NCBI GenBank assembly: GCA_044340205.1
Contig: JBIIUB010000002.1
Location: 7,125 to 71,124, forward strand
Length of the DNA stretch: 64,000 bases
Origin: Terrimicrobiaceae bacterium
GTDB lineage: Bacteria; Verrucomicrobiota; Verrucomicrobiia; Chthoniobacterales; Terrimicrobiaceae
Direction: 5' to 3'
Shown: piece after piece, positions 1 to 64,000 of the stretch
How the letters are laid out: every line of letters begins with the position of its first letter
How positions within the stretch are numbered: position 1 is the first letter of the stretch
Notes under the pieces: generated by a model
Database searches by the model: none
What the model saw: only the letters and a program-made list of their open reading frames with translations
Told to the model about the DNA's origin: nothing
Translations under genes and position numbers: made by a program

Positions 1-334
1 CATTGATATAGCCGCCCCGGTTTTGGACCTGCTTGGCGATCTCGCCCGGAGGGCGCTTTTCCGTTCCCTTGAAAAGCATGTGCTCCAGAATGTGCGAAAG
101 GCCCGCTCCCATTTTTTCGCCCTCATGAATACTCCCCGTGCCGCACCAGGCCTGCACACTGGCCACCGGAGCACTGCGGTCCTCCTCGACGATGAGCGTG
201 AGGCCGTTTTCGTAAGAGAAGACTCGGGCCTTGGATTCGGCGAGTGTGAGGCTTTCGGAGGTTTTGGCTTGGGTGTGATCGGGCATAAGAAAAAAGGCAA
301 CTGCCATGGCTGCGGTGAGAAAATGGGGTTTCAT
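1..334 (-). CDS. M16 (pitrilysin) family zinc peptidase, N-terminal part; the gene continues past the window start
   Basis: Not in the ORF track because it runs off the edge. My reverse translation from the ATG at 334-332 gives MKPHFLTAAMAVAFFLMPDHTQAKTSE...VQAWCGTGSIHEGEKMGAGLSHILEHMLFKGTEKRPPGEIAKQ. It has a signal peptide and the HxxEH (HILEH) inverted-zincin motif. The start overlaps the upstream stop as ATGA. Confidence 0.7.
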   Translation of the reverse strand, partial: MKPHFLTAAMAVAFFLMPDHTQAKTSESLTLAESKARVFSYENGLTLIVEEDRSAPVASVQAWCGTGSIHEGEKMGAGLSHILEHMLFKGTEKRPPGEIAKQVQNRGGYIN

Positions 335-762
335 AAGAGGGATCCGACACTGAGGGGCGGCTCGCCGTTCACGGAGCCCTCCAATGGCCGGAATGGCGCG
401 ACAAAGGCTTCGCGGAAATCAAACACATCTCGAAAGCTCTCTGTGGTGTCTTCCTCAGTCTTTCCAAAAATGCCAGCCTCGACGAGGTTGAAGACCATCT
501 GGCCGACATCCGCCGTTGCCATGACGCCCCAGTAGTTCAAAACCATAAGCGCCATCGGTCCGAATTCCCCAAGCGCGTGAATACGGAATCCATCGAGCAA
601 CTCGGCGGCACCCACATGGGGTCCGGGCTCCTTTTTTGACTTCTTGCGGCGCTTGATCGTGGCCTCGAGCGAGTCGCGGAGGAAGGCATAGGCTTCGGGA
701 TGATAACGACGGTCCTCTTGGCAGACCGTTTCGACGGCTTCTTGAAATCCTGTGTTCTGCAT
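331..762 (-). CDS. Conserved Verrucomicrobia/Planctomycetes-type hypothetical protein (Minf_1886-like family)
   Basis: 143-aa ORF (MQNTGFQEAVETVCQEDRRYHPEAYAFLRDSLE...). It shows GC3-rich codon usage and an ATGA overlap with the downstream M16 peptidase gene. The family assignment is from memory of TIGR04138-like sequences. Confidence 0.6.
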   Translation of the reverse strand: MQNTGFQEAVETVCQEDRRYHPEAYAFLRDSLEATIKRRKKSKKEPGPHVGAAELLDGFRIHALGEFGPMALMVLNYWGVMATADVGQMVFNLVEAGIFGKTEEDTTESFRDVFDFREAFVAPFRPLEGSVNGEPPLSVGSLL

Positions 763-902
763 TAGTTGGTCTTCGGAGCCTCGGCGGCGATGGCTGCGTT
801 GTCAGGGTGCGACTCCCTCCAGTGCCGGACACCAAGGCCCAGCACCAGAATGAACACAAAGCCCACAACCAGCGTCTGCTCGCGGCGCGTCAGCTCAAAC
901 AT
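762..902 (-). CDS. Small (46 aa) single-pass membrane protein, translationally coupled to the 331..762 gene
   Basis: Below the ORF-track size cutoff. My translation is MFELTRREQTLVVGFVFILVLGLGVRHWRESHPDNAAIAAEAPKTN. It has one hydrophobic helix and GC3-rich codons. Its TAA overlaps the downstream ATG as TAATG at 760-764. Confidence 0.4.
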   Translation of the reverse strand: MFELTRREQTLVVGFVFILVLGLGVRHWRESHPDNAAIAAEAPKTN

Positions 903-1029
903 GCCGCCACGATAAACCGAAATGCACACCGCGCAAGACGCGTGATGCGCAAAATTCCATCACTCGCAAAAATCTGGCATCGACTGCCGCGTTGACGCCA
1001 CAGCGCGACTCGGGTTTCATTCCGCGCCT

Positions 1030-2391
1030 ATGTCCAAAGATGCTTCTGCCACCCGAATGGAAAAAATCGTCAGCCTCTGCAAGCGACGCGGGTTCATTTT
1101 CCAATCCTCCGAAATCTACGGCGGCCTGAACGGCTTCTGGGACTACGGCCCGCTCGGCGTGGAACTGAAGAAAAACCTCAAGGACTTCTGGTGGCGGCGC
1201 AATGTGCGCGAGCGCGACGACATGGAGGGCATGGACGGATCGATCATCATGAACCGCGCCGTCTGGAAGGCCTCGGGACACGAGGAGACATTCAGCGACC
1301 CGATGGTGGACTGCAGAGTCTGCAAATCCCGCAACCGCGCCGACCAGTTGCCCGAAAAAGATGGTCAGAAATACTGTCCTCAATGCGGCAGTCGCGACCT
1401 AACCGAACCGCGCGATTTCAACCTCATGTTCAAAAGCCACGCCGGTCCGCTCGAGAGCGAGGACAACCTCGTGTATCTGCGTCCAGAGACCGCACAGGCG
1501 ATCTTTGTGAACTTCCGCAATGTGCTCGACACCTCGCGCCAGAAGCTGCCCTTCGGCATCGCACAGATCGGAAAAGCCTTTCGCAACGAGATCAACCCGC
1601 GCAACTACATCTTCCGCTCCCGCGAATTCGAGCAGATGGAGATCGAGTATTTCTGCCGCCCCGAGGACGGCATGCAACTCACAGACTACTGGCTCGAACA
1701 ACGCCTCAAATTCTACGAGGACATCGGCATTCCCCGCTCGAAGATCCACATCAATGACATCCCTGACGGCGAGCGCGCGTTCTACTCGAAGAAGACCTAC
1801 GACCTTGAATACGAGTTCCCCTTCGGCGTGAGCGAACTCGAAGGCATCGCCTACCGCACCGACTACGATCTCGGAAAACACATCGAACACTCCGGCAAGC
1901 CGCTCGACTACTTCGACGAGGCCACCAAGGAACGCTTCGTCCCGCATGTCGTGGAGCCGAGCGCCGGGGTCGACCGCACCACACTCGCACTCATCTGCGA
2001 GGCCTTCGACGAAGAAACCGTCACCGATGAAAAAGGAAACTCCGAGACACGCACCGTGCTGCGTTTCAATCCCCGCATGGCCCCTATCAAATGCGGCATC
2101 TTCCCGCTTCTGAAAAACAAACCCGTCCTCGTGGAAAAGGCCAAGGAGGTCGCCGCCTCGCTCCGCCCGATTATGAATGTCTTCTACGACGAAGCCGGCG
2201 CCATCGGACGCCGCTACCGCCGCCAAGACGAGGCTGGCACACCCTTCTGCGTGACGATTGACTTCGACACCATCGGCGAAAACGGCCCTGAAAAGGAAAA
2301 TACCGTCACCCTGCGCCACCGCGACTCGATGGCTCAGGAACGCATTGCCATCGCCGACCTCAAAAACTACCTCATCGACAAAATTAGCTGA
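1030..2391 (+). CDS. glyQS: Glycine--tRNA ligase (dimeric class II GlyQS type)
   Basis: 453 aa. N-terminus MEKIVSLCKRRGFIFQSSEIYGGLNGFWDYGPLGVELKKNL and the later FRNEINPRNYIFRSREFEQMEIEYF are typical GlyRS class II motifs. Confidence 0.95.
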   Translation: MSKDASATRMEKIVSLCKRRGFIFQSSEIYGGLNGFWDYGPLGVELKKNLKDFWWRRNVRERDDMEGMDGSIIMNRAVWKASGHEETFSDPMVDCRVCKSRNRADQLPEKDGQKYCPQCGSRDLTEPRDFNLMFKSHAGPLESEDNLVYLRPETAQAIFVNFRNVLDTSRQKLPFGIAQIGKAFRNEINPRNYIFRSREFEQMEIEYFCRPEDGMQLTDYWLEQRLKFYEDIGIPRSKIHINDIPDGERAFYSKKTYDLEYEFPFGVSELEGIAYRTDYDLGKHIEHSGKPLDYFDEATKERFVPHVVEPSAGVDRTTLALICEAFDEETVTDEKGNSETRTVLRFNPRMAPIKCGIFPLLKNKPVLVEKAKEVAASLRPIMNVFYDEAGAIGRRYRRQDEAGTPFCVTIDFDTIGENGPEKENTVTLRHRDSMAQERIAIADLKNYLIDKIS

Positions 2392-2469
2392 TTTTTTGCG
2401 CGCAGCGCTGCAACGGGTCGAAAGAGATTCTCTTGGCAAATTGCGATTGAGATGCGATCTCAATAACCA

Positions 2470-3360
2470 ATGAGATTGTTTATGAACCTTAGCTTTTGGC
2501 GGTTTTTGATCGCGCTTTCGTTGTGCATGGGAGCGCCTGTTGTTTCCGCAACCGGAATGCCCGCCGAGGTCGTTGTGGCCCTCAAGCCCGACAAGGATCC
2601 GGACAAAATGCTCGCCGAACGCGAGGCACTTGCCAAGGCCCTCGGGGCCTCGCTCGGACGCCCGGTGAAAGTCATCGTTCCCCTCTCGGCAGCGGTAATC
2701 ATCGAAGGACTCTCCAATGGCTCCATCGACCTGGGCTATTTGAGCGCCACCGATATGGTGAACGCCCGCGAGGCAGGCGCGGCGGGTTTGTTGTTGGTGG
2801 GAGAGATTGACGGCAGAAGGTATTACGAAAGCGTCTGGCTGTGCTTGAAGGAGCGCCCCTACGAGCGGATCGCCGACCTGCGCGGAAAACCCGTCGCCTT
2901 CGCCAGCCGCACCAGCACTTCCGGATATCTCGTTCCGCTTTTGGATTTGAAAAAACAAAATCTCATCGCGAAAAGCCCCTCGGAATTTTTCGGCGAAGGA
3001 AATGTCTGGTTCGGCACCGGCTACATGAGCGCCGTCGAGCGCGTGCTCGCAGGTGAGGCCGAGGCCGCCGCTGTGAGTGACTATGTTTTCGACAATGACA
3101 AGCATCTCACGCCGGAGCAGAAATCCCGTCTCCGCATCCTCGCAAAGCAGGGCCCGGTTCCGACCCACAGCATTGCCGCCGCATCCCGTCTCAGCCCGGA
3201 GGCCTGTCAGGAACTTCGCAAAGCCCTGCTGGATTTCTCGGAAAAAAATCCCGCTCTTCGCGACACCGTTTTCTCTTCGAAACTTGTCGAGGCCGATGCA
3301 AAGACCCACCTCCAACCAGTAGAGGATGCCCTTGCTTTTGCCAAAGACTCCACCCAGTAG
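2470..3360 (+). CDS. phnD: Phosphonate/phosphite/phosphate ABC transporter substrate-binding protein (PhnD family)
   Basis: 296 aa with a signal peptide. The PhnD-like core is GYLSATDMVNAREAGAAGLLLVGEIDGRRYYESVWL...GKPVAFASRTSTSGYLVP. PhnC- and PhnE-like genes follow. Confidence 0.8.
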   Translation: MRLFMNLSFWRFLIALSLCMGAPVVSATGMPAEVVVALKPDKDPDKMLAEREALAKALGASLGRPVKVIVPLSAAVIIEGLSNGSIDLGYLSATDMVNAREAGAAGLLLVGEIDGRRYYESVWLCLKERPYERIADLRGKPVAFASRTSTSGYLVPLLDLKKQNLIAKSPSEFFGEGNVWFGTGYMSAVERVLAGEAEAAAVSDYVFDNDKHLTPEQKSRLRILAKQGPVPTHSIAAASRLSPEACQELRKALLDFSEKNPALRDTVFSSKLVEADAKTHLQPVEDALAFAKDSTQ

Positions 3361-3361
3361 A

Positions 3362-4062
3362 ATGAAAACAGCGACGCCTCATCTTCGAATTAAAAATCTC
3401 GCCGTGGAGCGGGAAGGCCGTTCGCTTCTCCACGATCTCGACCTCAATGTGGAACGGGGCACCTTTGTTTCGATCGAAGGAGGATCAGGCGCCGGCAAGA
3501 CCAGCCTCCTTTCCTGCCTCGCCGGCATGCTTGAGCCGGCATCCGGACAAGTCACCTACAGTTGCCAAGAAAACGGTGAACACTCGCCAAAGGGATTCTG
3601 CAGCCGGCTGGGCCTCGTTTTTCAACACCTCCGCCTCACGCCAAATGCCACCGCCGAGACAAATGTCCTCTGCGGCCTCCTCGGACAGCGTTCGACTTGG
3701 CGCACACTCTTCGGATTTGCCCGCTCGGACCGGCGCCGCGCCATGGAACTTCTCGAAAAACTCGGCATCGGCCACCTCGCACAAAAAACTGTCGCCCACA
3801 TATCCGGCGGCGAGCGCCAGCGCGTTGCCGTCGCGCGTGCCTTGATCAGCAAACCCGAGTGCGTCCTCGCCGATGAACCCGTTTCGAGTCTGGATCCCCA
3901 GCTCGCCCGCCAAGTTCTTGGCCTGCTCAAGGAGGAATGCGCCAGCTCCGGCTGCACCGTGCTTTGCGCCCTCCACGACAAAGCCCTCTCCGGCGAATTT
4001 TCAGACGCCACCCTACGCCTGCGCGGCGGGGGAGGTTGGGACTACTCCGCAGGAGGCAACTC

Positions 4063-4066
<4 letters not shown>
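3362..4066 (+). CDS. phnC: Phosphonate-type ABC transporter ATP-binding protein
   Basis: Walker A GGSGAGKTS, signature ISGGERQRVAVARAL and Walker B LADEPVSSLD are present. I prefer the internal ATG at 3362 (MKTATPHLRIKNL) over the track start at 3326, which overlaps phnD. Confidence 0.85.
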
Positions 4067-7112
<3,046 letters not shown>

Positions 7113-7156
7113 TCGCGGCAAGAAGCAGGAGAAACACCAAATACGCACATCCCAAG

Positions 7157-7173
7157 GTTACAAATTCGTAACA
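7157..7173 (+). promoter_or_regulatory. GTNACA-N5-GTNACA motif, copy 1 (GTTACAaattcGTAACA)
   Basis: Read directly in the icd-tpsB intergenic region. Direct hexamer repeat with 11-bp phasing. Confidence 0.4.
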
Positions 7174-7247
7174 TGAATCCCGTTGCGCAATACATCGGGA
7201 GCCAAGATTCAGAAGGGTGCACTTGGTGTGAGAATCAGTGCAAAAGG

Positions 7248-7276
7248 AACAGGCGGGGGCAGCGCTCCCGCCTGTT
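7248..7276 (+). terminator. Stem-loop downstream of icd (possible intrinsic terminator)
   Basis: aacaggcggg / cccgcctgtt forms a perfect 10-bp stem around a 9-nt loop. Only a short T tract follows, so terminator function is uncertain. Confidence 0.45.
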
Positions 7277-7343
7277 TCATGTCTCCCGAAGACTTCCGTT
7301 TTTTCGATTGCTCCTGTGACTGAAAATCAAGCTCGAATTTTTT

Positions 7344-7360
7344 GTGACAGGATCGTAACA
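7344..7360 (+). promoter_or_regulatory. GTNACA-N5-GTNACA motif, copy 2 (GTGACAggatcGTAACA), about 50 bp upstream of the tpsB ATG
   Basis: Read directly from the sequence. Confidence 0.4.
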
Positions 7361-7408
7361 ATACTTCCGTTGCTGGCTGCAGGGTAGACTGCTGTCCTAC
7401 CGCGCTCA

Positions 7409-9049
7409 ATGATTCGGAGTTCTCACACCATCCGCTTCAGACGCCTGATCCTTCACTTGGTATTGGGAGTCTCTGTCGCCCTGTCCGGCCGCCTGGCCGC
7501 GCAGGACGCGAATCATTTGCTCGATGAGGAGCCGCCGCCAGTCGTGGATCCCGAGCCTCCGCAGACCTTTTCCATCCGCGAATTCCGCGTGGTCGGCGCC
7601 AAGACACTTCCAACCGGAGCGGTGGATAAGGCACTCTACAGCCACACCGGGCCGGGCCGCACGCCGGAGGATGTGGAAAACGCCCGCGCCTCGCTGGAGA
7701 AGGCCTACCACGACGAAGGCTACCAGACCGTTTCCGTCTCTGTGCCGCCCCAAGGGGTGAATACCGGCGTCATTGTGTTGCAGGTCACCGAGGCAACCGT
7801 CGGCCGCCTGCGCGTGAAGGGTTCCCGCTTTTTCGACATCGAGAGGATCAAAAAGATGGCCCCAGCGCTCGCAGAGGGCACCGTGCCGAATTTCAACGAT
7901 GTGCAGCGCGACATCATCGCCCTCAACCAGACCGCCGACCTCCAAGTCACCCCCTCACTTGCCGTTGGAAAAACACCAGGAACTGTCGATGTGGAGCTGA
8001 CAGTGAAGGACAAATTCCCACTGCACGGCAGCGTGGAGCTGAACAACCGCTACAGCGCGAACACGACGCCCCTGCGGCTCGACGCCTCGGTGCGCTACGA
8101 CAATTTGTGGCAGATGGGCCACACGATCGGCGCAGGCTTCCAGATCGCCCCGCAGCGCCCGAGCGACGCCCTCATTTTTTCCGGTTACTACATTGCCCGC
8201 ACGCCATCCATCGACTGGGTCGCGCTCATGCTTCAAGCTACGCGCCAGAACAGCGAGGTCTCGACACTCGGCGGCACCGACTCGCTCGGAAACGGCGAAA
8301 TCTACGGCGGGCGCTTCCTTTTCAACCTCCCCGCAAAGACCGGGTTCTACCACTCGGCCAGTATGGGCATCGACTACAAGGATTTTGCTCAAGATCTCGT
8401 TGTGGGCAACCAAACGGTTTCCAGTCCCCTCACCTACTGGCCGTTCTCGATCAACTACAACGCCAACTCGATCGGCAAACACTACGAGACCGAGTTCGGT
8501 GCTGGCGTGACCTTCTCTTTCCGTGGAACAGGCACGCAGGAGGCGATTGATTTCGACAATCGTCGCTACAATGCAAATGCGAACTTTTTCTACCTGCGAG
8601 GCAATCTGGCCCACACGCAGAAACTGCCGTGGGACTTCCAACTCTTCGGCGAGGTGCAGGGTCAAGCGACGGCCAATCCCCTCGTGGACACCGAGCAATA
8701 CAGCCTCGGCGGGCAATCCACCGTGCGCGGTTACCTCGAGTCCGTTGTAACCGGCGACAACGCCATTGCCGGCACGCTGGAATTTCGCACACCGTCCCTT
8801 CTCGGTTGGCTCCCGAAGGGCAACGAGTGGCGCTTTTTCGTCTTTATCGATGCCGGCTATGCCGTGCTCAACGATCCGCTCCCTGAGCAGACCTCGACCT
8901 TCAACCTCTGGAGCTACGGCGTCGGCACCAGCATCCGCCTCGTGGACCATATCAATGGCGACTTCTTTATCGGTATCCCACAAGTCACCCAATCTCCCTC
9001 GGAAGCCTATCAACCGCTCTTCTCCTTCAGCATCTCCGCAGAACTTTAA
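7409..9049 (+). CDS. TpsB outer-membrane transporter (ShlB/FhaC/HecB family, POTRA + beta-barrel)
   Basis: 546 aa with a signal peptide. POTRA-like region: FSIREFRVVGAKTLPTGAVDKALYSHTGPGRTPEDVENARASLEKAYHDEGYQTV...GRLRVKGSRFF. The long C-terminal part has an alternating beta-strand pattern (GGQSTVRGY). Confidence 0.85.
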   Translation: MIRSSHTIRFRRLILHLVLGVSVALSGRLAAQDANHLLDEEPPPVVDPEPPQTFSIREFRVVGAKTLPTGAVDKALYSHTGPGRTPEDVENARASLEKAYHDEGYQTVSVSVPPQGVNTGVIVLQVTEATVGRLRVKGSRFFDIERIKKMAPALAEGTVPNFNDVQRDIIALNQTADLQVTPSLAVGKTPGTVDVELTVKDKFPLHGSVELNNRYSANTTPLRLDASVRYDNLWQMGHTIGAGFQIAPQRPSDALIFSGYYIARTPSIDWVALMLQATRQNSEVSTLGGTDSLGNGEIYGGRFLFNLPAKTGFYHSASMGIDYKDFAQDLVVGNQTVSSPLTYWPFSINYNANSIGKHYETEFGAGVTFSFRGTGTQEAIDFDNRRYNANANFFYLRGNLAHTQKLPWDFQLFGEVQGQATANPLVDTEQYSLGGQSTVRGYLESVVTGDNAIAGTLEFRTPSLLGWLPKGNEWRFFVFIDAGYAVLNDPLPEQTSTFNLWSYGVGTSIRLVDHINGDFFIGIPQVTQSPSEAYQPLFSFSISAEL

Positions 9050-9058
9050 CCGCAAGAT

Positions 9059-11014
9059 ATGAAAACAACCGCATTCATCCGAACAGCACTTCTCGCCGCC
9101 ACGGCCCTTGTTTCCGTCACAGCGAATTCCCACGCCTGGTGGAACAAAGACTGGACCGCCCGCCGACCCGTCACGATCGATACCACCAAGACCGGATTTG
9201 AAATCAGCGAACCAGTCGGCACCGCCACCATCCTCCTGCGCCTCCACCAAGGAAACTTCGATTTCTCCACCGCCAAAGAGGACGGCACCGACATCCGCTT
9301 CGTGACAGAGGATGACAAGACACCCCTCGAATCCCGCGTGGAAAAATGGGACGCCCTCATGAACGAAGGCTTCGTGTGGGTCAAAGTCCCCGACATCAAG
9401 CCCGGCGCACAAACCAAAATCTGGCTCTACAGCGGCAACCCTGAAATCACCGCTGAGGAAGCCGCAGACCCGCTCGCAGCGCACGATACCGACACCATCC
9501 TCGCCTACAACTTCACCGCAGCCACACCCAAGGACGCCACAAAAAACGCCAACAACGCCACCTCCGGCGGCACGCTTTCCGAGGGCGCTCTCATCGGCCC
9601 CGGCATGCGCCTCCTCGGCAACACAGCCACCAAGATTCCCGGCTCGGACACCCTCCGCGCCGATGCTGCCCAACCCTTCACTCTCTCGACATGGTTGAAA
9701 CAATCCACCCTCAACGAAAAAGGCGTCCTCTTTGATTGGGGTGATGACTCCGCCCGTTTCCAAGTCGTTTTCCAAGCAGGCGCGCCTGTTGTTACCATCA
9801 CCTCCGCTTCCGGCACTTCCAAATCAACACCCGCGGACCCCGTCGCACCCAATGTCTGGAAACACATCGCCGTGGTTTCTGACGGCTCAAGCACAAAACT
9901 CTTCGTCGACGGCAAGGAATACTCCTCCGTCGCCGCTGGTCTGCCAGCCATCGTTGGCGAAGCCACGCTCGGCGCAGATGCCGATGGCAAAAACGGCCTC
10001 GTCGGCGAGATCGACGAGTTCAGCCTCTCGAAAACCGCCCGCCCCGAAGGCTGGGTCCAACTCGCCTACACCGGCCAGGCCGGCAATGATGCCAGCACCA
10101 AGCTCGTCGCCCTCGGCGAAGGTGAAGGCGGGGCCAGCGCAGGCGGTCACGGCGGCGCCATGGAGCATGTCATGCTCTTCGGCGACATCGCCAAGAACAT
10201 GATGTTCGACGGCTGGATCGCCATCGGCGTCTGCGTGATCATGATGTTTGCAGGATGGACCGTTGCCTTCGTCAAATTTGTTAATCTCGATAAAATCAAA
10301 AAAGGAAACGCAGAGTTCCAGCGCCTCTGGAAGGATGTCGCCACCGACCTCACTGCGATGGATCTCGACAACCCTGAGTCCTCAAAAACCTTCGGCGGCA
10401 AGATCGGCAAAAAAGGCCTCACCCTCCTCGCCGATTCACCCCTCTACCACATTTACCATGTCGGATCGGAAGAAATCCGCCACCGCCTCGGCTTCGGAAA
10501 AAACAAGGGCCAAGGCCTCTCAGCCCGCTCGATCCAAGCCATCCGCGCCTCGTTGGATGCCGCCCTCGTGCATGAACAGCACCGCCTCGGCAACGGCCTC
10601 GTTTACCTCACCACCAGCATCGCCGGCGGCCCCTATGTCGGTCTGCTCGGAACGGTCGTGGGTGTTATGATCACCTTCGCCATCATCGCCAAATCCGGCG
10701 AGGTGGATGTGAACTCGATCGCTCCCGGTATCGCCAGTGCGCTCCTCGCCACGACTGTGGGTCTCCTCGTCGCGATCCCGGCGCTGTTCATGTATAGCTT
10801 CCTGAATACCAGCATCAAAAACACCGTTTCCGCGATGCAGGTCTTCATCGACGAGTTCGTCGCCAAGGTCGCCGAATTCTACCCCACCCCGGGAGATTCC
10901 GGCCTTACCGTCCCGATCCGCCAAATCCGCACCCCGGAGGAGGCCGCACGCATTGAGGAGACCAAGGGCGATGAGAACGCTGCCATCATGGACAACCTCA
11001 TCAAACACAAATAA
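9059..11014 (+). CDS. MotA/TolQ/ExbB proton-channel protein with an N-terminal periplasmic DUF2341-like + LamG/ConA-like extension
   Basis: 651 aa. It starts with a signal peptide, then WWNKDWTARRPVTIDT...DGTDIRFVTEDDKTPLESRVEKWD...VWVKVPDIKPG...IWLYSGNP (DUF2341-like). A LamG-like segment follows (FTLSTWLK...VWKHIAVVSDGSSTKLFVDGKEY...GEIDEFSLS). Three TM helices then carry the ExbB signature GGPYVGLLGTVVGVM...IAPGIASALLATTVGLLVAIPALF. Confidence 0.85.
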   Translation: MKTTAFIRTALLAATALVSVTANSHAWWNKDWTARRPVTIDTTKTGFEISEPVGTATILLRLHQGNFDFSTAKEDGTDIRFVTEDDKTPLESRVEKWDALMNEGFVWVKVPDIKPGAQTKIWLYSGNPEITAEEAADPLAAHDTDTILAYNFTAATPKDATKNANNATSGGTLSEGALIGPGMRLLGNTATKIPGSDTLRADAAQPFTLSTWLKQSTLNEKGVLFDWGDDSARFQVVFQAGAPVVTITSASGTSKSTPADPVAPNVWKHIAVVSDGSSTKLFVDGKEYSSVAAGLPAIVGEATLGADADGKNGLVGEIDEFSLSKTARPEGWVQLAYTGQAGNDASTKLVALGEGEGGASAGGHGGAMEHVMLFGDIAKNMMFDGWIAIGVCVIMMFAGWTVAFVKFVNLDKIKKGNAEFQRLWKDVATDLTAMDLDNPESSKTFGGKIGKKGLTLLADSPLYHIYHVGSEEIRHRLGFGKNKGQGLSARSIQAIRASLDAALVHEQHRLGNGLVYLTTSIAGGPYVGLLGTVVGVMITFAIIAKSGEVDVNSIAPGIASALLATTVGLLVAIPALFMYSFLNTSIKNTVSAMQVFIDEFVAKVAEFYPTPGDSGLTVPIRQIRTPEEAARIEETKGDENAAIMDNLIKHK

Positions 11015-11020
11015 CCCACC

Positions 11021-11419
11021 ATGGACGCTGGCGACGACAAATCCTACGACGACATCAATGTGACCCCGATGGTAGACCTCTACCTCGTGCTTTTGCTGAT
11101 TTTTATCATCATGACCACAGCCGGAGTCCAGGGCGTGAAAATCGATCTCCCGAAAGGCAGCAAAGCCCCGGCTCTCGGCGGACCCAAGGGAAAATCCATC
11201 ACCATTAACAACGAGGGCAAACTCTTCCTCGACACCGTGCCGGTGACCATCGCCGAACTCGAAGCCAAGCTCAGCGAGCATAAATCCAAGGTGCCCGAGT
11301 TCCCCGTCGTTGTCCGTGGCGACCGCGCCACGCAATACATGATGGTCATGGAAGTCCTCGATGTGCTGGGACGCCTCGACATCAAGCAAATCGGCCTCGC
11401 CACCCAGGCGCCCAAGTAA
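11021..11419 (+). CDS. exbD: ExbD/TolR biopolymer transport protein
   Basis: 132 aa. INVTPMVDLYLVLLLIFII, followed by a periplasmic domain, is typical of ExbD. Confidence 0.9.
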   Translation: MDAGDDKSYDDINVTPMVDLYLVLLLIFIIMTTAGVQGVKIDLPKGSKAPALGGPKGKSITINNEGKLFLDTVPVTIAELEAKLSEHKSKVPEFPVVVRGDRATQYMMVMEVLDVLGRLDIKQIGLATQAPK

Positions 11420-11428
11420 CCCAAAACC

Positions 11429-12121
11429 ATGCCCGACGAAGAAGAAGACGAGCCAAGTTTCTTTGCGAAGCACAAAATCAAGATCATCCTTGGTGGCGTT
11501 CTCATCGTCGCGTTGGGCGTTTATTTCATGGGCGCACCGAAATCCGCCCCAAAGAAAAAATCCTCCGGCCCCGTCATGATTTCCCTGCCCCCGCCGCCGC
11601 CACCACCTCCCCCGCCGCCACCACCTCCGCCACCCAAGGAGCAACCACCCGAGCCCGAAACAGTGAAAGAGGAAAAATTCACACCCGAGGAGGCTCCCGA
11701 GCCCGAACCCCAAGCCGCACCCGAACCCGCCCCCATGGGCACGAACCTCGAGGGCAACGGCCCCGACGCCTTCGGCCTCGCCAAGGGCGGAGGCAGCGGC
11801 ATGATTGGAGGCACCGGCACAGGAAAAGGCGGCAAGGGCTCGAAATTCGGCGGCTATGCCTCCCAAGTGCAAGGCTCCATCGTCCAAGCCCTCCGCAATC
11901 ACAAAAAAACCAAATCCGCCGCACTCAATGTCACCGCCCGCATCTGGCTCGACGCCACCGGTCGCGTGACCCGCGCCACCATCTCTGGTTCCTCAGGCGA
12001 CCCCGCCACCGACGCCGCCCTCCGCAACGAAATTCTCACCGGTCTGCAAATGCAGGCTCCCCCACCGGAAGGCATGCCGATGCCCATCGTCATGCGACTC
12101 AAAGCCACTCGACCCAACTGA
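11429..12121 (+). CDS. TonB-like energy transducer with a poly-proline spacer
   Basis: 230 aa. It has an N-terminal TM helix, an uninterrupted proline run, a PEPE-rich spacer and a C-terminal TonB_C-like segment (NVTARIWLDATGRVTRATISGSSGDPATDAALRNEI). Confidence 0.75.
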   Translation: MPDEEEDEPSFFAKHKIKIILGGVLIVALGVYFMGAPKSAPKKKSSGPVMISLPPPPPPPPPPPPPPPPKEQPPEPETVKEEKFTPEEAPEPEPQAAPEPAPMGTNLEGNGPDAFGLAKGGGSGMIGGTGTGKGGKGSKFGGYASQVQGSIVQALRNHKKTKSAALNVTARIWLDATGRVTRATISGSSGDPATDAALRNEILTGLQMQAPPPEGMPMPIVMRLKATRPN

Positions 12122-12125
12122 TCCC

Positions 12126-14195
12126 ATGAGCCTGCCCACCACCCTAAGACTCCTCGCCCTCGCCACCCTGCTGGCCACCGTCCCGCTACACGCGCAGGAC
12201 TACACCGTCAGCGAACCCTCAAAAAACAAGATCGTCATCGACTACGCGCAGAATACGGCACCAGCCCCCACGCCTGCTCCAGTCGTTCAACCGATCACGG
12301 ACGCCCCGCTTCCAGCAGTGCCAGCATCCACGCCCGAGGCTCAACCAAAGCCTCAACCTTCTCCCACCCCTGAACCAACACCCGAGCTGAAGCCAATAAA
12401 AGCGGCTATCCAAGAATCCCAATCGAACGCCGCGCCACTTCCCGTTGTCGAATCCCCGCTTCCCTCGACTCCGAGCACCCCCACCGGCAATGTCACCATC
12501 AACCTCATCCAAAAACTCGTGAAACGCGGCATCCTCACCCAAGAGGAAGCTAACGAAATGATCCGCCAGTCGGAAGCCGAGGCCGAGGCCGTCCGCGCCC
12601 AGAGCCAGACCGACATGGTCGCCATCGCCCAGGCCGCCGCCGTTCAGGTCGTCGCCACATCCGCCCCCGCAGGTTCCGACCTCCCACCCTCCTCGCCGGA
12701 TGACATCCGCGTGACCCACATTCCCCAACCTGTCAAAGACCAGATCAAAGAAGAGATCAAACTCGAACTCGCCACGAACCGCACCTCCCGCGAGATCGCC
12801 AATTCCCTGCGCCTCCCGAAATGGGTTGAGAATGGCAAAGCCGCCTTCGACCTCCGCGTGCGTTACGCTGGCACCTTCTTCCCAACCGGCAACGATGCCA
12901 GCGGCGCCTTCCCGAATTTCAATGCCATTAACACCGGCGCTCCCTTCGATACCACCGGCACCCAGTTCGCACCCCAGCTGAATGTTGACCAAAACCGCAA
13001 CCAGTATCTCCTCCGAGCCCGCTTTGGCATGGACTTCGCCATGAGCGAAAACTTCTCCTCCGGCTTCCGCGTGGCCACCGGCAGCAACAACTCGCCCGTC
13101 TCTACCAACCAAGGTATGGGCGTTGCCAACTCCGCCACCCAAGGCCAAGGCGGCAACTTCAGCAAATACGCCATCTGGCTCGACCGCGCCTTCATGCGCT
13201 ACGACTTCAATGTCACCGAGGCCATCAAGACCACCGCATGGGCCGGCCGTTTCGAAAACCCCTTCTTCAGCACCCGCCTGACCTGGGATGACGACCTCGG
13301 CTTCGACGGTGCCGCCCTCACCACCAAGGCAAACATCACCGAGAACTTCGCCCTCTTCGGCACCGGCGGCGCGTTCGTCGTTTACAACACCGACTTCAAC
13401 TTCTCCTCAAACCAGCCCGCAAAATTCGCCAGCTACGACAAATACATGTTCGGCGGACAAGCCGGCTTCGAGTGGAAAATCGGCGACGACCTGAAATGGA
13501 AAACTGCCGCCGCCGTCTACTACTTCGACAACATCGAAGGAAAACTCTCCGATCCCTATACGCCACTCACCGCTAACGACGCCAGCAACACAGATAACAG
13601 CCGTCCCTCCTTCGCCCAAAAAGGAAACACCTACATGGCTATCCGCGACATTGTTCCCGATGCCAGCAACGACTATGGCGCCATCAACCAGTGGCAATAC
13701 TACGGCCTTGCCACCGAGTTCACCGAACTCGCCCTCACCTCACAGATCGACTACGACGGCTTCGAACCCGTCCGCGTTTCTGTCGTCGGCGAATATGTGC
13801 AGAACCTCGCATTCAACCAGGACGACATCAACGCTATCGCCGTCAACAACCGCAGCGCACTCGATGAGAACGAACTCACCGACATCGGTCTCTTCGAAGG
13901 CAGCCCCTACGGCTGGTTCGTCGACCTCCGCGTCGGCACCGTCGCCCTCGCGAAACGCTGGGACTGGCTCCTCTCCGTCGGCTACCGCTGGATCGGCTCC
14001 GACTCCGTGGTTGACGGCTTCAATGACTCCGACTTCGGCGGCGGCGGCACCAACATGCAAGGTTTCACCGCAGCCGGTTTCCTCTCCCTCTCCGAGAATG
14101 TCTACCTCGGCCTGCGCTGGATGGGCTCCGAAAGCATCGCCGGCCCGCAATACGACACCAATATCTTCTACCTTGAGGTTAACTCCAAATTCTAA
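12126..14195 (+). CDS. Putative outer-membrane beta-barrel (porin-like) protein with a Pro-rich linker and helical N-terminal module
   Basis: 689 aa. It has a signal peptide, a P/T/E-rich linker and the helical segment LIQKLVKRGILTQEEANEMIRQSEAEAEAVRAQ. About 480 aa of alternating-hydrophobic strands follow, ending in ...IFYLEVNSKF; a C-terminal Phe is typical of OMPs. Confidence 0.6.
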   Translation: MSLPTTLRLLALATLLATVPLHAQDYTVSEPSKNKIVIDYAQNTAPAPTPAPVVQPITDAPLPAVPASTPEAQPKPQPSPTPEPTPELKPIKAAIQESQSNAAPLPVVESPLPSTPSTPTGNVTINLIQKLVKRGILTQEEANEMIRQSEAEAEAVRAQSQTDMVAIAQAAAVQVVATSAPAGSDLPPSSPDDIRVTHIPQPVKDQIKEEIKLELATNRTSREIANSLRLPKWVENGKAAFDLRVRYAGTFFPTGNDASGAFPNFNAINTGAPFDTTGTQFAPQLNVDQNRNQYLLRARFGMDFAMSENFSSGFRVATGSNNSPVSTNQGMGVANSATQGQGGNFSKYAIWLDRAFMRYDFNVTEAIKTTAWAGRFENPFFSTRLTWDDDLGFDGAALTTKANITENFALFGTGGAFVVYNTDFNFSSNQPAKFASYDKYMFGGQAGFEWKIGDDLKWKTAAAVYYFDNIEGKLSDPYTPLTANDASNTDNSRPSFAQKGNTYMAIRDIVPDASNDYGAINQWQYYGLATEFTELALTSQIDYDGFEPVRVSVVGEYVQNLAFNQDDINAIAVNNRSALDENELTDIGLFEGSPYGWFVDLRVGTVALAKRWDWLLSVGYRWIGSDSVVDGFNDSDFGGGGTNMQGFTAAGFLSLSENVYLGLRWMGSESIAGPQYDTNIFYLEVNSKF

Positions 14196-14201
14196 CGCCA
14201 C

Positions 14202-14837
14202 ATGAAAATCAAAACCTACGCCCTCTTGGCCGCAGCCGCCGTCCTCCTCTCGCCGCTCCTCCGCGCCGCCGAGGAAGACCCCACCGCAAAGTTCCGCGAA
14301 GCCCTCAAAGACACCATGCTCAAGCTCCGCGCCGCCCAAACCGACCTCGCCAACGCCCAAGCCGCCCAGTATGCCGCCGAGGCCAAGGCGACCGAACTCA
14401 CCGCGAAAACCGAGTCCCTCAACAAGGAACTCGCCAACGAGCGCAACACCTCCACCAACATGATCGCCGATCTCAATAAAAAGATCGCCGACCGCGACGG
14501 CTCGATCGTCGAACTCAACGCCGCCCTCGCCAAATGGAAAAAATCCTACGGCGAAGTCGCCAAACTCGCCTCGAAACGCGAAGGCCAACGCGCCCAACTC
14601 GACACCAAACGCATCGAACTCGAACGCAAAGTCCAAGAGGAACAACAAAAAAACATCGAAATGTATCAAGCCGGCATGGAAATCCTCGACCGCTACGAAA
14701 AATTCGGCCTCGGCGACGCCATCCTCGCCCGCGAACCCTTCACCGCCGCCCAACGCGTCAAATTCCAAAACCTCGTCCAAGACCTCTCCGACAAACTCAC
14801 CGACGCCCGCATCCCCGCCGACGCCCCAAAGAAATAA
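14202..14837 (+). CDS. Secreted coiled-coil protein (hypothetical)
   Basis: 211 aa with a signal peptide (LLRAAEED). The rest is long heptad-like, K/E/A/L-rich sequence. Codon usage matches the neighbouring genes. Confidence 0.6.
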   Translation: MKIKTYALLAAAAVLLSPLLRAAEEDPTAKFREALKDTMLKLRAAQTDLANAQAAQYAAEAKATELTAKTESLNKELANERNTSTNMIADLNKKIADRDGSIVELNAALAKWKKSYGEVAKLASKREGQRAQLDTKRIELERKVQEEQQKNIEMYQAGMEILDRYEKFGLGDAILAREPFTAAQRVKFQNLVQDLSDKLTDARIPADAPKK

Positions 14838-14838
14838 T

Positions 14839-14881
14839 CCGATCCGTCCAATCCGTCTGATCCACCCGATCCGTCCAATCC
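14839..14881 (+). repeat. Two 16-bp direct repeats (CCGATCCGTCCAATCC) in the leader of the PPIase gene
   Basis: Copies lie at 14839-14854 and 14866-14881, with three GATCC sites within about 35 bp. A related sequence recurs upstream of tpsA (15890-15931). Confidence 0.7.
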
Positions 14882-14895
14882 AAAACTCACCCACC

Positions 14896-15771
14896 ATGCT
14901 CCGCCACACCACCCTCGCCCTCCTCGCCGCCGCCTCTCTTACCCTCCCCGCCCACGCCGCCGACTCCGTCATCGCCCGCGCCGGTGACCGCGACATCACC
15001 GTCGCGCAAATCCAGCCCTACCTCGCCAGCCTCAGCGAAGCCGACCGCGCCGCCCTCAAGCAAAACCCCGCCGCCCTCAGCCAAGCCGTCCGCACCCTCA
15101 TTCTCCAGCAAGTCCTCCTCAAAGAAGCCAGCAACGCCGACTGGGACGACAAAGCCGAAACCCAAGCCCTCCTCGCCCGCGTCCGCGACGCCGCCATCGC
15201 CGAGAGCTACCTCGAATCCGTCACCAAAGTCCCGGCCGACTTCCCCTCGGATGCCGAAGTCAAGGAAGTCTACGACGCCCGCAAAGCCGAACTGAACTTG
15301 CCCAAGCAATACCGCCTCGCCCAAATCTTCATCGCCAACGGCACCGACCCCGCAAAAGCCAAGTCCAAAGCCGACGCCCTCGCCAAACTGGTCAAATCCG
15401 GCGACTTCGCCGCCCTCGCCAAAACCAACAGCGACGAACCCCGCAGCGCCGCCAATGGAGGTGAGGTCGGTCTCCTCCCCGAGGAATCCATCCAGCCCGC
15501 CATCCGCAAAGCCCTCACCGGCCTCGCCAAAGGCGCCACCGCCGGTCCCATCGAACTCGGCGATGGACTCTACTTCGTCAAAATCCTCGACATCCAAGAA
15601 CCCCGCACCGCCACCCTCGACGAGGTAAAACCCCAAATCATCCGCGCCCTCCGCACCGAACGCCAGAACCTAAACCGCCAAGCCTACCTCCAACGCCTCC
15701 AAGCCCAGGCCCCCATCACCCTCGACGAAATCGCCTTACCAACCCTCCTCAAACCCGACGACAAAAAATAA
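14896..15771 (+). CDS. Periplasmic SurA/PpiC-type (parvulin) peptidyl-prolyl isomerase
   Basis: 291 aa with a signal peptide. A SurA_N-like helical region is followed by the rotamase core QYRLAQIFI...GDFAALAKTNSDEPRSAANGGEVGLL...GPIELGDGLYFVKI. Confidence 0.8.
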   Translation: MLRHTTLALLAAASLTLPAHAADSVIARAGDRDITVAQIQPYLASLSEADRAALKQNPAALSQAVRTLILQQVLLKEASNADWDDKAETQALLARVRDAAIAESYLESVTKVPADFPSDAEVKEVYDARKAELNLPKQYRLAQIFIANGTDPAKAKSKADALAKLVKSGDFAALAKTNSDEPRSAANGGEVGLLPEESIQPAIRKALTGLAKGATAGPIELGDGLYFVKILDIQEPRTATLDEVKPQIIRALRTERQNLNRQAYLQRLQAQAPITLDEIALPTLLKPDDKK

Positions 15772-15779
15772 CCCCGCAA

Positions 15780-15796
15780 GTTACAAAATCGTCACA
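15780..15796 (+). promoter_or_regulatory. GTNACA-N5-GTNACA motif, copy 3 (GTTACAaaatcGTCACA), about 135 bp upstream of the tpsA ATG
   Basis: Read directly. 12 of 16 positions match the E. coli Pho-box core GTCATAAAACTGTCAC when aligned without gaps. Confidence 0.4.
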
Positions 15797-15857
15797 CAAC
15801 CAACCCTAAACCCTCCACCCTACCCCGCCGATCCTAATCCCTCACGATCCATCCACC

Positions 15858-15888
15858 GTCAATCAGGTCACCAAGGTCAATCAGGTCA
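15858..15888 (+). repeat. Phased GTCA repeats (GTCAATCAGGTCA x2) upstream of tpsA
   Basis: cGTCAatcaGGTCAccaaGGTCAatcaGGTCAtt contains four GTCA cores at 9-bp spacing. Confidence 0.6.
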
Positions 15889-15931
15889 TTCCGATCCGTC
15901 AGATTCGCCCAATCCCTAAAACTCGCCACCC

Positions 15932-18900
15932 ATGTTGAAAACCGGCCACCGCACCAAATACCACCTCCGCGCCTTCGAGTTCCTCGCAGCGCGTAGGCGT
16001 TCGCGCGCCGTTCTCACATGCACCCTGCTCGCCTCCTTCCTGGCTACCATGCCCACCGGTGGACTCCAAGCTGGCGACATCCTCCGCGGAGGAGCCAGCG
16101 CCGGCAACGCCAAGCGAAACTCCGAAGCCCGTGCCAACGCCGGAGCCGCAGCCGCCAAAGTCCGCGCCCAAGACCGCCTCGCCCGCACCACTAAGGCCGT
16201 CAACGACATGCGCGCCCTCCAAGCCTCCGCCCGCGCCGCAGCCGGGGCTAATACCATCCCCAACGGCCTCACCGAAGGCGGTCTCAAAGTCCTCACCGGC
16301 GCAAACGCGAAATGGGAAGGTGCAAACGCACCCATAGCCTCCGGCAACACCGTCGGTATCACCCAAACCGCTTCCCAAGCCCTACTGCACTGGGAAACCT
16401 TCAATGTCGGCAGCCAAACCACCGTTAATTTCGACCAATCCGCCGGCGGAGCCGATTCCGGAAAATGGATCGCCTTCAACAAAGTCTTCGACCCCACCGC
16501 CAAACCCTCCGAGATCCGTGGAAAAATAACCTCCCAAGGCCAAGTCTACATCCTCAACCAAAACGGCATCATCTTCGGCGCCGGTTCCCAAGTCAACGCC
16601 CGCACCCTCGTCGCCTCAGCCCTCCCGATCAACGATAACCTCGTTAAGAATGGCCTCCTCAACAACAAAGACGCCCAGTTTCTCTTCAGCGCCCTCGAAG
16701 TTCCAGGCGGTTCCGACGGCACACCAACCTTTACACCCACGGATGTTCCCGAGGTTTTGGGCGATATTATCCTCGAGCGTGGAGCAAAAATCTCAAGTCC
16801 CGAACTCGCGGGAGGTAACGGTGGCCGCGTAATGCTCATCGGCGCCAATGTTCGCAACAAGGGCGAAATTTCTACTCCTGCGGGCCAAACAATCCTCGCC
16901 GCCGGATTGCAAGTGGGTGTGCGTGAGCACAACAACTCCGACCCGAGCCTACGCGGATTGGATGTATGGGTTGGCGCAGTTGACCTCGATGGCGTCAATC
17001 CTTACGCAGGACAAGTTCAAAATTCCGGAATCATTGAATCGCCAACCGGGTCCATTGTTGTTGCGGGAAAAAGGATTGACCAAAACGGTGTTTTGGAAAG
17101 CACGACTTCCGTAAACTTGAACGGTCGGATTGATCTCCTTGCCAACTACGGGGCTGTAGCCAACCCGAATTTCGATAATTCGGGAACCCTTGGCGATGGC
17201 GCCCCGATGTTTATCAACCAGTTCACTGGCAATATCGTAATGGGGCCTCAAAGTATCACACGCATCCTGCCGGACTATGCCTCAACCAAGTCGGTTCCTG
17301 GGACGAGACTCCCCCAAAATTCGCAAATCAACTTTCAAGGAAATTCCATTTCATTTTCTGCCGGATCGACCCTGCTAGCTCCCTCGGGCGATGTGGGCAT
17401 ACGCTCGGGCACATGGAGCTACAAAGACGACGAAAGTTTGAATCGCACGATCTTCAATGCGGATGGCGAAATCGAGGAGACCCTCCAATCCGCGCTCCGA
17501 ACGCCATTTATTTTTACTCAAGGCACCGTGAACTTCTCATCTGGCGCGATTCTTGATGTCTCGGGCACTCCGGATGTATTTGTTCCTCTCTCACACCGTG
17601 TCATGGATGTCCAGTTGCGTGGAAACGAACTGGCGGATTCCCCATTACAAAGGGACAGCGATCTGCGTGGAAAAAACCTCCGAATCGATCTCCGCAAAAC
17701 CGGAGTTTATGGAGGGAGGTTTTGGATGGGAACGCCCTTGGGCGACGCAAATGGCTTGGCGAATATCATTGAAAGAAACGCCGCCCAACTGACAACACGA
17801 GGCGGCACCGTATCAATACAAGCCGGTGAATCAGTCGCTGTGGCATCCGGTGCGGAACTGAATGTATCCGGTGGCTACACGAGAAACGAAGGCGGATTGA
17901 TTCAAACGACGCGGCTTCTACGAAATGGCAGTTTGATCAACATCGCGGATGCGACGCCGGATATTATTTACGATGGAATCCTCACCGGTAGCTCTCAAAA
18001 AGTCTCGGCAAAATGGGGAAACCCCAAAACTTATCGTCATGCTTTGGCTCCAATGGGTGCTTATAGTGAAAAAGAATACATCGCTGGCGAATCGGGCGGT
18101 TCCATCGATATCACCGCACCAACCGTTCGCATCTCGGGCGAATTGAGTGGCAGAACAGTTACGGGACTGAAACAACTCAACACACCTGCGGGACACTCCT
18201 CTTTGGCTCTTCGTTTCCGCAATCAGAAACCGGTCGAGACTCCGACAGGCACAGTTTATTTGGATCAAATCTCTGCTCCACCTGCGCTGGTTCTTGGCAC
18301 TGGTTCAGGAGTCGGCATCCCCGGTTTGAAGATGGGGCAAACACTCACGATTCCGTCATCAATTCTTGAGGAAGAAGAAGGTTTTGGCCATGTCACCCTT
18401 GAAAACAAAGGAGGCACAATACAGGTCGCGGGGGAGCCGGTCCAGATGGCTGCTGGCGGCTCTCTGACGCTCCAGGCCACTAATGTTTCGATTCTTTCAT
18501 CCGTCTTGATTCCCGGAGGTTCGCTATCTGCTACGGCCTATAACTACTCGCCATTCCTCTATGCCGAGCAAACTGCCACCGAAGTATTGGTGGGACAACC
18601 AGCACCAAAGGTCGTTGAGCGCACTGGTATCATTCTTATTGGGTCGGGCGTGGAATTGAATGTTGCAGGAACCATTTCGGATGATCGACCCACCTCCGCC
18701 TTGGCTCACAACTCGCGACGGGCCATCGACGGCGGCAGCGTGAAGCTGGAAGGATTTTCGATCTTTGCCGGTTCAGAAACTGCCGTCCGCGCATCGGGCG
18801 GGGTAGCGATGAATGGCCGGGGTAAATACACTAAGGGAAAAGGCGGCTCGATTTCCCTGTTGGCTGGCAAGGATCCTCTTTTGAGCACATCGGTCGGGGG

Positions 18901-21900
18901 GACTTTGGGGCTGCCATCCATCCTCGAGGCTTATTCCTCGAGCACCGGCGGCTCCCTCACTCTTCAAGCGATGCGTGCGAGACTTGGAGCGACAACGGAT
19001 CGTGGCGGCACCACACTCGATTTAAGCCCTGGCTTTTTCCAAAAAGGTGGCTTTTCCAATTTCTCCATCCGCGCGATTGGGCAACCGGGATCGGATGAGC
19101 CTGCTCTCTATGTTCTGCCTGGAACCACCATCGAACCCATCACCGAATCTGTAGTCGTCCGCCCGCATGTGCTAAACAGCGGCTTGGGTCTTGTAAAAAT
19201 GCAGCTTCCCGAGGGTATTCGCTCTGCGGCGGGACTTTCACTGACTGCACTTGGTGTGGATGATCCCTTCACGGATGAAGAGGTGGAAGCGATTGGTTCG
19301 ATTGTCCTTGGTGCAGGTGCCAAAATCAAAACCGACATTGGCGGTGCTGTCTCACTGAAGGGGCAGACTGTTTCTGTTTTCGGTTCCATCGAAACTCCCG
19401 CTGGGAGCATCTCCATCGAGGGCGGAAGCAGATTTCCTCTCGCCGCCCAGCAGGCGGCCTCCTCAACCTCGGCACTCACCACTGTCTATATCGCCCCAAC
19501 AGCCCGTTTGCTTGCCCGTGGAGCGACGCGGGAAATACCCGATTCCTTCGGGAGAAAAATGGGAGAAGTTCTCGGAGGTGGCTCGATCCGTTTGGCTGGC
19601 AACATCGTAGCGGAATCCGGAGCTGTCCTCGATGTGTCAGGCATTTCAAATGAATTGGACATTCACCCCTCCTCTCTGAATACCGCGCACAGACCCTCGC
19701 CCCGTCATGGTTTGGTTACAAAGCCTTGGGGCCAACAATCCGTGCGCGTTGGAGTGGACAGCAACGGCGGCACGATCAGGCTTCTCGGCTCCCAGCTCCT
19801 GCTTTCGGATGCGACACTGCTTGGAAAATCCGGAGGGTCGACGGCAGTTGGCGGTTTGTTGGTGGTCTCCTCGGATGCGTTCAACCTGCAATCTGGGGCG
19901 GATATCACCCTTTCGGTGCAACAATCCGGCAATTTGATCGGATCGGAAAATACGAATTTGGGTGTTGGATCCAGCGTATTGGATTCGGAGGGCTCCAAAA
20001 TTACCGGGGGTGGTTTTTTTGCCATCGACCGATTCAAGTCGGGAGGCTTTGCAGCTTTGGATTTGGGTTACGAATATTTCGCCTCGGCCACGATTCCTCA
20101 CGGAGGAAATGTCAAATTCATCGGCCCTTTGAACATCCAAGCGGATGGCTATGTTCGCGTTGCGTCAGGAGGGATTGTTCAGACCGACGATCAGGTTTCC
20201 ATTTCTGCTCCCTATATTGCGATTGGTCAGGAGTTCCGCCCCCCACTCCATCCTTCCGAAACTTTCAGCCCCTTCAACGATGCGAATGGCAAACTGTCTG
20301 TAACGCCAACCACCGGGCCAGGAAGCCTGTCGCTTAGAGCCAGTCATGTGGATGTCGGAACATTGGTTACGATGGATACAGGATCACTCCATATCACAGC
20401 GAACAATGGTGATATCCGGGGCAGCGGCACTTTGAGCGTAGCAGGAAGCATCACGCTGGAGTCAGCCCAAGTTTATCCCACCACTCTCGGGAAGTTCGAC
20501 ATCTTTGCATATGACACGGAGGGCTCCCCAGGCAGCGTGACAATCACCCAATCAGGGCTCGCCGGAGTTCCTCTTTCCGCCGGGGGCAACTTGCGCATTT
20601 TTGCATCGAATATTTCTCAAGGAGGAACCCTGCGCGCACCCTTCGGCTCGATTACTCTCGGATGGGATGGCTCCGACTTGAACACAGCGACAGAGGATAT
20701 CGAAGGCCCGGTTAACCAAGTCGCAGGATTAGAAACAGCTACCCCGGTCTCCTCTGAAATCAACCTTCTTGCTGGTAGCACCACATCAGTCTCGGCCATC
20801 GATCCCGCAACCGGCCAAGGAGTTGTAATCCCATTTGGAATCAGCCCTGACGGAAATATCTGGGTCGATCCTCGGGGCGTCAATGTCACCTCGTCTGGCA
20901 TGCCTGAAAAGACAATCGCCATCTCCGGACAGGGCATCAATCAAGAGGCAGGCTCCATTATCGACCTTCGCGGCGGAGGGGATTTGATGGCCTACCGCTG
21001 GGTCTCCGGAACCGGTGGCAGCGTGGATATTCTTGGCAGCCCAGTCGCATGGAACTCCGGAACGGACTACTCGGCAGGCGATCTGGTTTCTCACAATGGT
21101 CGACAATATTCAGCGCGAATGGCACTCAGCCCCCGAGATTTCAACGGGAGCGTTCCGACTCCGGGTCGCACGGCCTATTGGGTTGAAGTGCCCGAATCTT
21201 TCGCCGTCATCCCTGGATTCAAGTCTCCACTTGCGCCCTACGCTCACTTCAACTCCAGCGACTACGCCAGTTCTCTGGGAGGAGACAACGGCTACACCTC
21301 AAGCCTGAAGATCGGCGACAAGATCACTCTTGATGGCGGTTACGGCCTCCCGGCAGGCTCTTACACTCTGCTACCGCGACGCTACGCTTTGCTACCGGGT
21401 GCGCGACTTGTCACGCCGACCTCATCAAAATCCGCAGGATTCGTAAATGCCGAGGGAGCCGCCCACGCCTCGGGGTATCGCTCGAATTTCTTTACCAAGC
21501 CGGATCAAGCCACACCGATTCGGAGCAGCTACGAAATTCTTTCTCCCGAGGTTTTGGCAAATCGGGCGGAATATGCCGTTTATTCTGCGAATGATTTTAT
21601 TCCAAAGGCAGCTACATCTGCGCGCTTGAATGTCAATCAAGCGCTACCAATGGATTCCGGCTCACTTTCCATCCACGGCGCCAGCAGCCTTTCCCTTCTC
21701 GGTCATGTGGAAACCGCCTCAGCCGGAGGCATCGGGGCCGCTATCGACATAAGTAGCTTTGAAATCACTATCGGAAATTATAACCCATTTGCGCCTTCGG
21801 AGGTGTTTTTATACGCCTCCGTTCTTAATTCTTGGAAAGCAGAAAGCTTACTAATTGGAGGTCAGCGTTCAAAAAACGCTTTGGGCACGATCCTAAATGT

Positions 21901-24900
21901 CAAAACTGATTCCCTGCTTCTCCATGGAGCAGTTTTGGAAGGAGGCGATATCATTCTCGCGGCCAAAAATGGATTACGCATTAGCGATGGCGCCTCAATC
22001 CAATCTAAAAATCCCTCGTCCGTTCAACGCGATCTGACCACCCAGGGTTCGAGTGCTTATGTTCGAGTGGACTCCAATAAGTTGTCGATGATAAATCGTA
22101 TTGGTGCGGTTGATGAGAACGCAGCGTCTCTCATAATCGGGGACAATGTTTCTCTCTCAGGAGCCTCGATCTCTATGGACTCCTCCCGCCGGGCATCCAT
22201 TTCCGAAGCAGTCGCCATCAACTCGAGCCGCATTTCAATAGGTTCGGGATCCCTTCTGCTGGATCTGGGAGGAACGGCATTGGGCGATGCGGACACCCTC
22301 CGACTGGGGACAAGTGTTCTTAACCAGTTGAGTCAAGCTGATTCTATATCCCTTAAAGCCTACTCTTCTTTTACCATTGCTGGCTCGGGAACGCTTGGCT
22401 CGGAAAATCTCGCCAACCTTTCGCTTGAGTCCAGTGGAATCCTCGGCAAAGGCGGCAATGTGGTCATCAAAGCAAAAAACCTTCTACTATCGAATCCGAA
22501 TTCTGTTGCCGCCCCTGCTGAAACATCAAGCGCGGGCCAAATTTCTTTCCAATCAAATCACCTCCGCCTTGGCAAGGGAGATTTTACAGTTGCGGGATAT
22601 AACCTCGCCCAATTCGAGGCTTCGAAGGGAACCATCATTGCCAACAGTGGCGCCCTGCTGGGCAGCGGAGAGTTGAATCTGCTGACACCAACCATCGCTT
22701 CGACAAGACTTTCCGATTACCTCATCGAGTCTGATGGCGCCCTCAATATCAATTCCTCCAAGGGAGCAGGTGATGTCGCCAGCGAACTAGGAGCCAAACT
22801 CTCACTCGTTGGAAGCTCCGTCATCATTGGCTCCAGAATCTCACTCCCTAGTGGCGAACTCAATATCCGCGCCAAGAGCGGAGATGTCACTATCAACTCA
22901 GCCTTGAGCGTGGCAGGGAGTTCGCGAACCTTCTACGATGTCGTGAAATTTGCCGACGCTGGCGGCATCCGCATCACTTCGGACCGTGGAAACATCCTGC
23001 TTGCCGAGGGATCGAGCCTCTCGGTTAAGGGAGACAATGCCGGGGGACGCGCGGGGACTCTGGAGATTGCCGCAAGCGCTGGATCCTTCATCAATCAGGG
23101 AACCCTGCTCGGCCAGGCGGCGACAGGATTCGAGGGAGGCTCGTTCATTCTCGATGTTGGAACGACTGGAGATTTTGCGGAAATCAACACCCCTCTCGAA
23201 GAAGGCGGGTTCAATAATCTCAGAAACCTTCGCATCCGATCCGGCGATGTTTTACTAGATCAGAAAGTCACCTCGAGAGAGTTCCGCCTCAGCACGGATG
23301 GTGGAGACATTACAGTTTCTGCAGAGATCGATGCCTCTGGCAAAACAGGCAGCACAATTTCACTGGAAGCTTCTGGCAGTATTACACTTGCAGAATCAGC
23401 CCTGCTTTCCGTGGAAGGCGAAAATTTCAACTCCGCAGGCAAAGGCGGGCTGGTTGAGCTTTTTACCGGCTCGCAAATTAATGGCGTCATCGATACCTCG
23501 GCGCGTCTTTCCATTCAATCCGACTCACAAATTCTTTTTGGGGTGAACGACTATGTGTCAGGGGGCTACCTTGATGCAGGCAGCAGCGCCTCGCTTGGCA
23601 AATTCCAAGGCAGGCTCCATCTCCGCGCTCCGAGGAGTGATGGCAACACCGATCTCTTGATCGATCCTCTGGCTGGCACGATCGAGGGGGCCTCTGCGAT
23701 TATTGTCGAGGGTTACCGTCTTTTCGATCGCACAACACAGGATGGGGTTATGAATATAGCCTTGCGCGATGCCATCCACACCGACGCTCAGGCTTTTATG
23801 ACCAACGAGAGCGCCATCCAATCACGCCTACTTGGTGGCAGCACTGATAACCTCTCCGCCCATACCGTGGTTGCACCAGGTTTTGAAATCATTAACACAG
23901 CAGGTGACCTCACGCTCGGTCTCGCTAACCGTGAAGGCACAGACAACATCGAAGGCAAAAGTGCCGCCGATTGGGATCTCTCCGCGATGCGTTATGGCAG
24001 CAAAAACGCTCCGGGCCTTCTCACCCTACGCGCCTCGGGAGACATCGTTTTTAATAACTCCCTCAGCGACGGTTTTGTTTCGGTCCAGCCTGGCGCGGAA
24101 GACCCCTCTATTTATACCAACAACTTGAGCTTCGAGGAAAATGGCCACTCGCGGCTCTGGTTGGCGCAACTCCAGACGATCAATTCGAACCTTCCGACAA
24201 ACTTCCAATCTTGGAGCTACACAATCACTGCTGGCTCGGATTTGGCCTCGGCAAATACCAAATCGATCCTCTCCCGTGACCTTCTTGAGGAAGGCAAAGG
24301 GTCTGTGCTTGTCGGAGAGTTTTATCCTGCCGTCGCCAACGCGAATAATCCTGATACAAACCCCGATGCTCCTCAAGTTGATGCGGGCGTCGGGCAATAT
24401 GGAACCACTGCAAACCATCTCCGCATCAACCTCACAGAGACCGACGAGGGAACCTACGACGAAGAGGGCAATGTCATCACCGAGGGAACAGGTCTGCTTA
24501 AAGACATGGGAACCCGTTACGAAATTGTTCGCACAGGAACGGGGGATATCGAGGTCAACGCCGGGCGGCATGTCCAACTCCGAAATCAGTTTGCCACCAT
24601 CTACACGGCAGGCGTTGCGATTCCAGATGCAACGAGAGTCATTGCAGACGGGGATTTTTCCACACCGATTGTGGCTTTCGATCCAACCTCCCATCCTGAA
24701 CAGGGATCTATGGGACGTCCCTCTCAGGCGTTTACACCTCAATGGGCCATGGCAGGCGGTGACCTCCGGATTTTCGCGGGTAACGACATTGCCAGGGTTA
24801 CTCAGTTCACAGACTCCGAAGGCAAAATCTCGATTATTCCGGATTCGAGCCATCAGTTTACTTCAAACTGGCTTTATCGACGCGGCCATGTGGATACCAC

Positions 24901-27613
24901 GACAGGCAAGTTTGGCGCGATCCAATTCCAAGACAGCAACGGCGAAACGATCGTGGACTCCTCCGCTTCCACCGCTTGGTGGATCGATTACAGCAACTTC
25001 TTCCAAGGCTTCGGAACACTTGGTGGCGGTGACATCGCGCTTGTTGCGAAAAACGACATCGTCAATGCCGATGCCGTCTCCCCCACCAATGCCCGCATGG
25101 CGGGAATTGGCGGTGAGGAAAACCTTGCAGCGGACCTTGCTAATCTCGTCGAGTTTGGCGGTGGCGATTTGAAGATCGAAGCGGGAAGGAATATTGATGG
25201 TGGTCTCTACTACGCAGAGCGTGGGCAAGGCATCTTGCAAGCCGGCGGCAAGGTGAAGACGAATGCGGCCCGCTCTCCCTCACTGGGACTATTGGGAGCA
25301 CTCGGTGCCTATAGCGAGTCTTTATTAACCAGCACCGAGCCGGAAATTTTCCTGCCAGAAACCTGGCTGCCCACGGCTCTCTTTGTTGGCAAAGGGTCGT
25401 TCGAGGTTTCCGCCAAACAAGACATCCTGCTCGGCCCAATCGCCAACGCCTTCCTCATGCCGACCGGTTTGGGAAACAAGTTCTGGTATAAATCCTATTT
25501 CAGCACCTTCTCGCCAGAATCCACAGTGGATGTGAAGTCGCTCGGCGGCGATGTCACCTTCCGTTCAGCCACTATCCTGCCCTTGGAGTTCGGGGCAAAG
25601 CCGATCCTCACCTCTTGGATCCAGCAGCAGAACCTCTTCAATGTCGAAGGCGCAGATATTTATTCTTCAAATTCCCAGCCTTGGACACGACTCTCGGAAT
25701 CCACGCTTGAGGGCTTCGGCAGTGTGATGAATCTGATTCCTCCGACGCTCAAAGTTGGTGCCTTCGCTGGAAGTGTGAACACGGTTGGGTCTGTAATCCT
25801 TGCACCTGCCTCGCGTGGAAATCTTGAAATCGTCGCGGCGGAAGCGGTCAATGGCCTTCAACCTGCAGGCAAAACGGAGTTTCAGGACGAAGCGGGCAAT
25901 CTCTACTCTCTCATGGGGTGGATTTCCTCGACCATCAACCTCTCGGACGCCAATCCCGCCGCAATACCGGGAACAACCGCTCCTCTCAGCTACTACGGAT
26001 ATGCCGGTGAATCGGGTGTGCTTTACGAGTCCTCTGCAAACTTCCTCGCAAACATCGACAAAGCCCTTGGCGAAACCGGCTCCTATGCTGGCAACGATGC
26101 GGCTATCGATCTGAAGAGGCTTCGACATGGAGACTCGCTACTCCATGCGGGCGACACCGAACCCGTCCGAGTTTACACCGGCAACGGCGATATCTCCGGT
26201 CTCGCCCTCTTCGCACCCAAGTTTTCAAGGATCACAAGCGGAGGATCAATCTCAGATGTGGCATTTTATCTCCAGAATCTTAATGCCAAGGACATCTCGA
26301 TTGTCTCGGCAACAGGAGACATTATTCCCTACAATGAAGCTGCGACACTTCGCACCGAGGCATCGAACATTCTCGCAGGGAATGTCGTTCTCGATGCACC
26401 ACGCATCACGGCGAATAACAAAGCTGTGACTGCGCTTGCCGGCGACATCCAGATTTCAGGCCCGGGATTCCTCGAGGTCTTGGCCGGTGTAAACCTCGAT
26501 CTCGGCACCGGAGAAAATCTGGCCGATGGCACCGGCACGGGCATAGTAAGCATCGGCAATTCCCGCAATCCCAACCTGCCATTTGAAGGTGCCTCGATTA
26601 TTGCGCTGGCTGGCATAGGTGCAGCGGAAGGTGGTCCGGCCCTCGGGCTCAAAGGTAGCAATTTGGTTTTTGAAAATCTCGAAGCCATAGCCCCATCTGG
26701 CTCTCTTGTGGAAACACTCTCTGAAGATCCCGAACACATCGCGATCGCTGGTTTGCAAACCCTCTTTTCCATCATTGCTGCCACGGGCGAGGCGTATCCC
26801 GAAACTTCCAGTTACGAGCCCGCTTTGGAGGCTGTAGAGACTGTCTTTGCGCGCCTTGATGGCCCAGGAGACATCTTCACCCGCTCGCGTGATATCCGAA
26901 CTGTCAGCGGCGGATCCGTTGCCCTGGCTGCTCCACGCGGCGGGCTCACCATGGCCTCCGACATCTTTGGAAATCCTCTGACTCCTCCAGGCGTAGTCAC
27001 CGAGTTCGGCGGCGGAGTTTCCATTCTCACAGATGGCGATGTGGATATCGGTCGAGCCCGTATCTTCACGCTTCGCGGAGGCGACATGACGATCTGGTCC
27101 ACGACGGGCGACATCGCTGCAGGAACCTCGCCCAAGACTGTCGTTACCGCGCCGCCCACTCGTGTCGTCATCGACTCGCCCAGCGCGGATGTAAAAACCG
27201 ACCTCGGTGGCCTTGCAACCGGTGGCGGCATCGGCGTGCTCGCCGCTGTCGAGGATGTCGAACCAGGCAATGTCTATCTCCTCGCTCCAAAGGGAACCGT
27301 GGATGCCGGAGATGCCGGTATCCAAAGCACAGGCAATCTGAACATCGCTGCTGTTTCTGTAATTAATGCCGATAATATTTCCACTGGCGGAACCTCTGCG
27401 GGAGTTCCCTCCTCCGCACCTGCAGCAGCCGCTCCGATTTCTGTCTCGCCATCCGCTTCGAGCAGCACTGCAGCTTCGTCCTCTGCGGCACAGAGCATGG
27501 CCAATCAAGCCCAGCCACACCCCGAGACAACCGAGGAGCAGCCATCGCTGATCACAGTGGAAGTCCTCGGCTACGGCGGAGGTGATGCCGAGGAAGAGAA
27601 AGAGGAAGGATAG
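15932..27613 (+). CDS. Giant TpsA exoprotein (filamentous-haemagglutinin-type beta-helical adhesin), 3893 aa
   Basis: The TPS secretion domain reads ALLHWETFNVGSQTTVNFDQ...GKITSQGQVYILNQNGIIFGAGSQVNARTLVASALPI. Thousands of residues of G/S/N/I-rich beta-helix-like repeats follow. A conserved-looking C-terminal module is GDMTIWSTTGDIAAGTSPKT...GTVDAGDAGIQSTGNLNIAA. The protein ends in an acidic tail, GGGDAEEEKEEG. Confidence 0.9.
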   Translation: MLKTGHRTKYHLRAFEFLAARRRSRAVLTCTLLASFLATMPTGGLQAGDILRGGASAGNAKRNSEARANAGAAAAKVRAQDRLARTTKAVNDMRALQASARAAAGANTIPNGLTEGGLKVLTGANAKWEGANAPIASGNTVGITQTASQALLHWETFNVGSQTTVNFDQSAGGADSGKWIAFNKVFDPTAKPSEIRGKITSQGQVYILNQNGIIFGAGSQVNARTLVASALPINDNLVKNGLLNNKDAQFLFSALEVPGGSDGTPTFTPTDVPEVLGDIILERGAKISSPELAGGNGGRVMLIGANVRNKGEISTPAGQTILAAGLQVGVREHNNSDPSLRGLDVWVGAVDLDGVNPYAGQVQNSGIIESPTGSIVVAGKRIDQNGVLESTTSVNLNGRIDLLANYGAVANPNFDNSGTLGDGAPMFINQFTGNIVMGPQSITRILPDYASTKSVPGTRLPQNSQINFQGNSISFSAGSTLLAPSGDVGIRSGTWSYKDDESLNRTIFNADGEIEETLQSALRTPFIFTQGTVNFSSGAILDVSGTPDVFVPLSHRVMDVQLRGNELADSPLQRDSDLRGKNLRIDLRKTGVYGGRFWMGTPLGDANGLANIIERNAAQLTTRGGTVSIQAGESVAVASGAELNVSGGYTRNEGGLIQTTRLLRNGSLINIADATPDIIYDGILTGSSQKVSAKWGNPKTYRHALAPMGAYSEKEYIAGESGGSIDITAPTVRISGELSGRTVTGLKQLNTPAGHSSLALRFRNQKPVETPTGTVYLDQISAPPALVLGTGSGVGIPGLKMGQTLTIPSSILEEEEGFGHVTLENKGGTIQVAGEPVQMAAGGSLTLQATNVSILSSVLIPGGSLSATAYNYSPFLYAEQTATEVLVGQPAPKVVERTGIILIGSGVELNVAGTISDDRPTSALAHNSRRAIDGGSVKLEGFSIFAGSETAVRASGGVAMNGRGKYTKGKGGSISLLAGKDPLLSTSVGGTLGLPSILEAYSSSTGGSLTLQAMRARLGATTDRGGTTLDLSPGFFQKGGFSNFSIRAIGQPGSDEPALYVLPGTTIEPITESVVVRPHVLNSGLGLVKMQLPEGIRSAAGLSLTALGVDDPFTDEEVEAIGSIVLGAGAKIKTDIGGAVSLKGQTVSVFGSIETPAGSISIEGGSRFPLAAQQAASSTSALTTVYIAPTARLLARGATREIPDSFGRKMGEVLGGGSIRLAGNIVAESGAVLDVSGISNELDIHPSSLNTAHRPSPRHGLVTKPWGQQSVRVGVDSNGGTIRLLGSQLLLSDATLLGKSGGSTAVGGLLVVSSDAFNLQSGADITLSVQQSGNLIGSENTNLGVGSSVLDSEGSKITGGGFFAIDRFKSGGFAALDLGYEYFASATIPHGGNVKFIGPLNIQADGYVRVASGGIVQTDDQVSISAPYIAIGQEFRPPLHPSETFSPFNDANGKLSVTPTTGPGSLSLRASHVDVGTLVTMDTGSLHITANNGDIRGSGTLSVAGSITLESAQVYPTTLGKFDIFAYDTEGSPGSVTITQSGLAGVPLSAGGNLRIFASNISQGGTLRAPFGSITLGWDGSDLNTATEDIEGPVNQVAGLETATPVSSEINLLAGSTTSVSAIDPATGQGVVIPFGISPDGNIWVDPRGVNVTSSGMPEKTIAISGQGINQEAGSIIDLRGGGDLMAYRWVSGTGGSVDILGSPVAWNSGTDYSAGDLVSHNGRQYSARMALSPRDFNGSVPTPGRTAYWVEVPESFAVIPGFKSPLAPYAHFNSSDYASSLGGDNGYTSSLKIGDKITLDGGYGLPAGSYTLLPRRYALLPGARLVTPTSSKSAGFVNAEGAAHASGYRSNFFTKPDQATPIRSSYEILSPEVLANRAEYAVYSANDFIPKAATSARLNVNQALPMDSGSLSIHGASSLSLLGHVETASAGGIGAAIDISSFEITIGNYNPFAPSEVFLYASVLNSWKAESLLIGGQRSKNALGTILNVKTDSLLLHGAVLEGGDIILAAKNGLRISDGASIQSKNPSSVQRDLTTQGSSAYVRVDSNKLSMINRIGAVDENAASLIIGDNVSLSGASISMDSSRRASISEAVAINSSRISIGSGSLLLDLGGTALGDADTLRLGTSVLNQLSQADSISLKAYSSFTIAGSGTLGSENLANLSLESSGILGKGGNVVIKAKNLLLSNPNSVAAPAETSSAGQISFQSNHLRLGKGDFTVAGYNLAQFEASKGTIIANSGALLGSGELNLLTPTIASTRLSDYLIESDGALNINSSKGAGDVASELGAKLSLVGSSVIIGSRISLPSGELNIRAKSGDVTINSALSVAGSSRTFYDVVKFADAGGIRITSDRGNILLAEGSSLSVKGDNAGGRAGTLEIAASAGSFINQGTLLGQAATGFEGGSFILDVGTTGDFAEINTPLEEGGFNNLRNLRIRSGDVLLDQKVTSREFRLSTDGGDITVSAEIDASGKTGSTISLEASGSITLAESALLSVEGENFNSAGKGGLVELFTGSQINGVIDTSARLSIQSDSQILFGVNDYVSGGYLDAGSSASLGKFQGRLHLRAPRSDGNTDLLIDPLAGTIEGASAIIVEGYRLFDRTTQDGVMNIALRDAIHTDAQAFMTNESAIQSRLLGGSTDNLSAHTVVAPGFEIINTAGDLTLGLANREGTDNIEGKSAADWDLSAMRYGSKNAPGLLTLRASGDIVFNNSLSDGFVSVQPGAEDPSIYTNNLSFEENGHSRLWLAQLQTINSNLPTNFQSWSYTITAGSDLASANTKSILSRDLLEEGKGSVLVGEFYPAVANANNPDTNPDAPQVDAGVGQYGTTANHLRINLTETDEGTYDEEGNVITEGTGLLKDMGTRYEIVRTGTGDIEVNAGRHVQLRNQFATIYTAGVAIPDATRVIADGDFSTPIVAFDPTSHPEQGSMGRPSQAFTPQWAMAGGDLRIFAGNDIARVTQFTDSEGKISIIPDSSHQFTSNWLYRRGHVDTTTGKFGAIQFQDSNGETIVDSSASTAWWIDYSNFFQGFGTLGGGDIALVAKNDIVNADAVSPTNARMAGIGGEENLAADLANLVEFGGGDLKIEAGRNIDGGLYYAERGQGILQAGGKVKTNAARSPSLGLLGALGAYSESLLTSTEPEIFLPETWLPTALFVGKGSFEVSAKQDILLGPIANAFLMPTGLGNKFWYKSYFSTFSPESTVDVKSLGGDVTFRSATILPLEFGAKPILTSWIQQQNLFNVEGADIYSSNSQPWTRLSESTLEGFGSVMNLIPPTLKVGAFAGSVNTVGSVILAPASRGNLEIVAAEAVNGLQPAGKTEFQDEAGNLYSLMGWISSTINLSDANPAAIPGTTAPLSYYGYAGESGVLYESSANFLANIDKALGETGSYAGNDAAIDLKRLRHGDSLLHAGDTEPVRVYTGNGDISGLALFAPKFSRITSGGSISDVAFYLQNLNAKDISIVSATGDIIPYNEAATLRTEASNILAGNVVLDAPRITANNKAVTALAGDIQISGPGFLEVLAGVNLDLGTGENLADGTGTGIVSIGNSRNPNLPFEGASIIALAGIGAAEGGPALGLKGSNLVFENLEAIAPSGSLVETLSEDPEHIAIAGLQTLFSIIAATGEAYPETSSYEPALEAVETVFARLDGPGDIFTRSRDIRTVSGGSVALAAPRGGLTMASDIFGNPLTPPGVVTEFGGGVSILTDGDVDIGRARIFTLRGGDMTIWSTTGDIAAGTSPKTVVTAPPTRVVIDSPSADVKTDLGGLATGGGIGVLAAVEDVEPGNVYLLAPKGTVDAGDAGIQSTGNLNIAAVSVINADNISTGGTSAGVPSSAPAAAAPISVSPSASSSTAASSSAAQSMANQAQPHPETTEEQPSLITVEVLGYGGGDAEEEKEEG

Positions 27614-27674
27614 CTCCTTTCAGCTCCCAGACTCGCTTTGAAGGCGGATTGGCGTCCGAGAGCAAAGCGGTAAT

Positions 27675-27691
27675 GTAACGAAATCGTCACA
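27675..27691 (+). promoter_or_regulatory. GTNACA-N5-GTNACA motif, copy 4 (GTAACGaaatcGTCACA), about 110 bp upstream of the PstS-like gene
   Basis: Read directly. It is embedded in the larger near-palindrome ggtaatgt...acattaacc. Confidence 0.4.
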
Positions 27692-27799
27692 TTAACCCCC
27701 TCGCTCTTTTTTGCGGAGTGAACATTTTCTTGATCACCACGCTACCAATCACTGGTGAGTGGAAATTCAAAACTAAAATACATTAGCGACAGAAATCAC

Positions 27800-29023
27800 A
27801 TGAAAACAAAATCACTACTCATAGCTGCGGCCGCCCTCGGGCTTGGCCTCTCCGCCCAGGCTCAAACCACAACCGTCGACATCGTCGGAGCCACAGCGTT
27901 CCGCTCTGCGGCTCATACTTCCATCATGGCCTCCTACACAACGCTCGATGGTTACGCCCACTCTGGTGCCGCTACAAAAGCTGGCAGTGCCTCTCGAGCC
28001 ACCTACAAAGGAACATTTCCCGGCATCACAGGCACAACTGTTATTCGCGTAAGCTGGACAGGTTCTGTGGAAGGCGTTCGCTCATTGGCCAGCTCCAAAG
28101 CCACACCCGACACCTTTATTCCAATTTCATCTGTCACGACTGGAGAAACTCACTCGGTCAATGCGACTGTGACCGGTTCCAGAACGGCTGTCATGGCCTT
28201 CTCTGATGTGGCCCAAGCCAACACTCCCTACAAGACACCGGCTCTCAAGGGCGGCCCGGTCGGAGTGATCGCTTTTGCTCCTGTCATTAACAAAGGTGCT
28301 GAAGCGGAGATCACAAATATCACCGGCCTTCAGTTCCGCCGCCTTCTCTCCAACGGAACAATTCCGGAATCGATGCTCACCGGCAACACAACCTCCAACG
28401 GAATGATATATGTAACAGGAAGAAATGATGGTTCAGGAACGCGAGTTGCCTTCTTATCGGAGGTCGGTCATGGAGCGGCCAACCCTGTGAAACAATATGT
28501 GATCAATGCACCTGCCAGCACCACAAATCTGGCGACTCCCGTATTAGCACCAATCATTGCCAATTCGACAACCTACCCGGGTTATGTTCTTTCAACTGAT
28601 TTTGCGAAGAAAGCGGAAATCGGAAACGGTGGTTACCAGAGCGGTGGAACAATCGCCAATTGGATGAAGCTTCCTTCTTCCGGAGACTTTAACATCATTA
28701 GCTGGTTGGGCACATCCGATGCAATTACCGCCCGTGATTCTGGCAATGGTGGGCGCGTGCTTTCCTACAATGGCGAAAAATTGGAAGGTGTTGCAGCTGG
28801 ATCTTTCTCCGAAGCCGATCGTAACAAGATTCGCCTTGGGAAATACTCTGCTTGGAATTTTGAAAATCTTTTCACCAAAGGCACCTTAACAGGAAATAAT
28901 AAAATTGTTTACGACAAACTCGTATCAACTATTCCTTCCAATCTGGGATCTTCCGGTGTCGCGAATGATTCTTCCTTCAAAGTGACCCGCACGACAGATG
29001 GAAGCGTAATTGCTCCAAAATAA
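27800..29023 (+). CDS. Secreted PstS-like (PBP_like_2 / phosphate-binding-protein fold) protein, orphan
   Basis: I prefer the ATG at 27800 (MKTKSLLIAAAALGLGLSAQAQ signal peptide) over the GTG at 27755. VDIVGATAFR...VSWTGSVEGV...AFSDV...GRNDGSGTRVAF resembles type-II periplasmic phosphate-binding proteins. No pstCAB genes are nearby. Confidence 0.55.
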   Translation: MKTKSLLIAAAALGLGLSAQAQTTTVDIVGATAFRSAAHTSIMASYTTLDGYAHSGAATKAGSASRATYKGTFPGITGTTVIRVSWTGSVEGVRSLASSKATPDTFIPISSVTTGETHSVNATVTGSRTAVMAFSDVAQANTPYKTPALKGGPVGVIAFAPVINKGAEAEITNITGLQFRRLLSNGTIPESMLTGNTTSNGMIYVTGRNDGSGTRVAFLSEVGHGAANPVKQYVINAPASTTNLATPVLAPIIANSTTYPGYVLSTDFAKKAEIGNGGYQSGGTIANWMKLPSSGDFNIISWLGTSDAITARDSGNGGRVLSYNGEKLEGVAAGSFSEADRNKIRLGKYSAWNFENLFTKGTLTGNNKIVYDKLVSTIPSNLGSSGVANDSSFKVTRTTDGSVIAPK

Positions 29024-29046
29024 TACGATTCATTAGTTCAAAATCG

Positions 29047-29080
29047 GACTGGCACTGCCTTGCAGTGCCAGTCTTTTTTT
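29047..29080 (+). terminator. Rho-independent terminator after the PstS-like gene
   Basis: gactggcactgc-ctt-gcagtgccagtc forms a perfect 12-bp stem, followed by TTTTTTT. Confidence 0.8.
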
Positions 29081-29161
29081 CGTTACAGCTGGTTGATTTT
29101 TTAATCTCAAAAGTGCCAATGTTGATTTCAAAATTCTAATAATGGCAAGCGGTCTGCCCCT

Positions 29162-29686
29162 ATGCTTCTAATCAGAAAAAGAACCTATTTGGCACTTGCG
29201 ATAATCGTCTTGGGATTCGCAGTCTTTTTACTCGTCCCCTCAAGCAATAATATTTCTTTAAATTATTACCAAGAATACGAAACGAAAATTAAAACCCGCC
29301 AGACCGACTTCGGATTTTCTGGAAAAAATTACGCGAAACCTTCAGAGCAACCTTCGGAACCCATCCAAAAATCGGATATTCACTCCTCAGATGCGGAGCT
29401 CCAAATTTCGATCCCACAAGGAGCCATGCTGCCAGCCGCATTTATGGATGAAGGCAACCTAGAAGACAGCGAGGGCGTGAAAGAATTACTCCTATCGCTC
29501 GAAAAAGAATTTCAGGAAGAGTATGGAACGGAATTGCAAAGCGGGCTCACTCCCGAGGAAGCCTGGGAAAATGCCAGATCAAAGTCCAACGAACGCTATC
29601 AGGCCCTGTTTGGGCAAGAAGCCTACCTCGAAGCCTTGAATCTCGCTGCGGAAGAAGCCAGAACAGACCGGGAAACAAGCCAGTAG
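29162..29686 (+). CDS. Hypothetical N-terminally membrane-anchored protein (low-GC gene)
   Basis: 174 aa. It has a TM helix (YLALAIIVLGFAVFLLV) and an acidic helical C-terminus. I recognised no family. Confidence 0.5.
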   Translation: MLLIRKRTYLALAIIVLGFAVFLLVPSSNNISLNYYQEYETKIKTRQTDFGFSGKNYAKPSEQPSEPIQKSDIHSSDAELQISIPQGAMLPAAFMDEGNLEDSEGVKELLLSLEKEFQEEYGTELQSGLTPEEAWENARSKSNERYQALFGQEAYLEALNLAAEEARTDRETSQ

Positions 29687-29701
29687 CCTGACATTAAAAA
29701 A

Positions 29702-30541
29702 TCACTGGGTGGCGATTTCTGCTCTGAGTCTTTCGACCAATTGGTTGGCCTCTTCAACTTCCTTGGCAGGCATGTAAGCGCGCAACTCATTCACTTTGTA
29801 AACAGCGAGCGGCTCTCCTTGATCGGCAGCCAAAGATAACCAAGCTACCGCCTCAAGTCGGCGCGAGCGTTTTTTTGATGAAGGATCAAGCAAATGCCCG
29901 AGATTGCTTTGAGCCTTAAAATTTCCTTTCCGCGCTGCTTGGCGAAACATCTCCTCTGCTTTCTTAGAGGAAACCTCCACAGCATGCCCCTCGCGATACA
30001 TGACCCCCAGCATATTGGTCGCCGATGGATTTCCAGCTTGGGCACTTGCTTCCACATGAGGAAGAGCCTTTTGAAAATCAGGCTTCGAAGCCTGATCGTA
30101 AAGACCCAGAAAGTAAATCTCGGCGAGTGCCGCGTGGGCATCCTCAGACCCAGCACAAGCCGCTGCCTCCATCAAAGCGAGACCTTTTTCCCTATCGGCT
30201 CCTACCCCTCGCCCCTCCAAATAAAACCTAGCCAAATTTACTTGGGCTGCCTGCGAACCCAAATCGGCCCCTTTTTGAAAAAACTCGAAGCCCTTGGTAT
30301 CGTCTTTTTCAACACCTCCTCGCCCGTTTGCGTAAAAAAACCCAGATGCACTGAACGCATCTGGATATCCCAGCTCCATGGATTCTTTAAATTTATCAAA
30401 CGCACCAACCTCATCACCGCCTTTTAAAAGCTCCACACCAGCTTGATACTGCGACTTTCCAACAGGCGCCTCGGCCAAGCTCGAATGCAAACTGAAGATG
30501 GTTAAAACACATGCGATGTATTTGGGCAAACGCGAAAGCAT
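29702..30541 (-). CDS. Sel1-repeat (TPR-like) secreted protein
   Basis: 279 aa with a signal peptide. It carries repeated Sel1 units, e.g. AQVNLARFYLEGRGVGADREKGLALMEAAA and NMLGVMYREGHAVEVSSKKAEEMFRQAARKG. Confidence 0.85.
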   Translation of the reverse strand: MLSRLPKYIACVLTIFSLHSSLAEAPVGKSQYQAGVELLKGGDEVGAFDKFKESMELGYPDAFSASGFFYANGRGGVEKDDTKGFEFFQKGADLGSQAAQVNLARFYLEGRGVGADREKGLALMEAAACAGSEDAHAALAEIYFLGLYDQASKPDFQKALPHVEASAQAGNPSATNMLGVMYREGHAVEVSSKKAEEMFRQAARKGNFKAQSNLGHLLDPSSKKRSRRLEAVAWLSLAADQGEPLAVYKVNELRAYMPAKEVEEANQLVERLRAEIATQ

Positions 30542-30590
30542 ATTCTCGAAATTGAGAGCCTGTTGCCTTGCATCCTTCCAGAACAGTTAT

Positions 30591-30607
30591 GTTACAGTTT
30601 CGTAACA
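30591..30607 (-). promoter_or_regulatory. GTNACA-N5-GTNACA motif, copy 5 (plus-strand GTTACAgtttcGTAACA; core palindrome ATGTTAC-N6-GTAACAT), about 50 bp upstream of the Sel1 gene start
   Basis: Read directly. The core GTNAC-N6-GTNAC is self-complementary, so orientation is ambiguous. Confidence 0.4.
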
Positions 30608-30724
30608 TTTAGATCCCACATCGAATTGGCCATTTTTTGTAATTTTTGGGTGAAAGTCACACCTTTCTAAGTGAGCATTGCACGCATAATGACGCCGCTC
30701 ATTGGACAAACAAAAACCAGATGA

Positions 30725-31021
30725 GCTTTTTTCGGCTGTAAAGACAAACTCATCTCGAACATGACGACCAATCTCAACCTCACCGACATGGAAGCCTGCT
30801 ACAAAGTTTTCAAACGCGAACTCATCCAGTCCGTAACCCTCGAGGAAAACCGCTTCGGCATCGAACCCGAGATCGTCGCCAAGATCGCCCGCACCGGCGC
30901 CCGCATCTACGAAGTCGCCATCTCCTACCATGGCCGCACCTACGCCGAAGGCAAAAAAATCGGCTGGAAAGACGGCATCAGCGCCCTCCGCTGCATCCTC
31001 AAATACGGCCTCCTGCGCTGA
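30725..31021 (+). pseudogene. 3' remnant of a family-2 glycosyltransferase (DPM1/GtrB-like)
   Basis: The open frame after the TGA at 30722-30724 reads [34 protein letters not shown]...[13 protein letters not shown]...[27 protein letters not shown]. That is only the C-terminal third of a GT2 enzyme. The DxD/catalytic N-terminal two thirds are absent and the upstream DNA is non-coding. Confidence 0.65.
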
Positions 31022-31190
31022 GATTTTTACCGCAACCAAACCCAAGGACAGGCGGGAGGTAGATCAACACGGAGGAGGGCAAAGAATTGGCCAATGCAGG
31101 CAAAGCAACCCGAGCAATTGCTGAAAACCACGCACTCCCAGCTTGGGCAATCCTCACAACACCTCACTTATCCTCGAAACAGGCCACCTC

Positions 31191-31325
31191 AAACTAGGGG
31201 TCAGTGTTCATTTTCTTTCATTTTTCCCAATAACCCACTAACATCAGGTGATAAAATACGGTTTTTTATACAAACCTTGATTTTATTTATATTTTTGAAA
31301 GAAAATGAACACTGACCCCTAGTTT
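31191..31325. mobile_element. 135-bp element with perfect 30-bp terminal inverted repeats (MITE-like)
   Basis: Left arm 31191-31220 is aaactaggggtcagtgttcattttctttca. Right arm 31296-31325 is its exact reverse complement. The 75-bp AT-rich interior has no ORF. Confidence 0.5.
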
Positions 31326-31460
31326 ACTTGTCGTGATGCAACGGATCTTGAAACTTGGCGAGTCAGCCCTTCCACTTTAGGCCACCAACGAAGCGCTTCC
31401 TTCGGCCTTCAGGTCTTTGGTTCGCATGACACATTTTTTGTGTTTGGCGGACCCCGATCC

Positions 31461-31498
31461 AAAAAACGCCCGCGCTCCGCGACCTGTGGGAGGGCGTT
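31461..31498 (-). terminator. Possible intrinsic terminator after tonB (minus strand)
   Basis: The minus strand reads AACGCCC...GGGCGTT followed by TTTTTGG. The stem overlaps the stop codon by 2 nt and the loop is long (about 20 nt). Confidence 0.4.
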
Positions 31499-32537
31499 AC
31501 TGCAGCTCGAAGTTGATGTTGATGGTGTAGGAGTCGCCGGTGCCGAGGCCGGTGGGGAGGGCGTCGATGCGGATGACGCGGTTTAGGGCGGCGAGGACGG
31601 ATTGGTCCATGAGGGGGTTGCCGCTGGGGCGGACGATTTCGGCGCTGGCGATGGTGCCGTCGCGTTTGATTTGGATTTTTACGGTGCAGACGAAGGATTT
31701 GTCCTGCTCGAAGATGGAGGTGGGTTGCTCCCATTGGCTGAAGAAGCGGTCGTGTATGAGTTCGTGATACCATCCGAATTCGCTGGCGGTGCCGCCCGCT
31801 CCGCCTTTGCCGGTGCCGCTGGCCGCCGTGCCTCCACCGCCGCCGGTGGCTCCGGGTTTGTCCGCACCCGTTGAAGAAGACTTGCCCTCTCCGGGTGATG
31901 CCGAGGGTTTGGCCTCGCCTGATGCGGTGCCGGGGGATGCTGAAGGAGATGCTTTAGGCAAGGCTCCTGGGGAGGCCTTGGGTGAGGCACCGGGCGAAGG
32001 TTTCGGGGATGCAGACGGGGAGGCCTTGGGAGAAGCGGATGGTTTGGGGTTCGGGGAGGGGCTGGCGGATGGCTTGGGTGAAGGCGTGGCCGAGGGTTTG
32101 GGCTTTGGTGTGGGAGTCGGGCTTGGCTTGGGTTTGGGAGTGGGCGCTGGAGTCGGCTTGGGTTTAGGCGTTGGTGTCGGTGTAGGCTTGGGAGTAGGGG
32201 TTGGAGTGGACTCGATGAGATCGGCTTTGTCCGTTTTTGGCTCGGGAGTCGGCTCAGGGGTTGGCTCCGGAGTCGGTTCGGGCGTGGGCTCGGGAGTTGG
32301 AGGCGGCGTGGCTTTAGGTTTGGGCGGAGGGGTTGGTTCGGGCTCTTCCTCTACCTCCGGAGGTGGATCTCCAGCGGCAGCCGCTGCGGCGGCGGCAAAG
32401 GAGCCGGGATTCACCCACGTGATGTCGCCTTGGGGCTTTTTGATTTCCCGTTTGGTGAAATAGAGGATTCCACCGATGAGCAGGAGGTGAAGGGCGGCGA
32501 CGACAATCAGGTTCCGCCTGAAGTGCGGATTTTCCAT
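31497..32537 (-). CDS. tonB: TonB energy transducer with a very long Pro-rich low-complexity spacer
   Basis: 346 aa. An N-terminal TM helix (NLIVVAALHLLLIGGILYF) is followed by about 190 aa of (EPTP)n, (PKPxPTP)n and (SPKPSA)n repeats. The C-terminal TonB domain is CTVKIQIKRDGTIASAEIVRPSGNPLMDQSVLAALNRV. Confidence 0.85.
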   Translation of the reverse strand: MENPHFRRNLIVVAALHLLLIGGILYFTKREIKKPQGDITWVNPGSFAAAAAAAAGDPPPEVEEEPEPTPPPKPKATPPPTPEPTPEPTPEPTPEPTPEPKTDKADLIESTPTPTPKPTPTPTPKPKPTPAPTPKPKPSPTPTPKPKPSATPSPKPSASPSPNPKPSASPKASPSASPKPSPGASPKASPGALPKASPSASPGTASGEAKPSASPGEGKSSSTGADKPGATGGGGGTAASGTGKGGAGGTASEFGWYHELIHDRFFSQWEQPTSIFEQDKSFVCTVKIQIKRDGTIASAEIVRPSGNPLMDQSVLAALNRVIRIDALPTGLGTGDSYTININFELQ

Positions 32538-32538
32538 G

Positions 32539-32976
32539 TCAGCGGGCGTTGGCCGACGCGGAGGCGTCGTCTTTGAGCGTCATGACTCCGACTTTGGTGA
32601 TTCCGACGCGTTGGAGAATATCCATGACGGAAATAAATTTCTGGATCGGCAATTCGAAGTGGGGGCGCACGACGACGGCGGTGTCCGGTTTTTCGGCCTT
32701 CAAAGCGGCGAGGCGGGCCTCGAGATCAGCAGGGGTCACGACCGCGTTGTCGATTTTGAGGACATTGTTTTTATCGATCGAGATGTTGAAGGTCTGCGAG
32801 GGATTCGATGCTCCAGCGGCTGTGGAGCTTTTCGGAACGACCAGGTCCATACTGTTTTCGATGAGGGGTGTTGTGATCATGAAAATAATCAACAACACAA
32901 AAACCAAATCGAGCATGGGCGTGATATTCAGCTCCGTGAGCGAGTGCAGGCCGTTTTTCGAAGAGTAGCGTCGCAT
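32539..32976 (-). CDS. exbD: ExbD/TolR biopolymer transport protein
   Basis: 145 aa. LNITPMLDLVFVLLIIFMITTPL is a typical ExbD motif. Confidence 0.9.
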   Translation of the reverse strand: MRRYSSKNGLHSLTELNITPMLDLVFVLLIIFMITTPLIENSMDLVVPKSSTAAGASNPSQTFNISIDKNNVLKIDNAVVTPADLEARLAALKAEKPDTAVVVRPHFELPIQKFISVMDILQRVGITKVGVMTLKDDASASANAR

Positions 32977-32982
32977 GCGGGA

Positions 32983-33726
32983 TCAGAGGAGCGATCGACG
33001 GCTTTCGCGGTTGCCGAACTCGACATAACGGTGCTCGATTTCGGAAGAAAACTCGGCGGCAAAATTGTCGGCCTGCACGAGGAGCGAGCGCAGAGTGGTG
33101 ACCAAAAAATTGTAGCCGAACATCGCTGGAATGGCCACGAGGAGGCTGATGATGGTGGTGATGAGGGAGCCTGAAATGCCAGGGGCCATGGCGGCGAGGT
33201 TGGCATTTCCCGAAACAGCAATGCCCGCAAAGGCATCCATGACGCCCCAGACCGTTCCAAGCAGACCGAGGAAGGGCGCACCGCTCACGGCGGTGGAGAG
33301 CACGATCATTTTCGACTCAAGTTTCAGAGCGGACTCCCCGACGGCGCGTTCCATGGCGGCTTGGACGGCGCGCATCTGGGCGGGGGTGATTTTTTCAGCA
33401 GTCTTGAGACGCGAGGAGAAACTCTCATCGACCTCGACGGATCCCAGCATTTGAAAACACAGCTCGTTCGCTCCAGCTTCGTAGATTTCAAAAATATTCG
33501 ACCCCTCGAAGGCGATGCCGGACTCGTAGATGCGGAGCGGCTGGCGGTCTTGGTGGAAGAGGTTTTGAAAGCGGTCATTCTGGCGTTTGCAAAAGCTCAG
33601 GAAGCGGATCTTGGTCACCATGACGGCCCAGCTGAAAATCGAAGCCAGAAAAAGCGCCAGGAGGATGAGCTTTCCCTCGAGTGTGCTTTCCGTGAAAGCG
33701 TAGACGATACCTGCGGCGATCATCAT
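32983..33726 (-). CDS. exbB: MotA/TolQ/ExbB proton channel protein
   Basis: 247 aa with three TM helices. The signature is GAPFLGLLGTVWGVM...MAPGISGSLITTIISLLVAIPAMFGYNFL. Confidence 0.9.
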   Translation of the reverse strand: MMIAAGIVYAFTESTLEGKLILLALFLASIFSWAVMVTKIRFLSFCKRQNDRFQNLFHQDRQPLRIYESGIAFEGSNIFEIYEAGANELCFQMLGSVEVDESFSSRLKTAEKITPAQMRAVQAAMERAVGESALKLESKMIVLSTAVSGAPFLGLLGTVWGVMDAFAGIAVSGNANLAAMAPGISGSLITTIISLLVAIPAMFGYNFLVTTLRSLLVQADNFAAEFSSEIEHRYVEFGNRESRRSLL

Positions 33727-33860
33727 TTGTGTTCAATGCCCCGAATTCGGGGACTTGCTGCCATGTTGCCTTCCATAACGGACACATAAAGACACCCGAC
33801 GGCGTGGAAATGCAAAACGATTCTTTTGCCAGAGCGGAAGGACGAGGATTATATGAAGCC

Positions 33861-34682
33861 ATGCGCCTGTTTTTTCCTTTGCTGACCTTGATGTTTCTCC
33901 TCGCATCGCGCGTTGAGGCGCAGCAACCGCCACCCCGCGAAAACCCATACGATGTGATTGCAAAAATCTTCCAACCGCTCTTGGGGGTGCTTCTCACGGA
34001 GTCGAATGGAGCGAACCGCGCGGCCTCGATCCAGCTTGAGGTGGCCGATGTCGGCGGGCGTCTTCCGCAGGAAATGAAAGGCGCCACTCTGCAGGCGGAG
34101 GTGCAATTTCCCGACAAGGTGAAAGTCGCCGCGCCCGTGCTGGGAGAGACTATTACGGTCTGCCGCAACGGCGATGAGGTGTGGGTCACTCCGGGTTCGA
34201 AGGCGGAATACCTCCTCTCGCAATTCCAAGTCGTGCCAAGAAAAGGCCCAAAATTGAAAACACCCATTGCCCTGCCGATCACTCCCCAGCAGGCCATTTT
34301 TCTGCCTGCGCTTTTTTCCGTGAGTCGGCCGGATGTGGCGGAGGTCGAGGAACTCAACGGCGAGAGCTGCAGAGTTCTTAAAGCGGGGCTGATGCCGGAG
34401 TTGGCCAAGGCGACGAGAGCGGAGGATTTTCAAGCCCGCGTCTGGGTTGCAGCCGGGCATAAAATCAAACGCCTTGAGGTCAAGAGACGCGATTTTTCGA
34501 CGGTTGTGGATGTGAGGGAATTGATGTTCTCCCCCACCCTGCCTGCTTCCACTTGGCAGCCGCCTGCGGGATCAACTGACATTTACCGCACCACGCCGGA
34601 GATGCTGGAGGGCTTGCTTTACATCGTGATGAACTCGATCAAGGCAGATGCACAGGGCAGGCCGTGGGTTTCGACGCAATAG
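33861..34682 (+). CDS. Hypothetical secreted protein (possibly LolA-like fold)
   Basis: The internal ATG at 33861 gives a clean signal peptide (MRLFFPLLTLMFLLASRVEAQQ). I recognised no diagnostic motif, and the fold guess is weak. Confidence 0.5.
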   Translation: MRLFFPLLTLMFLLASRVEAQQPPPRENPYDVIAKIFQPLLGVLLTESNGANRAASIQLEVADVGGRLPQEMKGATLQAEVQFPDKVKVAAPVLGETITVCRNGDEVWVTPGSKAEYLLSQFQVVPRKGPKLKTPIALPITPQQAIFLPALFSVSRPDVAEVEELNGESCRVLKAGLMPELAKATRAEDFQARVWVAAGHKIKRLEVKRRDFSTVVDVRELMFSPTLPASTWQPPAGSTDIYRTTPEMLEGLLYIVMNSIKADAQGRPWVSTQ

Positions 34683-34696
34683 ACGGCAAACCACCC

Positions 34697-35257
34697 TCAG
34701 AGCGGCTTCAATGCGGCCTGATGCGGGATTTGACCACGATTGCGGAATGTTTTTTCAAACGCGGTCAACACGGTTTCACGTCCATCATCCCATGGGATTT
34801 CCGCCCAACCTTCGCGGGTGAGTTCGCGCATTTCCCCGAAGTAGGGGGCGTCGTCCGTCATGAGGCGGAGCACGCCTTGTGGACGCAAGACGCGGCGAAT
34901 CTCGGCAAGGAAGTTTTTTTGAAACACACGGCGGTTCGAGTGACGGCGTTTCGGCCAGGGATCGGGGAAATACAAATGAAAAATCGACACGCTTGCTGGC
35001 GGCAAGGCCTGTAGCGCCTCGACGCCCAGGCCTTGAATGGCGGCGGCATTCGACAATCCCAGACGCGAGGCACGGGCGTTGCATTTGTTCACGCGGTCGG
35101 ACTGTTTTTCGATGCCGAGAAAATTCGATCCGGGATGCAACGCCGCCATGCCGATGAGAAACGCGCCGCGATGGCAGCCGAAGTCGATCTCCAGTGGCGG
35201 AGCGGCGGGTTCAAGCCATGCGAGCGGAATGGACGGAAGATTTTCTGTGGTGATCAT
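34697..35257 (-). CDS. trmB: tRNA (guanine46-N7)-methyltransferase
   Basis: 186 aa. It contains EIDFGCHRGAFL...FLGIE...FHLYFPDPWPKRRHSNRRV, the hallmark TrmB motif. Confidence 0.9.
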   Translation of the reverse strand: MITTENLPSIPLAWLEPAAPPLEIDFGCHRGAFLIGMAALHPGSNFLGIEKQSDRVNKCNARASRLGLSNAAAIQGLGVEALQALPPASVSIFHLYFPDPWPKRRHSNRRVFQKNFLAEIRRVLRPQGVLRLMTDDAPYFGEMRELTREGWAEIPWDDGRETVLTAFEKTFRNRGQIPHQAALKPL

Positions 35258-35268
35258 GAAGAAAGTTT

Positions 35269-36285
35269 TTAAGAAGACACGGTGCTGACGAGGGCGGGCT
35301 TGAGCGAGGGCGGGCGGGTTCCATTGAGAAGAGCCGACGCCGCACTGCGCCCGAGACGCCGGAAATCATATCTCAAGCGACTGACAGGCGCAGAGAGGAT
35401 GCCGGTGCCTTGCGTGGCGATGAGCGGAAATACCTCGCCGGGCTTGTGGAGGGGAGCGATTTTTTCGGCCAAGGCGCGGGACACATGGTCTTCGGGACAA
35501 AGGAATGCGAAGCCCTTCCCACATAGCGAAGCAACTTGCTTTTCCGCCGCCGCATAATCCATTCGCTTCACGATTCGCCCCTCCAATTCCTCCTCGAGAA
35601 ATGCCATCGATTCGTCGATCACGGCATCACCCCTGAAGGGCACCACCAGAACCACTCCGGCAAACGCGCTGCGGTCTATCATTCCTCGGACAAGACGCGC
35701 CCCGTGTTTCTGGTCAATGCCAACCGGAGCGCTTCGCAGCAGTTGCAAACGCATTCCATCCGGGCAGGAAGAAGCTGCGATCACCTCCGGAGCCCATAGA
35801 TGGTCGAAAAGAAAACCGCAGCAACCTCGGGGGGCGTTTTTGAGGATGGAATCCAGTTCGCGCCGCTGGATGTCGAGGGATGCGAATCGGGGCGGTTGCA
35901 GCGAATCCGCCTGTTTGAGCAACGACGGGGCCGAACACAGCACCAGGCTGCCCGCATTCGCCGAACTCGCCTCAGACACGCCTGAGAGGATTTCTTGATA
36001 GAGGCGGCTCCAGTGGCACATCTCGCGACCGATGAAGCACAGCGGCTTTCCCCTCACCTGTTCCACGCGGGCTGAGGCAGGATAAAACCTTCCGCTCGGG
36101 CTTTGCCAAACCACACCCTCCACCGCCAGGTCCTGCAGGATTCGAAAGATGGTGGAGGCGTGAAGCTTCAACTCGCCGGACAACACAGCCAAGGTCGGAA
36201 GGCACCGACTGGCTTCGGTGGAAGCGGCTATTTCGGCAAGACGCTCCCTCGCCTTCCTTGCAAGGAGTGTGGGCTTTCGAGGCAT
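35269..36285 (-). CDS. Transcriptional regulator: GntR-type winged HTH fused to a LacI/periplasmic-binding-like sugar sensor domain
   Basis: 338 aa. The N-terminus LPTLAVLSGELKLHASTIFRILQDLAVEGVVWQSPSGRFYPA is wHTH-like. The gene is divergent from the sugar-kinase operon. Confidence 0.65.
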   Translation of the reverse strand: MPRKPTLLARKARERLAEIAASTEASRCLPTLAVLSGELKLHASTIFRILQDLAVEGVVWQSPSGRFYPASARVEQVRGKPLCFIGREMCHWSRLYQEILSGVSEASSANAGSLVLCSAPSLLKQADSLQPPRFASLDIQRRELDSILKNAPRGCCGFLFDHLWAPEVIAASSCPDGMRLQLLRSAPVGIDQKHGARLVRGMIDRSAFAGVVLVVPFRGDAVIDESMAFLEEELEGRIVKRMDYAAAEKQVASLCGKGFAFLCPEDHVSRALAEKIAPLHKPGEVFPLIATQGTGILSAPVSRLRYDFRRLGRSAASALLNGTRPPSLKPALVSTVSS

Positions 36286-36312
36286 GGCGACATCATGGAA
36301 AAAGCGAATCTA

Positions 36313-36344
36313 TTTGCAATAAAATTTATGTTTGCGAATAAAAA
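36313..36344. promoter_or_regulatory. Direct repeats TTTGC(N)AATAAAA x2 in the divergent regulator/kinase intergenic region (candidate operator/promoter)
   Basis: tttgcaataaaa lies at 36313-36324 and tttgcgaataaaaa at 36331-36344. The surrounding DNA is AT-rich. Confidence 0.35.
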
Positions 36345-36418
36345 CCGCCCCATTTAGAAAGAACAAGAAGCCCGTGCGGTTGCAGGTTTTTATACCCTGT
36401 TTTCAGAATACATTTCCC

Positions 36419-37528
36419 ATGACAACATCACACCCAGTAGCAGACATCATCAAAGGATTTCGAATCCAAGGATCCTTCCTCGAGAGCACCCCTTATGGAG
36501 GCGGTCATATCAATGACACCTTCGCAGCTGCTTTCAGCCAGGCGGGCACGCGTGTGCGTTACATTTTTCAGCGAATCAACGAGCGCATTTTCACCAACCC
36601 CGTGGCGTTGATGGAAAACATCCAGCGAGTCACCGAGGAGGCCCACAGACAACTTGAGATCGCCGGAGTGCCTGATGCCTCGCGTCGCGCTTTGACAGTC
36701 CTGCTGAGCAAGGATGGACTCCCTTACCACCGCGATGCGGAAGGCAAATACTGGCGCGGCTATTTGTTCATCGAAGGGGCCCGCTCGTATGACATCATCA
36801 AAAACGTGCGCCAGGCCTACGAGGCGGCGAAGGCTTTTGGCGGATTCCAAGGCCTCGTGGCGGCACTTCCCGGCGGACGACTCCACGAGACCATTCCTAA
36901 TTTCCACAACACCCGCTCGCGTCTGGAACGCCTGAAACAAGTCGTTGCAGCGGATGCCAAGGGTCGGCTTGCAGAGGTCAAAGCCGAGTGGGATTTCATT
37001 CAGCGCCGCGAGGACATCGTCGACCGCCTGCTGGAGCTCTGCGCCAAGGGAGAAATTCCCGAGCGGGTCACACACAACGACACGAAGCTCAACAATGTGA
37101 TGATCGATGATGCCACTGAGACGGGGGTCTGCGTCGTCGATCTCGACACGGTCATGCCCGGCCTCGCGCTCTACGATTTCGGCGACATGGTGCGCACCGC
37201 CACCAGTCCTGCGCTGGAGGACGAGCCCGATGTCTCCAAGGTTCGCATGCAGATGCCCATGTTCGAAGCGCTCGTCAGCGGCTATCTTTCTTCCGCGCGC
37301 TCGTTCCTGAACGAGGCCGAAATCGCCCACCTCGCCTTCTCCGGCAAGCTCATCACACTCGAAATCGGCATTCGCTTCCTCACCGACTACCTCGAGGGCG
37401 ATGTGTATTTCAAAATCAAGCATCCTACGCACAACCTCGACCGCCTTCGCACCCAGCTTGCGCTTGTGAAGAGCATCGAAGATCAAGAAGAAGCCATGAA
37501 CGACTTCGTTAGAAAGGCCTCGAAATGA
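36419..37528 (+). CDS. APH-fold sugar kinase, N-acetylhexosamine 1-kinase (NahK)-like
   Basis: I prefer the ATG at 36419 (MTTSHPVADIIKGF). The motifs GGGHINDTF, the catalytic loop THNDTKLNNVMID and VVDLDTVMPGLALYDFGDMVR fit the phosphotransferase enzyme family. Confidence 0.65.
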   Translation: MTTSHPVADIIKGFRIQGSFLESTPYGGGHINDTFAAAFSQAGTRVRYIFQRINERIFTNPVALMENIQRVTEEAHRQLEIAGVPDASRRALTVLLSKDGLPYHRDAEGKYWRGYLFIEGARSYDIIKNVRQAYEAAKAFGGFQGLVAALPGGRLHETIPNFHNTRSRLERLKQVVAADAKGRLAEVKAEWDFIQRREDIVDRLLELCAKGEIPERVTHNDTKLNNVMIDDATETGVCVVDLDTVMPGLALYDFGDMVRTATSPALEDEPDVSKVRMQMPMFEALVSGYLSSARSFLNEAEIAHLAFSGKLITLEIGIRFLTDYLEGDVYFKIKHPTHNLDRLRTQLALVKSIEDQEEAMNDFVRKASK

Positions 37529-38430
37529 AAATTCTCATCACCGGCGGAAGCGGCTTCATCGGCAGTCATGTCGTGGAGCATTATCAGGACATCGCGGAGG
37601 TGGTCGTTTTGGACAATCTGCGCAGTGGACACCGCAAGAACCTCGACGGTCTGAAGTGCCGGTTCGTGGAGGGATCCATCATGGACAAGCCGCTCCTCGA
37701 CGAAGTCATGCAAGGGGTGGATTACATCTTCCATCTGGCCGCCCTCATCAGCGTGCCGGAATCCATGCAACGACCAGACGAAACCGTGGAACTCAATGTG
37801 CGCGGGCTTCTGAATGTGCTCGAGGCGGGCCGCAAGCACGGCGTGAAGAAGCTCAGCTTCGCAAGCTCCGCGGCCGTGTATGGCGAAAATCCCATCCAAC
37901 CCAAGGTGGAAAGCATGACGCCCGATCCACGGAGTCCCTATGCCATCACCAAGCTCGACGGCGAATACTACTGCAGCCTCTATGCCCGCGAAGGCTGGCT
38001 GCAAACAGCGTGCATCCGTTTCTTCAATGTCTTTGGTCCGCGTCAGGATCCGCGCAGCGCTTACGCCGCCGCCGTGCCGATCTTCCTCCACCGCGCGCTC
38101 AGCGGGGAGCCAATCACGGTCTATGGTGATGGTGGCCAGACGAGGGATTTTATTTTCGTTAAGGACATCGTCGGAGCGCTCGCCTTTGCCGCCGAAACCC
38201 CGCACGCCACAGGAGTCTTCAATGCGGGCTACGGCAAATCCATTACCATCCTTGAACTCGTTCAGGAAATCCTGCGCCTCACCGGCTCCAAGTCGGAAAT
38301 CCGTTTCGAGCTTGTGCGGGCAGGCGACATACGCCACTCGACATCGGATCCCTCGAAGCTCATGGCCGCTGGTTGGAAGCCCCGTTTCGATGTCCCTGCC
38401 GGGTTGCGTGCCTGTCAGGAAGGCAAATAA
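37525..38430 (+). CDS. NAD-dependent nucleotide-sugar epimerase/dehydratase (GalE/WbpP-like SDR)
   Basis: 301 aa. It has MKILITGGSGFIGSH (Rossmann fold) and YAITKLDGE (YxxxK). An ATGA overlap joins it to the kinase gene. Confidence 0.9.
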   Translation: MKILITGGSGFIGSHVVEHYQDIAEVVVLDNLRSGHRKNLDGLKCRFVEGSIMDKPLLDEVMQGVDYIFHLAALISVPESMQRPDETVELNVRGLLNVLEAGRKHGVKKLSFASSAAVYGENPIQPKVESMTPDPRSPYAITKLDGEYYCSLYAREGWLQTACIRFFNVFGPRQDPRSAYAAAVPIFLHRALSGEPITVYGDGGQTRDFIFVKDIVGALAFAAETPHATGVFNAGYGKSITILELVQEILRLTGSKSEIRFELVRAGDIRHSTSDPSKLMAAGWKPRFDVPAGLRACQEGK

Positions 38431-38502
38431 GGCTGCGAACACCTGCGGACCAAAGGGACTTTTCCTCTCGAACGAAAAAAACGATCTGCTAATCGCAATT
38501 AA

Positions 38503-39501
38503 ATGACTTCCCTCAATGCTCTCCTGATTGGAATGCCAAACTACTTGCCGAAGGCATATCCCGAAGCCTTGCGAGCGGAAATTGGCAAAAAGGTTCGTCT
38601 CCTTCCTGAAACCGTCAGCGGGTCAGAGTGGAAAAATCACACTGCGGTTCTTGCAGAAGCGGATGTGCTTTTTGCGACTTGGGGAATGCCAAAGCTCGAC
38701 GAGGAATTTCTCGCCGCCGCGCCACGATTGAAAGCTGTCTTCTACGCGGCCGGCTCGGTAAAATGCTTTGCAACGCCCGAGTCCTACAAGCGGGGAATCC
38801 TGATCTCAAGCGCCTGGCAGGCGAATGCCATACCTGTGGCCGAGTATTCCCACGCCACAATTCTTCTCGGGCTAACGGGCTTCTGGTCGAGCCAACGCCT
38901 CGCCCGGGCTGGCAAATTCAGTCATCAACATTCCCCTGTGGCAGGCGCATTCCATTCGAGTGTCGGTCTCGTCTCCTTAGGAGCCATCGGTCGCCTTGTG
39001 GCCGGACATCTGGCGAAACACGAAATTAACATCCTCGCCTACGATCCCTACGCAACGCCCGCCGCGGCGGCCGCGCTGGGAGTCACGCAGGTTTCCCTAC
39101 AGGAGCTTTTTTCAAAAAGCCATGTGGTGAGCATCCACACTCCGTGGCTGCCGGAAACCGAGAAAATGATCAACGCCCCGCTCCTGCGCTCGATGCCCGA
39201 AGGCGCCACCCTCATCAACACCTCGCGCGGGGCGGTGATCGATGAAACAGACCTCTGCCAGGTTCTCGCCGAGCGTCAGGACATCACTGCCATTCTGGAT
39301 GTAACCCACCCCGAACCGCCGCTTCCGGACTCACCATTGCGGACTTTGGAAAATGTCGTCCTCACTCCGCACATCGCCGGCAGCATTGGGGGAGAGGTCG
39401 CCCGCATGGGATATTGGATGAATGACGAACTCGACCTCTATCTGGCCGGGAAACCTCTTCAGCACGGCGTCTCCGAAGACATGCTCGCCCGCATGGCCTG
39501 A
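38503..39501 (+). CDS. D-isomer-specific 2-hydroxyacid dehydrogenase family protein
   Basis: 332 aa. It has the NAD-binding motif VGLVSLGAIGRLVAGHL and the catalytic-region motifs INTSRGAVIDE and TPHIAGS. Confidence 0.85.
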   Translation: MTSLNALLIGMPNYLPKAYPEALRAEIGKKVRLLPETVSGSEWKNHTAVLAEADVLFATWGMPKLDEEFLAAAPRLKAVFYAAGSVKCFATPESYKRGILISSAWQANAIPVAEYSHATILLGLTGFWSSQRLARAGKFSHQHSPVAGAFHSSVGLVSLGAIGRLVAGHLAKHEINILAYDPYATPAAAAALGVTQVSLQELFSKSHVVSIHTPWLPETEKMINAPLLRSMPEGATLINTSRGAVIDETDLCQVLAERQDITAILDVTHPEPPLPDSPLRTLENVVLTPHIAGSIGGEVARMGYWMNDELDLYLAGKPLQHGVSEDMLARMA

Positions 39502-39511
39502 CACATTTTTT

Positions 39512-40288
39512 ATGCTTCCCGGACTTGTATCGATCACCTTCCGCAAGCTCACGCCGCAACAAATCGTCGAACTTTGCGTTCAAAACAGGCTCCAAGTCAT
39601 CGAGTGGGGCGGCGATGTGCATGTGCCGCATGGCGACATCGATACGGCTACTCAAGTCGGCCGACTGACCCGCCAGCACGGGCTTGATGTCGCCGCGTAT
39701 GGTTCCTACTACCGCCTCGCGGCCAGCCCGGCTGATGGATTGCATTTCTCAGATGTGCTGGCTTCCGCCGTTGCGCTCGAGACCAAGGCGATCCGCGTGT
39801 GGGCTGGCAATCGAGGTTCGGCGGATGCACATCCAAGCTGGCGCGATGAGGTCGTCCAAGACGCCCTGCGCTGCGCTGATCTGGCCGCCGAAAAAGGCAT
39901 CACCATTTGCTACGAGTTCCACGGCGGCACGCTCACCGACACGCTCGATTCCACCTGCGATCTGCTGGCCGCGACAGTGCATCCCTTCATCAAAACGCTC
40001 TGGCAGCCGCCGCATGGGCGTCCGCTGGAGGAATGCCTTCACGGTCTGCGCACCCTCGCACCGAGGCTCCAGCATGTGCACGGATTCCATTGGTGGCCGA
40101 ATCCCTCGCACCGCCTGCCTTTGCGGGCGGGCAAGGATCGCTGGACCGCCTATGTCTCGGAACTCCGCGCCCTCGGCGTGGATGCCAACATCCTTCTCGA
40201 ATTCGTCGCCGGAGACTCACCCGAGGCCCTGACTGACGATTCCGCATTCCTTAACGAAATGCTCCGCGAGTCCGAACAGCCCGTGTGA
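39512..40288 (+). CDS. Sugar phosphate isomerase/epimerase (xylose-isomerase-like TIM barrel)
   Basis: I prefer the ATG at 39512 (MLPGLVSITFRKL). IEWGGDVHVP...IRVWAG...ICYEFHGGTLTD...ILLEF is the AP_endonuc_2-type pattern. Confidence 0.8.
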   Translation: MLPGLVSITFRKLTPQQIVELCVQNRLQVIEWGGDVHVPHGDIDTATQVGRLTRQHGLDVAAYGSYYRLAASPADGLHFSDVLASAVALETKAIRVWAGNRGSADAHPSWRDEVVQDALRCADLAAEKGITICYEFHGGTLTDTLDSTCDLLAATVHPFIKTLWQPPHGRPLEECLHGLRTLAPRLQHVHGFHWWPNPSHRLPLRAGKDRWTAYVSELRALGVDANILLEFVAGDSPEALTDDSAFLNEMLRESEQPV

Positions 40289-40301
40289 CATTTTTGTAAC
40301 G
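40285..40301 (+). promoter_or_regulatory. GTNACA-N5-GTNACA motif, copy 6 (GTGACAtttttGTAACG), about 57 bp upstream of the 40357 ORF
   Basis: Read directly. The left half overlaps the TGA stop of the preceding gene. Confidence 0.35.
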
Positions 40302-40356
40302 AAGGGGATTTTTCTTGGACTCGCATCCCATTGCGGTCACTTGAGCAACGATTGCC

Positions 40357-40755
40357 ATGAATACTTGTGATACCGCCCTGAAAGATCTGCTGGCCCAAGT
40401 CCAGTCCGAGCCCGTTTTTTCCAAAATCGCGAACCAGTTTCTGGATCTTGCCGAGAACACGGACCTCAACTCTCACTGCCGCCCCAAAAGTAACGACCTT
40501 TTGGAAAAGGCGATTTCTTCAGCCCTGCGCAACCGTCTCGGGATTCAATCGCCGCCTTCCGGCATGAGGATTTTGCACTACCCGCGCTTCGATTTTTTCC
40601 ACGGCAGCGGCATGGTCGAGAACCGCTTTTTCACGGTTTTTTTCTTCCGCCGGGAGAGGCTTGGGCTCTTGACCTGCACGATTCTTGGCGGCGCGACCGA
40701 CTACATTCGCATGAGTATCCCCAGCGCGACTCCGCAGGCGCCGTCTTTGAATTAG
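40357..40755 (+). CDS. Hypothetical protein
   Basis: 132-aa ORF with no recognisable motif. It is preceded by motif copy 6. Confidence 0.45.
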   Translation: MNTCDTALKDLLAQVQSEPVFSKIANQFLDLAENTDLNSHCRPKSNDLLEKAISSALRNRLGIQSPPSGMRILHYPRFDFFHGSGMVENRFFTVFFFRRERLGLLTCTILGGATDYIRMSIPSATPQAPSLN

Positions 40756-40774
40756 GCCATGCAGTCGATCCCAT

Positions 40775-41392
40775 TCAGGAGCGGACGACGCGGAAGTGGC
40801 GTTGGCGGTATTTGACCCAGCAAAAACCAGCGAGCGCGCCGCCGATGTGCGCTCCGTTGCCGATGTCGCCAAAGAGGCCTGTGAGCAAAAAGAACAGGGA
40901 CATGCCGACAACGATGATTCCAAGCCACATCGCCTGCATACGAACCGGGATGACAAAAAACAACAAAGCGGTGATGGGCATTCGCGGGTAGAGGGTGGAA
41001 AAAGCGGCAACGAGTCCACAAACCGCGCCGGAGGCACCAATCAAGGTCGGGCCAGGATTGATCATGAGTTGAAGCACGCCGCCGGCGACGCCGCAGAGGA
41101 GGTAGAGGAAGATAAAACTCCGCGCTCCCAGCACGCGCTCGAGGATGTTTCCTGTGAACCAGAGACCCATCATATTCACGGCAAGGTGGAGGATTCCTGC
41201 GTGAAGGAACTGGTAGGTGATGAACTGCCAAAGCATCCCCTGCCCTAGACCGGCACCACTCAACCCGAGGAGATGATCAGCCACCGCCTGCTGGCGTTGC
41301 GGCAGGATTTCAATGAAGACGAAAGCGAGAATATTCAGGCCAATGAGGACCTTCACCGGCGTGAGTTGTATGTTTCGGTAGCGGTTGAACAC
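40775..41392 (-). CDS. Rhomboid-family intramembrane serine protease
   Basis: 205 aa and polytopic. It has FLHAGILHLAVNM and the catalytic GASGAVCGL (GxSG), plus a downstream AHIGGALAG (His). Confidence 0.85.
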   Translation of the reverse strand: MFNRYRNIQLTPVKVLIGLNILAFVFIEILPQRQQAVADHLLGLSGAGLGQGMLWQFITYQFLHAGILHLAVNMMGLWFTGNILERVLGARSFIFLYLLCGVAGGVLQLMINPGPTLIGASGAVCGLVAAFSTLYPRMPITALLFFVIPVRMQAMWLGIIVVGMSLFFLLTGLFGDIGNGAHIGGALAGFCWVKYRQRHFRVVRS

Positions 41393-41451
41393 GGCGGCAA
41401 GCTAATCGCGGGGCGCACGAATGTCGATAAGGCGGAGACCCGTGCGGCGGA

Positions 41452-42989
41452 TCAGGATTTTCCAAGATGAAACTGGAACCGCCCACCCTTCGCGCCATGG
41501 GAGTTGGCAGCGGGATTCAAGCGCTGCTCGGTGTAGCGGGCGAGGCGAACAAAGGGGAGGCCGATGAGAAGATAGAATGCTGCTACCAGCAAACCAGCAC
41601 CGAAATAGTCGAATGTCTGTGTGGCGATTTGTTTGTAGGCACCGGTGAGGTCCACCAGCGTGACCATGGAAACGAGCGAGGAGTCCTTGAGAAGCGAGAT
41701 GAAATCGTTTGTCACGGGCGGCAGCACCAACCGGAAGGACTGAGGGATCACGACATTGAAAAGACCCTGCCGTTGCGTCATGCCGAGGGCTCGGGCGGCT
41801 TCCATCTGGCCTTTCGGAATGGCGAGCAGTCCGGCGCGGTAGTTTTCGGCTTCGTAGGCGGCGTAGTTCAAGGCGAGGCCGAGCACACCAGCTACGAATG
41901 GCTCGAGTTTGATGCCGATATTCGGCAGGCCATAAAAGAGGATAAGCAACTGGATGAGCAGCGGAGTTCCACGAATCAGCTCGATGTAGAGTGAGGCGAG
42001 CCAGCGCGCGGGGAGAGGCCCGTAAACCCTCATGATCGCAAGCGTGAAACCCAGCAGGACGGCCCCTGCCATGCCGAGTAGGCTGACTTCGATGGTGAGG
42101 AGCGAGGCCTCAAGCAACAGCGGCCAGAAGCGGGCGTAGCCGATGATGCGGTTTAACAAGGTGGGTTGCTCGGCTGTGGCGGCCACAAAGGCCCGATACT
42201 CGGTATCGGGGAGAGAGGGATCCTCCGGCTGGCCGAATGTGTCGGCAACCATGGCGGTCCAGAGTCCCCAGCGCGAGAGGATGTCGCGCATTTCTCCGCT
42301 GGCGACCACTCGGGCGAGCGCGGCGTTCATTTCGGCCGAGAGGGCAGAGTTCGCCTTGGAGAGGGCAATTCCGTAAGTGACCTGGCCGAACGGCGGGCCG
42401 GTGAATTTCAGATTCGGATTTGCAAACGCGTAATATTTCGCAATCGGGTAATCGAGGAGCACGCCGAAGAGGCGGCCGTTCGCAACATCCGCATAGGCGT
42501 TGACCTCCTCGTCGTAAATTTTCACCACGACACCGGGCGTCTTGCTGAGCATGTTGAAAGATGCGGTCTGGCTCAGAGTGCCGATCTGCTTACCTTGGAG
42601 TTGATCAAGGTTCGTCACCGGGGGCGTGCCTTTTTTGACCACGAGCTGCTCGTAGGTCACATAGTAGGGATTTGTGAAAAGCACCTCCTGCGCCTTGTCG
42701 GTAGTGATCTCGATGCCGCAGATGACGCAGTCGTAAAGCCCTCGACCAAGGCCGGGGATGAGGCCATCCCAGTCATTCGGGACAAAGACAGGCTCGCGTC
42801 CCATCTCGCGGGCTACGGCTTGGATGACCTCGTATTCAAAACCGGTCAGCTTGTTGCCGGGGCCGTAGAAGGCGTAGGGCGCGTTGCTGTCCGTCGCTGC
42901 AGCCCAGCGGAGCGTCTTGGTGTCGGCCTGCGCGAAGGACTGGAAAAGAAATCCCAGCGCCAAAAACAAAAGAAGTGTGGTTTTTTTCA

Positions 42990-42990
<1 letters not shown>
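41452..42990 (-). CDS. Polar amino-acid ABC transporter, fused periplasmic binding domain + permease
   Basis: 512 aa. A signal peptide precedes an SBP_bac_3-like half (TLRWAAATDSNAPYAFYG...). The C-terminal half is a HisM/GlnP-like permease with the EAA-type loop (EAARALGMTQRQGLFNVVIPQ). Confidence 0.9.
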
Positions 42991-43757
<767 letters not shown>

Positions 43758-43887
43758 TGGTGGCGATGTCCTATGCCGCGCCTTCGCAGGAAACAAGGTC
43801 TGAAATGTGACGGATTTGTTGAAAACGGGGGTTCGGGTTTGGGAATCGAGACTTTGCATTCCAGCGCCCCTCCTTTAGCGTCTGCGC

Positions 43888-44685
43888 ATGAAATACGCGT
43901 TTCTCGGAGCAGGAAAAATGGCATCCGCCATCATTCAAGGAATGTTGCGCGGCAAGGTCTGCAGCGCGGAAGAGATCATTGCCTCATGCCCCGAGGCGCA
44001 GATGCTTCAAAGCCTGCAGGACTCGACCTCCGTGCGAGTCACGACTTCCAACGAGGAGGCCGCAGCGGCAGCCCCCGTCGTGATTCTTTGCGTCAAACCG
44101 CAAGAAGCGGCGACCGCGATCAAACAAGCTGGAGCGGCCTTGGATGGGAAACTTCTCATCTCGATTGCTGCGGGACTCACAGTCGCCACCTTGGAAAAAA
44201 TGGCTCCAAAGTGCCGGATCATCCGCGCCATGCCAAACACCCCTGCCCTCGTCGGTTGTGGCGCGACGGCCTTCACCGCCGGAGCCAACACCACCGATGC
44301 CGACAAGAACTGCGCGGAGGCGATCTTCGCCAGCGTGGGCGTTGTTTCCCAAGTTCAGGAAAAGCTCCTCGACGCGGTGACCGGCCTGAGCGGAAGCGGA
44401 CCGGCTTACATCTTCTTGATTATCGAAGCCCTCACGGACGGCGGCGTCTCCTGCGGCCTTCCCACGAATCTGGCACGCCAACTCGCCATACAAACCATTC
44501 TCGGAGCGGCGCAACTCGCGAAGGAAACCGGCGAGCATCCGGCCGTCTTGCGTGAGATGGTGACCAGCCCCGGAGGCACCACCGCCGCCGCATTGGGCGA
44601 ACTCGAAAAACACGGGGTCCGCGCCGCATTGATCCAAGCAGTCCGGGCAGCCGAGCGCCGCTCGAAGGAACTCTCCGCCGCATGA
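43888..44685 (+). CDS. proC: Pyrroline-5-carboxylate reductase
   Basis: 265 aa. The motifs are FLGAGKMASAII, RAMPNTPALVG, SGSGPAYIFLIIEAL and VTSPGGTT. Confidence 0.9.
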   Translation: MKYAFLGAGKMASAIIQGMLRGKVCSAEEIIASCPEAQMLQSLQDSTSVRVTTSNEEAAAAAPVVILCVKPQEAATAIKQAGAALDGKLLISIAAGLTVATLEKMAPKCRIIRAMPNTPALVGCGATAFTAGANTTDADKNCAEAIFASVGVVSQVQEKLLDAVTGLSGSGPAYIFLIIEALTDGGVSCGLPTNLARQLAIQTILGAAQLAKETGEHPAVLREMVTSPGGTTAAALGELEKHGVRAALIQAVRAAERRSKELSAA

Positions 44686-45350
44686 TGCGCCGCGCTGCCG
44701 TTCACGCCCTGCTGGCGGCATGCGCACTCGCATTAGCGCAAAAACTGCCGGCGGACGAAACGGGGAAAAACTTCACGCCCCGCACCCTCTCCGCTTCCAT
44801 CGCGGAAGGAAATGTCGCCTTCGAGCGCAAGGACTACGGTGCCGCGAGAAACGCCTACACTCGCGTTCTCACGCTGGAACCCAACAATCTCATGGCCCTC
44901 GTGAATCTCGGCATGGTGGAATTTTATTCAGGCCATCCCGACAAGGCCGAGGAACTGCTCAAAAAAGCTGTTCGCCAACGCCTCGAGTCCGCCCCGGCGT
45001 GGCTCACGCTGGGGATGATCTACATGGATCGCAATGAATCGGACGCCGCGATTGCCTCCCTCTCGCAAGCCATGTTGCAGGATCCGCTGAACGCCCGGAC
45101 GCGCAATTTTCTCGGCGTCGTCATGGGCCGCCGGGGTTGGATTGAAGGTGCCCAGCACGAACTCCGCCGCGCCGTGGAACTCGATCCCTCGTATGCCGAC
45201 GCCCACTATAATCTCGCGGTCTTTTACCTCGAAGAAAAACCGCCCGCCATCGAGCTTTCGCGGCGGCATTATCAAAAAGCCATCGAACTCGGGGTTGAAA
45301 AAAATCCCGAAATGGAAAAGTTATTCAGCACACCGCCAAAAAAACCTTAG
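44682..45350 (+). CDS. TPR-repeat protein (secreted)
   Basis: 222 aa with a signal peptide and at least 4 TPR units (e.g. AWLTLGMIYMDRNESDAAIASLSQAMLQDP). An ATGA overlap joins it to proC. Confidence 0.8.
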   Translation: MMRRAAVHALLAACALALAQKLPADETGKNFTPRTLSASIAEGNVAFERKDYGAARNAYTRVLTLEPNNLMALVNLGMVEFYSGHPDKAEELLKKAVRQRLESAPAWLTLGMIYMDRNESDAAIASLSQAMLQDPLNARTRNFLGVVMGRRGWIEGAQHELRRAVELDPSYADAHYNLAVFYLEEKPPAIELSRRHYQKAIELGVEKNPEMEKLFSTPPKKP

Positions 45351-45359
45351 CTTCCTCAT

Positions 45360-46193
45360 ATGCTCGCCCGCCTGATTCCCGCATTTCTCTGCCTCCTTGC
45401 CATCACCCCTCTCCAAGCCGCGCCCGCTCCCCAGATCAGCGCCAAGGCGGCCATTCTGGTGGATGCCAACACCGGCAAGGTCCTTTATTCCAAAAATGAC
45501 GAGGCGAAGCGCCCCGTCGCCAGCACCCAGAAACTTCTCACGGCACTGATCGTCGCCGAAGCGGGCAACTTGGATAAAAAAGTCGAGATTGAAACGACGG
45601 ACACGAATTGCGAGCCCACCAAAATCTATGTGAAACCCGGACAGAGCTACACAAGGCTCCAACTCCTTAACGCGCTTTTGGTGAAGAGCGGCAACGATGT
45701 CGCCCGCACCCTCGCCCGTGACAATGCCGGAAGCGTGAGTGCCTTTGCGGACAAGATGACCCAGCGCGTGCGCAACCTGGGCGGCACCAGTTCGAATTTT
45801 GAAAATCCCAACGGCCTGCCCGCCCAAGGCCAATATTCCACAGCCCGAGACATGGCCCGCGTCGCACGAATGGCCTACCGCAATCCCACGCTCCGCGAGA
45901 TCATGAGGACGAAAAACTACAACTTCCGCTTCAACTCGGGAAATGTCGTTCCCCTCCGCAATACAAACCGCGTCCTTCGCACCTACTCATTCTGCAATGG
46001 CATGAAGACCGGCTACACCGACCTCGCCGGACATTGCCTCATTTCCAGCGGATCCTACAACGGGCGGGATGTCATTGCCGTGGTCCTTGGCAGCACCAAG
46101 GCCCGCATCGCAGACGAATCGGCAAAACTTCTCGCCTACGGGCTGAACATCCCGTCATCCAAGCTCGGCTCGCTGCGCATTTCGCAAAACTAA
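45360..46193 (+). CDS. D-alanyl-D-alanine carboxypeptidase (S11, PBP5/6-like)
   Basis: 277 aa with a signal peptide. It has the SxxK (ASTQKL), SxN (KSGND) and KTG (MKTGYT) motifs. Confidence 0.85.
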   Translation: MLARLIPAFLCLLAITPLQAAPAPQISAKAAILVDANTGKVLYSKNDEAKRPVASTQKLLTALIVAEAGNLDKKVEIETTDTNCEPTKIYVKPGQSYTRLQLLNALLVKSGNDVARTLARDNAGSVSAFADKMTQRVRNLGGTSSNFENPNGLPAQGQYSTARDMARVARMAYRNPTLREIMRTKNYNFRFNSGNVVPLRNTNRVLRTYSFCNGMKTGYTDLAGHCLISSGSYNGRDVIAVVLGSTKARIADESAKLLAYGLNIPSSKLGSLRISQN

Positions 46194-46200
46194 ACCCGGC

Positions 46201-48231
46201 GTGTCGCGCACCTACACACTGCAACCGCCGGCCGCATCCAGCGGGATCGACTACGCTTCGGAACTGAACGACCAGCAACTCGCCGCCGTGACATATCCGG
46301 CCGGAGCGGCCTTGGTCATCGCCGGCGCTGGCAGCGGAAAAACACGCACACTCACCTACCGCGTGGCCTGGATTCTCGAGCAAGGCGTTCCAGCCCGCTC
46401 CATCCTGCTCCTCACTTTTACAAACAAAGCCGCACGGGAAATGACCGAGCGCGTGCAAAGCCTCATCCCAGGCGCGGCCGACGGGATGTGGAGCGGCACA
46501 TTCCACTCGATCGGCAACCGCATTCTACGCCGCCACGCCGAGGCTGTGGGGTTCCGTCAGGGATTCAGCATCATGGATCGCGAGGATTCCGAGGACATGA
46601 TTTCGTCCGTTCTGACAAAGGAAGGCATCGTCTCAACCGACAAGCGATTCCCAAAGGCAGGCGTGCTCTCCGACATCTTCAGCTACTCGATCAACACTGG
46701 GCTTCCGATCTCCAAAGTGCTGGTCGAAAAATACCGCTACTTCATCCCGCTGGCGCAGGACATCGAGCGCGTCCAGACCGCCTACGAATCGAGAAAAAAA
46801 GAGGCGAACTCGATGGATTTCGACGACCTCCTCGCCAAGACCCTGGAGCTTTTCCTGACGAATCCCGACATCGCCGCACAATACCAACGCCAGTTTCAGC
46901 ACATCCTCGTCGATGAGTATCAAGACACCAACCGCCTCCAATCCGAACTCATCGACCTCCTCGCCGCACACCACGGGAATGTAATGGTCGTCGGCGACGA
47001 CGCGCAGAGCATCTACTCGTGGCGCGGGGCGAATTTCGAAAACATCCTGCGCTTTCCCGAAACACACGCTGGCGCGCAGGTCTTCAAAATCGAAAAAAAC
47101 TATCGCAGCGTTCCCGGCGTGCTGGATGTCGCCAACGCGGCGATTCTCACAAACGAAAATCAATTTCCCAAAAACCTCGCGCCCGTCCGCAAACCCCATT
47201 CCATCAAGCCCGCGCTGGTTGCATTACCGAACAACAACCAGCAGGCGGCCTTCATCGCCCAGCGCATCATGGAACTATCCGACGAAGGCGTGCCGCTGGA
47301 GCAAATCGCCGTCCTCTACCGCGCCCACTACCACTCGATGGAGACGCAGCTCGAGTTCACCCGGCGCGGCATTCCCTTCAGCATCACCAGCGGGCTTCGA
47401 TTTTTCGAGCAGGCCCATATTAAGGATGTCGCCTCTTTCCTAAAATTCACCGTCAACCCGCGCGACGAAACCGCCTTCAAACGCATGACCCGCATGCTTC
47501 CGGGGATTGGAAACAAAACCGCCGAGGCCCTCTGGCAAAAGACCTCCGCCATCCTCGAAGGGAAAATCAATTTCGAAGACCTCGCCGGCCTCAAGGTTCC
47601 AGCCAAAGCGCAAAAGTCGTGGGACCAATTCATACACACCCTGGCCGAACTGGTCACGGGCGACGCCCCCATGAAGCCCGCCGAAATGATCTCCTGCGTG
47701 CTCTTCGCTGTTTACGAGGACTACATGAAAGAGAAGTTCCCAAACTACGATGCCCGCCACGAGGATCTCATCACACTTCAGGAGTTCGCCGAACAGTTCG
47801 AAACAACGGCGGATTTCCTCTCCCAGCTTGCCCTGCTCGGTGGACTCGAAACCGCAGAGGCCTTTGCCGGAGCGGCTGAAACCGAAAAAGTGACCCTCTC
47901 CACACTCCATCAGGCCAAAGGCCTCGAATGGAAAGTCGTCTTTCTCATCTGGCTCGCCGAGGGAATGTTTCCAAGCAGTCGCAGCATTGAAGATCCCCGC
48001 GCGCTCGAGGAGGAACGCCGTCTTTTCTATGTAGGAGTGACCCGCTGCATGGACGAACTCTACCTCACCTACCCCGAAATGCGCCTCGCCGCCGGCTACG
48101 ACCAGTCATTCTACTCACCCTCGCGCTTCCTCCGCGAAGTCCCGGAATCCCTCTTTGAATGCTGGGAAGTGCATCAGGCACCCGCCACATTCCGCACCCC
48201 GCGCGACCAAGACGGCGAGATCCCGTTTTAA
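46201..48231 (+). CDS. UvrD/PcrA/Rep-family ATP-dependent DNA helicase
   Basis: 676 aa with a GTG start. It has Walker A AGAGSGKTRTL, ILVDEYQDTN, YRS and TLHQAKGLEW. Confidence 0.9.
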   Translation: MSRTYTLQPPAASSGIDYASELNDQQLAAVTYPAGAALVIAGAGSGKTRTLTYRVAWILEQGVPARSILLLTFTNKAAREMTERVQSLIPGAADGMWSGTFHSIGNRILRRHAEAVGFRQGFSIMDREDSEDMISSVLTKEGIVSTDKRFPKAGVLSDIFSYSINTGLPISKVLVEKYRYFIPLAQDIERVQTAYESRKKEANSMDFDDLLAKTLELFLTNPDIAAQYQRQFQHILVDEYQDTNRLQSELIDLLAAHHGNVMVVGDDAQSIYSWRGANFENILRFPETHAGAQVFKIEKNYRSVPGVLDVANAAILTNENQFPKNLAPVRKPHSIKPALVALPNNNQQAAFIAQRIMELSDEGVPLEQIAVLYRAHYHSMETQLEFTRRGIPFSITSGLRFFEQAHIKDVASFLKFTVNPRDETAFKRMTRMLPGIGNKTAEALWQKTSAILEGKINFEDLAGLKVPAKAQKSWDQFIHTLAELVTGDAPMKPAEMISCVLFAVYEDYMKEKFPNYDARHEDLITLQEFAEQFETTADFLSQLALLGGLETAEAFAGAAETEKVTLSTLHQAKGLEWKVVFLIWLAEGMFPSSRSIEDPRALEEERRLFYVGVTRCMDELYLTYPEMRLAAGYDQSFYSPSRFLREVPESLFECWEVHQAPATFRTPRDQDGEIPF

Positions 48232-48285
48232 AAATCAAGACCCGCGCGCTGGAAAAATCCGACCGGGCAAGGGCCGAAGCTTGAT

Positions 48286-48594
48286 CTATCGAATAGATTC
48301 AGAAACTGACAACTGCTGCTCGACCCACTCTGGCTTCCGACGGCAATCCAAAACTCGATAGACAATGATTTCTTCGCCTCTGACCTTGTAGTAGATGGCG
48401 TAAGGAAATCGTCTTGCGATGAGCCTGAAAAATCCCAGGTGAAGCGAATGGATTCCTGCAAAGACCAATAGGGAATCGATTTCAGAAAAGAGGCTGTCAA
48501 AAAAGTAATCTCCGAGACCATCGCCTTGGAGGTCATAAAATTTTCGCCCCTGAGAAAGATCCTCGATGGCGGAGGTTAGAACCCGCAGGTTCAT
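48286..48594 (-). CDS. ParE/RelE-family type II toxin
   Basis: 102 aa. It contains ...RRFPYAIYYKVRGEEIIVYRVLDCRRKP. A 4-bp ATGA overlap joins it to the upstream antitoxin ORF. Confidence 0.8.
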   Translation of the reverse strand: MNLRVLTSAIEDLSQGRKFYDLQGDGLGDYFFDSLFSEIDSLLVFAGIHSLHLGFFRLIARRFPYAIYYKVRGEEIIVYRVLDCRRKPEWVEQQLSVSESIR

Positions 48595-48806
48595 TCAAAT
48601 TGTTTTCTGAGCTTTCTTTTGGCCTCTTCCCAGTCCAAGGACTGGACTTTCCCAAGTTTGAAGTCCTCTTCCGTCTTTCGGAGTTCTTCTCCGTGCCAAG
48701 AAGGGCTTTGAAATTGCGAGTCCTCGGACGCTAGGTCCGACCAAAGAGCCTCGACAATTTGAAGCTTCTCCCGGCGGGGAAGTTGGCGCAGCTCGGCAAT
48801 GCTCAT
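48591..48806 (-). CDS. Putative addiction-module antitoxin (TIGR02574-like)
   Basis: 71 aa. LPRREKLQIVEALWSDLASE...SPSWHGEELRKTEEDFKLGK is typical of this small antitoxin family. Confidence 0.75.
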   Translation of the reverse strand: MSIAELRQLPRREKLQIVEALWSDLASEDSQFQSPSWHGEELRKTEEDFKLGKVQSLDWEEAKRKLRKQFE

Positions 48807-48973
48807 TGACTGAAATTTATGCGCTCCTTCAACTGATGCAAGGGAATCTCAGTCATCCCCTCCTCCGTGTCCTCTGTGCGCTCTGTGGTTAATCCATTAA
48901 TCGCCGATTCACTCACACCGCGTATCGGTTTGCAGGCTCGCGCTCTTCCGCATAGAATGCGCCTTTTTCCAAA

Positions 48974-51505
48974 ATGAGCACGCAGCGCAAGCAGTATCCG
49001 TTCACTGAATTCGAACCCCGCTGGCAACAGCATTGGCTGGAAGCCGGAGCCTTCCGCGCCGCCAATCCGGGGGACGCCGATTTCGATGCCTCCAAGCCGA
49101 AATACTACATTCTCGACATGTTCCCCTACCCCAGCGGAGACGGCCTGCATGTCGGCCATGTTGAGGGATACACCGCCACGGACATCCTTGCCCGCTTCCA
49201 CCGCATGCAAGGCTTCAATGTGCTACACCCCATGGGTTGGGACGCCTTCGGACTCCCCGCCGAGCAATACGCCATCAAAACCGGCCAGCACCCGCGCGTC
49301 ACCACAGCCCGCAATATCGACAACTTCCGCCGCCAACTTCAGGCCGTCGGTTTCAGCTACGATTGGGATCGCGAAGTCAGCACCACCGACCCGGGCTACT
49401 TCCGGTGGACGCAGTGGATTTTCCTCCAACTCTACAACGCCTGGTTCAACCCCACGACGCGCAAGGCCGAGCCCATCGCCACCTACACCGGCAACGATCC
49501 CGACTCAGTGCGCCTTGCCTATGTCGCCGAAATGCCGGTGAACTGGTGCCCGCAACTCGGCACCGTGCTGGCGAACGAAGAGGTCGTCGACGGCAAAAGC
49601 GAAGTGGGAGGATTCCCCGTCGAGCGCCGTCCGCTCCGCCAATGGATGCTGCGCATCACCGCCTTCGCCGAGCGCCTCCTGGAGGGCCTCGATGGACTCG
49701 ATTGGCCCGAGGGCATCAAGCTCCTCCAGCGAAACTGGATCGGCCGCAGCGAGGGAGCCTTGGTCAAATTTCAAATCGCAAATGCTCCATGCGCAGTGGA
49801 GGTCTTCACGACACGCCCCGACACACTCTTCGGAGCGACCTACATGATCCTCGCGCCCGAGCATCCGCTCGTCGCTGCCATCACCACTCCTGACCAACTC
49901 GAAGCCGTAGAAAAATATAAAACCTCCGTCGCATCCAAGAGCGACCTCGACCGCACCGAACTCAACAAGGAAAAAAGCGGCGTCTTCACCGGTGCCTTCG
50001 CCATCAACCCCGTCAACGGCGACAAAATCCCCGTCTGGATCGCCGACTATGTGCTCATGGGCTACGGCACGGGCGCCATCATGGCCGTCCCCGCCCACGA
50101 CGAGCGCGACTTTGAGTTCGCCAACAAATTCCAACTCCCCATCCGCGAAGTAGTGAAAAAAGAGGGAGCCTCCTCCTGCTTTGCCGGCGAGGGAGTGGCC
50201 GTGAACTCGGGTTTTCTCGACGGCTTGCCGACCGCCGAGGCCAAGCAAAAGATCACTACTTGGCTAGAGGAGAAGTCTCTCGGACGCGGCACGGTGAACT
50301 ACAAACTCCGCGACTGGCTTTTCTCCCGCCAGCGCTACTGGGGCGAGCCATTCCCGATCTTATGGGAAGGCGGACGCCATCGCGCACTGACTCAGGACGA
50401 ACTCCCAGTCGTCCAGCCCGACATGGAGGATTTCAAACCCACTGGCACGCCGGAGCCACCACTCAGCAAGGCTCTTGAGTGGTTGAAATACTCGGACTCC
50501 GCGCAGCGCGAGACCAACACCATGCCTCAATGGGCAGGCTCGTGCTGGTATTACCTGCGTTTCTGCGATGCCAAAAACTCCGAGCGCTTCATCGGCAAAG
50601 AAGCCGACGAATACTGGATGGCGCGCAACGCCAAACCCGGCGGCGTGGACCTCTATGTCGGCGGCACCGAGCACGCCGTGCTGCATCTCCTCTACGCCCG
50701 CTTCTGGCACAAGCTCCTGCATGACCTCGGCCATGTGACCACGCCCGAACCGTTCCAGCGTTTGGTCAACCAAGGCATGATCCTCGGCCCGGACGGCCAA
50801 AAAATGTCCAAGAGCAGGGGCAATGTCATCACTCCCGACAGCGTAATCTCCGAATACGGCGCCGATTCGCTGCGACTGTATGAAATGTTCATGGGCCCGC
50901 TTGAGCAAATGAAGCCCTGGAGCATGAAAGGCGTCGAAGGCGTCTACCGCTTCCTCGCCCGCGTATGGCGCTTGGCCATGGAAGAAAATCAGGAAGGCGA
51001 ATGGATCCTCTCAAGCGACCTCGCCGAGATTCCGCTCAACGCGCAGCAACTTCGCATCGCCCACGCGACCATCAAAAAGGTTACCTCCGACATCCGCCTC
51101 CTCGCCTTCAACACAGCGATCTCGCAAATGATGGTTTTCACCAACGAATTCGTGAACGCCAAGCCACGCCCGCTGGAGGCGCTTCGCATCCTGCTACCGC
51201 TCCTGAGCCCCTTCGCCCCCCACCTCGCCGAGGAACTCTGGAGCCGCCTCGGTTTTGCCGGACTCGCCTCCAAGCAACCTTGGCCCGTGCATGACGAATC
51301 CCTGCTCGTAGAAAACGAAGTCGAACTCGCCGTGCAAGTGAACGGCAAAGTCCGCGAGCGCCTCGTCATTTCAAAAGTAGCCACCAAAGAGGAAATCGAA
51401 AAAGCCGCCCTCGCCAGCCCAAAAATCCAAGAAGCCACAGCAGGACAAACCATCGTCAAAGTCGTCGTGGTCCCCGGGAAACTCGTGAACATCGTCGCCA
51501 AATAA
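48974..51505 (+). CDS. leuS: Leucine--tRNA ligase
   Basis: 843 aa. It has the HIGH-type motif ([12 protein letters not shown]) and the KMSKS motif (QKMSKSRGN). Confidence 0.95.
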
Positions 51506-51626
51506 AAAGCAGCAACCCAGCCCCGGCGGCCGCCCACAAATTTCAGACAGCCTGACCTCTGCCCAATCGCGTCTGCATCGCAGGGAAACTGGATGATCTT
51601 TTTTGACACGAGAAAACCTCGCCATT

Positions 51627-52006
51627 CGAAGATCGATGAGGATTCAAATCCCTGTTGATTCTTCATCCGCGAGTAGCGCGCTGTCGCGCGGTTGCTGTAG
51701 CAGCGTCTCTATGAGCGCCGGAGGGCCCTCCAATTCGGCAGTCATAGACAGCCGCTACAAACCCGCGCGGCAACGCGCTTCGTAATCCAAGGTAGGGATG
51801 CCGCGCCGTCGGCGTCCCAAGATTCAGCCGCAAAGCGGCGTTTCTTCTGGATGCAATGGAGGCTTCGCCACGCAAATGGGTCAGCGACGGCGCGCCGACC
51901 CTACCCTGCATGCACGAGCGCGCTGTCGCGCGGTTGCTGTGGTGGCTTCCGATTCGGCAGTCATAGACAACAGCTACACGAACCGATCAGGATTTTCCCC
52001 TTGTCA
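51627..52006 (+). repeat. Degenerate dispersed/tandem repeat array upstream of tRNA-Glu
   Basis: The 24-nt block agcgcgctgtcgcgcggttgctgt lies at 51675-51698 and 51917-51940. The 18-nt block attcggcagtcatagaca lies at 51733-51750 and 51952-51969. Related tail segments lie at 51627-51658 and 51979-52006. An imperfect long-range inverted repeat sits between the copies: 51791-51811 pairs with 51885-51905. Confidence 0.7.
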
Positions 52007-52043
52007 AAGCGGCTCCGGCGCATAGTATTTACCTCCCCAACAC

Positions 52044-52118
52044 GGCGCCTTCGTCTAGCGGTTAGGACACAGCCCTCTCACGGCTGGTGCACGGGTTCGA
52101 TTCCCGTAGGCGTCGCCA
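52044..52118 (+). tRNA. tRNA-Glu (anticodon CUC), CCA encoded
   Basis: A cloverleaf can be built by hand. The acceptor stem is GGCGCCT/AGGCGTC (one G-U pair). The D-arm is TCGTCTAGCGGTTAGGAC. The anticodon stem CAGCC/GGCTG closes the loop CTCTCAC. The T-arm is CACGGGTTCGATTCCCGTA, followed by a G discriminator and CCA. Confidence 0.9.
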
Positions 52119-52144
52119 TTCTTTCTGAGACTTAGGCGTTCAGG

Positions 52145-52930
52145 TCACTCGGAAGTTTTATAAGTCGCGCGACTTTGAGGGGCGTTAGTTTGGGGAGCGG
52201 CTTTCGTCGATACGGGAGGCTCGACAGGTGATTTCGAGCGAGAACTGCCAAAGGTCGATTCCAACTCGCGAAGAAGGTTTTTTTCGACGCCGCCGGGAGC
52301 CGCAAATCCGCTGCCGGTGAGGACGACAGCCTCGCCGGGATCGACGGATTGCGTTTGACCAGTGATGCTCGTAGCCAGCACACGGCCAGTGGTGACACCG
52401 ATGGCAGCGCGCTCTTTCTGCGAAAGCACAAAAAGCCTCGTGCCCCGGATTCCAGCAATGCCGAGCGAAGTCGAAATTTGAAAATGCGAGTCGGGTTTGA
52501 GGCGAGGAATGTCCAGCATGATCAAACCAGACTTAAGCTCCAGTCGCGTGGATGAACGGCAGGGCTCGCCGCCCACCCTGTTGGCATCGACTTTTTCAAA
52601 ATCAATCGGCGCAGCGCTTGTGAAGCTGGCCACACGCAGTTCCGTAAGCGGCTTCATATCAAGCAGTGAGCCATTGGCAAAAAGGAGGGACAAAAAAGAA
52701 TTTCTCGGCGTCTTCAAGACCGCCCCTTGTGGAATCACATCATTCACCCTCACAACCGGCTTGGAGCCATCCGGCATAATGATCTCCGCCGGAATCCCCC
52801 TAGCCGCATGAATCCGAACCTCTCCAACCTCCGGCAAGGCTGCGGCAAGAGGCATCACCAGCGACAAAAATCCGAGGACGGCGACAAAACAAGCGAGGGG
52901 AAAAACTTTGGTTTTCATAGGTGCATTCAT
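52145..52930 (-). CDS. FecR-domain-like secreted protein with a Pro/Ser-rich tail
   Basis: 261 aa with a signal peptide. VIPQGAVLKTPRNSFLSLLFANGSLLDMKPLTELRV resembles the FecR (PF04773) core. No ECF sigma factor gene is adjacent. Confidence 0.55.
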   Translation of the reverse strand: MNAPMKTKVFPLACFVAVLGFLSLVMPLAAALPEVGEVRIHAARGIPAEIIMPDGSKPVVRVNDVIPQGAVLKTPRNSFLSLLFANGSLLDMKPLTELRVASFTSAAPIDFEKVDANRVGGEPCRSSTRLELKSGLIMLDIPRLKPDSHFQISTSLGIAGIRGTRLFVLSQKERAAIGVTTGRVLATSITGQTQSVDPGEAVVLTGSGFAAPGGVEKNLLRELESTFGSSRSKSPVEPPVSTKAAPQTNAPQSRATYKTSE

Positions 52931-52970
52931 CCATTCCTGTAAATTCTGTTAATTTTGTCTAAAAACACAT

Positions 52971-55900
52971 CTACGAACGCATCAAACCTCCAAGGGTTGC
53001 CATTTCCATAAGGGCTTTTTCGAAACCTTCGACGAAGCGCTTTTCATCCATAAGAACGGACTGGCGCATGCGTTCGCGCATTCCGGCGCGGAGTTCCTGA
53101 AGACGGTCGATTTGAGCCGCCAGCGCGACGGCTTTTTCGATGTAGGCTTCACGCGTATCGGTGATGAATTCCTGCAAGCCGACGGCGCTCAGCAGACTCA
53201 CGCCGACGCGGGAGACATGGGTTTTACCCGCTCGCGTGACGACTGGACATCCCATCCACATCGCCTCGCAGCTCGTCGTGGTGCCGTGATACGGGAAGCT
53301 GTCGAGGGCGATATCCACCGAGTGGTAGTGGTTCAAGTGATCAGCGATTTTTTTGGTGTGGCCAAAGAAATCGAGCCGCCCCTCTTCGATACCGCGCTCG
53401 GTGAAATAGGATTTTAGTTCCTTGCGCACGCCGTCGTCCGTAAGCGTGCGGGCTTTCAAGCGTAGATGCGAACCCGGGACGCGGAGCAGGATTTCCGCCC
53501 ATGTCTCGAAGAGAGCAGGGTTCAGCTTTGCCATGTTGTTGAAGCAGCCGAAGGTCACAAAGCCGTTTTTCAAAGCAGGCAACGGCTCGACCTCTGGCGC
53601 GGAGGCATCTGGCTCAAAGCACCAGGCGCATTCAGGCACTCGGATGAGTTTTTCTGTGTGCAGATGCTCGGTTGTTCCCTGCGGATCGGCAAAAGCATCG
53701 GTGATGCGGAAATCAATCGTCGGCAGGCCTGTTGTGCCTGGGTATCCTAAATAACTCACCTGCAGCGGCGCGGGTTTAAGGGCAAAAACACCAAGGCGGT
53801 TGTAGGCCGTGTGACCTGCCAACTCGAAGAGAATGTCCACTCGATCTTCATGAATGAGCTTCGCCAGTGCGCGGTCATCGTAGCTTGAGGTCTCGCGCCA
53901 CAAGTCCACCTGCTTCGCAAAGCGGGCTGAGAATTCGTCCGATTTCCGCTGGTCACCATAGGCCACAAACTCGAAACGCTCGCGGTCATAGCCTCGGAAG
54001 ATCGGCTCGATGAAATGCGCCACGGGATGATGGCACAGGTCAGCCGACAGGAATCCCACGCGAATTTTCGCCCCTGCCTCGCGCGGCTTGAACTTGAATG
54101 CTGGCGGAAATTTTTTGGCCGTGGAGATGCCCCATTTTTTGTGCTCCTCGAAGACCAGTTTCGAATCCATGTCGGGGATATACATGTGGCAGAGCAAATA
54201 GTTGCTCGGCGCGTCGCGGTCGTCGGGATTCAGCTCCATCGACTTCCGGTATTGAGGCAAAGCATCCATGCCACGGGCGCGATCCTTGAGAAGGTTGCCA
54301 ATGTTGTTTCGTGCGGTTGGTAGTTTGGGATTTTTCTCCACCGCCTGCTCAAAGCACTCCAGGGCCTCGGAGTTCAGACCGAGCTCCAGAGCGGCCGCGC
54401 CGAGGTTGTTGAGATAGGAAACATTCGAGGGATCCATCTTCACCGCCGCATGGAAGGCCATGATCGCATCGCCTCCTTTGCGGAGATCCTTGTAAATCAC
54501 GCCGCGATTACACTGGAGCGCCGCCGTGTTGTAGCCCATCGACAGGGCTTTTTCATAATGCACAAGCGCTTCTTGGAAGCGTTTGCTCATGTGCAGCGCG
54601 AGGCCGTATTCGTAGTGATAGTCGCTCAGCTGCCCCGGCAGCGAAATCGCTTTTGCCAAGGCAGGAATCGCCTCGGAGTAACGCTTGAGGCCATTCAGCA
54701 GCTTACCTTGGCGGAACCACACAAAACCCACATTCGGATTCATGCGCGAGGCCTTGCCATAAGCCGCCAGCGCGTCCACATACCGAGCATTCTGCTCGAG
54801 CAAAATCGCCAGATTCGTCTGAAACTCCACCGAGTCAGGCTTAAGCGCGCAAGCCTTCCGAATCTGCGAAATCGCATCCTTGCCTCGCCCGAATTTTTGC
54901 AGCGCCGTGGCATAGTGCGAAAACCCCTCCGCATAATCTTTCCGCAACCTCAAAGCATCCTGAAAAGCCTCGAGCGAAGCCGACTTATCGTCCTTCTCCG
55001 CCAATATCCGCCCGAGCAGCACAAGCCCCTCCGGCGAATCCGGCGCCATCTCCAAAGCGCGCCGCACCTGCTGCTCCGCAGGCTCCAATTCCTTCTTCCG
55101 CAGAAAAACCTCGGCCAACTCGCGCACAAACTCCGCATTCTGCGAGTTCAAATCGCAAGCCACAGACGCAAACTCACCCGCCGTCTCCAAATCCCCCTGC
55201 AATGCCGCCATCTTACCCATCAAATGCCAGGCCCCTGCACACCGCTCATCCTTGCCGAGAATCTCGCGACAGATGTCCTCGGCATCAGAAAGTCGGCCCT
55301 CGTTAAACGCCGTCTGCGCGTCTTGAAGTGTTGCGTTACTTGACATCAAACGAGACTCATCCGAACTGGTGTGCTGTAGTTGGTTTGTTCCATTTTTTAA
55401 CGAAATCAAATCCTCTGCAATAGATTCAATACGAACCACAGAGTTTGTGACGGAAAACTGCATCGCCCGTTTTTGCGAGTTGTTTTGGAGCTTATCGCGC
55501 AGTTCTTTATTAGTGGCCAATGCCACAAGGGTTTGAGCTAGAGCAACAGCATTTCCCTTCTCAAAGACAAGGCCGTCGATTCCATGCCTGATAACCTCTT
55601 GGGTTCCACCAGTTCCAGATGTAATTACAATCAAACCGGAGGCCATGGCTTCAACCTGACTAATTCCAAATGCCTCGGGAACCTGTGTTGGAAACACAAG
55701 AACATTGCAGCGGGCAAACAAAGCGGCAAGGCCTTGGCGATCTAAAAAACCATTGAAGCGAACTTTGGCCCCCATGCCATTATTTTGAGCGAATTCCATC
55801 AACGTTCGGATGTAGCCTTCATCCGTGGAGTCACCGGCAAAATCAGCCTCAAATTCAATACCCGATTGTTGCAATATGTTTAAGGCACCCATTAACACAT

Positions 55901-58457
55901 GGCCCCCCTTGTAAGGCATGACAAGACCAGCGAATGCGATTCTCAGTCGACGAATATCGGGAAGGAACTGCTTGAAGAAGCGGTCCACGCGTGCCCCTGG
56001 ATAGACAGTGCTGAGCTTGGAAACTTTGTAGCCTTGTTCCAGAAGGTTTTTCCCCAGCCAATCGCTTGCCGGAGCGATCCTGTAAAGTGGCGATTCAATA
56101 CTGTCTTGCGGGTGATAACCTGGTGTTTGGTTCCCAAGCGAATGAAGAACTGGAATTTTTGTTGATACTAAAGCCTTAAGAATATCAATCCCAATAAAAT
56201 CGAAGTTTCCCAACAAGACGAAATCCGGCTTGAATGAGGTAACGGCAGCAAGAACTTTTTCCTTGTTCGCTTCAGCAGCGCGACGGAGAAATGTTAAGTC
56301 CCCGAGTTGCTGAGTTTTTCCGTTTTTCCATTCTCCCTGAAGCACCAGACTTCTTTCCACAAGCGGCTCCAAATCCGGTTCTCCCGCATCCGCTGCTTTC
56401 TGAAGATAGTGAGCATCGCCTGTGAGAATTTTTAAGCGATGTCCGCGCTTGCAAAGGCCATTGGAAAATTCCCAGATTTTTCGCCCATAACCTCCCAGCT
56501 CCTGAGGAGGAAAGAGGTTTGTAACAACCAAAATAGAATAAGCAGCTGTTGGCAAAGGAGGAGCGCCTCCCGAAACAGCTTCCTTATATTGTGTAAAATG
56601 ATTGGCGGCGAGAAATTTGCATTCTAAATCTTCCCGCAATGTATTGATTTCCGGAGGCAGAGCTTGAATTCGATGCGCCTCATGTAGCAAAATAGCGGCA
56701 TCCTCCTCGGCCCCCGCTTGAACGCAGAGGTCAGCAAGTTGGAAAAGGGCCGAGAGACAGTTGCGATTCAAAAACAAAGCCCGTAGCAAGGTATCGCGCC
56801 GCAATTCTTGTAACCCAAGCGCATCGCATGCATCAGCCACTTCCAGCGCCTCGGTATCGTTTATGCACTTGTCCAAACATTCCTCAAGCAATGGTCTCGC
56901 TGCCTCACAGTCCAAATTCCGCACATTTTGGACTATTTCAGAAAACGAGACTGCGCAATCTAGGTTATCCTCCTTTTTCTGGATGAGACTTATGTTTGTT
57001 GGAATATACTGCGAAAATTCTCGGCCTTCAAAATCACACGTTATCATTGAACTGGGGTTCAGCCATATCCCTGGTGTTTTGCCAAGCAGATTTTCATCTT
57101 TTGGATCACAGATTCTTAGTGATAATGAATGACCCCTAGACATTTCTTCATTTACCGAGCATGATTGAGAGTTCCCGATCCAAACTATACACTCTCCTTG
57201 CTCTGGCGACGGAATTGATAAATCAACTGGCGCTGACTCTAAAACTGTAACACGCGGAAGAATTTTTACATAGTCTTTGATATACTCTGCAACTTTGGTT
57301 TCCCCTTGTATGAAAATGAATAGGCGTTTGCATAGTCGGTGCAACTCTTGAACTATTTCGTAGCCATAGCATGCTGTAACTGCATTAGGATTAAGGTTTA
57401 TTTTTCGTTGCGGATGTAGGGTTTCCGACAAATTGGAGGCTAATTGATTTGTGTTTTCACAATAGTCTTGAAGACTCTTGTTAAGTGTCGGCGTTATGCG
57501 ATGGAGAAGACTATTCCCAGCTCGGGCAATCGCACGCACTTCATCTGGTTTATTTAAAACAAATTCAAGGACATCCACCGCCTCCTCTTCGTCTCGGTAA
57601 ATCAAACAATTCTCACCATTTCTGAGGTGCGGGCCTAGTTCAGATTTTTCAGAGAGTGGATCGGTTATTAAGCATGTTTCACAGAGCAAAGGCGCGTAGG
57701 ACTGAACCGATGGAAAACCATTGAGGCTGCATGTAAATGAGGCAATATCTTTAGACAGACTCTCAAGCCATTTTATCGGTTGCAGTCTAGGCTTAAAATC
57801 TAACGCCACAGATCCCCTCGAGCTACTCATTATTTTCTTTAGAATATAGCTCCTCTCGGGATGAAACAGATCCGAAATCGCTCCATAATAGCAGGCATGC
57901 AACCCTCGCTTCCCGGCAGGATTCATCACGAGTCCACTAGTGTCATTAGGCGTATAACAAAGAGGGTATGCATTTAAGCCAAGGCAATCTGCAAAAATTT
58001 TTCGGTGCGGAGAGTGTGAAACAAATACCATGCTTGCCCCTACCTCGCTTATGTAAGCAATAGCAGAGTTGACTGGGTTTGACATGTGGTGAGTATCAGC
58101 AACAAAGCATTGGATAGGCATTGATGCAGCATTCAACTCCTTCCTATTGGGCAATCTGTCTCCTTCGACCACGATCGAAACAACTGGATTATGGCTGATA
58201 CACTTCTTAGCCAGAAATTCTCGCAATGCTCCCCATTTTATTAAAGCCGAAGGAATGGCATATAGATCCATCGTTCCATTCTTAAAATGTCTAAAATTTT
58301 TGATCGTAGGTCCGTAGAATACACAGCGTCTATATGCCAAGCCGTGAGCAAACCACCACTTATGAATTCCTACAAAAATCGTATTTAGCTCTTCCTCTGG
58401 AAGCCAAAAGTAAAAAACTATGGCATCAAAGGATAACTTGGCATTGATAGTACTCAT
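52971..58457 (-). CDS. 1828-aa multidomain glycosyltransferase: CgeB-like GT module + helical linker + GT4 + TPR array + GT41 (SPINDLY/O-GlcNAc-transferase-like) domain
   Basis: aa 1-340 are Glyco_trans_1_2-like (...LITDPLSEKSELGPHLRNGENCLIYRDEEEAVDVLEFVLNKPDEVRAIARAG). aa ~640-1010 are GT4 (YSILVVTNLFPPQELGGYGRKIWEF...EAFGISQVEAMASGLIVITSGTGGTQEVI). aa ~1040-1440 hold about 10 TPR units. aa ~1440-1828 are GT41-like (IRVGFLSADLCHHPVAHFIEPIF...VSYLGYPGTTGLPTIDFRITD...CFNNMAKLNP...FPYHGTTTSCEAMWMGCPVVT). Confidence 0.85.
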   Translation of the reverse strand: MSTINAKLSFDAIVFYFWLPEEELNTIFVGIHKWWFAHGLAYRRCVFYGPTIKNFRHFKNGTMDLYAIPSALIKWGALREFLAKKCISHNPVVSIVVEGDRLPNRKELNAASMPIQCFVADTHHMSNPVNSAIAYISEVGASMVFVSHSPHRKIFADCLGLNAYPLCYTPNDTSGLVMNPAGKRGLHACYYGAISDLFHPERSYILKKIMSSSRGSVALDFKPRLQPIKWLESLSKDIASFTCSLNGFPSVQSYAPLLCETCLITDPLSEKSELGPHLRNGENCLIYRDEEEAVDVLEFVLNKPDEVRAIARAGNSLLHRITPTLNKSLQDYCENTNQLASNLSETLHPQRKINLNPNAVTACYGYEIVQELHRLCKRLFIFIQGETKVAEYIKDYVKILPRVTVLESAPVDLSIPSPEQGECIVWIGNSQSCSVNEEMSRGHSLSLRICDPKDENLLGKTPGIWLNPSSMITCDFEGREFSQYIPTNISLIQKKEDNLDCAVSFSEIVQNVRNLDCEAARPLLEECLDKCINDTEALEVADACDALGLQELRRDTLLRALFLNRNCLSALFQLADLCVQAGAEEDAAILLHEAHRIQALPPEINTLREDLECKFLAANHFTQYKEAVSGGAPPLPTAAYSILVVTNLFPPQELGGYGRKIWEFSNGLCKRGHRLKILTGDAHYLQKAADAGEPDLEPLVERSLVLQGEWKNGKTQQLGDLTFLRRAAEANKEKVLAAVTSFKPDFVLLGNFDFIGIDILKALVSTKIPVLHSLGNQTPGYHPQDSIESPLYRIAPASDWLGKNLLEQGYKVSKLSTVYPGARVDRFFKQFLPDIRRLRIAFAGLVMPYKGGHVLMGALNILQQSGIEFEADFAGDSTDEGYIRTLMEFAQNNGMGAKVRFNGFLDRQGLAALFARCNVLVFPTQVPEAFGISQVEAMASGLIVITSGTGGTQEVIRHGIDGLVFEKGNAVALAQTLVALATNKELRDKLQNNSQKRAMQFSVTNSVVRIESIAEDLISLKNGTNQLQHTSSDESRLMSSNATLQDAQTAFNEGRLSDAEDICREILGKDERCAGAWHLMGKMAALQGDLETAGEFASVACDLNSQNAEFVRELAEVFLRKKELEPAEQQVRRALEMAPDSPEGLVLLGRILAEKDDKSASLEAFQDALRLRKDYAEGFSHYATALQKFGRGKDAISQIRKACALKPDSVEFQTNLAILLEQNARYVDALAAYGKASRMNPNVGFVWFRQGKLLNGLKRYSEAIPALAKAISLPGQLSDYHYEYGLALHMSKRFQEALVHYEKALSMGYNTAALQCNRGVIYKDLRKGGDAIMAFHAAVKMDPSNVSYLNNLGAAALELGLNSEALECFEQAVEKNPKLPTARNNIGNLLKDRARGMDALPQYRKSMELNPDDRDAPSNYLLCHMYIPDMDSKLVFEEHKKWGISTAKKFPPAFKFKPREAGAKIRVGFLSADLCHHPVAHFIEPIFRGYDRERFEFVAYGDQRKSDEFSARFAKQVDLWRETSSYDDRALAKLIHEDRVDILFELAGHTAYNRLGVFALKPAPLQVSYLGYPGTTGLPTIDFRITDAFADPQGTTEHLHTEKLIRVPECAWCFEPDASAPEVEPLPALKNGFVTFGCFNNMAKLNPALFETWAEILLRVPGSHLRLKARTLTDDGVRKELKSYFTERGIEEGRLDFFGHTKKIADHLNHYHSVDIALDSFPYHGTTTSCEAMWMGCPVVTRAGKTHVSRVGVSLLSAVGLQEFITDTREAYIEKAVALAAQIDRLQELRAGMRERMRQSVLMDEKRFVEGFEKALMEMATLGGLMRS

Positions 58458-58481
58458 ATTACGTTATTTAGATATAAGTTA

Positions 58482-59591
58482 TTATATGCTGTTGATTATG
58501 CTACAGATATCAGCAACAATTTCTGCAGTTATGCTCTGACCTGTCGGTAACACGATCACCCTCGCAGCGACACGCTCGGTTTCCGCTAAAAGCAGACCGG
58601 CATTAGGTTGCAGGGACCGATACGGTTCCATCTTGTGGCAACCTGGCCAGAAGTATTTGCGGGCGATGATGTTATTTGCATGAAGCGCTTCCACAATTTG
58701 GTCGCGGTTGCGCCGGCAGACCTCGGGATCAACTTCAATAACTATATACTGGTAGTTGTTGAGCTCAGCCGGATCGTAATCGATCACCGAAATGCCAGGC
58801 AACTCAGCTAAACCGGCTTTGTAGGCTTCATAATTTCGGCGGTTCACCGAAATGATTTCATCCATAGCCTCAAAATTTGTCAGGCCCATGGCTGCGTGTA
58901 TTTCACTCATCTTTCCATTCACGCCCAGATAAACCACCTTGTCAAAATCCACGAAACCGAAATTCCGCATCAAACGCATTTTTTCAGCCAAGTCGTCGTT
59001 GTTTGTTACTACTGCACCACCTTCGAAACAGTTCAAGAACTTCGTCGCATGAAAGCTGAAAACCTCGCACTCGCCAAAAGTCCCGAGCATGCGCCCTCCC
59101 TTTGTGCAGCCAAACCCGTGCGAGGCGTCATACATAACCTTGAGATTTCGCTTGGCCGCGATTTCTTCGATCACCTCGGTTTCGCAACCTCTTCCCCAAA
59201 CATGCACGCCGACGATTCCGGTCGTTCTTGGCGTGATCAATCGCTCAATCTTGGTCGGATCGATATTGTGCGTCGCGGGATTCATGTCGCAAAAAACCGG
59301 CGTGATTTCCTGCCATTGCAAGGCATGGGCCGTGGCCACGAATGTGTAGCTTGGCACGATCACCTCGCCCTTCAAATCCAACGCCCGACATGCGATCTCA
59401 AGCGCCACCGTCGCATTGCACATCGCCACCACATTCTTGACTCCTAAGAAGCCGGCAACCTTTTCTTCAAATTCCTTCAGCAACGGCCCGTCATTCGAGA
59501 GCCAGCGCCGGTCCAAAATCCCGTTCACGCGCTCCAGAAAACGCTCCCTGTCACCGATATTCGGCCGACCGACATAAAGTTTGTTATTCAT
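58482..59591 (-). CDS. DegT/DnrJ/EryC1/StrS-family PLP-dependent sugar aminotransferase
   Basis: 369 aa. The motifs are EFEEKVAGFLGVKNVVAMCNATVALEIA, PSYTFVATAHAL and FSFHATKFLNCFEGGAVV (Lys for PLP). Confidence 0.9.
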   Translation of the reverse strand: MNNKLYVGRPNIGDRERFLERVNGILDRRWLSNDGPLLKEFEEKVAGFLGVKNVVAMCNATVALEIACRALDLKGEVIVPSYTFVATAHALQWQEITPVFCDMNPATHNIDPTKIERLITPRTTGIVGVHVWGRGCETEVIEEIAAKRNLKVMYDASHGFGCTKGGRMLGTFGECEVFSFHATKFLNCFEGGAVVTNNDDLAEKMRLMRNFGFVDFDKVVYLGVNGKMSEIHAAMGLTNFEAMDEIISVNRRNYEAYKAGLAELPGISVIDYDPAELNNYQYIVIEVDPEVCRRNRDQIVEALHANNIIARKYFWPGCHKMEPYRSLQPNAGLLLAETERVAARVIVLPTGQSITAEIVADICSIINSI

Positions 59592-59630
59592 TAAAAACAG
59601 ATTGCTGAGGGTTTTACTGGCGCTCTTGGA

Positions 59631-60374
59631 TCACTTACCTTTCTCACAAAGCAGAAAAATGCTCGCGCAAAGGTCTGGATAAACCTGCCCGAGCGCATAA
59701 CACCCATCCAAGTATTCCTGCGAAATCACATCCGTATTGAGAATCTTATCCCATTGGAAATTTGCGAGCGCCTTGAAAAAAATCCCCGAGCGCTGCACCA
59801 CCCGCAATCCCGCAGCGACGGCATCCCGCTCCAGCGTGTCGAGCGAATAGGTTCGATGGTGGCCATGCTTAGCTTCACCGGGAGTGATTGCGGAATTGTG
59901 AGAAATCAACCCCATCTTGACCGCAATTTGCCGCGAGGGTGCATTCGCATTCGGGCAAACCAAAAACAACCGCCCCTTGTCGGATAACCACTCGTCATTG
60001 ATCCGGCGCAGCACGCCCACCGCATCATCCACATGCTCCAAGACATGGGTGAGGAAAATGTTATCGAACTTATCATTAAGCTGAAGGGTTTCGAACATTC
60101 CCTCGATAAACTGAACCCTTTCAGGCAGGCGTGTTTTAGCATCCTCGATGGCAATTTTCGACGCTTCGACGCATGTCATGGTATCGAAAATTCCCAATAA
60201 CCTTTTGGTGAAATCTCCCTTGAAACTTCCCAACTCCAACGCATTGCCCGAGACGAGCAGCGGCTTGAACGCTTCGATCATATAGTGGTGCATCACATCG
60301 AAGTCGAAGTTATATGCATATTTGCGCCCGACGCCGTCATCGAACTCCTTGTTGAAATCGCGGTTCATGTTCAT
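59631..60374 (-). CDS. Class I SAM-dependent methyltransferase
   Basis: 247 aa. It has ALELGSFKGDFTKRL (motif I-like) and FDNIFLTHVLEHVDD. Confidence 0.8.
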   Translation of the reverse strand: MNMNRDFNKEFDDGVGRKYAYNFDFDVMHHYMIEAFKPLLVSGNALELGSFKGDFTKRLLGIFDTMTCVEASKIAIEDAKTRLPERVQFIEGMFETLQLNDKFDNIFLTHVLEHVDDAVGVLRRINDEWLSDKGRLFLVCPNANAPSRQIAVKMGLISHNSAITPGEAKHGHHRTYSLDTLERDAVAAGLRVVQRSGIFFKALANFQWDKILNTDVISQEYLDGCYALGQVYPDLCASIFLLCEKGK

Positions 60375-60826
60375 GTGTTTTTTAATTGTAAACTCATCTT
60401 TAAGAAACCACTTTTTCCACCCCCAATCGGCTGGAACCCGTGTTTTCGGTAAAATCCGCAGGCATGCTGATCGTTCTGTCCAACTTCCAGCACAAGGCCG
60501 TTCAGTCCCTTCGCCAAAGCGGCATCAAAGCAATCTTGCATGAGACGAGAAGCTATGCCTTTGCCTTCAAAATCGCCGCATATGCTCACGCTCGATATAA
60601 ATCCCTCGAATGTATTAGAATTACTTAGGTAGGCTGCAACAAGTCCGATGAGGCGGTCCGATTCCCAGGCTTCGAACCGGTCAGCTAATGTTGAAAGTTT
60701 TTGCGCGTAATCGGGAAGTAAAACCCTTGAGGAAATAGGTGGCGCAAACCGCATATCGCATTCGCGAAGGTGATTTTCAATCGATGCCGCATCAGCGGTG
60801 TCGTTTGTAATACGCAGGGAATTCAT
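60371..60826 (-). CDS. GNAT-family N-acetyltransferase
   Basis: 151 aa. It has GKGIASRLMQDCFDAALAKGLNGLVLEV...ACGFYRKHGF. ATGA overlaps join it to both neighbours. Confidence 0.8.
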   Translation of the reverse strand: MNSLRITNDTADAASIENHLRECDMRFAPPISSRVLLPDYAQKLSTLADRFEAWESDRLIGLVAAYLSNSNTFEGFISSVSICGDFEGKGIASRLMQDCFDAALAKGLNGLVLEVGQNDQHACGFYRKHGFQPIGGGKSGFLKMSLQLKNT

Positions 60827-61785
60827 TCCTCTAAAACCGCAGCACCGAAACCATGTCGACCAAATTCATTCCCATTATACAACAAATAAGTTTGACCGCC
60901 GGATTGACAAATTCCTGGATAACACATCATGTCGGAATCCCATGACTTACTGTCATTCTTGAGTGGTATAGCATGATCATCTCGTTCCCAATGAATCAAA
61001 TCTTTGGAAACCGCATGTCCAATCTGATATCCGCGAGATGGATTGGTGCGAAAATCGTGCGAGTGCCGGAAGCAAAAAAACATGTGATAAAGACCATTGA
61101 TTTTTGTCACGCATGGCAATGCTTGGCATTCAAGTTCACCAATGGCATCCGGGATGATGGCAATGCCTTCGGCAGTTTTTTCCCATTCGACTCCATCGGA
61201 AGAAATTGCATGGCCGATCTTGTAGGTTCTTTCCGGCACGCCACCATCTTCATAGGTCTGCCAGCCTTTTCCAAAAATATACCACATGTGGAACGCCCCC
61301 CCATCTTGAAGAACGAAACCATCCCCCACTAAGCAAGGCTCTCGCAAAGAACTTGTCAGAACTGGACCAATACCAACCCGCTTGAAGGACAACCCTCCAT
61401 CACTACTAATCGCCAAGCCAATACCTGTTTCTACCGAGACTGAAACGCGGCGACTCCATCCACATGTGTAGCCCAACAATTTTTTTCCGGACTTCACCAC
61501 ATTCATTGGGAAAATTCCGTGCTCGTCAAAACAGCCGAGGCCTCCTCTTTCAATCACTGGGCGCTCAGAAACACAGAGAACTTCTGAAAAATCGGGCGCA
61601 AAATCAACAAAAGCAACATCGCTTATAAATTTGCTATTCTTCGGATCGACAGCCCGCGTCGAAAAATAGACGCGCACAAAATTATCGAAAACAACCGGTT
61701 GCGGCGATTGGGCAAAGCCGATGCTGCCCGCAGGCAAGCTATGCTTCGAAAGGTCGAAAACCAAGCCGAGTTTGCGCCACCTCAT
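60823..61785 (-). CDS. Uncharacterised beta-propeller-like protein (GH32/43/130-like fold suspected), paralogue 2
   Basis: 320 aa. It has repeated W/F-rich blade-like segments (GIGLAISSDGGLSFKR, HAISSDGVEWEK, GHAVSKDLIHWER). It is clearly homologous to the adjacent 61782..62759 product. Confidence 0.55.
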   Translation of the reverse strand: MRWRKLGLVFDLSKHSLPAGSIGFAQSPQPVVFDNFVRVYFSTRAVDPKNSKFISDVAFVDFAPDFSEVLCVSERPVIERGGLGCFDEHGIFPMNVVKSGKKLLGYTCGWSRRVSVSVETGIGLAISSDGGLSFKRVGIGPVLTSSLREPCLVGDGFVLQDGGAFHMWYIFGKGWQTYEDGGVPERTYKIGHAISSDGVEWEKTAEGIAIIPDAIGELECQALPCVTKINGLYHMFFCFRHSHDFRTNPSRGYQIGHAVSKDLIHWERDDHAIPLKNDSKSWDSDMMCYPGICQSGGQTYLLYNGNEFGRHGFGAAVLEE

Positions 61786-62759
61786 TCCAATCTGCCTTTC
61801 AACTCAGCCACGCCAAATCCCCAGCGACCTACCGAGTCTCCGAGATAAAACATATAGATTTTACCATTTATTTCAGACAAATGCGGATAACTGACCATTT
61901 CGGCATCCCAGCCTGTATCGGAGGGTAGCAAACCAGCTTTTGCATCATCGCGAGTCCAATTCATCAAGTCCGTGCTGTGAGCGTAGCCGATTCGATAACC
62001 ACGCGAGGCGTTGCGGTAGTCGCGACCTTGCCGATAGCAAAAAAACATATGGTATTTTCCGGAAGAGAAAAAAACATCCGGACTGGCTTGAGCTTCCTCA
62101 TCGCCCAAGACATCAGGAATAAGATCCCCGCCTACTTTCTTCCAGTCCAAACCATTCTCGGAAACCGCAACGCGAATTTTATAAACCGGTTCGGGACGCC
62201 CATTTTCAAGCACCCACTTGCTGCCGGAAATGTAAAAGAGGTAAAATCGGTCTTCAAACTTGCGAATTTTAGGCCCGCTTAAAACAAATGGCTCGTGCAA
62301 GGAGTAAGATAGAATTGGGCCTCTAGCATATTTTTCGAAGGTCGCCCCATCGTCTCTGCTAATGGCCAGACCGATCGCGACATTGAATGGCACAGACTCA
62401 CAACGAGTCCATCCCCCATAATAAAGGAGAACTTCATTTCCGTGCCGGATGGGCGAGACGGGATAAATACCAAACTCATCAAAATCCCCATACCCGCCAT
62501 GCTGCAAAACCGGGGATTCCGAAACGCGCAGAATTTTACGAATGTCATTCTTATCGAAGTCCACCCAAGCCGAATTGCTAACATAGCTTCCATTCGAATC
62601 CGGAGCAGGGCGACATGAGAAGAAAACACGAATGAAGTCATCAAAATGGAGGGTCGCTGGTCCTTGGGCAAACTCCTTCATCCAAGGTCTGTCTGGATAC
62701 GCCATTGGATCAAAAATTTTCCCGAGTTTTTGCCATTCAAACATCATATTCTCTTGCAA
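61782..62759 (-). CDS. Uncharacterised beta-propeller-like protein, paralogue 1
   Basis: 325 aa. It has AIGLAISRDDGATFEK, VAVSENGLDWKK and YAHSTDLMNWTRD. It aligns along its whole length with the 60823..61785 product. Confidence 0.55.
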   Translation of the reverse strand: MQENMMFEWQKLGKIFDPMAYPDRPWMKEFAQGPATLHFDDFIRVFFSCRPAPDSNGSYVSNSAWVDFDKNDIRKILRVSESPVLQHGGYGDFDEFGIYPVSPIRHGNEVLLYYGGWTRCESVPFNVAIGLAISRDDGATFEKYARGPILSYSLHEPFVLSGPKIRKFEDRFYLFYISGSKWVLENGRPEPVYKIRVAVSENGLDWKKVGGDLIPDVLGDEEAQASPDVFFSSGKYHMFFCYRQGRDYRNASRGYRIGYAHSTDLMNWTRDDAKAGLLPSDTGWDAEMVSYPHLSEINGKIYMFYLGDSVGRWGFGVAELKGRLE

Positions 62760-62771
62760 GCATTTTAAGCA

Positions 62772-63470
62772 TTATTCCAATGAATACCCACTGTAAACTT
62801 GTGATCGTGTGCGTTCCTTGATGATGAACATCAAAACATCAAGTATCGATAACCACGGCACAAAGGCATTTCCACTTTGCTGATATTCAAAAGGCAAGGC
62901 TTTCAAAAATTTCAAATCAATTCCATGGCTCGCAAAATCCTCCTTGGAGTAAAGCTCCATTCCACCCACAGGGTTTATATAGGTGTCCGCACCGAGGGCC
63001 TTGCAGATTGCCTGAACCCGCTCGACGGACTTCAGTGAATGGTCGCAATCAATCGTCGAGGAAATCACCAACGGCGTTTTAATTTCCAAGAATCCGCAGA
63101 CCGCGCGGATCGAAGCAAAAATGTAGTCAAAAAGATTCCCTGCTTGGTTCCGAATGACTTCCTCCAAGAGCAGCATGACAGAGGGAAACTGCGACGCTTT
63201 CCTGTAAGCCTCACGAAATCGATTCAACAAATCCTCCCGATAATAGGAATCCGCCAAAAACCTCTGGTTCACATCCAAACAATCCGAATCCTTCCGCAGC
63301 GGCAGACTGAAACCCGCCTCTGCACCATTCAATAAAAACCGGTTCCGGTTGATCCATCCCTTCTTGGTGTATTTGATATTGTCATAAACCACAAAAACAT
63401 CAACTGCCGTGATCAACTGCCAATACCCAATGTAGGGCAAAAAGTAAGGCTGCATAATAGCGAGTTTCAT
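62772..63470 (-). CDS. WbqC-family protein (polysaccharide biosynthesis accessory)
   Basis: 232 aa. The N-terminus MKLAIMQPYFLPYIGYWQLITAVDVFVVYDNIKYTKKGWINRNRF is characteristic of WbqC. Confidence 0.85.
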   Translation of the reverse strand: MKLAIMQPYFLPYIGYWQLITAVDVFVVYDNIKYTKKGWINRNRFLLNGAEAGFSLPLRKDSDCLDVNQRFLADSYYREDLLNRFREAYRKASQFPSVMLLLEEVIRNQAGNLFDYIFASIRAVCGFLEIKTPLVISSTIDCDHSLKSVERVQAICKALGADTYINPVGGMELYSKEDFASHGIDLKFLKALPFEYQQSGNAFVPWLSILDVLMFIIKERTRSQVYSGYSLE

Positions 63471-64000
63471 TCAGAACAATTTAAGCCTAACACGCACTAA
63501 AAGAAAGACTCATTAATCGAATAATAAGATTTTTGAATTTTATTTTTCAGCATGGATATGGAAAGCCAAAGAGATAGAAAATGAAGATGCTAAAAAACGG
63601 AAAGAAGGAGAATATTAACTGGTGGCGGGTTGGTGGTAACGGGGAGCGCTTAGGCGTGGTAAGCACAGAATACAAAATAGTTGAGAGGAACTGCAAATTT
63701 GGCTGATGATTAGCATTTTTCATGCCGAGCGCAAGTGACACACGAAATCCTTAAAAGCTGAAAGTCTTAGAAGCGTGTAAGATTGCGGCTACATGTTTGT
63801 GTTAGAAACTTGAGTATTTTTGCAAATATTGAAATAAACGTCTGCGAGGATTGAAAATGCGTAAAAAAGGAAAAGAAGGTGGTTGATGAGTGTAGGCTGG
63901 AAGCAGTGGATCGTTGGCAAAATTGAATCCCAAAAAAATCGCTGTGCATTTTTGCCTCGCATACGTCAGGATTGCTGGCATTGACCCACAGCGCATGAAC

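Follow-up and report, generated by a model that had tools for sequence, protein, structure and literature searches.

In E. coli, PhoB binds direct repeats in a head-to-tail arrangement. The Bacillus subtilis PhoP box consists of TT(A/T/C)ACA repeats with spacers of about 5 bp, and the WalR box reads TGTWAH-N5-TGTWAH. Verrucomicrobia of the family Terrimicrobiaceae are abundant in phosphorus-limited lakes and uncultured. In P. aeruginosa, phosphate starvation induces the Pdt/PUMA3 regulon, and PhoB binds pho boxes located 5' of the -35 element (PMC4971064). The regulon comprises pdtA and phdA-pdtB-exbB2D2-tonB4-PA0696..PA0701 (PMC4971064; gene table in PMC2729926).

We analysed a stretch of 64,000 nucleotides (hereafter the window) whose host is a Lake Mendota-type member of the Terrimicrobiaceae (Verrucomicrobia), an uncultured lake bacterium. 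Related loci are designated by L and a number. Six repeats in the window are real, conserved regulatory sites marking phosphate-starvation genes. The motif is probably the Pho box of the Terrimicrobiaceae/Chthoniobacterales lineage of Verrucomicrobia.

A two-hexamer motif in intergenic DNA

The pattern GTNAC-N6-GTNAC has exactly six matches in the window, with the positions and sequences that a preliminary description had given:

7157 to 7173, plus strand: site 1 (GTTACAAATTCGTAACA), 45 nt 3' of the icd stop codon and 5' of a two-hairpin element
7344 to 7360, plus strand: site 2 (GTGACAGGATCGTAACA), 48 nt 5' of the tpsB ATG
15780 to 15796, plus strand: site 3 (GTTACAAAATCGTCACA), 135 nt 5' of tpsA
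27675 to 27691, plus strand: site 4 (GTAACGAAATCGTCACA)
30591 to 30607, no strand assigned: site 5 (GTTACAGTTTCGTAACA), in a divergent intergenic region, with a core that is a perfect dyad
40285 to 40301, plus strand: site 6 (GTGACATTTTTGTAACG), 55 nt 5' of a 132-aa orphan open reading frame

Only 0.20 matches are expected, and none of 100 dinucleotide-preserving shuffles reached six. One-mismatch variants are at chance level in the window (8 additional matches against 8.5 expected), hence the perfect sites form a distinct population rather than the tail of a common word. A scan of the entire window, coding DNA included, agreed with the earlier claim that every copy is intergenic. Non-coding DNA makes up about 6.5% of the window in our gene map, and the probability that all six sites fall into it is below 3e-7. 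The initial four bases of site 6 overlap the TGA stop codon of the gene upstream.

The spacing between hexamers is invariant, and all sites follow GTNACR-N3-TY-GTNACA with units 11 bp apart, or one helical turn. The conserved spacer bases reported before recur in our count, with T at spacer position 5 in all six copies and C at position 6 in five. In a wider set of sites, spacer positions 8-10 are A/T in 21/24, 24/24 and 22/24 sites, and the two bases 3' of the second unit are A/T in 16/19 and 13/19. The consensus is T-GTKAC-RRAWTY-GTMAC-A. Several familiar elements were compared with this pattern and ruled out. There is no GG-N10-GC register of a sigma-54 promoter, the elements TGTKA and TMACA are 8 bp apart (TGT-N12-ACA) rather than spaced as in the CRP/FNR-type TGTGA-N6-TCACA, and the NifA-like TGT-Nx-ACA spacing does not fit either.

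The motif had been introduced as a direct repeat with 11-bp phasing; the phasing is invariant, and the direct-repeat label is doubtful. Because the unit, YGTNACR, is palindromic in itself, only its central base is informative on repeat direction. This base is T or G in the first hexamer of 20/24 sites and A or C in the second hexamer of 23/24 (Fisher p = 2e-8). As the central bases are complementary, the site looks like a dyad and not a simple direct repeat. The core pattern is also its own reverse complement, which makes a plus-strand label in search output uninformative. The spacer and the orientation of sites relative to genes are polar, and the better-scoring orientation points toward the gene in 5/6 loci outside the training set of the position weight matrix (PWM), including a minus-strand porin gene.

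Genes and promoter elements next to the sites

Sites 1 to 3 lie at a two-partner secretion locus with its own energising system:

7183 to 7188, plus strand: TTGCGC, putative -35-like hexamer, 9 nt after site 1
7217 to 7279, plus strand: 63-nt block, almost invariant, with a two-hairpin fold
7370 to 7375, plus strand: TTGCTG, putative -35-like hexamer, 9 nt after site 2
7409 to 15771, plus strand: TpsB operon, annotated with Pfam
15932 to 27613, plus strand: giant TpsA exoprotein (3893 aa; TPS domain at the N-terminus, DUF3739 at the C-terminus)

The operon encodes, in order, TpsB (ShlB/POTRA), ExbB (with DUF2341 and LamG), ExbD, TonB, Porin_5, a 211-aa coiled-coil protein and a PpiC-type PPIase; NCBIfam gave no specific names for the proteins of the cluster. 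Site 2 is retained 5' of tpsB orthologues with as little as 80% identity, and also in Haloferula at 47% protein identity. Site 3 is conserved in L003-L019, L011 and L012. TTG(C/A) stands at N9 from the box in 7/7 box-bearing verrucomicrobial tpsB promoters, including that of Haloferula (L021), and likewise in L016, where the box has one mismatch. TTGC at N9 recurs in some promoters, at tpsB and several other genes. Candidates for a -10 element are poor, with a TATACA-like -10 at N15 from the box in L124 and L126.

Site 1 is kept in 10 relatives in which the upstream flank is entirely different. In their alignment TTGC at N9 from the site is invariant, the same geometry as at tpsB. The 63-nt block stands in a constant 122-nt register to site 1, and a compensatory change is seen in one of its pairs. 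The block may be a Pho-box-driven small RNA or a terminator. No Rfam family matches it, and a consensus scan of 7000-7500 found neither a sigma-70 promoter nor a classical terminator.

Around sites 4 and 5 lie the following features:

27800 to 29023, plus strand: secreted 407-aa protein with a predicted PstS (phosphate-binding protein) fold and large insertions (AlphaFold2)
29046 to 29074: strong terminator 3' of the 407-aa gene
29702 to 30541, minus strand: Sel1-repeat protein, ATG 49 nt from site 5
30761 to 31021, plus strand: putative C-terminal remnant of a family-2 glycosyltransferase-like gene (ORF translation)

The protein after site 4 had been called PstS-like, and its AlphaFold2 model bears this out. 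The model has a mean pLDDT of 89, and in a Foldseek search of the PDB each of the top 16 matches is a PstS protein (E-values down to 6.6e-10). Searches with Pfam, NCBIfam and PDB phmmer found no PstS similarity, so the kinship is visible only from the predicted fold. On the model, the protein is a divergent PstS-fold binding protein, of a family with more than 860 homologues and no Pfam match. Orthologues of site 4 are perfect in L119 and carry one mismatch (GTGGCR...GTCACA) in L115 and L118. The adjacency of Sel1 gene and site is conserved in these same three loci (L115, L118 and L119). On the other side, the orthologue of site 5 lies 37-54 nt 5' of a PstS gene in L115-L117 and L128. The position of the relatives' pstS-like gene is occupied in the window by the remnant at 30761-31021 (comparison with L115), the translation of which resembles family-2 glycosyltransferases. 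The plus-strand-side target of site 5, a pstS-like gene in relatives, has been lost from the window.

The remaining candidates are found further downstream:

40357 to 40755, plus strand: lineage-restricted 132-aa open reading frame
41452 to 43757, minus strand: ABC transporter, ATPase and fused SBP_bac_3-permease
43806 to 43822, minus strand: degenerate seventh site (TCAACAAATCCGTCACA), PWM score 13.1

Site 6 is retained in L134 and L133, where protein identity is 89% and 74%, despite diverged flanks. The 132-aa reading frame has only three homologue clusters among 5.8 billion proteins and no match in Pfam or NCBIfam. The seventh site is 48 nt 5' of the probable true ATG (43757) of the ABC ATPase, and L048 has a perfect site at the orthologous position. 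The ABC transporter is a possible member of the regulon. Three sites had been placed 50-57 bp before their start codons; the actual distances are 48 nt at tpsB, 49 nt at the minus-strand Sel1 gene and 55 nt at the 132-aa reading frame. A phosphonate-type ABC transporter (2470-4827) is without a site, a GntR/IclR-like HTH protein (35269-36285) adjoins none, and the window holds no response regulator gene. The tRNA-Glu gene is preceded by an ordinary promoter, TTGTCA-N16-TAGTAT, that lacks the motif.

The motif in relatives and in control DNA

All sites are kept in relatives although their flanks diverge; the flanks of the six window copies are mutually unrelated. The motif occurs 37-122 nt 5' of pstS in five lineages (L122, L124, L126, L131 and L115/L128), with a chance probability below 1e-14. 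It also precedes a Porin_O_P gene in L128 and a 213-aa gene followed by alkaline phosphatase in L119, and a weak motif lies 5' of a Metallophos gene in L122. The motif is real, enriched, under purifying selection and associated with phosphate-acquisition genes.

L122 is a phoB-phoR-pstSCAB-phoU locus, in which a Response_reg and Trans_reg_C gene followed by a PAS/HisKA/HATPase gene lies directly 5' of pstSCAB-phoU. The response regulator (L122 7862-8554) shares 40% identity with E. coli PhoB. The recognition helices are nearly the same (RTVDTHIRRLR in L122 vs RTVDVHIRRLR in E. coli). In L122, the DNA 5' of phoB itself showed no motif.

Background frequency was estimated from 627 kb of ExbB-centred metagenome loci, mostly of the same order as the window host. 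The scan was meant for the conservation of sites 4-6; synteny stops at the TonB stop codon, so these loci served as a negative control. Two sites in them score 15 or higher with the PWM, which is background level and supports the earlier suggestion of a specific regulon. A tblastn search of the first 114 loci with E. coli PstB, PhoU and PhoB as queries found no pst/pho genes.

Candidate regulators

The sites at pstS, porin and phosphatase genes, the PstS fold and the match to Pdt/PUMA3 support the proposal, made at the outset, of a Pho-box-like operator for an OmpR/PhoB-type regulator. Under phosphate limitation, a PhoR kinase would phosphorylate a PhoB-type response regulator. The PhoB dimer would then fill both hexamers, one helical turn (11 bp) apart, and recruit RNA polymerase to a weak promoter just downstream; tpsB and several other genes have a TTGC -35-like element 9 bp beyond the box. 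This would switch on the TpsB-ExbB-ExbD-TonB-porin-PPIase operon, the giant TpsA and the divergent PstS-fold protein, and probably also the Sel1 protein, the 132-aa orphan reading frame and the ABC transporter. What we infer is that the PhoB orthologue binds the sites, that it activates and does not repress, and where transcription starts. Weighing against this reading are the dyad-like central bases, the lack of a response regulator gene in the window and of a motif 5' of phoB in L122, the site-free phosphonate-type transporter, the poor -10 candidates, and an ArsR-type gene flanked by two sites in L124 and L126 as another candidate binder.

The dyad-like consensus (T-GTKAC-R...Y-GTMAC-A, with complementary central bases) might also suggest the palindromic operator of a different dimeric regulator over the same phosphate genes, such as an ArsR/SmtB-type HTH_5 protein. 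An HTH_5 candidate is encoded between pstS2 and pstSCAB in some relatives. In L124 and L126, this gene lies between two sites, the downstream one preceding pstS, a layout that would suit an autoregulated repressor. However, both loci lie inside arsenic-resistance islands, which explains the presence of an ArsR gene, and no HTH_5 gene is found near the sites in the window, L115, L119, L122, L128 or L131. The sites are consistently polar toward the gene, and their location 5' of -35-like elements is that of an activator site. In L122 a canonical phoBR pair adjoins pstS. We consider such a regulator improbable.

A promoter of an alternative (ECF, VreI-like) sigma factor, rather than a regulator-binding site, is very improbable. 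ECF -35 elements include TGTCACA for ECF41 and GTAACC for Caulobacter SigF, and GTNACA resembles some of them. Genes for ECF sigma factors and FecR flank the proteobacterial homologues of the cluster, and P. aeruginosa pdtA requires sigma-VreI (PMC4971064). Yet the hexamers are 5 bp apart instead of the 16-17 bp between -35 and -10, and an ECF promoter starting from either hexamer was ruled out, as neither has a conserved CGT-type -10 at 16-17 bp. The motif is also present at canonical pstS promoters, and no verrucomicrobial locus has an ECF sigma factor or FecR gene beside the cluster. An alternative sigma factor could still read a TTGC-N17-hexamer downstream of the box. That the matches are a chance cluster, mobile-repeat copies, or a generic promoter or UP-type element is hardly credible. 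Nothing speaks for it beyond the small sample from a single window, and against it stand the shuffle statistics, the unrelated flanks, the motif-free tRNA-Glu promoter, the background frequency in the 627 kb of control DNA and each site's conservation at orthologous positions.

The Pho box read by PhoB remains our preferred explanation. A bolder version, which we regard as speculative and rather doubtful, is that the Pho operator of the phylum is a true dyad bound symmetrically by PhoB or another phosphate-responsive dimer. It would directly, without an ECF relay, control an ancient starvation module of giant TpsA and ExbBD-TonB-porin, and perhaps also a Pho-regulated small RNA at 7217-7279.

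A defined Pho box makes the phosphate-starvation regulon of this verrucomicrobial family readable directly from metagenomes. Based on the window and orthologous sites, the regulon includes a secreted protein of 3900 residues with its own TonB-type energising system, as well as a divergent PstS-fold protein family. Should this machinery prove tied to phosphate scarcity in two phyla, a role in acquiring phosphorus would be more probable for the cluster than one in virulence as such.

Comparison with known systems

The motif is probably this lineage's form of the well-known bacterial Pho box. Like the E. coli and P. aeruginosa Pho box (CTGTCAT-AAAA-CTGTCAY), it is built of two units of 6-7 bp that have a period of 11 bp and are each followed by an A/T-rich tract, and both are found upstream of pstS, porin and phosphatase genes. 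The second unit (YGTCACA or YGTAACA) matches TGTCAC, and the count of 12/16 positions shared between site 3 and the E. coli core, given in the preliminary description, is correct. In contrast to the tandem repeat of E. coli and P. aeruginosa, the first unit is GT(T/G)AC, the complement of the second, which gives the site its dyad look; the base at the centre is degenerate. Several promoters also differ in that the box does not take the place of the -35 but lies 9 bp 5' of a TTGC -35-like element. The PhoP and WalR boxes share the hexamer type (xTNACA or TGTNAx), the 5-bp spacer, the 11-bp phasing and binders of the OmpR family. They are direct repeats, usually of at least four hexamers, whereas here there are two with complementary central bases.

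The closest match in gene content is Pdt/PUMA3 (PA0690-PA0701). The window shares both content and order, from TpsB, ExbB, ExbD and TonB through secreted hypothetical proteins to a PpiC PPIase, plus the giant TpsA, and its operon follows P. aeruginosa pdtB-exbB2-exbD2-tonB4-PA0696..PA0699 (PMC4971064, PMC2729926). The pho box of PUMA3 lies upstream of the -35 and not in its place (PMC4971064), as does the box here with respect to the putative -35-like element. Unlike PUMA3, neither the window nor other verrucomicrobial clusters have vreA-vreI-vreR (STN-only receptor, ECF sigma factor and FecR) beside them. The link to PUMA3 rests on domain content, gene order and vreAIR-bearing proteobacterial homologues with 34-49% identity in TpsB. 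These homologues (L022, L025 and L028) have adjacent vreAIR-like genes for an STN protein, an ECF sigma factor and FecR. In L025 and L028, GTNAC-N6-GTNAC matches lie directly 5' of the vreA-like gene, the same place as the pho box 5' of vreA in P. aeruginosa.

Occurrence and placement of the repeat

A search of both strands of the 64-kb window yields six matches to GTNAC-N6-GTNAC and no more, the same six copies that the preliminary description had given with exact coordinates and sequences. Because the core reads alike on both strands, the strand given in search output is meaningless. The sites and the genes around them are:

7157, site 1, after icd
7344, site 2
15780, site 3, before tpsA
27675, site 4, before the gene of a 407-aa secreted protein (27800-29023)
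30591, site 5, beside the Sel1 gene
40285, site 6, before a 132-aa orphan ORF
Gene cluster: TpsB; ExbB (DUF2341 and LamG); ExbD; TonB; Porin_5; 211-aa coiled-coil protein; PpiC-type PPIase
TpsA, 3893 aa, with an N-terminal TPS domain and a C-terminal DUF3739
Beyond TpsA: the 407-aa secreted protein; a 174-aa protein; a Sel1-repeat protein (minus strand)
30761-31021, remnant of the C-terminus of a glycosyltransferase-like gene, where the close relatives L115 and L128 have a PstS gene

Shuffling of the window puts the chance expectation at 0.20, and not one of the 100 shuffles attains six matches. One-mismatch variants of the core add 8 hits against 8.5 expected, hence the perfect copies represent a separate population. 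A dispersed repeat element is ruled out by the flanking sequences, which differ among all six copies and show no mutual relation. All six sites are non-coding, as had been proposed, with site 6 overlapping the TGA stop of the upstream gene by four bases. Non-coding DNA makes up ~6.5% of the window, and the probability of such placement by chance is below 3e-7. The host is a freshwater Terrimicrobiaceae ("Spartobacteria") of the Lake Mendota type. Its tRNA-Glu gene has a promoter of the ordinary type (TTGTCA-N16-TAGTAT), indicating that the organism uses standard sigma-70 promoters and that the motif is no general promoter element, as the preliminary description had argued.

Further features were observed elsewhere in the window. 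A composite repeat occurs in two copies (51675-51759 and 51917-51978) close upstream of the tRNA-Glu gene and promoter; its 33-nt and 31-nt segments are 88-90% identical and about 220-240 bp apart. A 1828-aa protein with two glycosyltransferase domains, TPR repeats and a GT41 domain is directly followed by a FecR-domain protein of 261 aa (52145-58457, minus strand); no ECF sigma factor gene was found near the latter. At 48286-48806 (minus strand), a 71-aa ORF overlaps the ParE-type toxin gene (102 aa) that follows it, and the two are probably a parDE toxin-antitoxin pair.

Association with phosphate genes

The repeat is supported as a lineage-specific Pho box, which upholds the initial Pho-box reading overall. 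No account of a Pho box in Verrucomicrobia came to light in the searchable literature. A position weight matrix from 19 sites was scanned over contigs fetched for PstS homologues, none of which had contributed a site to the matrix. Every contig scanned has a site 54-122 nt upstream of pstS:

L122: phoB-phoR-pstSCAB-phoU locus, site upstream of pstS
L124 and L126: site upstream of pstS; second site between a divergent pstS2 and an ArsR-type gene
L131: site upstream of pstS
L128: site upstream of pstS; another 48 nt ahead of a Porin_O_P (phosphate-selective porin) gene that lies on the other strand

The control of 80 ExbB-centred metagenome loci (627 kb, mostly of the same order) holds one perfect site and two sites scoring at least 15, and against this background the association with pstS has a chance probability below 1e-14. 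In the Chthoniobacterales contigs L124 (9376-9903) and L126 (9343-9879), the pst operon lies within an arsenic-resistance island with ArsA, ArsD, LMWPc and SBF genes, and the divergent second pstS and ArsR-type gene each follow a perfect TGTGAC-N6-GTCACA box.

Other contigs of relatives were chosen because they carry homologues of the 407-aa protein. Close relatives have the site-5 orthologue 37 nt ahead of a gene whose 76%-identical homologue is named PstS by NCBI. In the window, this pstS gene is replaced by the remnant of a family-2 glycosyltransferase-like gene, the family being assigned by eye from the translation. The ~890 bp at 30608-31496 hold no convincing gene, and the G+C content of 27614-31496 is 49% versus 56% for the whole window. 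In the more distant relative L119, sites precede the gene of an RTX-type protein of 1894 aa and a 213-aa gene that has an alkaline phosphatase gene after it.

Conservation of the sites in relatives

The motif upstream of tpsB is kept in orthologous loci at 90, 87, 80-81 and 47% protein identity, the last being Haloferula, and the DNA around it is unalignable between these loci. The promoter geometry is kept as well: box, 9 nt, TTG(C/A), 17 nt, a weak hexamer, 10-17 nt and ATG. Site 3 is retained before tpsA, site 4 (perfect or with one mismatch) before an orthologous 410-414-aa gene, site 5 beside Sel1 and site 6 before the orphan ORF at 89% and 74% identity. At 43806-43822 (minus strand) the window has a degenerate Pho-box-like site. 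An internal ATG 48 nt downstream of it, at 43757, is probably the true start of an ABC ATPase; the longest ORF (42990-43859) begins 34 codons too early. The relative L048 has a perfect box at the corresponding place (position 3598).

Downstream of site 1, a 63-nt block (7217-7279) is nearly invariant in 10 relatives while its flanks have diverged. From the start of site 1 to the end of the block the distance is fixed at 122 nt, with no indels in these relatives, and the sequence upstream of the site is completely different among them. The block folds into two hairpins, one with a 9-bp stem and one with a G+C-rich 15-bp stem that includes one compensatory pair. No Rfam family matches it. The block may encode a Pho-box-driven small RNA or be only a terminator.

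A predicted PstS-fold protein behind site 4

Sequence searches with the 407-aa protein returned no detectable similarity to anything named. Its AlphaFold2 model has a mean pLDDT of 89, and the top 16 PDB hits of the model are exclusively phosphate-binding PstS proteins (E-values down to 6.6e-10). A PstS phosphate-binding fold with ~150 residues of insertions is thus predicted with high confidence. The protein has more than 860 homologues, with a Pfam domain in none of the 120 listed, and the family adjoins TpsA in all relatives examined. Judged by its modelled structure, the protein is a member of a divergent PstS-like family.

Regulator and symmetry of the site

Activation of the box-bearing genes by a PhoB orthologue under phosphate limitation is most likely the mechanism. 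No response regulator gene was found within the window. The regulator encoded beside pstS in L122 (7862-8554) is 40% identical to E. coli PhoB, and the recognition helices of the two are nearly identical. The box stands 9 nt before a TTGC -35-like element at tpsB, site 1, the L119 RTX gene and the L131 pstS. This layout is closer to Pseudomonas pdtA than to E. coli, where the box takes the place of the -35. Leaders must be short, since many start codons come just 37-58 nt past the box.

The unit YGTNACR is a palindrome by itself, and direct and inverted repeats are therefore told apart by the central base alone. Among first units this base is T or G in 20 of 24, and among second units it is A or C in 23 of 24 (p = 2e-8), a pattern expected of a dyad but not of PhoB bound head-to-tail as a dimer to identical repeats. 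The spacer, however, is polar, with a nearly invariant T at position 10 and A or G at the mirror position 7, and the better-scoring orientation faces the gene in five of six cases at loci outside the matrix training set. A different dimeric regulator thus stays a minority possibility, one candidate being the ArsR-type protein of L124 and L126, whose gene is flanked by two sites in both loci.

Comparison with the Pdt/PUMA3 system

The main value of the box is that it ties two things to phosphate scarcity in a lake bacterium not yet cultured: a Pdt-type module of giant exoprotein and TonB, and a PstS-fold protein family that has no Pfam match. The ExbB of the cluster (9059-11014, 651 aa) carries periplasmic DUF2341 and LamG/concanavalin-like domains before its MotA/ExbB channel domain. 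ORFs of comparable length (600-654 aa) follow tpsB in the homologous clusters of other phyla (L011, L021, L022, L025 and L028).

In Proteobacteria, homologues of the TpsB cluster share 34-49% identity and the same gene order, and they are bordered by genes that encode an STN-only protein, an ECF sigma factor and a FecR/DUF4880 protein. P. aeruginosa shows this layout in vreA-vreI-vreR with pdtA (PA0690) and phdA-pdtB-exbB2-exbD2-tonB4-PA0696..PA0701, a set in which a PpiC-type PPIase is encoded too (PMC2729926, PMC4971064). Phosphate starvation induces the pdtA/phdA regulon, with PhoB binding pho boxes (two repeats, -56 to -40) upstream of the sigma-VreI -35 at the pdtA and phdA promoters; the pdtA promoter loses its activity when either repeat is mutated (PMC4971064). 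Directly upstream of a vreA-like STN-only gene, GTNAC-N6-GTNAC matches occur in Dyella (L025, position 6998) and Herbaspirillum (L028, position 18686). The vreA-like gene is followed by ECF sigma factor and FecR genes in L028, and by a FecR gene in L025, where no sigma factor gene was identified. Both matches probably serve PUMA3-like systems as proteobacterial pho boxes, and they occupy the same place, upstream of the vreA-like gene, as the P. aeruginosa pho box.

Follow-up and report, generated by a model that had tools for sequence, protein, structure and literature searches.

The PdtA/PdtB locus of Pseudomonas aeruginosa (reference genes pdtA, pdtB, exbB2, exbD2, tonB4, PA0696, PA0697, and PA0699) is a known phosphate (Pi) starvation regulon of PUMA3/sigma-VreI and PhoB; PhoB-bound pho boxes are present at PpdtA and PphdA, and the PdtA, PA0696, and PA0698 proteins are induced by Pi starvation. 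The association of two-partner secretion (TPS) with ExbBD and PA0696 was reported for several Proteobacteria in 2009, and the literature searched still calls the Ton and accessory genes uncharacterised, in agreement with a first-pass annotation of the present DNA, whose PA0690-PA0699 gene set is also correct. Canonical TPS systems (FhaB/FhaC, ShlA/ShlB, HMW1; type Vb) share with the locus described here a POTRA-bearing TpsB of the Omp85 type and a TpsA whose TPS domain is N-terminal, but they comprise two genes and are considered energy-independent, whereas here a stator/TonB-like module, a further barrel, and periplasmic proteins are tied to the TPS genes.

Gene layout and comparison with the PdtAB locus

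The locus lies within a 64,000-nucleotide stretch of DNA (the window) from a free-living freshwater lake Verrucomicrobium of the Terrimicrobiaceae. The ORF check recovered all nine genes previously listed for 7409-29023, on the + strand (Table 1). The gaps from tpsB to the coiled-coil gene measure 9, 6, 9, 4, and 6 bp and are followed by gaps of 58, 160, and 186 bp; no convincing terminator was found when 7000-16100 was scanned on the + strand, and the strong terminator annotated earlier does follow the last gene directly. The separate, ordinary exbB-exbD-tonB operon was likewise located at 31497-33726 on the - strand.

Table 1. Features of the cluster and its downstream neighbours (window coordinates)
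Feature	Position	Strand	Size	Basis or remark
Distal Pho-box-like element upstream of tpsB, GTTACAAATTCGTAACA	7157..7173	.		Motif search
Proximal Pho-box-like element, GTGACAGGATCGTAACA	7344..7360	.		Motif search; 65 bp before tpsB ATG
tpsB, PdtB-type Omp85 transporter	7409..9049	+	546 aa	Pfam POTRA_2, ShlB
exbB-like stator subunit with N-terminal periplasmic DUF2341-LamG module	9059..11014	+	651 aa	Pfam DUF2341, Laminin_G_3, MotA_ExbB
exbD-like stator subunit	11021..11419	+	132 aa	Pfam ExbD
TonB/TolA-like force transducer	11429..12121	+	230 aa	N-terminal TM helix, Pro16 run, Gly-rich linker, TonB_2 C-terminal domain
Porin_5 outer-membrane barrel	12126..14195	+	689 aa	PF16930, 580 bits
Secreted coiled-coil protein, PA0697-type	14202..14837	+	211 aa	Signal peptide; no real Pfam family
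Periplasmic PpiC-type PPIase/chaperone, PA0699-type	14896..15771	+	291 aa	Rotamase_2, Rotamase_3, Rotamase; signal peptide
Pho-box-like element upstream of tpsA, GTTACAAAATCGTCACA	15780..15796	.		Motif search
tpsA, PdtA-type giant exoprotein	15932..27613	+	3893 aa	TPS domain, DUF3739
Pho-box-like element upstream of PstS-like gene, GTAACGAAATCGTCACA	27675..27691	.		Motif search
Divergent PstS-like binding protein	27800..29023	+	407 aa from ATG 27800	Signal peptide; profile and structure matches
Intrinsic terminator	29046..29074	+	13-bp stem	8 GC pairs, T-run; directly 3' of PstS-like gene
Membrane-anchored protein	29162..29686	+	174 aa	N-terminal TM helix; conserved neighbour of PstS-like gene
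Sel1-repeat protein	29702..30541	-		Pfam Sel1; conserved neighbour
Pho-box-like element ~50 bp upstream of Sel1 gene, GTTACAGTTTCGTAACA	30591..30607	.		Motif search

The cluster was compared with relatives of the P. aeruginosa locus in Pseudomonas, on Klebsiella/Serratia plasmids, and in Achromobacter and Methylosinus, and the proposed correspondence was borne out component by component. TpsB is 45% (Methylosinus) and 37% (Klebsiella) identical to the TpsB of the same cluster over its full length, the TonB-like protein 37% and 30%, and the PPIase 38% and 31%, while the coiled-coil protein has a homolog in the "hypothetical" encoded at the corresponding place (E 3e-23 and 6e-20, respectively). 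Since all eight components are full-length homologous to proteobacterial loci with PAO1 gene order, and the order of those loci matches the published PAO1 map, the locus is very probably the verrucomicrobial version of the PdtAB-type locus. Both types share the order TpsB, DUF2341-LamG-ExbB, ExbD, TonB-like, Porin_5, coiled-coil protein, and PpiC PPIase, a giant TpsA that contains DUF3739 and, at its C-terminus, an ITVEVLGYG-type motif, a gene of the PstS family next to tpsA, and separate promotion of tpsA and the tpsB operon with a Pho-box-type element each. Unlike in P. aeruginosa, the YbjN-type gene (PA0698), phdA/DUF772, LysR, the VreA/VreI/VreR ECF module, and Hxc type II are absent from the window as well as from all 80 verrucomicrobial loci, Porin_5 has an extra Pro-rich linker, and the PstS-like protein is not of the DING/LapA type but a member of a divergent family that Pfam does not match. 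A virulence-restricted role is unlikely because the organism is free-living in a lake. The earlier claim of a new machine was overstated in view of the 2009 report. New here are the invariant order, the element, the 16-strand Porin_5 model, the passenger swap, and the C-terminal TpsA motif; the occurrence across phyla means that the machine is widespread, and a locus type that was known but unexplained is extended to another phylum.

Conservation of the cluster and its motor

The order TpsB-ExbB-ExbD-TonB-Porin_5-coiled-coil-(PPIase)-TpsA does not vary among 80 Verrucomicrobiota loci, whose identities reach down to ~41-45%, and recurs in Alpha-, Beta-, and Gammaproteobacteria, so that the synteny expected beyond this genome does exist. 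TpsB was found in each Verrucomicrobiota locus whose contig extends far enough, the coiled-coil gene in 77 of the 80, and the PPIase gene in 59, being missing from some complete loci; TpsB and the coiled-coil protein thus belong to the invariant core, and the PstS-like gene does not.

The ExbB fusion carries a signal peptide, a periplasmic DUF2341-LamG domain of ~350 aa, and three TM helices (380-410, 520-547, and 553-582), and the same fusion is present in Pseudomonas, Achromobacter, and Verrucomicrobia loci. Its T532, T565, and GLLGTVxGM motif, as well as the TM Asp of ExbD (D19), are at least 95% conserved (n = 69 sequences for D19). A three-TM stator subunit with conserved Thr, an ExbD/TolR subunit with TM Asp, and a transducer in which a Pro-rich spacer links an N-terminal TM helix to a TonB_2 C-terminal domain are common to ExbB-ExbD-TonB and TolQ-TolR-TolA, in contrast to which the ExbB of the window bears DUF2341-LamG and the cluster lacks a TonB-dependent receptor, TolB, and Pal. 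BLAST detected no similarity between the TonB-like protein and the housekeeping TonB of the window, and by sequence the cluster motor is a paralog separate from that Ton system. In Aquabacterium, the DUF2341-exbB gene directly adjoins tpsA.

It could be argued that these are co-regulated Pho genes travelling together without physical coupling, the Ton-like module serving unlinked TonB-dependent receptors elsewhere in the genome; the P. aeruginosa cluster indeed sits amid Pho/VreI regulon genes of mixed function (hxc, lapA). This is highly improbable, given an order that stays invariant, at gaps of 4-9 bp, in two or more phyla (down to ~30-45% identity), a complete motor in each copy where genomes hold two clusters, the DUF2341-LamG fusion in every cluster version examined for it, a housekeeping Ton system encoded separately in the same window, and no TonB-dependent receptor gene in any of the annotated loci inspected.

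The giant exoprotein, the barrel, and the putative target of the motor

TpsA consists of a signal peptide, a conserved extension of ~100 aa (GDILRGG and a helix), the TPS domain (TIGR01901, aa 153-231; phmmer matches to the TPS domains of EtpA/HxuA/HMW1), a variable beta-helical passenger with a CBM_5_12 motif, DUF3739 (aa 3716-3826), a Ser/Ala-rich linker, and the motif ITVEVLGYG (DNA 27551-27577). The extension and the C-terminal motif distinguish it from canonical TPS exoproteins. A TonB-box-like motif of this type is present at the C-terminus of every TpsA compared, and when 3.09 million six-frame residues were searched for [ILV][ST]V[ED][ILV]L[GS][YFL]G, 9/9 matches lay 11-50 aa before the stop of giant TpsA ORFs from Verrucomicrobia and Alpha-, Beta-, and Gammaproteobacteria, with none outside TpsA C-termini. 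The passenger has been exchanged by recombination, with the breakpoint just past the TPS domain: the export module (signal peptide, GDILRGG, helix, and TPS) co-evolves with the operon while passengers are swapped between lineages, and the apparatus therefore appears indifferent to its passenger.

The protein annotated as porin-like is a Porin_5 member by Pfam, arranged as signal peptide, Pro-rich linker, conserved periplasmic helical region, and a barrel ending in NSKF, which the AlphaFold (AF2) model shows as 16 long strands without a plug, preceded by N-terminal helices. As modelled, this porin fold rules out a conventional TonB-dependent transporter. Foldseek placed OmpM1 closest, with OprB, MOMP, DcaP, and OmpF among the top matches, while a sequence search of the PDB returned no relative. 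OmpM1 (Veillonella) and DcaP (Acinetobacter) also carry an N-terminal periplasmic extension, so that a 16-strand porin-type barrel following a periplasmic helical region would be common to all three; unlike them, the Porin_5 protein has no sequence similarity to solved proteins and no SLH domain, its gene is always inside the TPS/motor operon, and its helical region begins with a motif kept across phyla, (S/N)(V/A)T(I/V)NLI..LVK.G.LT. Both this motif and ITVEVLGYG are, by resemblance, putative TonB boxes; for Porin_5 the model counts against this reading, as the motif is predicted, with modest confidence, to be a helix rather than a strand. In Methylomagnum, the Porin_5 gene stands beside tpsB, a binding-protein gene, and phoU, without adjacent motor, hence Porin_5 may have a motor-independent, phosphate-related role.

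Our tentative main reading, to which we give a probability of about 0.4, is that the target of the motor is the TPS substrate or apparatus. The proteins would form a single envelope-spanning apparatus, in which a dedicated proton-driven ExbB/ExbD-type stator, bearing the periplasmic DUF2341-LamG module, would drive the TonB/TolA-like transducer, whose C-terminal domain might dock onto short beta-strand-type motifs, the candidates being ITVEVLGYG of TpsA and/or (V/A)T(I/V)NLI, with which the periplasmic region of Porin_5 begins. The motor could thereby control a periplasmic or outer-membrane step (export, retention/anchoring, or release) for the 3900-aa exoprotein passing TpsB, with the PPIase and coiled-coil protein as periplasmic chaperone or scaffold, and the exported TpsA and the PstS-like protein might serve phosphorus scavenging or surface interactions in Pi starvation. 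The tight 4-9 bp gaps, the lack of an internal terminator, the conserved motor residues, and the separate paralog support one apparatus. Action on the TPS substrate is favoured over nutrient uptake because the ITVEVLGYG-type motif is confined to giant TpsA C-termini, the export module follows the operon while the passenger is swapped, periplasmic chaperone-type genes are predicted to be co-transcribed, the barrel is predicted to be a plugless porin, and tpsA adjoins DUF2341-exbB in Aquabacterium. Against it, characterised Ton systems mostly power import, and the Porin_5 gene of Methylomagnum has no motor beside it. In addition, TPS secretion is regarded as energy-independent, type V systems having been reconstituted, according to a review, in liposomes without energy input, and in P. 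aeruginosa transposon mutants of tonB4 and PA0696 left VreI-induced virulence unchanged (zebrafish readout).

The same proteins could instead build a Tol-Pal-like or Agl-Glt-like trans-envelope link of stator, TonB/TolA-like protein, coiled-coil protein, and helix-bearing porin, which would drive neither secretion nor uptake but stabilise or remodel the outer membrane in Pi starvation, or send force to a surface-anchored TpsA filament (adhesion, movement). In NCBIfam, where the motor proteins score below the cutoffs of all equivalog models, ExbB and ExbD come nearer to TolQ/TolR than to the ExbB/ExbD models, and the TonB-like protein also matches TolA and, weakly, GltJ. The periplasmic coiled-coil protein is an invariant member, the PDB title of OmpM1 reads "outer membrane attachment porin" and DcaP is among the matches, and novel motor-driven force transducers have been reported in Verrucomicrobia and Proteobacteria. 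We nevertheless consider such a tether unlikely, as Pfam and NCBIfam searches of the cluster revealed no homolog of TolB, Pal, CpoB, or Glt, neither Porin_5 nor the coiled-coil protein showed a peptidoglycan-binding domain in domain searches, and a tether would leave the strict linkage to tpsB, the PPIase, and the Pho control unexplained.

Probable phosphate control and the PstS-like protein

The Pho-box-like sites noted earlier are non-random: six distinct matches to GTNAC-N6-GTNACA occur in the window against 0.14 expected, and four of them fall in the three promoter-type gaps of the cluster. Of the 38 Verrucomicrobiota loci with a tpsB-upstream site, most keep the proximal one at a distance of 65-125 bp from the gene; the closest relatives have an equivalent of the distal one ~280 bp ahead of tpsB, and ten tpsA-upstream sites were counted in related loci. 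Relatives also carry the element before canonical pstS, PBP_like_2, alkaline phosphatase (phoA-type), metallophosphoesterase, and PhoB-type regulator genes, and because of the pstS, phoA-type, and phoB-type genes among these it is, by association, probably a Pho box. The predicted elements of the window parallel the PhoB-bound boxes at PpdtA and PphdA of P. aeruginosa. With an element before each, the genes probably form three Pho-controlled transcription units, namely tpsB to the PPIase gene, tpsA, and the PstS-like gene.

The ORF of the PstS-like protein (422 aa) opens at GTG 27755, the ATG in Table 1 being the likely start. It has no match in Pfam or NCBIfam even at E ≤ 10, with Pfam PBP_like_2 missing it, yet the earlier assignment holds: a profile of 30 homologs matches solved PstS proteins (4ecf, 5e-9; 4exl, 3e-7), and the top 19 Foldseek PDB matches of the AF2 model (pLDDT 89.6) are all PstS. 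It shares with PstS, DING, and LapA the Venus-flytrap fold and the phosphate-binding motifs T-x-F, G-S, D, and R-x-D-G-S-G-T, which are invariant in its family (P422) as G-A-T-A-F, G-S, D136, and R208-x-D-G-S-G-T, but it is ~150 residues longer than solved PstS proteins and 10-15% identical to them, and pstCAB genes are not adjacent. Like psp and lapA, its gene lies beside a giant TpsA; P422 homologs with as little as 43% identity are still found next to DUF3739-type TpsA genes, and PstS-family genes adjoin giant TpsA in Verrucomicrobia, Methylosinus, and Pseudomonas (psp, lapA, lapB). The phosphate link first suggested for the locus is thus upheld by the element, by this gene, and by the Pi induction demonstrated experimentally in Pseudomonas.

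These data also suit the main rival, a phosphorus-uptake apparatus, which is possible and nearly as plausible as motor-energised TPS secretion. TpsA would be displayed or released as a scavenger, with TpsB merely exporting it, the PstS-like protein would capture phosphate or a phosphorylated ligand, and the channel for import would be Porin_5, whose periplasmic N-terminal region would let the TonB-like protein gate or energise it. Pi-starvation control (shown in Pseudomonas, predicted here), PstS-family genes next to giant TpsA, the invariant phosphate-binding residues, the Methylomagnum arrangement, and the importing role of most characterised Ton systems agree with it. HxuABC of Haemophilus influenzae offers a precedent, being a TPS exoprotein (HxuA, a haem scavenger) encoded alongside a Ton-dependent outer-membrane component for nutrient acquisition in starvation. 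However, HxuC is a TonB-dependent transporter of the classical type, with 22 strands and a plug, and uses the general TonB of the cell, whereas the cluster encodes its own ExbB, ExbD, and TonB and a barrel modelled as a 16-strand general porin; no TonB-gated porin or importer with such an unplugged fold is known. Uptake also leaves the C-terminal TpsA motif unexplained, the PstS-like gene lies outside the invariant core that holds TpsB and the coiled-coil protein, and the exchange of passengers while porin and motor stay fits poorly with a specific ligand hand-over.

Downstream, the gene of the 174-aa protein also follows the P422 homolog in locus L005, and a relative in L057 has a Pho-box-like element upstream. 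The Sel1 gene of the window probably belongs to the same regulon. A Sel1 gene accompanies the P422 homolog in L004, L005, and L007, and one is preceded by the element in L065; in L004 and L005, the site equivalent to 30591 has the Sel1 gene on one side and a canonical PBP_like_2 (PstS) gene on the other.

Gene content and layout of the cluster

The nine plus-strand ORFs that the first-pass annotation had listed for the cluster were all present exactly as described, and domains were assigned to their products by Pfam, NCBIfam and PDB searches (see the table of features). TpsB is an Omp85-family barrel with ShlB-type POTRA domains (PF03865 ShlB, 8e-17; PF08479 POTRA_2, 5.5e-12). Between tpsB and the coiled-coil gene, neighbouring genes are separated by 9, 6, 9, 4, and 6 bp, and further on by 58, 160, and 186 bp; no credible plus-strand terminator was found within the tpsB-PPIase stretch, and the strong one claimed past the last gene is indeed there, with a 13-bp stem. 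By sequence inspection, ExbB combines three canonical transmembrane helices with a signal peptide that is cleavable and a DUF2341-LamG module of ~350 aa in the periplasm, ExbD and the TonB-like protein (which includes a 16-proline run) have a single N-terminal transmembrane helix each, and the coiled-coil protein (CC211) and the PPIase are exported.

Features of the cluster and of other parts of the window (window coordinates)
Feature	Position	Strand	Size or residues	Assignment or sequence
Cluster, tpsB to P422	7409-29023	+	nine genes
ExbB fusion		+	651 aa	DUF2341-Laminin_G_3-MotA/ExbB (Pfam)
ExbD		+		ExbD family
TonB-like protein		+	230 aa	TonB_2 C-terminal domain
Porin_5		+	689 aa	PF16930, 580 bits
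Porin_5 extra segment and Pro-rich linker	12195-12485	+	aa 24-120	verrucomicrobial proteins
CC211		+	211 aa	signal peptide and coiled coil, without family
PPIase		+		PpiC-type
TpsA		+	3893 aa	TIGR01901 TPS domain, EtpA/HxuA/HMW1-like N-terminus, CBM_5_12 motif, C-terminal DUF3739
TpsA mature N-terminus and helix	16070-16310	+	aa 47-125	(A/S)GDILRGG, then helix
TpsA recombination breakpoint	16600-16950		aa ~225-340	just past TPS domain
TpsA terminal motif	27551-27577	+	aa 3874-3882	ITVEVLGYG
P422	likely start ATG 27800	+	422 aa	last in cluster, size for whole ORF; without Pfam/NCBIfam family
Terminator	29046-29074		13-bp stem
Sel1-repeat gene	29702-30541			Pho-box-like element ~50 bp upstream (fifth site)
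Pho-box-like elements	before tpsB			GTTACAaattcGTAACA and GTGACAggatcGTAACA
Pho-box-like element	before tpsA			GTTACAaaatcGTCACA
Pho-box-like element	before P422			GTAACGaaatcGTCACA
Pho-box-like element, sixth site	40284-40300	-		GTTACAAAAATGTCACA
Glycosyltransferase-like stretch	30740-31020	+		C-terminal part
Inverted repeat	31194-31322		26-bp arms	CTAGGGGTCAGTGTTCATTTTCTTTC ... GAAAGAAAATGAACACTGACCCCTAG
Housekeeping exbB-exbD-tonB operon	31497-33726	-	247, 145, and 346 aa
FecR-domain ORF	52145-52930
Low-GC island	52000-64000	-		45-48% GC

The GC content is 59-61% in the operon and falls to 53-56% in tpsA and to 48% around P422. The genes flanking the cluster are housekeeping ones (monomeric IDH upstream; ProC, DD-carboxypeptidase, UvrD, and LeuS downstream). 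An exact-sequence look-up of the window Porin_5 returned no record; its closest relatives are labelled Verrucomicrobiota or Terrimicrobiaceae, and a genome scan recovered copies 95% and 92% identical in Terrimicrobiaceae MAGs from lake metagenomes. These relatives and the housekeeping flanks indicate that the cluster is chromosomal, in a free-living freshwater Verrucomicrobium.

At least 95% conservation in 66-69 sequences was found for ExbD D19, ExbB T532 and T565, and a GLLGTVxGM motif; the cluster motor is under purifying selection as a working stator. As in Ton systems, this stator has conserved proton-pathway residues and is accompanied by a TonB-type transducer; no TonB-dependent receptor (22-strand, plugged, with a TonB box) was found in the cluster or in the annotated loci inspected. 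A Tol-Pal- or Glt-like module, serving as a tether or transmitting force, would share the stator and transducer and is an improbable reading: genes for TolB, Pal, and CpoB are absent from the cluster, and the TolQ/TolR models score 107/89.5 bits, under their NCBIfam cutoffs of 221/127. The second, ordinary Ton operon reported earlier does exist, 2.5 kb beyond the cluster. Its TonB has a very long spacer rich in Pro, Thr, and Ser, its ExbB and ExbD share 30-35% identity with the cluster copies, and similarity between the two TonB proteins is undetectable; on these alignments it is a paralog distinct from the cluster motor.

A core shared with the PdtAB-type loci of Proteobacteria

The gene set that the first-pass annotation gave for Pseudomonas aeruginosa PA0690-PA0699 (the pdt locus) agrees with the published PAO1 map: PA0690 pdtA, PA0691 phdA, PA0692 pdtB, PA0693 exbB2, PA0694 exbD2, PA0695 tonB4, PA0696 ("putative outer membrane porin"), PA0697, PA0698 (YbjN family), and PA0699 (PpiC PPIase). 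In this strain, phdA-pdtB-exbB2D2-tonB4-PA0696-PA0701 form a single operon and pdtA is under its own promoter, both promoters having a pho box bound by PhoB and requiring sigma-VreI. The proteins with the strongest induction under Pi limitation include PdtA, PA0696, and PA0698, and secretion of PdtA that depends on PdtB has been reported for P. aeruginosa only. The joint occurrence of TPS, ExbBD, and PA0696 homologs was noted as early as 2009 in Pseudomonas, Burkholderia, Rhodopseudomonas, and Janthinobacterium.

Gene order was compared using this map together with annotated loci of Klebsiella, Methylosinus, P. brassicacearum, and Achromobacter, and the cluster order (tpsB-exbB-exbD-tonB-Porin_5-PA0697-type-PpiC PPIase) matches that of the PdtAB-type class, named after pdtA/pdtB. 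A Klebsiella quasipneumoniae plasmid encodes TpsA-TpsB-ExbB(612 aa)-ExbD-TonB-porin-hyp-YbjN-PPIase-hyp-LysR, a Methylosinus plasmid locus has the same order preceded by a VreA/ECF/FecR-like trio, and the DUF2341-LamG-ExbB fusion (Pfam) also occurs in the chromosomal loci of P. brassicacearum and Achromobacter. All eight window proteins align full-length with their Methylosinus and Klebsiella counterparts, with identities (Methylosinus/Klebsiella) of 45%/37% for TpsB, 43%/34% for ExbB, 60%/46% for ExbD, 37%/30% for TonB, 39%/36% for Porin_5, 38%/31% for the PPIase, and 29%/30% for the coiled-coil protein (E 3e-23/6e-20); TpsA is 28% identical to its counterpart over 2674 aa. A giant TpsA with a C-terminal DUF3739 (PF12545, 1e-29) and a terminal ITVEVLGYG-type motif is a further feature that the window shares with the PdtAB-type loci.

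The differences concern regulators and accessories. The LysR gene of the Klebsiella locus is absent from the window, and the YbjN-family gene (PA0698) had no tblastn match in the window and none in the 80 loci from Verrucomicrobiota, which suggests that it is a proteobacterial accessory outside the core. In the same window and loci, no homologs of ECF sigma, FecR, or STN (VreA/VreI/VreR type) adjoin the cluster, and this evidence points to YbjN and VreAIR as lineage-specific additions. Verrucomicrobial matches to the query "Msin_STN" were rejected as STN since they are cross-hits to the TonB C-terminal domain, and the FecR-domain ORF of the window lies 23 kb from the cluster in an unrelated context.

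Scanning a genome collection with a cross-phylum Porin_5 alignment yielded 126 relatives, the best 80 of which were mapped with the window proteins, while proteobacterial context was taken from plasmid/chromid records and contig look-ups. Synteny beyond this genome was thereby confirmed, with one order across 80 Verrucomicrobiota loci and Proteobacteria. The best 80 of the 126 come from Verrucomicrobiota only (Terrimicrobiaceae, other Chthoniobacterales, Verrucomicrobiales, and Opitutae) and keep the order TpsB-ExbB-ExbD-TonB-Porin5-CC211-(PPIase)-TpsA everywhere, with Porin5 present in all 80, CC211 in 77, TonB in 70, ExbD in 61, ExbB and PPIase in 59 each, TpsB in 52, and TpsA in 49. Contig ends account for nearly all absences, and TpsB was found in every one of these loci with at least ~5 kb upstream of the porin; the PPIase is missing from some complete loci, and tpsA is divergent from tpsB or non-adjacent in some. 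Several genomes have two full copies, each with its own motor (locus pairs L070/L073, L076/L079, and L078/L086). On this gene content, the second phylum has an invariant core composed of TpsB, DUF2341-ExbB, ExbD, the TonB-like protein, Porin_5, and the coiled-coil protein.

In Proteobacteria the Porin_5 family has more than 2136 matches, spanning Serratia, Sodalis, Brenneria, Halopseudomonas, Alcanivorax, Achromobacter, and many Pseudomonas. Distant members include natural variants of the module. An Aquabacterium olei plasmid (L091) is arranged TpsA-DUF2341/ExbB-ExbD-ExbD-TonB-porin-hyp, with no tpsB between tpsA and exbB, and on a Methylomagnum ishizawai plasmid (L093) Porin_5 sits beside tpsB, a binding-protein gene, and phoU, the motor not being adjacent. 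Cluster copies of verrucomicrobial type, 41-49% identical to the window, were also seen in MAG contigs labelled "uncultured Enterobacteriaceae" or "Akkermansia muciniphila/Akkermansia sp." (L072, L078, L084, and L086); the Enterobacteriaceae label on such a contig looks like a binning or labelling error.

Pho-box-like elements and the PstS-like protein

Hexamer repeats with an 11-bp period are a hallmark of PhoB/PhoP boxes, such as CTGTCAT-N4-CTGTCAT in E. coli or the TT(A/T/C)ACA-N5 repeats of B. subtilis. All three promoter-type gaps of the cluster have two GTnAC cores 11 bp apart (GTnAC-N6-GTnAC), and the Pho-box-like sites proposed in the first-pass annotation were borne out by six distinct sites in 64 kb vs. 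0.14 expected. The sixth falls at the 3' end of an ORF for a xylose-isomerase-like TIM barrel and precedes a 132-aa ORF by ~60 bp; no phosphate-related or interpretable neighbour was identified there. The tpsB operon and tpsA have separate boxed promoters, as in P. aeruginosa.

Within 80 related loci, 71 distinct element sites were counted in 1.21 Mb, 38 of them at most 500 bp upstream of tpsB (mostly 65-125 bp) and 10 upstream of tpsA. The element, enriched in the window, is in relatives common to pstS, phoA-type, and phoB-type genes: in L004 and L005 it separates a Sel1 gene from a canonical PBP_like_2 (PstS) gene, L032 has it ~30 bp upstream of a textbook PstS N-terminus, and L040 upstream of a kinase whose domains include a PstS-like one. 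In L090 it precedes a metallophosphoesterase gene and a choice-of-anchor-I gene and also occurs in the promoter from which an AraC gene and a PF00245 alkaline phosphatase gene diverge. In a Verrucomicrobiia MAG (L035), an OmpR/PhoB-type response-regulator gene (3509-4189, minus strand), directly upstream of and divergent from tpsB, is flanked by elements at 3373 and 4397, and its product is a candidate cognate regulator. Given the PhoB/PhoP-type repeat and the association with phosphate genes, the element is probably the Pho box of these Verrucomicrobia. Genes for PEP-CTERM-type or related secreted proteins adjoin P422, TpsA, or Sel1 genes behind an element (L006, 9085-9951; L065, 13183-14487) and may be further regulon members.

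The last gene had been described as PstS-like. Pfam and NCBIfam searches with P422, P174 (a 174-aa membrane-anchored neighbour), and the coiled-coil protein gave nothing meaningful, only coiled-coil noise, P422 had no Pfam or PBP_like_2 match at E ≤ 10, and a single-sequence PDB search with it returned no match. The description nevertheless held, as a 30-sequence profile matches solved PstS proteins and the fold agrees: PstS proteins occupy the first 19 places among the PDB matches of the AF2 model (pLDDT 89.6), at TM-scores up to 0.80 (target-normalised). The family comprises more than 861 proteins without a Pfam domain, and its invariant columns (G-A-T-A-F, G-S, D136, and R208-x-D-G-S-G-T) appear to be the PstS phosphate-binding motifs, with likely counterparts of E. 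coli PstS T10, F11, S38, D56, R135, and S139-T141 by motif alignment. P422 shares with PstS proteins the type II periplasmic binding fold and predicted phosphate-coordinating residues, whereas no pstCAB genes are adjacent to it; it represents a new PstS-like family. Homologs down to 43% identity adjoin DUF3739-type TpsA genes, and in L006 one lies between two such genes. A PBP_like_2 protein is encoded beside TpsA in Methylosinus, with gspD nearby, and in Pseudomonas a Pho-regulated DING/PstS-like psp is located directly upstream of a 4083-aa haemagglutinin-domain ORF, LapA and LapB being DING-like.

A fusion, gene order, and short motifs fixed across free-living Verrucomicrobiota and three proteobacterial classes, a motor of its own kept in each copy, and a Pho-type element ahead of the module in a second phylum argue that the cluster genes constitute one selected machine, neither a Pseudomonas curiosity nor a virulence island. 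Mere co-regulation, set against this conservation, is highly improbable.

TpsA, the Porin_5 barrel and a possible role of the motor

The TPS domain of TpsA scores 64 bits against TIGR01901 (cutoff 29), its N-terminus has phmmer matches to the TPS domains of EtpA, HxuA, and HMW1, and the L004 homolog carries PF05860. A conserved extension of ~100 aa precedes this domain; its mature N-terminus and helix are conserved across Verrucomicrobiota, the helix being recognisable in Methylosinus too. Breakpoints were examined by comparing loci L009, L010, L011, L013, and L059 with L015, L017, and L004. Where the operon DNA is 91-94% identical, only the first 200-250 aa of TpsA are shared (84-96%) and the passenger beyond is 30-50% identical; in L015 and L017 the operon proteins are 66-81% identical, yet the passenger is 90-98% identical to that of the window, and L004 and L005 match window positions 17819-30478 (TpsA, P422, P174, and Sel1) at 87% DNA identity. 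This mismatch, the breakpoint at ~16.6-16.9 kb, and the GC step indicate that TpsA is a mosaic whose export module evolves in step with TpsB and the motor, while the passenger is exchanged.

DUF3739 is conserved across phyla and is followed by a variable Ser/Ala-rich linker and a nearly invariant terminal motif outside the Pfam model, in the forms PS(L/I)ITVEVLGYGG (Verrucomicrobia and Methylosinus), STISVEILGYG (Klebsiella), and GILTVELLSLG (Aquabacterium). Among 3.09 million six-frame residues, all nine matches to [ILV][ST]V[ED][ILV]L[GS][YFL]G were at TpsA C-termini, 11-50 aa before the stop; the motif spans Verrucomicrobia and Alpha-, Beta-, and Gammaproteobacteria, being present, besides the window, in L001, L002, L004-L007, L028, and L091. 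TonB boxes have sequences such as ETVIVEG or DTITVTA, and the terminal motif (hydrophobic-T-hydrophobic-x-hydrophobic-hydrophobic) resembles both these and the N-terminal motif of Porin_5.

No sequence relatives of Porin_5 were found among solved structures. Its AF2 model (mean pLDDT 62, pulled down by linkers; strands 80-95) has three helices (119-133, 139-171, and 201-227) followed by 16 long strands, and the best structural matches are OmpM1 (whose structure entry is titled outer membrane attachment porin), OprB, MOMP, chitoporin, DcaP, and OmpF-type porins; the model is that of a porin fold with periplasmic helices. The conserved periplasmic region opens with (S/N)(V/A)T(I/V)NLI..LVK.G.LT, kept across phyla, and T124, N126, L127, I128, L131, V132, G135, and L137 are at least 90% conserved in 45 sequences. 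This motif directly follows the signal peptide in proteobacterial proteins, while in verrucomicrobial ones a short extra N-terminal segment and a Pro-rich linker precede it; the segment (D-Y-x-V-S/A-Q...K-N-K/R-I-V-F-D-Y, at the mature N-terminus) is conserved in Verrucomicrobia, and both it and the linker are missing from the proteobacterial proteins aligned.

Some candidate assignments were discarded or downgraded. A plugged 22-strand TonB-dependent transporter is incompatible with the 16 strands, porin fold, and absent plug of Porin_5; (V/A)T(I/V)NLI, modelled as a helix (pLDDT ~64-75), was kept only as a candidate for a classical TonB-box strand; and a conserved TonB box or H1 plug at the TpsB N-terminus was dropped, the pre-POTRA1 region being short here and of varying length between phyla, with no conserved motif seen.

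The conserved, co-transcribed set spans the inner membrane (stator and transducer), the periplasm (LamG module, coiled-coil protein, and PPIase), and the outer membrane (TpsB and Porin_5), and is joined by an exported giant TpsA and the PstS-like protein; we infer that these envelope proteins act as one apparatus. In the reading we favour, to which we give a probability of about 0.4, the TonB/TolA-like transducer would dock on the C-terminal motif of TpsA and/or the periplasmic region of Porin_5, placing the export, retention, or release of TpsA via TpsB under the control of the proton-motive force. It is favoured by the terminal motif conserved across phyla, by co-evolution of the operon with the export module and not with the passenger, by the motor belonging to each copy, by the co-transcribed chaperone-type genes, and by a barrel that is not transporter-like. 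Against it, secretion by TPS systems is considered to need no energy source, type V systems function in liposomes to which no energy is supplied, and virulence was unchanged in P. aeruginosa tonB4 and PA0696 mutants; the TonB-box-like readings of both motifs rest on resemblance. The main rival, which we consider rather unlikely, is a phosphorus-uptake device in which TpsA and the PstS-like protein would supply Porin_5, acting as a Ton-gated channel; the pervasive phosphate context, the HxuABC precedent, and the porin-phoU arrangement of Methylomagnum speak for it, and the plugless porin fold fits it poorly.

Motor control of TpsA could hold for the PdtAB-type class as a whole, with stator and TonB-like transducer gripping ITVEVLGYG and/or the Porin_5 N-terminal region and the proton-motive force driving, arresting, or reversing the passage of a 3900-aa beta-helical TpsA through TpsB; this generalisation is doubtful. 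If true, type Vb secretion would not always be energy-independent, contrary to the dogma that the outer membrane offers type V systems no energy source, and this would be the first type V system coupled to a motor, one that Proteobacteria and Verrucomicrobia both conserve and use under phosphate starvation. The first-pass claim of an uncharacterised machine stands in part: it has been known since 2009 that exbB2-exbD2-tonB4-PA0696-PA0699 of P. aeruginosa are strongly Pi-induced and are expressed in infection, and no function for the Ton and accessory genes, Porin_5, or DUF3739 was found in the literature searched; earlier publications already describe the locus type itself, how it responds to Pi, and its conservation within Proteobacteria. 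New are the second phylum with an invariant core, the evidence that YbjN and VreAIR are lineage-specific, a probable verrucomicrobial Pho box, the PstS-like family, the Porin_5 fold, and the swapping of TpsA passengers. An ecological role in phosphorus-limited lakes is also suggested. The two cross-phylum motifs make what the motor touches directly testable, the experimental handles being the C-terminal ITVEVLGYG, the Porin_5 N-terminal motif, the ExbD Asp, and the new PstS-like family.

Elsewhere in the window, the gap before the housekeeping tonB contains a perfect 26-bp inverted repeat with a 77-bp AT-rich spacer, possibly a small mobile element or else a hairpin with a regulatory role. The short in-frame glycosyltransferase-like stretch, whose N-terminal part is absent, is probably a gene remnant; the equivalent position in L004 is occupied by a PstS (PBP_like_2) gene. 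The low-GC island is probably a locus for glycosylation or the cell surface that was acquired by horizontal transfer; besides an 1828-aa multi-domain protein with two group-1 glycosyltransferase regions, TPR repeats, and GT41, it encodes a methyltransferase, a DegT-type aminotransferase, and a FecR-domain protein and has glycoside-hydrolase-like ORFs.

What the first reader, a model, noticed from the sequence alone, without database searches (positions are those of the whole stretch)
52971..58457. 1828-aa triple-glycosyltransferase fusion with a sharp GC break at the GT4/TPR junction
One ORF combines a CgeB-like GT module, a GT4 domain, about 10 TPR units and a GT41 O-GlcNAc-transferase-like domain. 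The DNA encoding the TPR+GT41 part (52971 to about 55340) has backbone-like composition; I counted 35 of 60 G+C at 55201-55260. About 150 bp further on, the GT4 and N-terminal modules are AT-rich, 20 of 60 at 55381-55440, like the rest of the island. The switch falls at roughly codon 1038, which is the linker before the first TPR (…SSDESRLMSSNATLQDAQTAFNEGR…). This pattern suggests a recent in-frame fusion of a resident GT41-TPR gene with horizontally acquired transferase modules. The result would be an enzyme able to build a short glycan processively on a protein target recognised by the TPR array.
Basis: partly seen in the sequence, partly recalled or inferred. Interest (0 to 1): 0.7.

Follow-up and report, generated by a model that had tools for sequence, protein, structure and literature searches.

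The report
Giant glycosyltransferase with swappable front half
This 1828-residue gene joins three sugar-adding enzymes in one protein; its conserved rear 43% (a protein-recognising transferase) is shared with near-identical genomes, while its AT-rich front 57% belongs to a strain-variable sugar-gene cassette, so the cassette's edge lies inside the gene.

Summary
ORF 52971-58457 (-) is intact and encodes a divergent GT-B module, a helical linker, GT4, about 11 TPRs and a SPINDLY/OGT-like GT41. Third-position GC jumps from 0.42 to 0.69 at codon 1045 (support interval 1040-1060), far beyond chance.

TPR-GT41 is resident. Two Terrimicrobiaceae (Verrucomicrobiota) genomes are collinear with the window at 92-96% nucleotide identity, from the downstream backbone up to window 55319-55331. 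There homology stops. Upstream, they carry different in-frame N-terminal transferase modules and different sugar-synthesis genes. Stand-alone TPR-GT41 orthologues of about 790 aa start 9-28 residues before that point.

The fusion is not private to this genome and not demonstrably recent. The same architecture occurs in independent assemblies at 60-89% protein identity. The front half is itself mosaic, and module trees conflict with 100% bootstrap support.

Flagellin genes adjoin the locus in seven related assemblies, and next to distant homologues in two Clostridium genomes, but none is visible in the window.

Best reading: this is the constant anchor plus exchangeable extender modules of a flagellin glycosylation island. 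The GC break marks the edge of a replaceable cassette. It is a new variant of a known kind. Enzymology and target are inferred.

The parts
52971..58457 (-). Whole 1828-aa ORF: multi-domain glycosyltransferase
   Evidence: Searches show a continuous ORF. An identical partial copy, aa 561-1828 at 100% identity and spanning the junction, occurs in a JGI metagenome protein.
56958..58457 (-). N module (aa 1-500): divergent GT-B glycosyltransferase, CgeB-like (Pfam Glyco_trans_1_2)
   Evidence: Pfam. AlphaFold2 pLDDT 90.3. Foldseek hits to GT-B retaining transferases, probability 1.0, TM 0.41-0.57, about 10% identity. Nearly invariant polar residues across 52 homologues: D121, H123, H124, H199, R202, N246, D266, E367, R374. 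Stand-alone homologues of 498-520 aa at 40-41% identity. Type 'A' of two N-module types that are only about 21% identical.
56568..56945 (-). Helical-repeat (TPR-like) linker, aa 505-630
   Evidence: AlphaFold2 model of aa 1-1040 shows paired helices with block pLDDT about 76-89. This segment has its own history: 86-90% identity to L007 but 56-59% to L010/L012.
55398..56537 (-). GT4 domain (aa 641-1020) with EX7E motif E928...E936
   Evidence: Pfam PF00534/PF13692. PDB sequence hits Alr3699/HepE, MshA, glycogen synthase. Confident model. EX7E present and invariant among homologues. Swapped relative to L012: 52-54% identity, while flanking modules are 87-92%.
55323..55397 (-). Inter-module linker (aa 1021-1045) ending at the composition and homology break
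   Evidence: GC3 change point at codon 1045. Homology to L017, L018, L019 and L020 begins at window 55319-55331. All architectures become alignable about 5 residues before QDAQTAFNEGRLSDAEDICR. The model is disordered here, pLDDT below 50.
54168..55322 (-). About 11 TPRs (aa 1046-1430) with an OGT/SPY-type asparagine ladder in the C-terminal repeats
   Evidence: Pfam TPR families. SPINDLY residues N334, N367, N368, N402 and N436 correspond to N1317, N1350, N1351, N1385 and N1419. R408 corresponds to K1391 and N300 to E1283. This was mapped by hand from the alignment and the residue list in PMC9715652. These residues are invariant in the five full-length homologues.
52971..54167 (-). GT41 catalytic domain (aa 1431-1828), SPINDLY/OGT-like
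   Evidence: Pfam PF13844, 175.7 bits. Best PDB hit is Arabidopsis SPINDLY 7y4i/8dtf, E about 1e-130, then human OGT at 8e-79. SPY residues D491, H495, N661, K665, H728, Y744 and T747-749 correspond to D1473, H1477, N1640, K1644, H1707, Y1723 and T1726-1728. S496 is replaced by P1478.
58482..59591 (-). DegT/DnrJ/EryC1-type sugar aminotransferase, immediately upstream and co-directional
   Evidence: Pfam, 358 bits. A DegT gene directly precedes the type-A N module in all eight loci examined.
59631..60826 (-). SAM methyltransferase (59631-60374) and GNAT acetyltransferase (60371-60826)
   Evidence: Pfam. The same genes in the same order occur in L006, L007 and L010.
60823..62759 (-). Two tandem beta-propeller proteins with weak GH130/GH32N-like matches (60823-61785 and 61782-62759)
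   Evidence: Pfam, weak hits. Conserved in L006, L007 and L010. Role unknown.
62772..63470 (-). WbqC-family protein, first gene of the cassette seen in the window
   Evidence: Pfam PF08889, 216 bits. Homology to L007 continues to window 63977. In L007 the next genes are a second TPR-GT41 paralogue and flagellin.
42378..55331 (.). Backbone block shared with conspecific-level genomes L017 and L019. It includes the TPR-GT41 part, a FecR-like gene (52145-52930), LeuRS, a UvrD helicase and an S11 peptidase.
   Evidence: blastn gives 92-96% identity and a sliding profile. dS is 0.13-0.26 in backbone genes, 0.43 in codons 1046-1595, and 0.044 in codons 1596-1828 against L017.

Best explanation
What it is: the gene encodes a soluble, multi-catalytic protein glycosyltransferase of a strain-variable glycosylation island in a freshwater Terrimicrobiaceae bacterium (Verrucomicrobiota).

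The constant part: the C-terminal 43% (TPRs plus a SPINDLY/OGT-like GT41) is a conserved resident gene. By analogy with OGT and SPINDLY, it threads an extended stretch of the acceptor protein through its TPR asparagine ladder and attaches the first sugar to Ser/Thr. The acceptor is most likely flagellin.

The variable part: the N-terminal 57% (a divergent GT-B module, a helical linker and GT4) consists of extender transferases. They belong to the neighbouring cassette of sugar-nucleotide genes (DegT aminotransferase, methyltransferase, GNAT, WbqC). They would add the cassette-specific sugars to the bound acceptor.

How it evolves: in the population, the whole cassette, including the front of this ORF, is exchanged by homologous recombination, with the TPR-GT41 part as the right-hand homology arm. 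Individual modules are also reshuffled at their linkers. The GC3 jump at codon 1045 is therefore the edge of the replaceable cassette lying inside an ORF. It is not the scar of a recent fusion.

Shown here: the ORF, the domains, the break, the end of homology, alternative N-termini on the same chassis, stand-alone forms, module incongruence, conserved active-site residues, and flagellin linkage in relatives.

Inferred: the acceptor in this genome, which domain primes and which extend, the sugar donors, and processivity.
For: 1. The GC3 break at codon 1045 has a lnLR of 65, against a permutation maximum of 7.4.
2. L017 and L019 match the window at 92-96% from the backbone up to 55319/55331 and not beyond.
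3. On the same chassis (72-97% aa identity) other genomes carry different fronts, while several have stand-alone proteins of 788-808 aa. The fronts are:
   - a CgeB-like module only (L017, 1248 aa);
   - unknown+GT4+GT41 (L019, 2199 aa);
   - GT2x2+GT41 (L026, 2038 aa);
   - a 2335-aa form (L025).
4. All forms become homologous about 5 residues before the first TPR helix.
5. Sugar genes differ in step with the front. The window has WbqC/propellers/GNAT/MT/DegT. L017 has an HMGL-like aldolase, an epimerase, a TPP enzyme and IS66. L019 has NeuB, a HisH/HisF-like pair and methyltransferases.
6. Module trees conflict with 100% bootstrap support. For example, L014 pairs with L010 in TPR-GT41 (95-96%) and with L012 in GT4 (87%), and carries the other N type (22%). 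Window against L012 is 87/59/52/90/92% across the five modules.
7. An independent fusion in the opposite order (GT41, then N-like, then GT4; P0009) and adjacent unfused gene pairs (L004) argue that the modules work together.
8. Flagellin genes lie within a few kb in L001, L007/L008, L016 (five copies), L026, L027 (four copies) and L032. They also lie next to the 36-39% homologues in two Clostridium genomes.
9. Catalytic and peptide-binding residues of SPINDLY are conserved. The GT4 EX7E motif is intact. No membrane-like segment was found.
10. dS next to the junction is 0.43, about twice that of backbone genes (0.13-0.26). This is expected beside a locus where divergent alleles are exchanged or maintained.
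Against: - No flagellin gene is present in the 64-kb window or within 10 kb of the gene in L017/L019. The cassette is cut by the window end, so linkage in this lineage rests on homology to L007 up to 63977.
- No enzymology was done. The role split (GT41 primes, the others extend) is argued only from which part is constant.
- L006 has the same sugar genes as the window but a GT4 only 56% identical. Module type and sugar-gene content therefore do not co-vary strictly.
- The type-A N module stays at GC3 of about 0.38-0.44 across homologues down to 60% identity. Simple 'recent import followed by amelioration' does not explain this.
- All comparison sequences are metagenome assemblies, where strain mixing at a shared segment is possible.
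Confidence: 0.66

Rival explanations
1. One reading: a recent, de novo in-frame fusion arose in this genome between its resident TPR-GT41 gene and freshly acquired foreign transferase genes.
For: The GC3 break is sharp and falls exactly at the N-terminus of the stand-alone orthologues. Stand-alone TPR-GT41 looks ancestral, with 24 clusters of 787-808 aa at 51-90% identity.
Against: The same fusion, with a homologous linker, occurs in L007, L010, L012 and L001 and their replicate assemblies, at 60-89% identity. The closest relatives of each island part are still at dS of 0.27 or more. The break sits at codon 1045-1078 in L007, L010 and L012 too.
Confidence: 0.06
2. The architecture and mosaic evolution are as described, but the acceptor is not flagellin. 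It could be the 3893-aa filamentous-haemagglutinin-like protein encoded in the window, pilins, or many cytoplasmic proteins as with OGT/SPINDLY.
For: No flagellin gene is in the window or within 10 kb in L017/L019. HMW1C-type GT41 enzymes glycosylate FHA-like adhesins (PMC3012730, listed). A large FHA-family ORF lies at 15932-27613. A cyanobacterial Ogt homologue modifies a pilin (PMC9306852).
Against: Flagellin genes adjoin the orthologous locus in seven related assemblies, and adjoin distant homologues in two Clostridium genomes. The FHA-like gene is 25 kb away on the other strand. The match to HMW1C-type enzymes is weak (E about 1e-12, against 1e-130 for SPINDLY).
Confidence: 0.15
3. The three catalytic domains do not act in sequence on one protein-bound glycan. 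The N and GT4 modules might build a nucleotide- or lipid-linked intermediate, or modify other sites. In that case fusion serves only co-expression or scaffolding.
For: There is no biochemical evidence for order or processivity. GT4 type and sugar-gene content do not co-vary strictly (L006). N-like modules occur fused to many other partners.
Against: Fusions arose independently in both orders, and adjacent gene pairs exist. All modules lack membrane segments. Flagellin glycosylation is known to be cytoplasmic and carried out by soluble enzymes (PMC7591256).
Confidence: 0.1
4. The break is an artefact or has a non-historical cause. Either the metagenome assembler joined two strains at the shared TPR-GT41 segment, or two genes were merged by a sequencing error, or codon-usage selection created the contrast without different ancestry.
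For: The data are MAGs and metagenomes. Co-existing strains share the TPR-GT41 segment. There is a 99% patch against L017 at about 53000-53670 within a 91% region.
Against: The ORF is continuous across the junction in at least eight assemblies from different samples, including a 100%-identical partial copy. Strains differ by 7-10% in the shared segment, enough to separate reads. The contrast is in GC3 and coincides to within a few codons with the end of homology.
Confidence: 0.03

Closest known systems
SPINDLY / O-GlcNAc transferase (CAZy GT41; PDB 7y4i, 8dtf, 3pe3)
   Same: TPR superhelix followed by a two-lobed GT-B catalytic domain. Best PDB sequence match is SPINDLY, E about 1e-130 over aa 1268-1819. 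The catalytic Lys, the His, the TTT phosphate loop, the Tyr at the donor-selecting position, and most of the Asn ladder are conserved.
   Different: Bacterial. It sits in a sugar-biosynthesis island next to flagellin genes in relatives. It carries 1045 extra N-terminal residues with two further glycosyltransferase domains. SPY S496 is Pro here. From my own recollection human OGT also has His-Pro at this position; this was not checked. Donor sugar unknown.
FlmG flagellin O-glycosyltransferase of Caulobacter/Brevundimonas (PMC7591256; bioRxiv 10.1101/2022.03.25.485807)
   Same: [quoted passage not shown] It is demonstrably modular, and chimeras re-target donor or acceptor.
   Different: FlmG is 596 aa with one catalytic domain that transfers pseudaminic or legionaminic acid. 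Here the TPR+GT pair is the constant part, and additional catalytic modules are what vary. Sequence relationship to FlmG was not tested.
Flagellin glycosylation islands, e.g. in Enterobacteriaceae (PMC4875605) and Geobacillus (PMC5109656)
   Same: Strain-variable clusters of sugar-synthesis and transferase genes. GC is on average 5.2% below the genome. Transposases are present. Evidence of piecemeal horizontal exchange. GT41 'SPINDLY family' transferases are frequent and are often fused to a further (methyltransferase) domain.
   Different: There the island boundaries are described as lying between genes. Here the boundary lies inside an ORF, and the variable part includes catalytic domains of the same polypeptide. 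The phylum is different (Verrucomicrobiota).
Cassette replacement at O-antigen and capsule loci with mosaic flanking genes (e.g. gnd next to the E. coli O-antigen cluster; own knowledge, not checked here)
   Same: A low-GC, hypervariable glycan cassette exchanged by recombination in conserved flanks. Divergence is raised in the flank: here dS is 0.43 beside the junction against 0.13-0.26 further out.
   Different: The 'flank' here is the 3' 43% of the same gene, so each exchange creates a new chimeric enzyme.
Multi-domain flagellin glycosyltransferase of Paenibacillus alvei (Janesch et al. 2016, Glycobiology 26:74; cited as ref. 8 in PMC5109656; the paper could not be read here)
   Same: From memory only: a large flagellin-locus protein combining TPRs with more than one transferase domain, linked to an oligosaccharide O-glycan.
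   Different: Not verified. Different phylum and probably different GT families. No population-level module exchange has been reported, to my knowledge.

Membership tests
GT41 (OGT/SPINDLY-type protein glycosyltransferase) | Match to the family profile above the curated threshold | tested here: met
   PF13844 scores 175.7 bits against a cut-off of 25. SPINDLY E about 1e-130, human OGT 8e-79.
GT41 (OGT/SPINDLY-type protein glycosyltransferase) | TPR array directly N-terminal to the catalytic domain, with an asparagine ladder for peptide binding | tested here: met
   TPRs at aa 1046-1430. Five of six ladder Asn are conserved (N1317, N1350, N1351, N1385, N1419), R408 corresponds to K1391, and N300 corresponds to E1283.
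GT41 (OGT/SPINDLY-type protein glycosyltransferase) | Essential nucleotide-binding Lys (SPY K665) and active-site His (SPY H495) | tested here: met
   K1644 and H1477, both invariant in five full-length homologues.
SPINDLY-type O-fucosyltransferase (subgroup of GT41) | Tyr at the donor-selecting position (SPY Y744; Cys917 in human OGT) and Ser after the active-site His (SPY S496) | tested here: inconclusive
   Y1723 is SPY-like, but P1478 replaces S496. The paper notes that XcOGT and TtOGT also have Tyr at the first position, so the donor cannot be read from sequence.
GT41 (OGT/SPINDLY-type protein glycosyltransferase) | Transfers a sugar from a nucleotide sugar to Ser/Thr (or Asn) of a protein | not testable with these tools
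   Needs enzyme assays.
GT4 (retaining GT-B, Glycos_transf_1) | Profile match, GT-B fold and EX7E motif | tested here: met
   PF00534 scores 99.1 bits against 26.4. Confident two-lobe model for aa 641-1020. E928-x7-E936 is present and invariant.
CgeB-like glycosyltransferases (Pfam Glyco_trans_1_2, PF13524) | Profile match above threshold in the N module | tested here: met
   58.1 bits against a cut-off of 25, best stretch aa 246-315, though two stretches contribute to the score. The related N module of L017 scores 81.8 bits.
CgeB-like glycosyltransferases (Pfam Glyco_trans_1_2, PF13524) | GT-B fold with a conserved putative active site | tested here: met
   pLDDT 90.3. Foldseek probability 1.0 to GT-B enzymes, but only about 10% identity and TM 0.41-0.57. 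Conserved D121, H123, H124, H199, R202, N246, D266. Activity untested.
Flagellin glycosylation island | Located next to flagellin genes | tested here: inconclusive
   Not seen in the window or in L017/L019. Seen in L001, L007/8, L016, L026, L027 and L032. The window ends 530 bp beyond the WbqC gene (63470), the outermost island gene it shows.
Flagellin glycosylation island | Sugar-nucleotide biosynthesis or modification genes plus transferases, strain-variable, GC below the genome | tested here: met
   for content. for replacement between genomes that are 92-96% identical. GC is 0.45-0.47 against 0.58-0.60.
FlmG family | Sequence homology to FlmG; transfer of pseudaminic or legionaminic acid | not tested
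   Only the architecture (TPR plus GT-B) was compared. The window cassette has no NeuB-type synthase, whereas the L019 cassette does.

The most novel reading that the evidence does not exclude
This lineage may run a natural 'plug-and-play' assembly line for protein glycosylation. A constant acceptor-binding and priming unit (TPR-GT41) would be fused in-frame to interchangeable extender glycosyltransferase modules. These modules are shuffled at linker hot spots among co-existing strains, much as modules are shuffled in polyketide and non-ribosomal peptide synthetases. Recombination would then generate new surface glycans and the matching multi-step enzyme in a single event. The enzyme would act processively on the flagellin held in its TPR lumen.
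Probability: 0.3. Interest if true: 0.78.

Novelty: new variant of a known kind. Interest (0 to 1): 0.6.

Why it matters
Flagellin glycosylation islands and TPR-bearing flagellin transferases are known. How glycan diversity and transferase specificity evolve together is not well understood.

Here, genomes that are 92-96% identical over about 12 kb of shared flank carry different catalytic front ends on one conserved acceptor-binding enzyme. The exchange point is mapped to a few codons.

- This gives a natural set of chimeras. At least seven architectures share one chassis, counting the stand-alone form, and stand-alone and permuted controls also exist. They could be used to test directly which domain primes, which domains extend, and whether linker-level swapping yields active enzymes.
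- That is useful for glyco-engineering of proteins.
- It bears on phage- or grazer-driven surface variation in abundant freshwater Verrucomicrobiota.
- It is a caution for annotation and for HGT detection. A compositional break inside an ORF can mark an island boundary rather than an assembly error or a new fusion.

Tried and rejected
1. Amino-acid composition as the cause of the break. Rejected: GC2 is flat at about 0.4 while GC3 jumps.
2. A fusion unique to this genome. Rejected by the full-length homologues.
3. Finding a crossover point for the cassette import inside TPR-GT41. Sliding identity against L007, L017 and L019 shows a switch to 99% with L017 only after about codon 1595. L007 is not closer than L017 in codons 1046-1595, so no donor could be named.
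4. Strict co-variation of GT4 type with sugar-gene content. Rejected: L006 has the window's sugar genes but a 56%-identical GT4. Only the DegT-N(A) adjacency holds, in 8 of 8 loci.
5. The first AlphaFold2 run on aa 1-1040 with 9 sequences left aa 146-504 unmodelled. It was solved with a 52-sequence alignment of the N module.
6. An exact-match scan of metagenome contigs with a 41-mer from window 63880-63920, meant to extend the window towards a possible flagellin gene, found nothing.
7. PDB sequence search of aa 1-640 gave no hit. Only the fold search was informative.
8. The ATG at codon 1038 as a relic or internal start of the stand-alone gene. It is not conserved (ATT in L007), so it is left as a remark.
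9. The P. alvei paper could not be retrieved.
Full report
**1. The observation**

The minus-strand ORF 52971-58457 is open for 1828 codons from an ATG. Pfam finds four kinds of domain:
- a Glyco_trans_1_2 (CgeB-like) match, best stretch aa 246-315;
- a GT4 domain (Glycos_transf_1, aa 836-997; weak Glyco_trans_4_4, aa 655-793);
- a long run of TPR families over about aa 1046-1425;
- Glyco_transf_41 at 175.7 bits.

The compositional change is real and sharp.
- 300-bp windows read 0.55-0.61 GC between 53050 and 55300, and 0.40-0.52 from 55300 to 58450.
- The change is carried by third codon positions. GC3 goes from about 0.40-0.47 to 0.65-0.77, while GC2 stays near 0.4. Amino-acid composition is therefore not the cause.
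- A binomial change-point analysis on GC3 puts the break at codon 1045, with a 2-lnL support interval of 1040-1060. GC3 is 0.418 before and 0.685 after.
- The log-likelihood ratio is 65.1, against at most 7.4 in 200 permutations.
- Backbone genes downstream have GC3 of 0.73-0.76. The upstream genes are heterogeneous, from 0.45 to 0.63.

**2. What the modules are**

The C-terminal 788 aa match Arabidopsis SPINDLY best (7y4i/8dtf, E about 1e-130). Next come human OGT (8e-79), a bacterial TPR-GT41 (5djs), XcOGT, and weakly the HMW1C-type N-glycosyltransferases.

I mapped the residues that the SPINDLY structure paper identifies (PMC9715652) onto the alignment.
- Conserved catalytic residues: the essential Lys (K665 to K1644), the active-site His (H495 to H1477), N661 to N1640, H728 to H1707, the donor-proximal Tyr (Y744 to Y1723) and the TTT loop (T1726-1728).
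- Conserved TPR ladder residues: N1317, N1350, N1351, N1385 and N1419.
- Exceptions: S496 is Pro here and N300 is Glu.
- These positions are invariant in the five full-length homologues.

The GT4 domain has its EX7E motif (E928, E936) and models confidently.

The first 640 aa have no sequence match in the PDB. With a 52-sequence alignment, however, aa 1-500 fold at pLDDT 90.3 and pTM 0.91. The model matches GT-B retaining glycosyltransferases with Foldseek probability 1.0, TM 0.41-0.57 and about 10% identity. A set of polar residues is nearly invariant across these homologues: D121, H123, H124, H199, R202, N246, D266, E367 and R374.

Residues 505-630 form a helical-repeat linker. No membrane-like segment was found.

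The description 'three glycosyltransferases plus about 11 TPRs' is correct.

**3. Surroundings**

Upstream and co-directional lie six genes:
- a DegT-type aminotransferase;
- a SAM methyltransferase;
- a GNAT acetyltransferase;
- two beta-propeller proteins with weak GH130/GH32-like matches;
- a WbqC-family protein.

Downstream lie a FecR-like gene, LeuRS, a UvrD helicase and an S11 peptidase.

**4. Relatives: the fusion is neither unique nor demonstrably recent**

A search of 5.8 billion proteins returns full-length homologues of 1828-1839 aa at 89, 83, 79 and 60% identity. It also returns 1021-1045-aa proteins that cover only the N+GT4 part, and a 1328-aa form.

Their contigs show the same operon logic, and in two cases a flagellin gene.

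Unfused states exist.
- In L004 the 1021-aa N+GT4 gene is followed, after a 536-bp gap, by a separate TPR-GT41 gene. That gene aligns to window aa 1042-1770.
- In L006 an N+GT4+TPR protein is followed by a separate 794-aa TPR-GT41.
- A distant protein (P0009, 1811 aa) carries the modules in the opposite order: GT41 first, then N-like and GT4. This is an independent fusion.
- An exhaustive HMMER search with aa 1-640 finds only 242 relatives at E of 0.001 or better in 1.84 billion representatives. They include stand-alone N modules of 498-520 aa at 40-41% identity.

**5. The decisive comparison**

A scan of one genome per species identifies the organism group as Verrucomicrobiota, family Terrimicrobiaceae. 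Most hits are freshwater MAGs.

Two of these contigs, L017 and L019, are collinear with the window from about 42400/43600 up to 55319 and 55331 respectively, at 92-96% nucleotide identity. They do not align at all beyond that point. Those coordinates correspond to codons 1043-1047, which is the GC3 change point.

In L017 the same reading frame continues upstream into a different, shorter front: a CgeB-like module, 1248 aa in total. In L019 it continues into an unknown+GT4+GT41 front, 2199 aa in total.

Other genomes put further fronts on the same chassis (72-97% aa identity): GT2x2+GT41 (L026, 2038 aa), a 2335-aa form (L025) and forms of at least 2486 aa (L018). L021, L022, L023, L027 and L030 have stand-alone proteins of 788-808 aa. 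Their start codons lie 9-28 residues before the point that aligns with window residue 1045.

All variants become alignable about five residues before the first TPR helix...ATL|QDAQTAFNEGRLSDAEDICR. In fused forms GC3 is lower upstream of the junction. Examples are L017 at 0.45/0.68, L019 at 0.44/0.67 and L026 at 0.52/0.73.

A second protein search with the TPR-GT41 part alone finds 24 clusters of 787-808 aa at 51-90% identity. It also finds a class of about 1243-1281 aa at 74-97%. The stand-alone form therefore looks ancestral. The search also returns a 100%-identical partial copy of the window protein that spans the junction.

The sugar genes change together with the front.
- L017 has an HMGL/DmpG-type aldolase, an epimerase, a TPP enzyme, IS66 and a methyltransferase.
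- L019 has NeuB (nonulosonic-acid synthase), a glutamine amidotransferase with a HisF-like partner, and methyltransferases.

**6. The front half is itself a mosaic**

Identity of the window protein to L012 across the five modules (N / linker / GT4 / TPR / GT41) is 87/59/52/90/92%. To L010 it is 80/58/84/88/88%. To L007 it is 80/90/89/96/93%.

Neighbour-joining trees of the five modules in nine full-length proteins conflict, with 100% bootstrap support.
- There are two N types only about 21% identical.
- L014 groups with L010 in TPR-GT41 (95-96%) and with L012 in GT4 (87%), and carries the other N type.

The position of the GC3 break also differs between relatives. It is at codon 1045-1078 in L007, L010 and L012, but at codon 517-649 in L001, L004, L005 and L006. 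It is absent in L015, L016, L031 and P0009.

Synonymous divergence between the window and L007 ranges from 0.27 to 1.5 among the island genes. No sampled sequence is closer than dS of about 0.27 in any island part. Against L017, dS is 0.43 in codons 1046-1595, 0.044 in codons 1596-1828, and 0.13-0.26 in backbone genes. Divergence is therefore raised right beside the junction, and there is one patch of near-identity.

**7. Likely acceptor**

Flagellin genes lie within a few kb of the orthologous gene in L001, L007/L008, L016 (five copies), L026, L027 (four copies) and L032. They also lie beside the 36-39%-identical homologues in two Clostridium genomes.

A second 658-aa TPR-GT41 paralogue (about 34% identical) sits between flagellin and the island in several loci.

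The window contains no flagellin gene. Its homology to L007 runs to 63977, about 15 bp short of where that paralogue begins in L007. The linkage is therefore probable but unseen.

**8. Interpretation**

The TPR-GT41 unit is a resident, conserved protein glycosyltransferase with intact catalytic and peptide-binding residues. The N and GT4 modules belong to a replaceable glycan cassette.

The most economical mechanism for the pattern is cassette replacement by homologous recombination, with TPR-GT41 as one homology arm, plus reshuffling at the inter-module linkers. The GC3 step then marks the cassette's edge.

That the constant unit primes the acceptor and the variable units extend the glycan is an inference from constancy versus variability, and from analogy to OGT/SPINDLY and to FlmG. 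In FlmG, TPRs bind flagellin and a GT-B domain transfers the sugar (PMC7591256; bioRxiv 10.1101/2022.03.25.485807).

The general phenomenon is already described for Enterobacteriaceae (PMC4875605): low-GC, transposase-bearing, strain-variable flagellin glycosylation islands with GT41 enzymes that are sometimes fused to a further domain. What I could not find described is:
- an island boundary inside the transferase ORF;
- a conserved chassis with at least seven alternative architectures, counting the stand-alone form;
- domain-level incongruence within the variable part.

**9. Unexplained points and caveats**

- The type-A N module keeps GC3 of about 0.38-0.44 across homologues down to 60% identity, beside domains at 0.64-0.83. 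Simple amelioration after one transfer does not fit. Repeated exchange from an AT-rich pool, or selection, would be needed.
- L006 shows that GT4 type and sugar-gene set are not strictly coupled.
- All data are metagenome assemblies. The 99% patch against L017 could be gene conversion or a local strain switch in assembly.
- Donors, acceptor and processivity are untested.

**10. Verdict**

This is a new variant of a known kind, with interest 0.6.

Noticed in passing
window 15932-27613 (+): A 3893-aa ORF with a filamentous-haemagglutinin-family C-terminal domain (DUF3739, aa 3716-3826) and a weak CBM_5_12 hit. GC drops to 0.51-0.57 across 17000-28000, against about 0.60 before. Adhesins of this kind are substrates of HMW1C-type GT41 enzymes, so it is a conceivable alternative acceptor.
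   Followed up: partly
window 28000-31000: A second low-GC patch (0.46-0.50) with a Sel1-repeat protein (29702-30541, minus strand) and ORFs without Pfam matches (27755-29023, 29162-29686, 30587-31045).
   Followed up: no
window ~53000-53670 versus L017: A patch of about 700 bp (codons 1596-1828) is 99% identical to L017 (dS 0.044). It is flanked by sequence at 89-95% identity (dS 0.43 on one side, 0.14-0.26 on the other). This is either gene conversion or a strain switch in a metagenome assembly.
   Followed up: partly
window 48234-48860; L019 16347-16992: About 630 bp between UvrD and LeuRS have no counterpart in L017. By eye they encode two small minus-strand ORFs that look like a toxin-antitoxin pair (not scanned). 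L019 has about 645 extra bases, real sequence and not Ns, at the position of window ~50170 inside LeuRS.
   Followed up: no
window 60823-62759 (-): Two tandem paralogous beta-propeller genes with only weak GH130/GH32N/GH43-like matches sit inside a sugar-nucleotide modification operon. They are conserved in L006, L007 and L010. Their role in glycan synthesis is unclear.
   Followed up: no
window 58482-63470 versus L007: The cassette is mosaic gene by gene. dS to L007 is 0.27-0.33 for one propeller gene (60823-61785), the GNAT and the methyltransferase, 0.50 for the other propeller gene (61782-62759), and 0.99 for WbqC and 1.5 for DegT. GC3 also alternates, from 0.45 to 0.63.
   Followed up: partly
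L013 635-6070 (P0009): A 1811-aa protein from another metagenome has the same module set in permuted order: GT41, then N-like GT-B, then GT4. Its GC3 is uniform at 0.65, and it is followed by an FkbM-type methyltransferase. This is an independent fusion of the same partners.
   Followed up: partly
L029 10001-13616; L026 7481-13597: L029 has a GT41-like piece upstream in a different frame from its TPR-GT41 ORF. The 146 residues before its junction resemble the pre-junction sequence of L026. It looks like a split or frameshifted version of the L026 architecture.
   Followed up: no
window 55344-55346 (codon 1038): An in-frame ATG preceded by GGATGAG lies 7 codons before the homology start. It could be a relic or an internal start for a separate TPR-GT41 product. 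It is ATT in L007, so it is not conserved.
   Followed up: partly
L007 1689-3665; also L014, L016, L021, L027, L032: A second TPR-GT41 paralogue of 658 aa, about 34% identical to the chassis and 68-73% conserved among genomes, lies between the flagellin genes and the cassette. These loci therefore encode two GT41 enzymes. By homology it should start just beyond the window end.
   Followed up: partly
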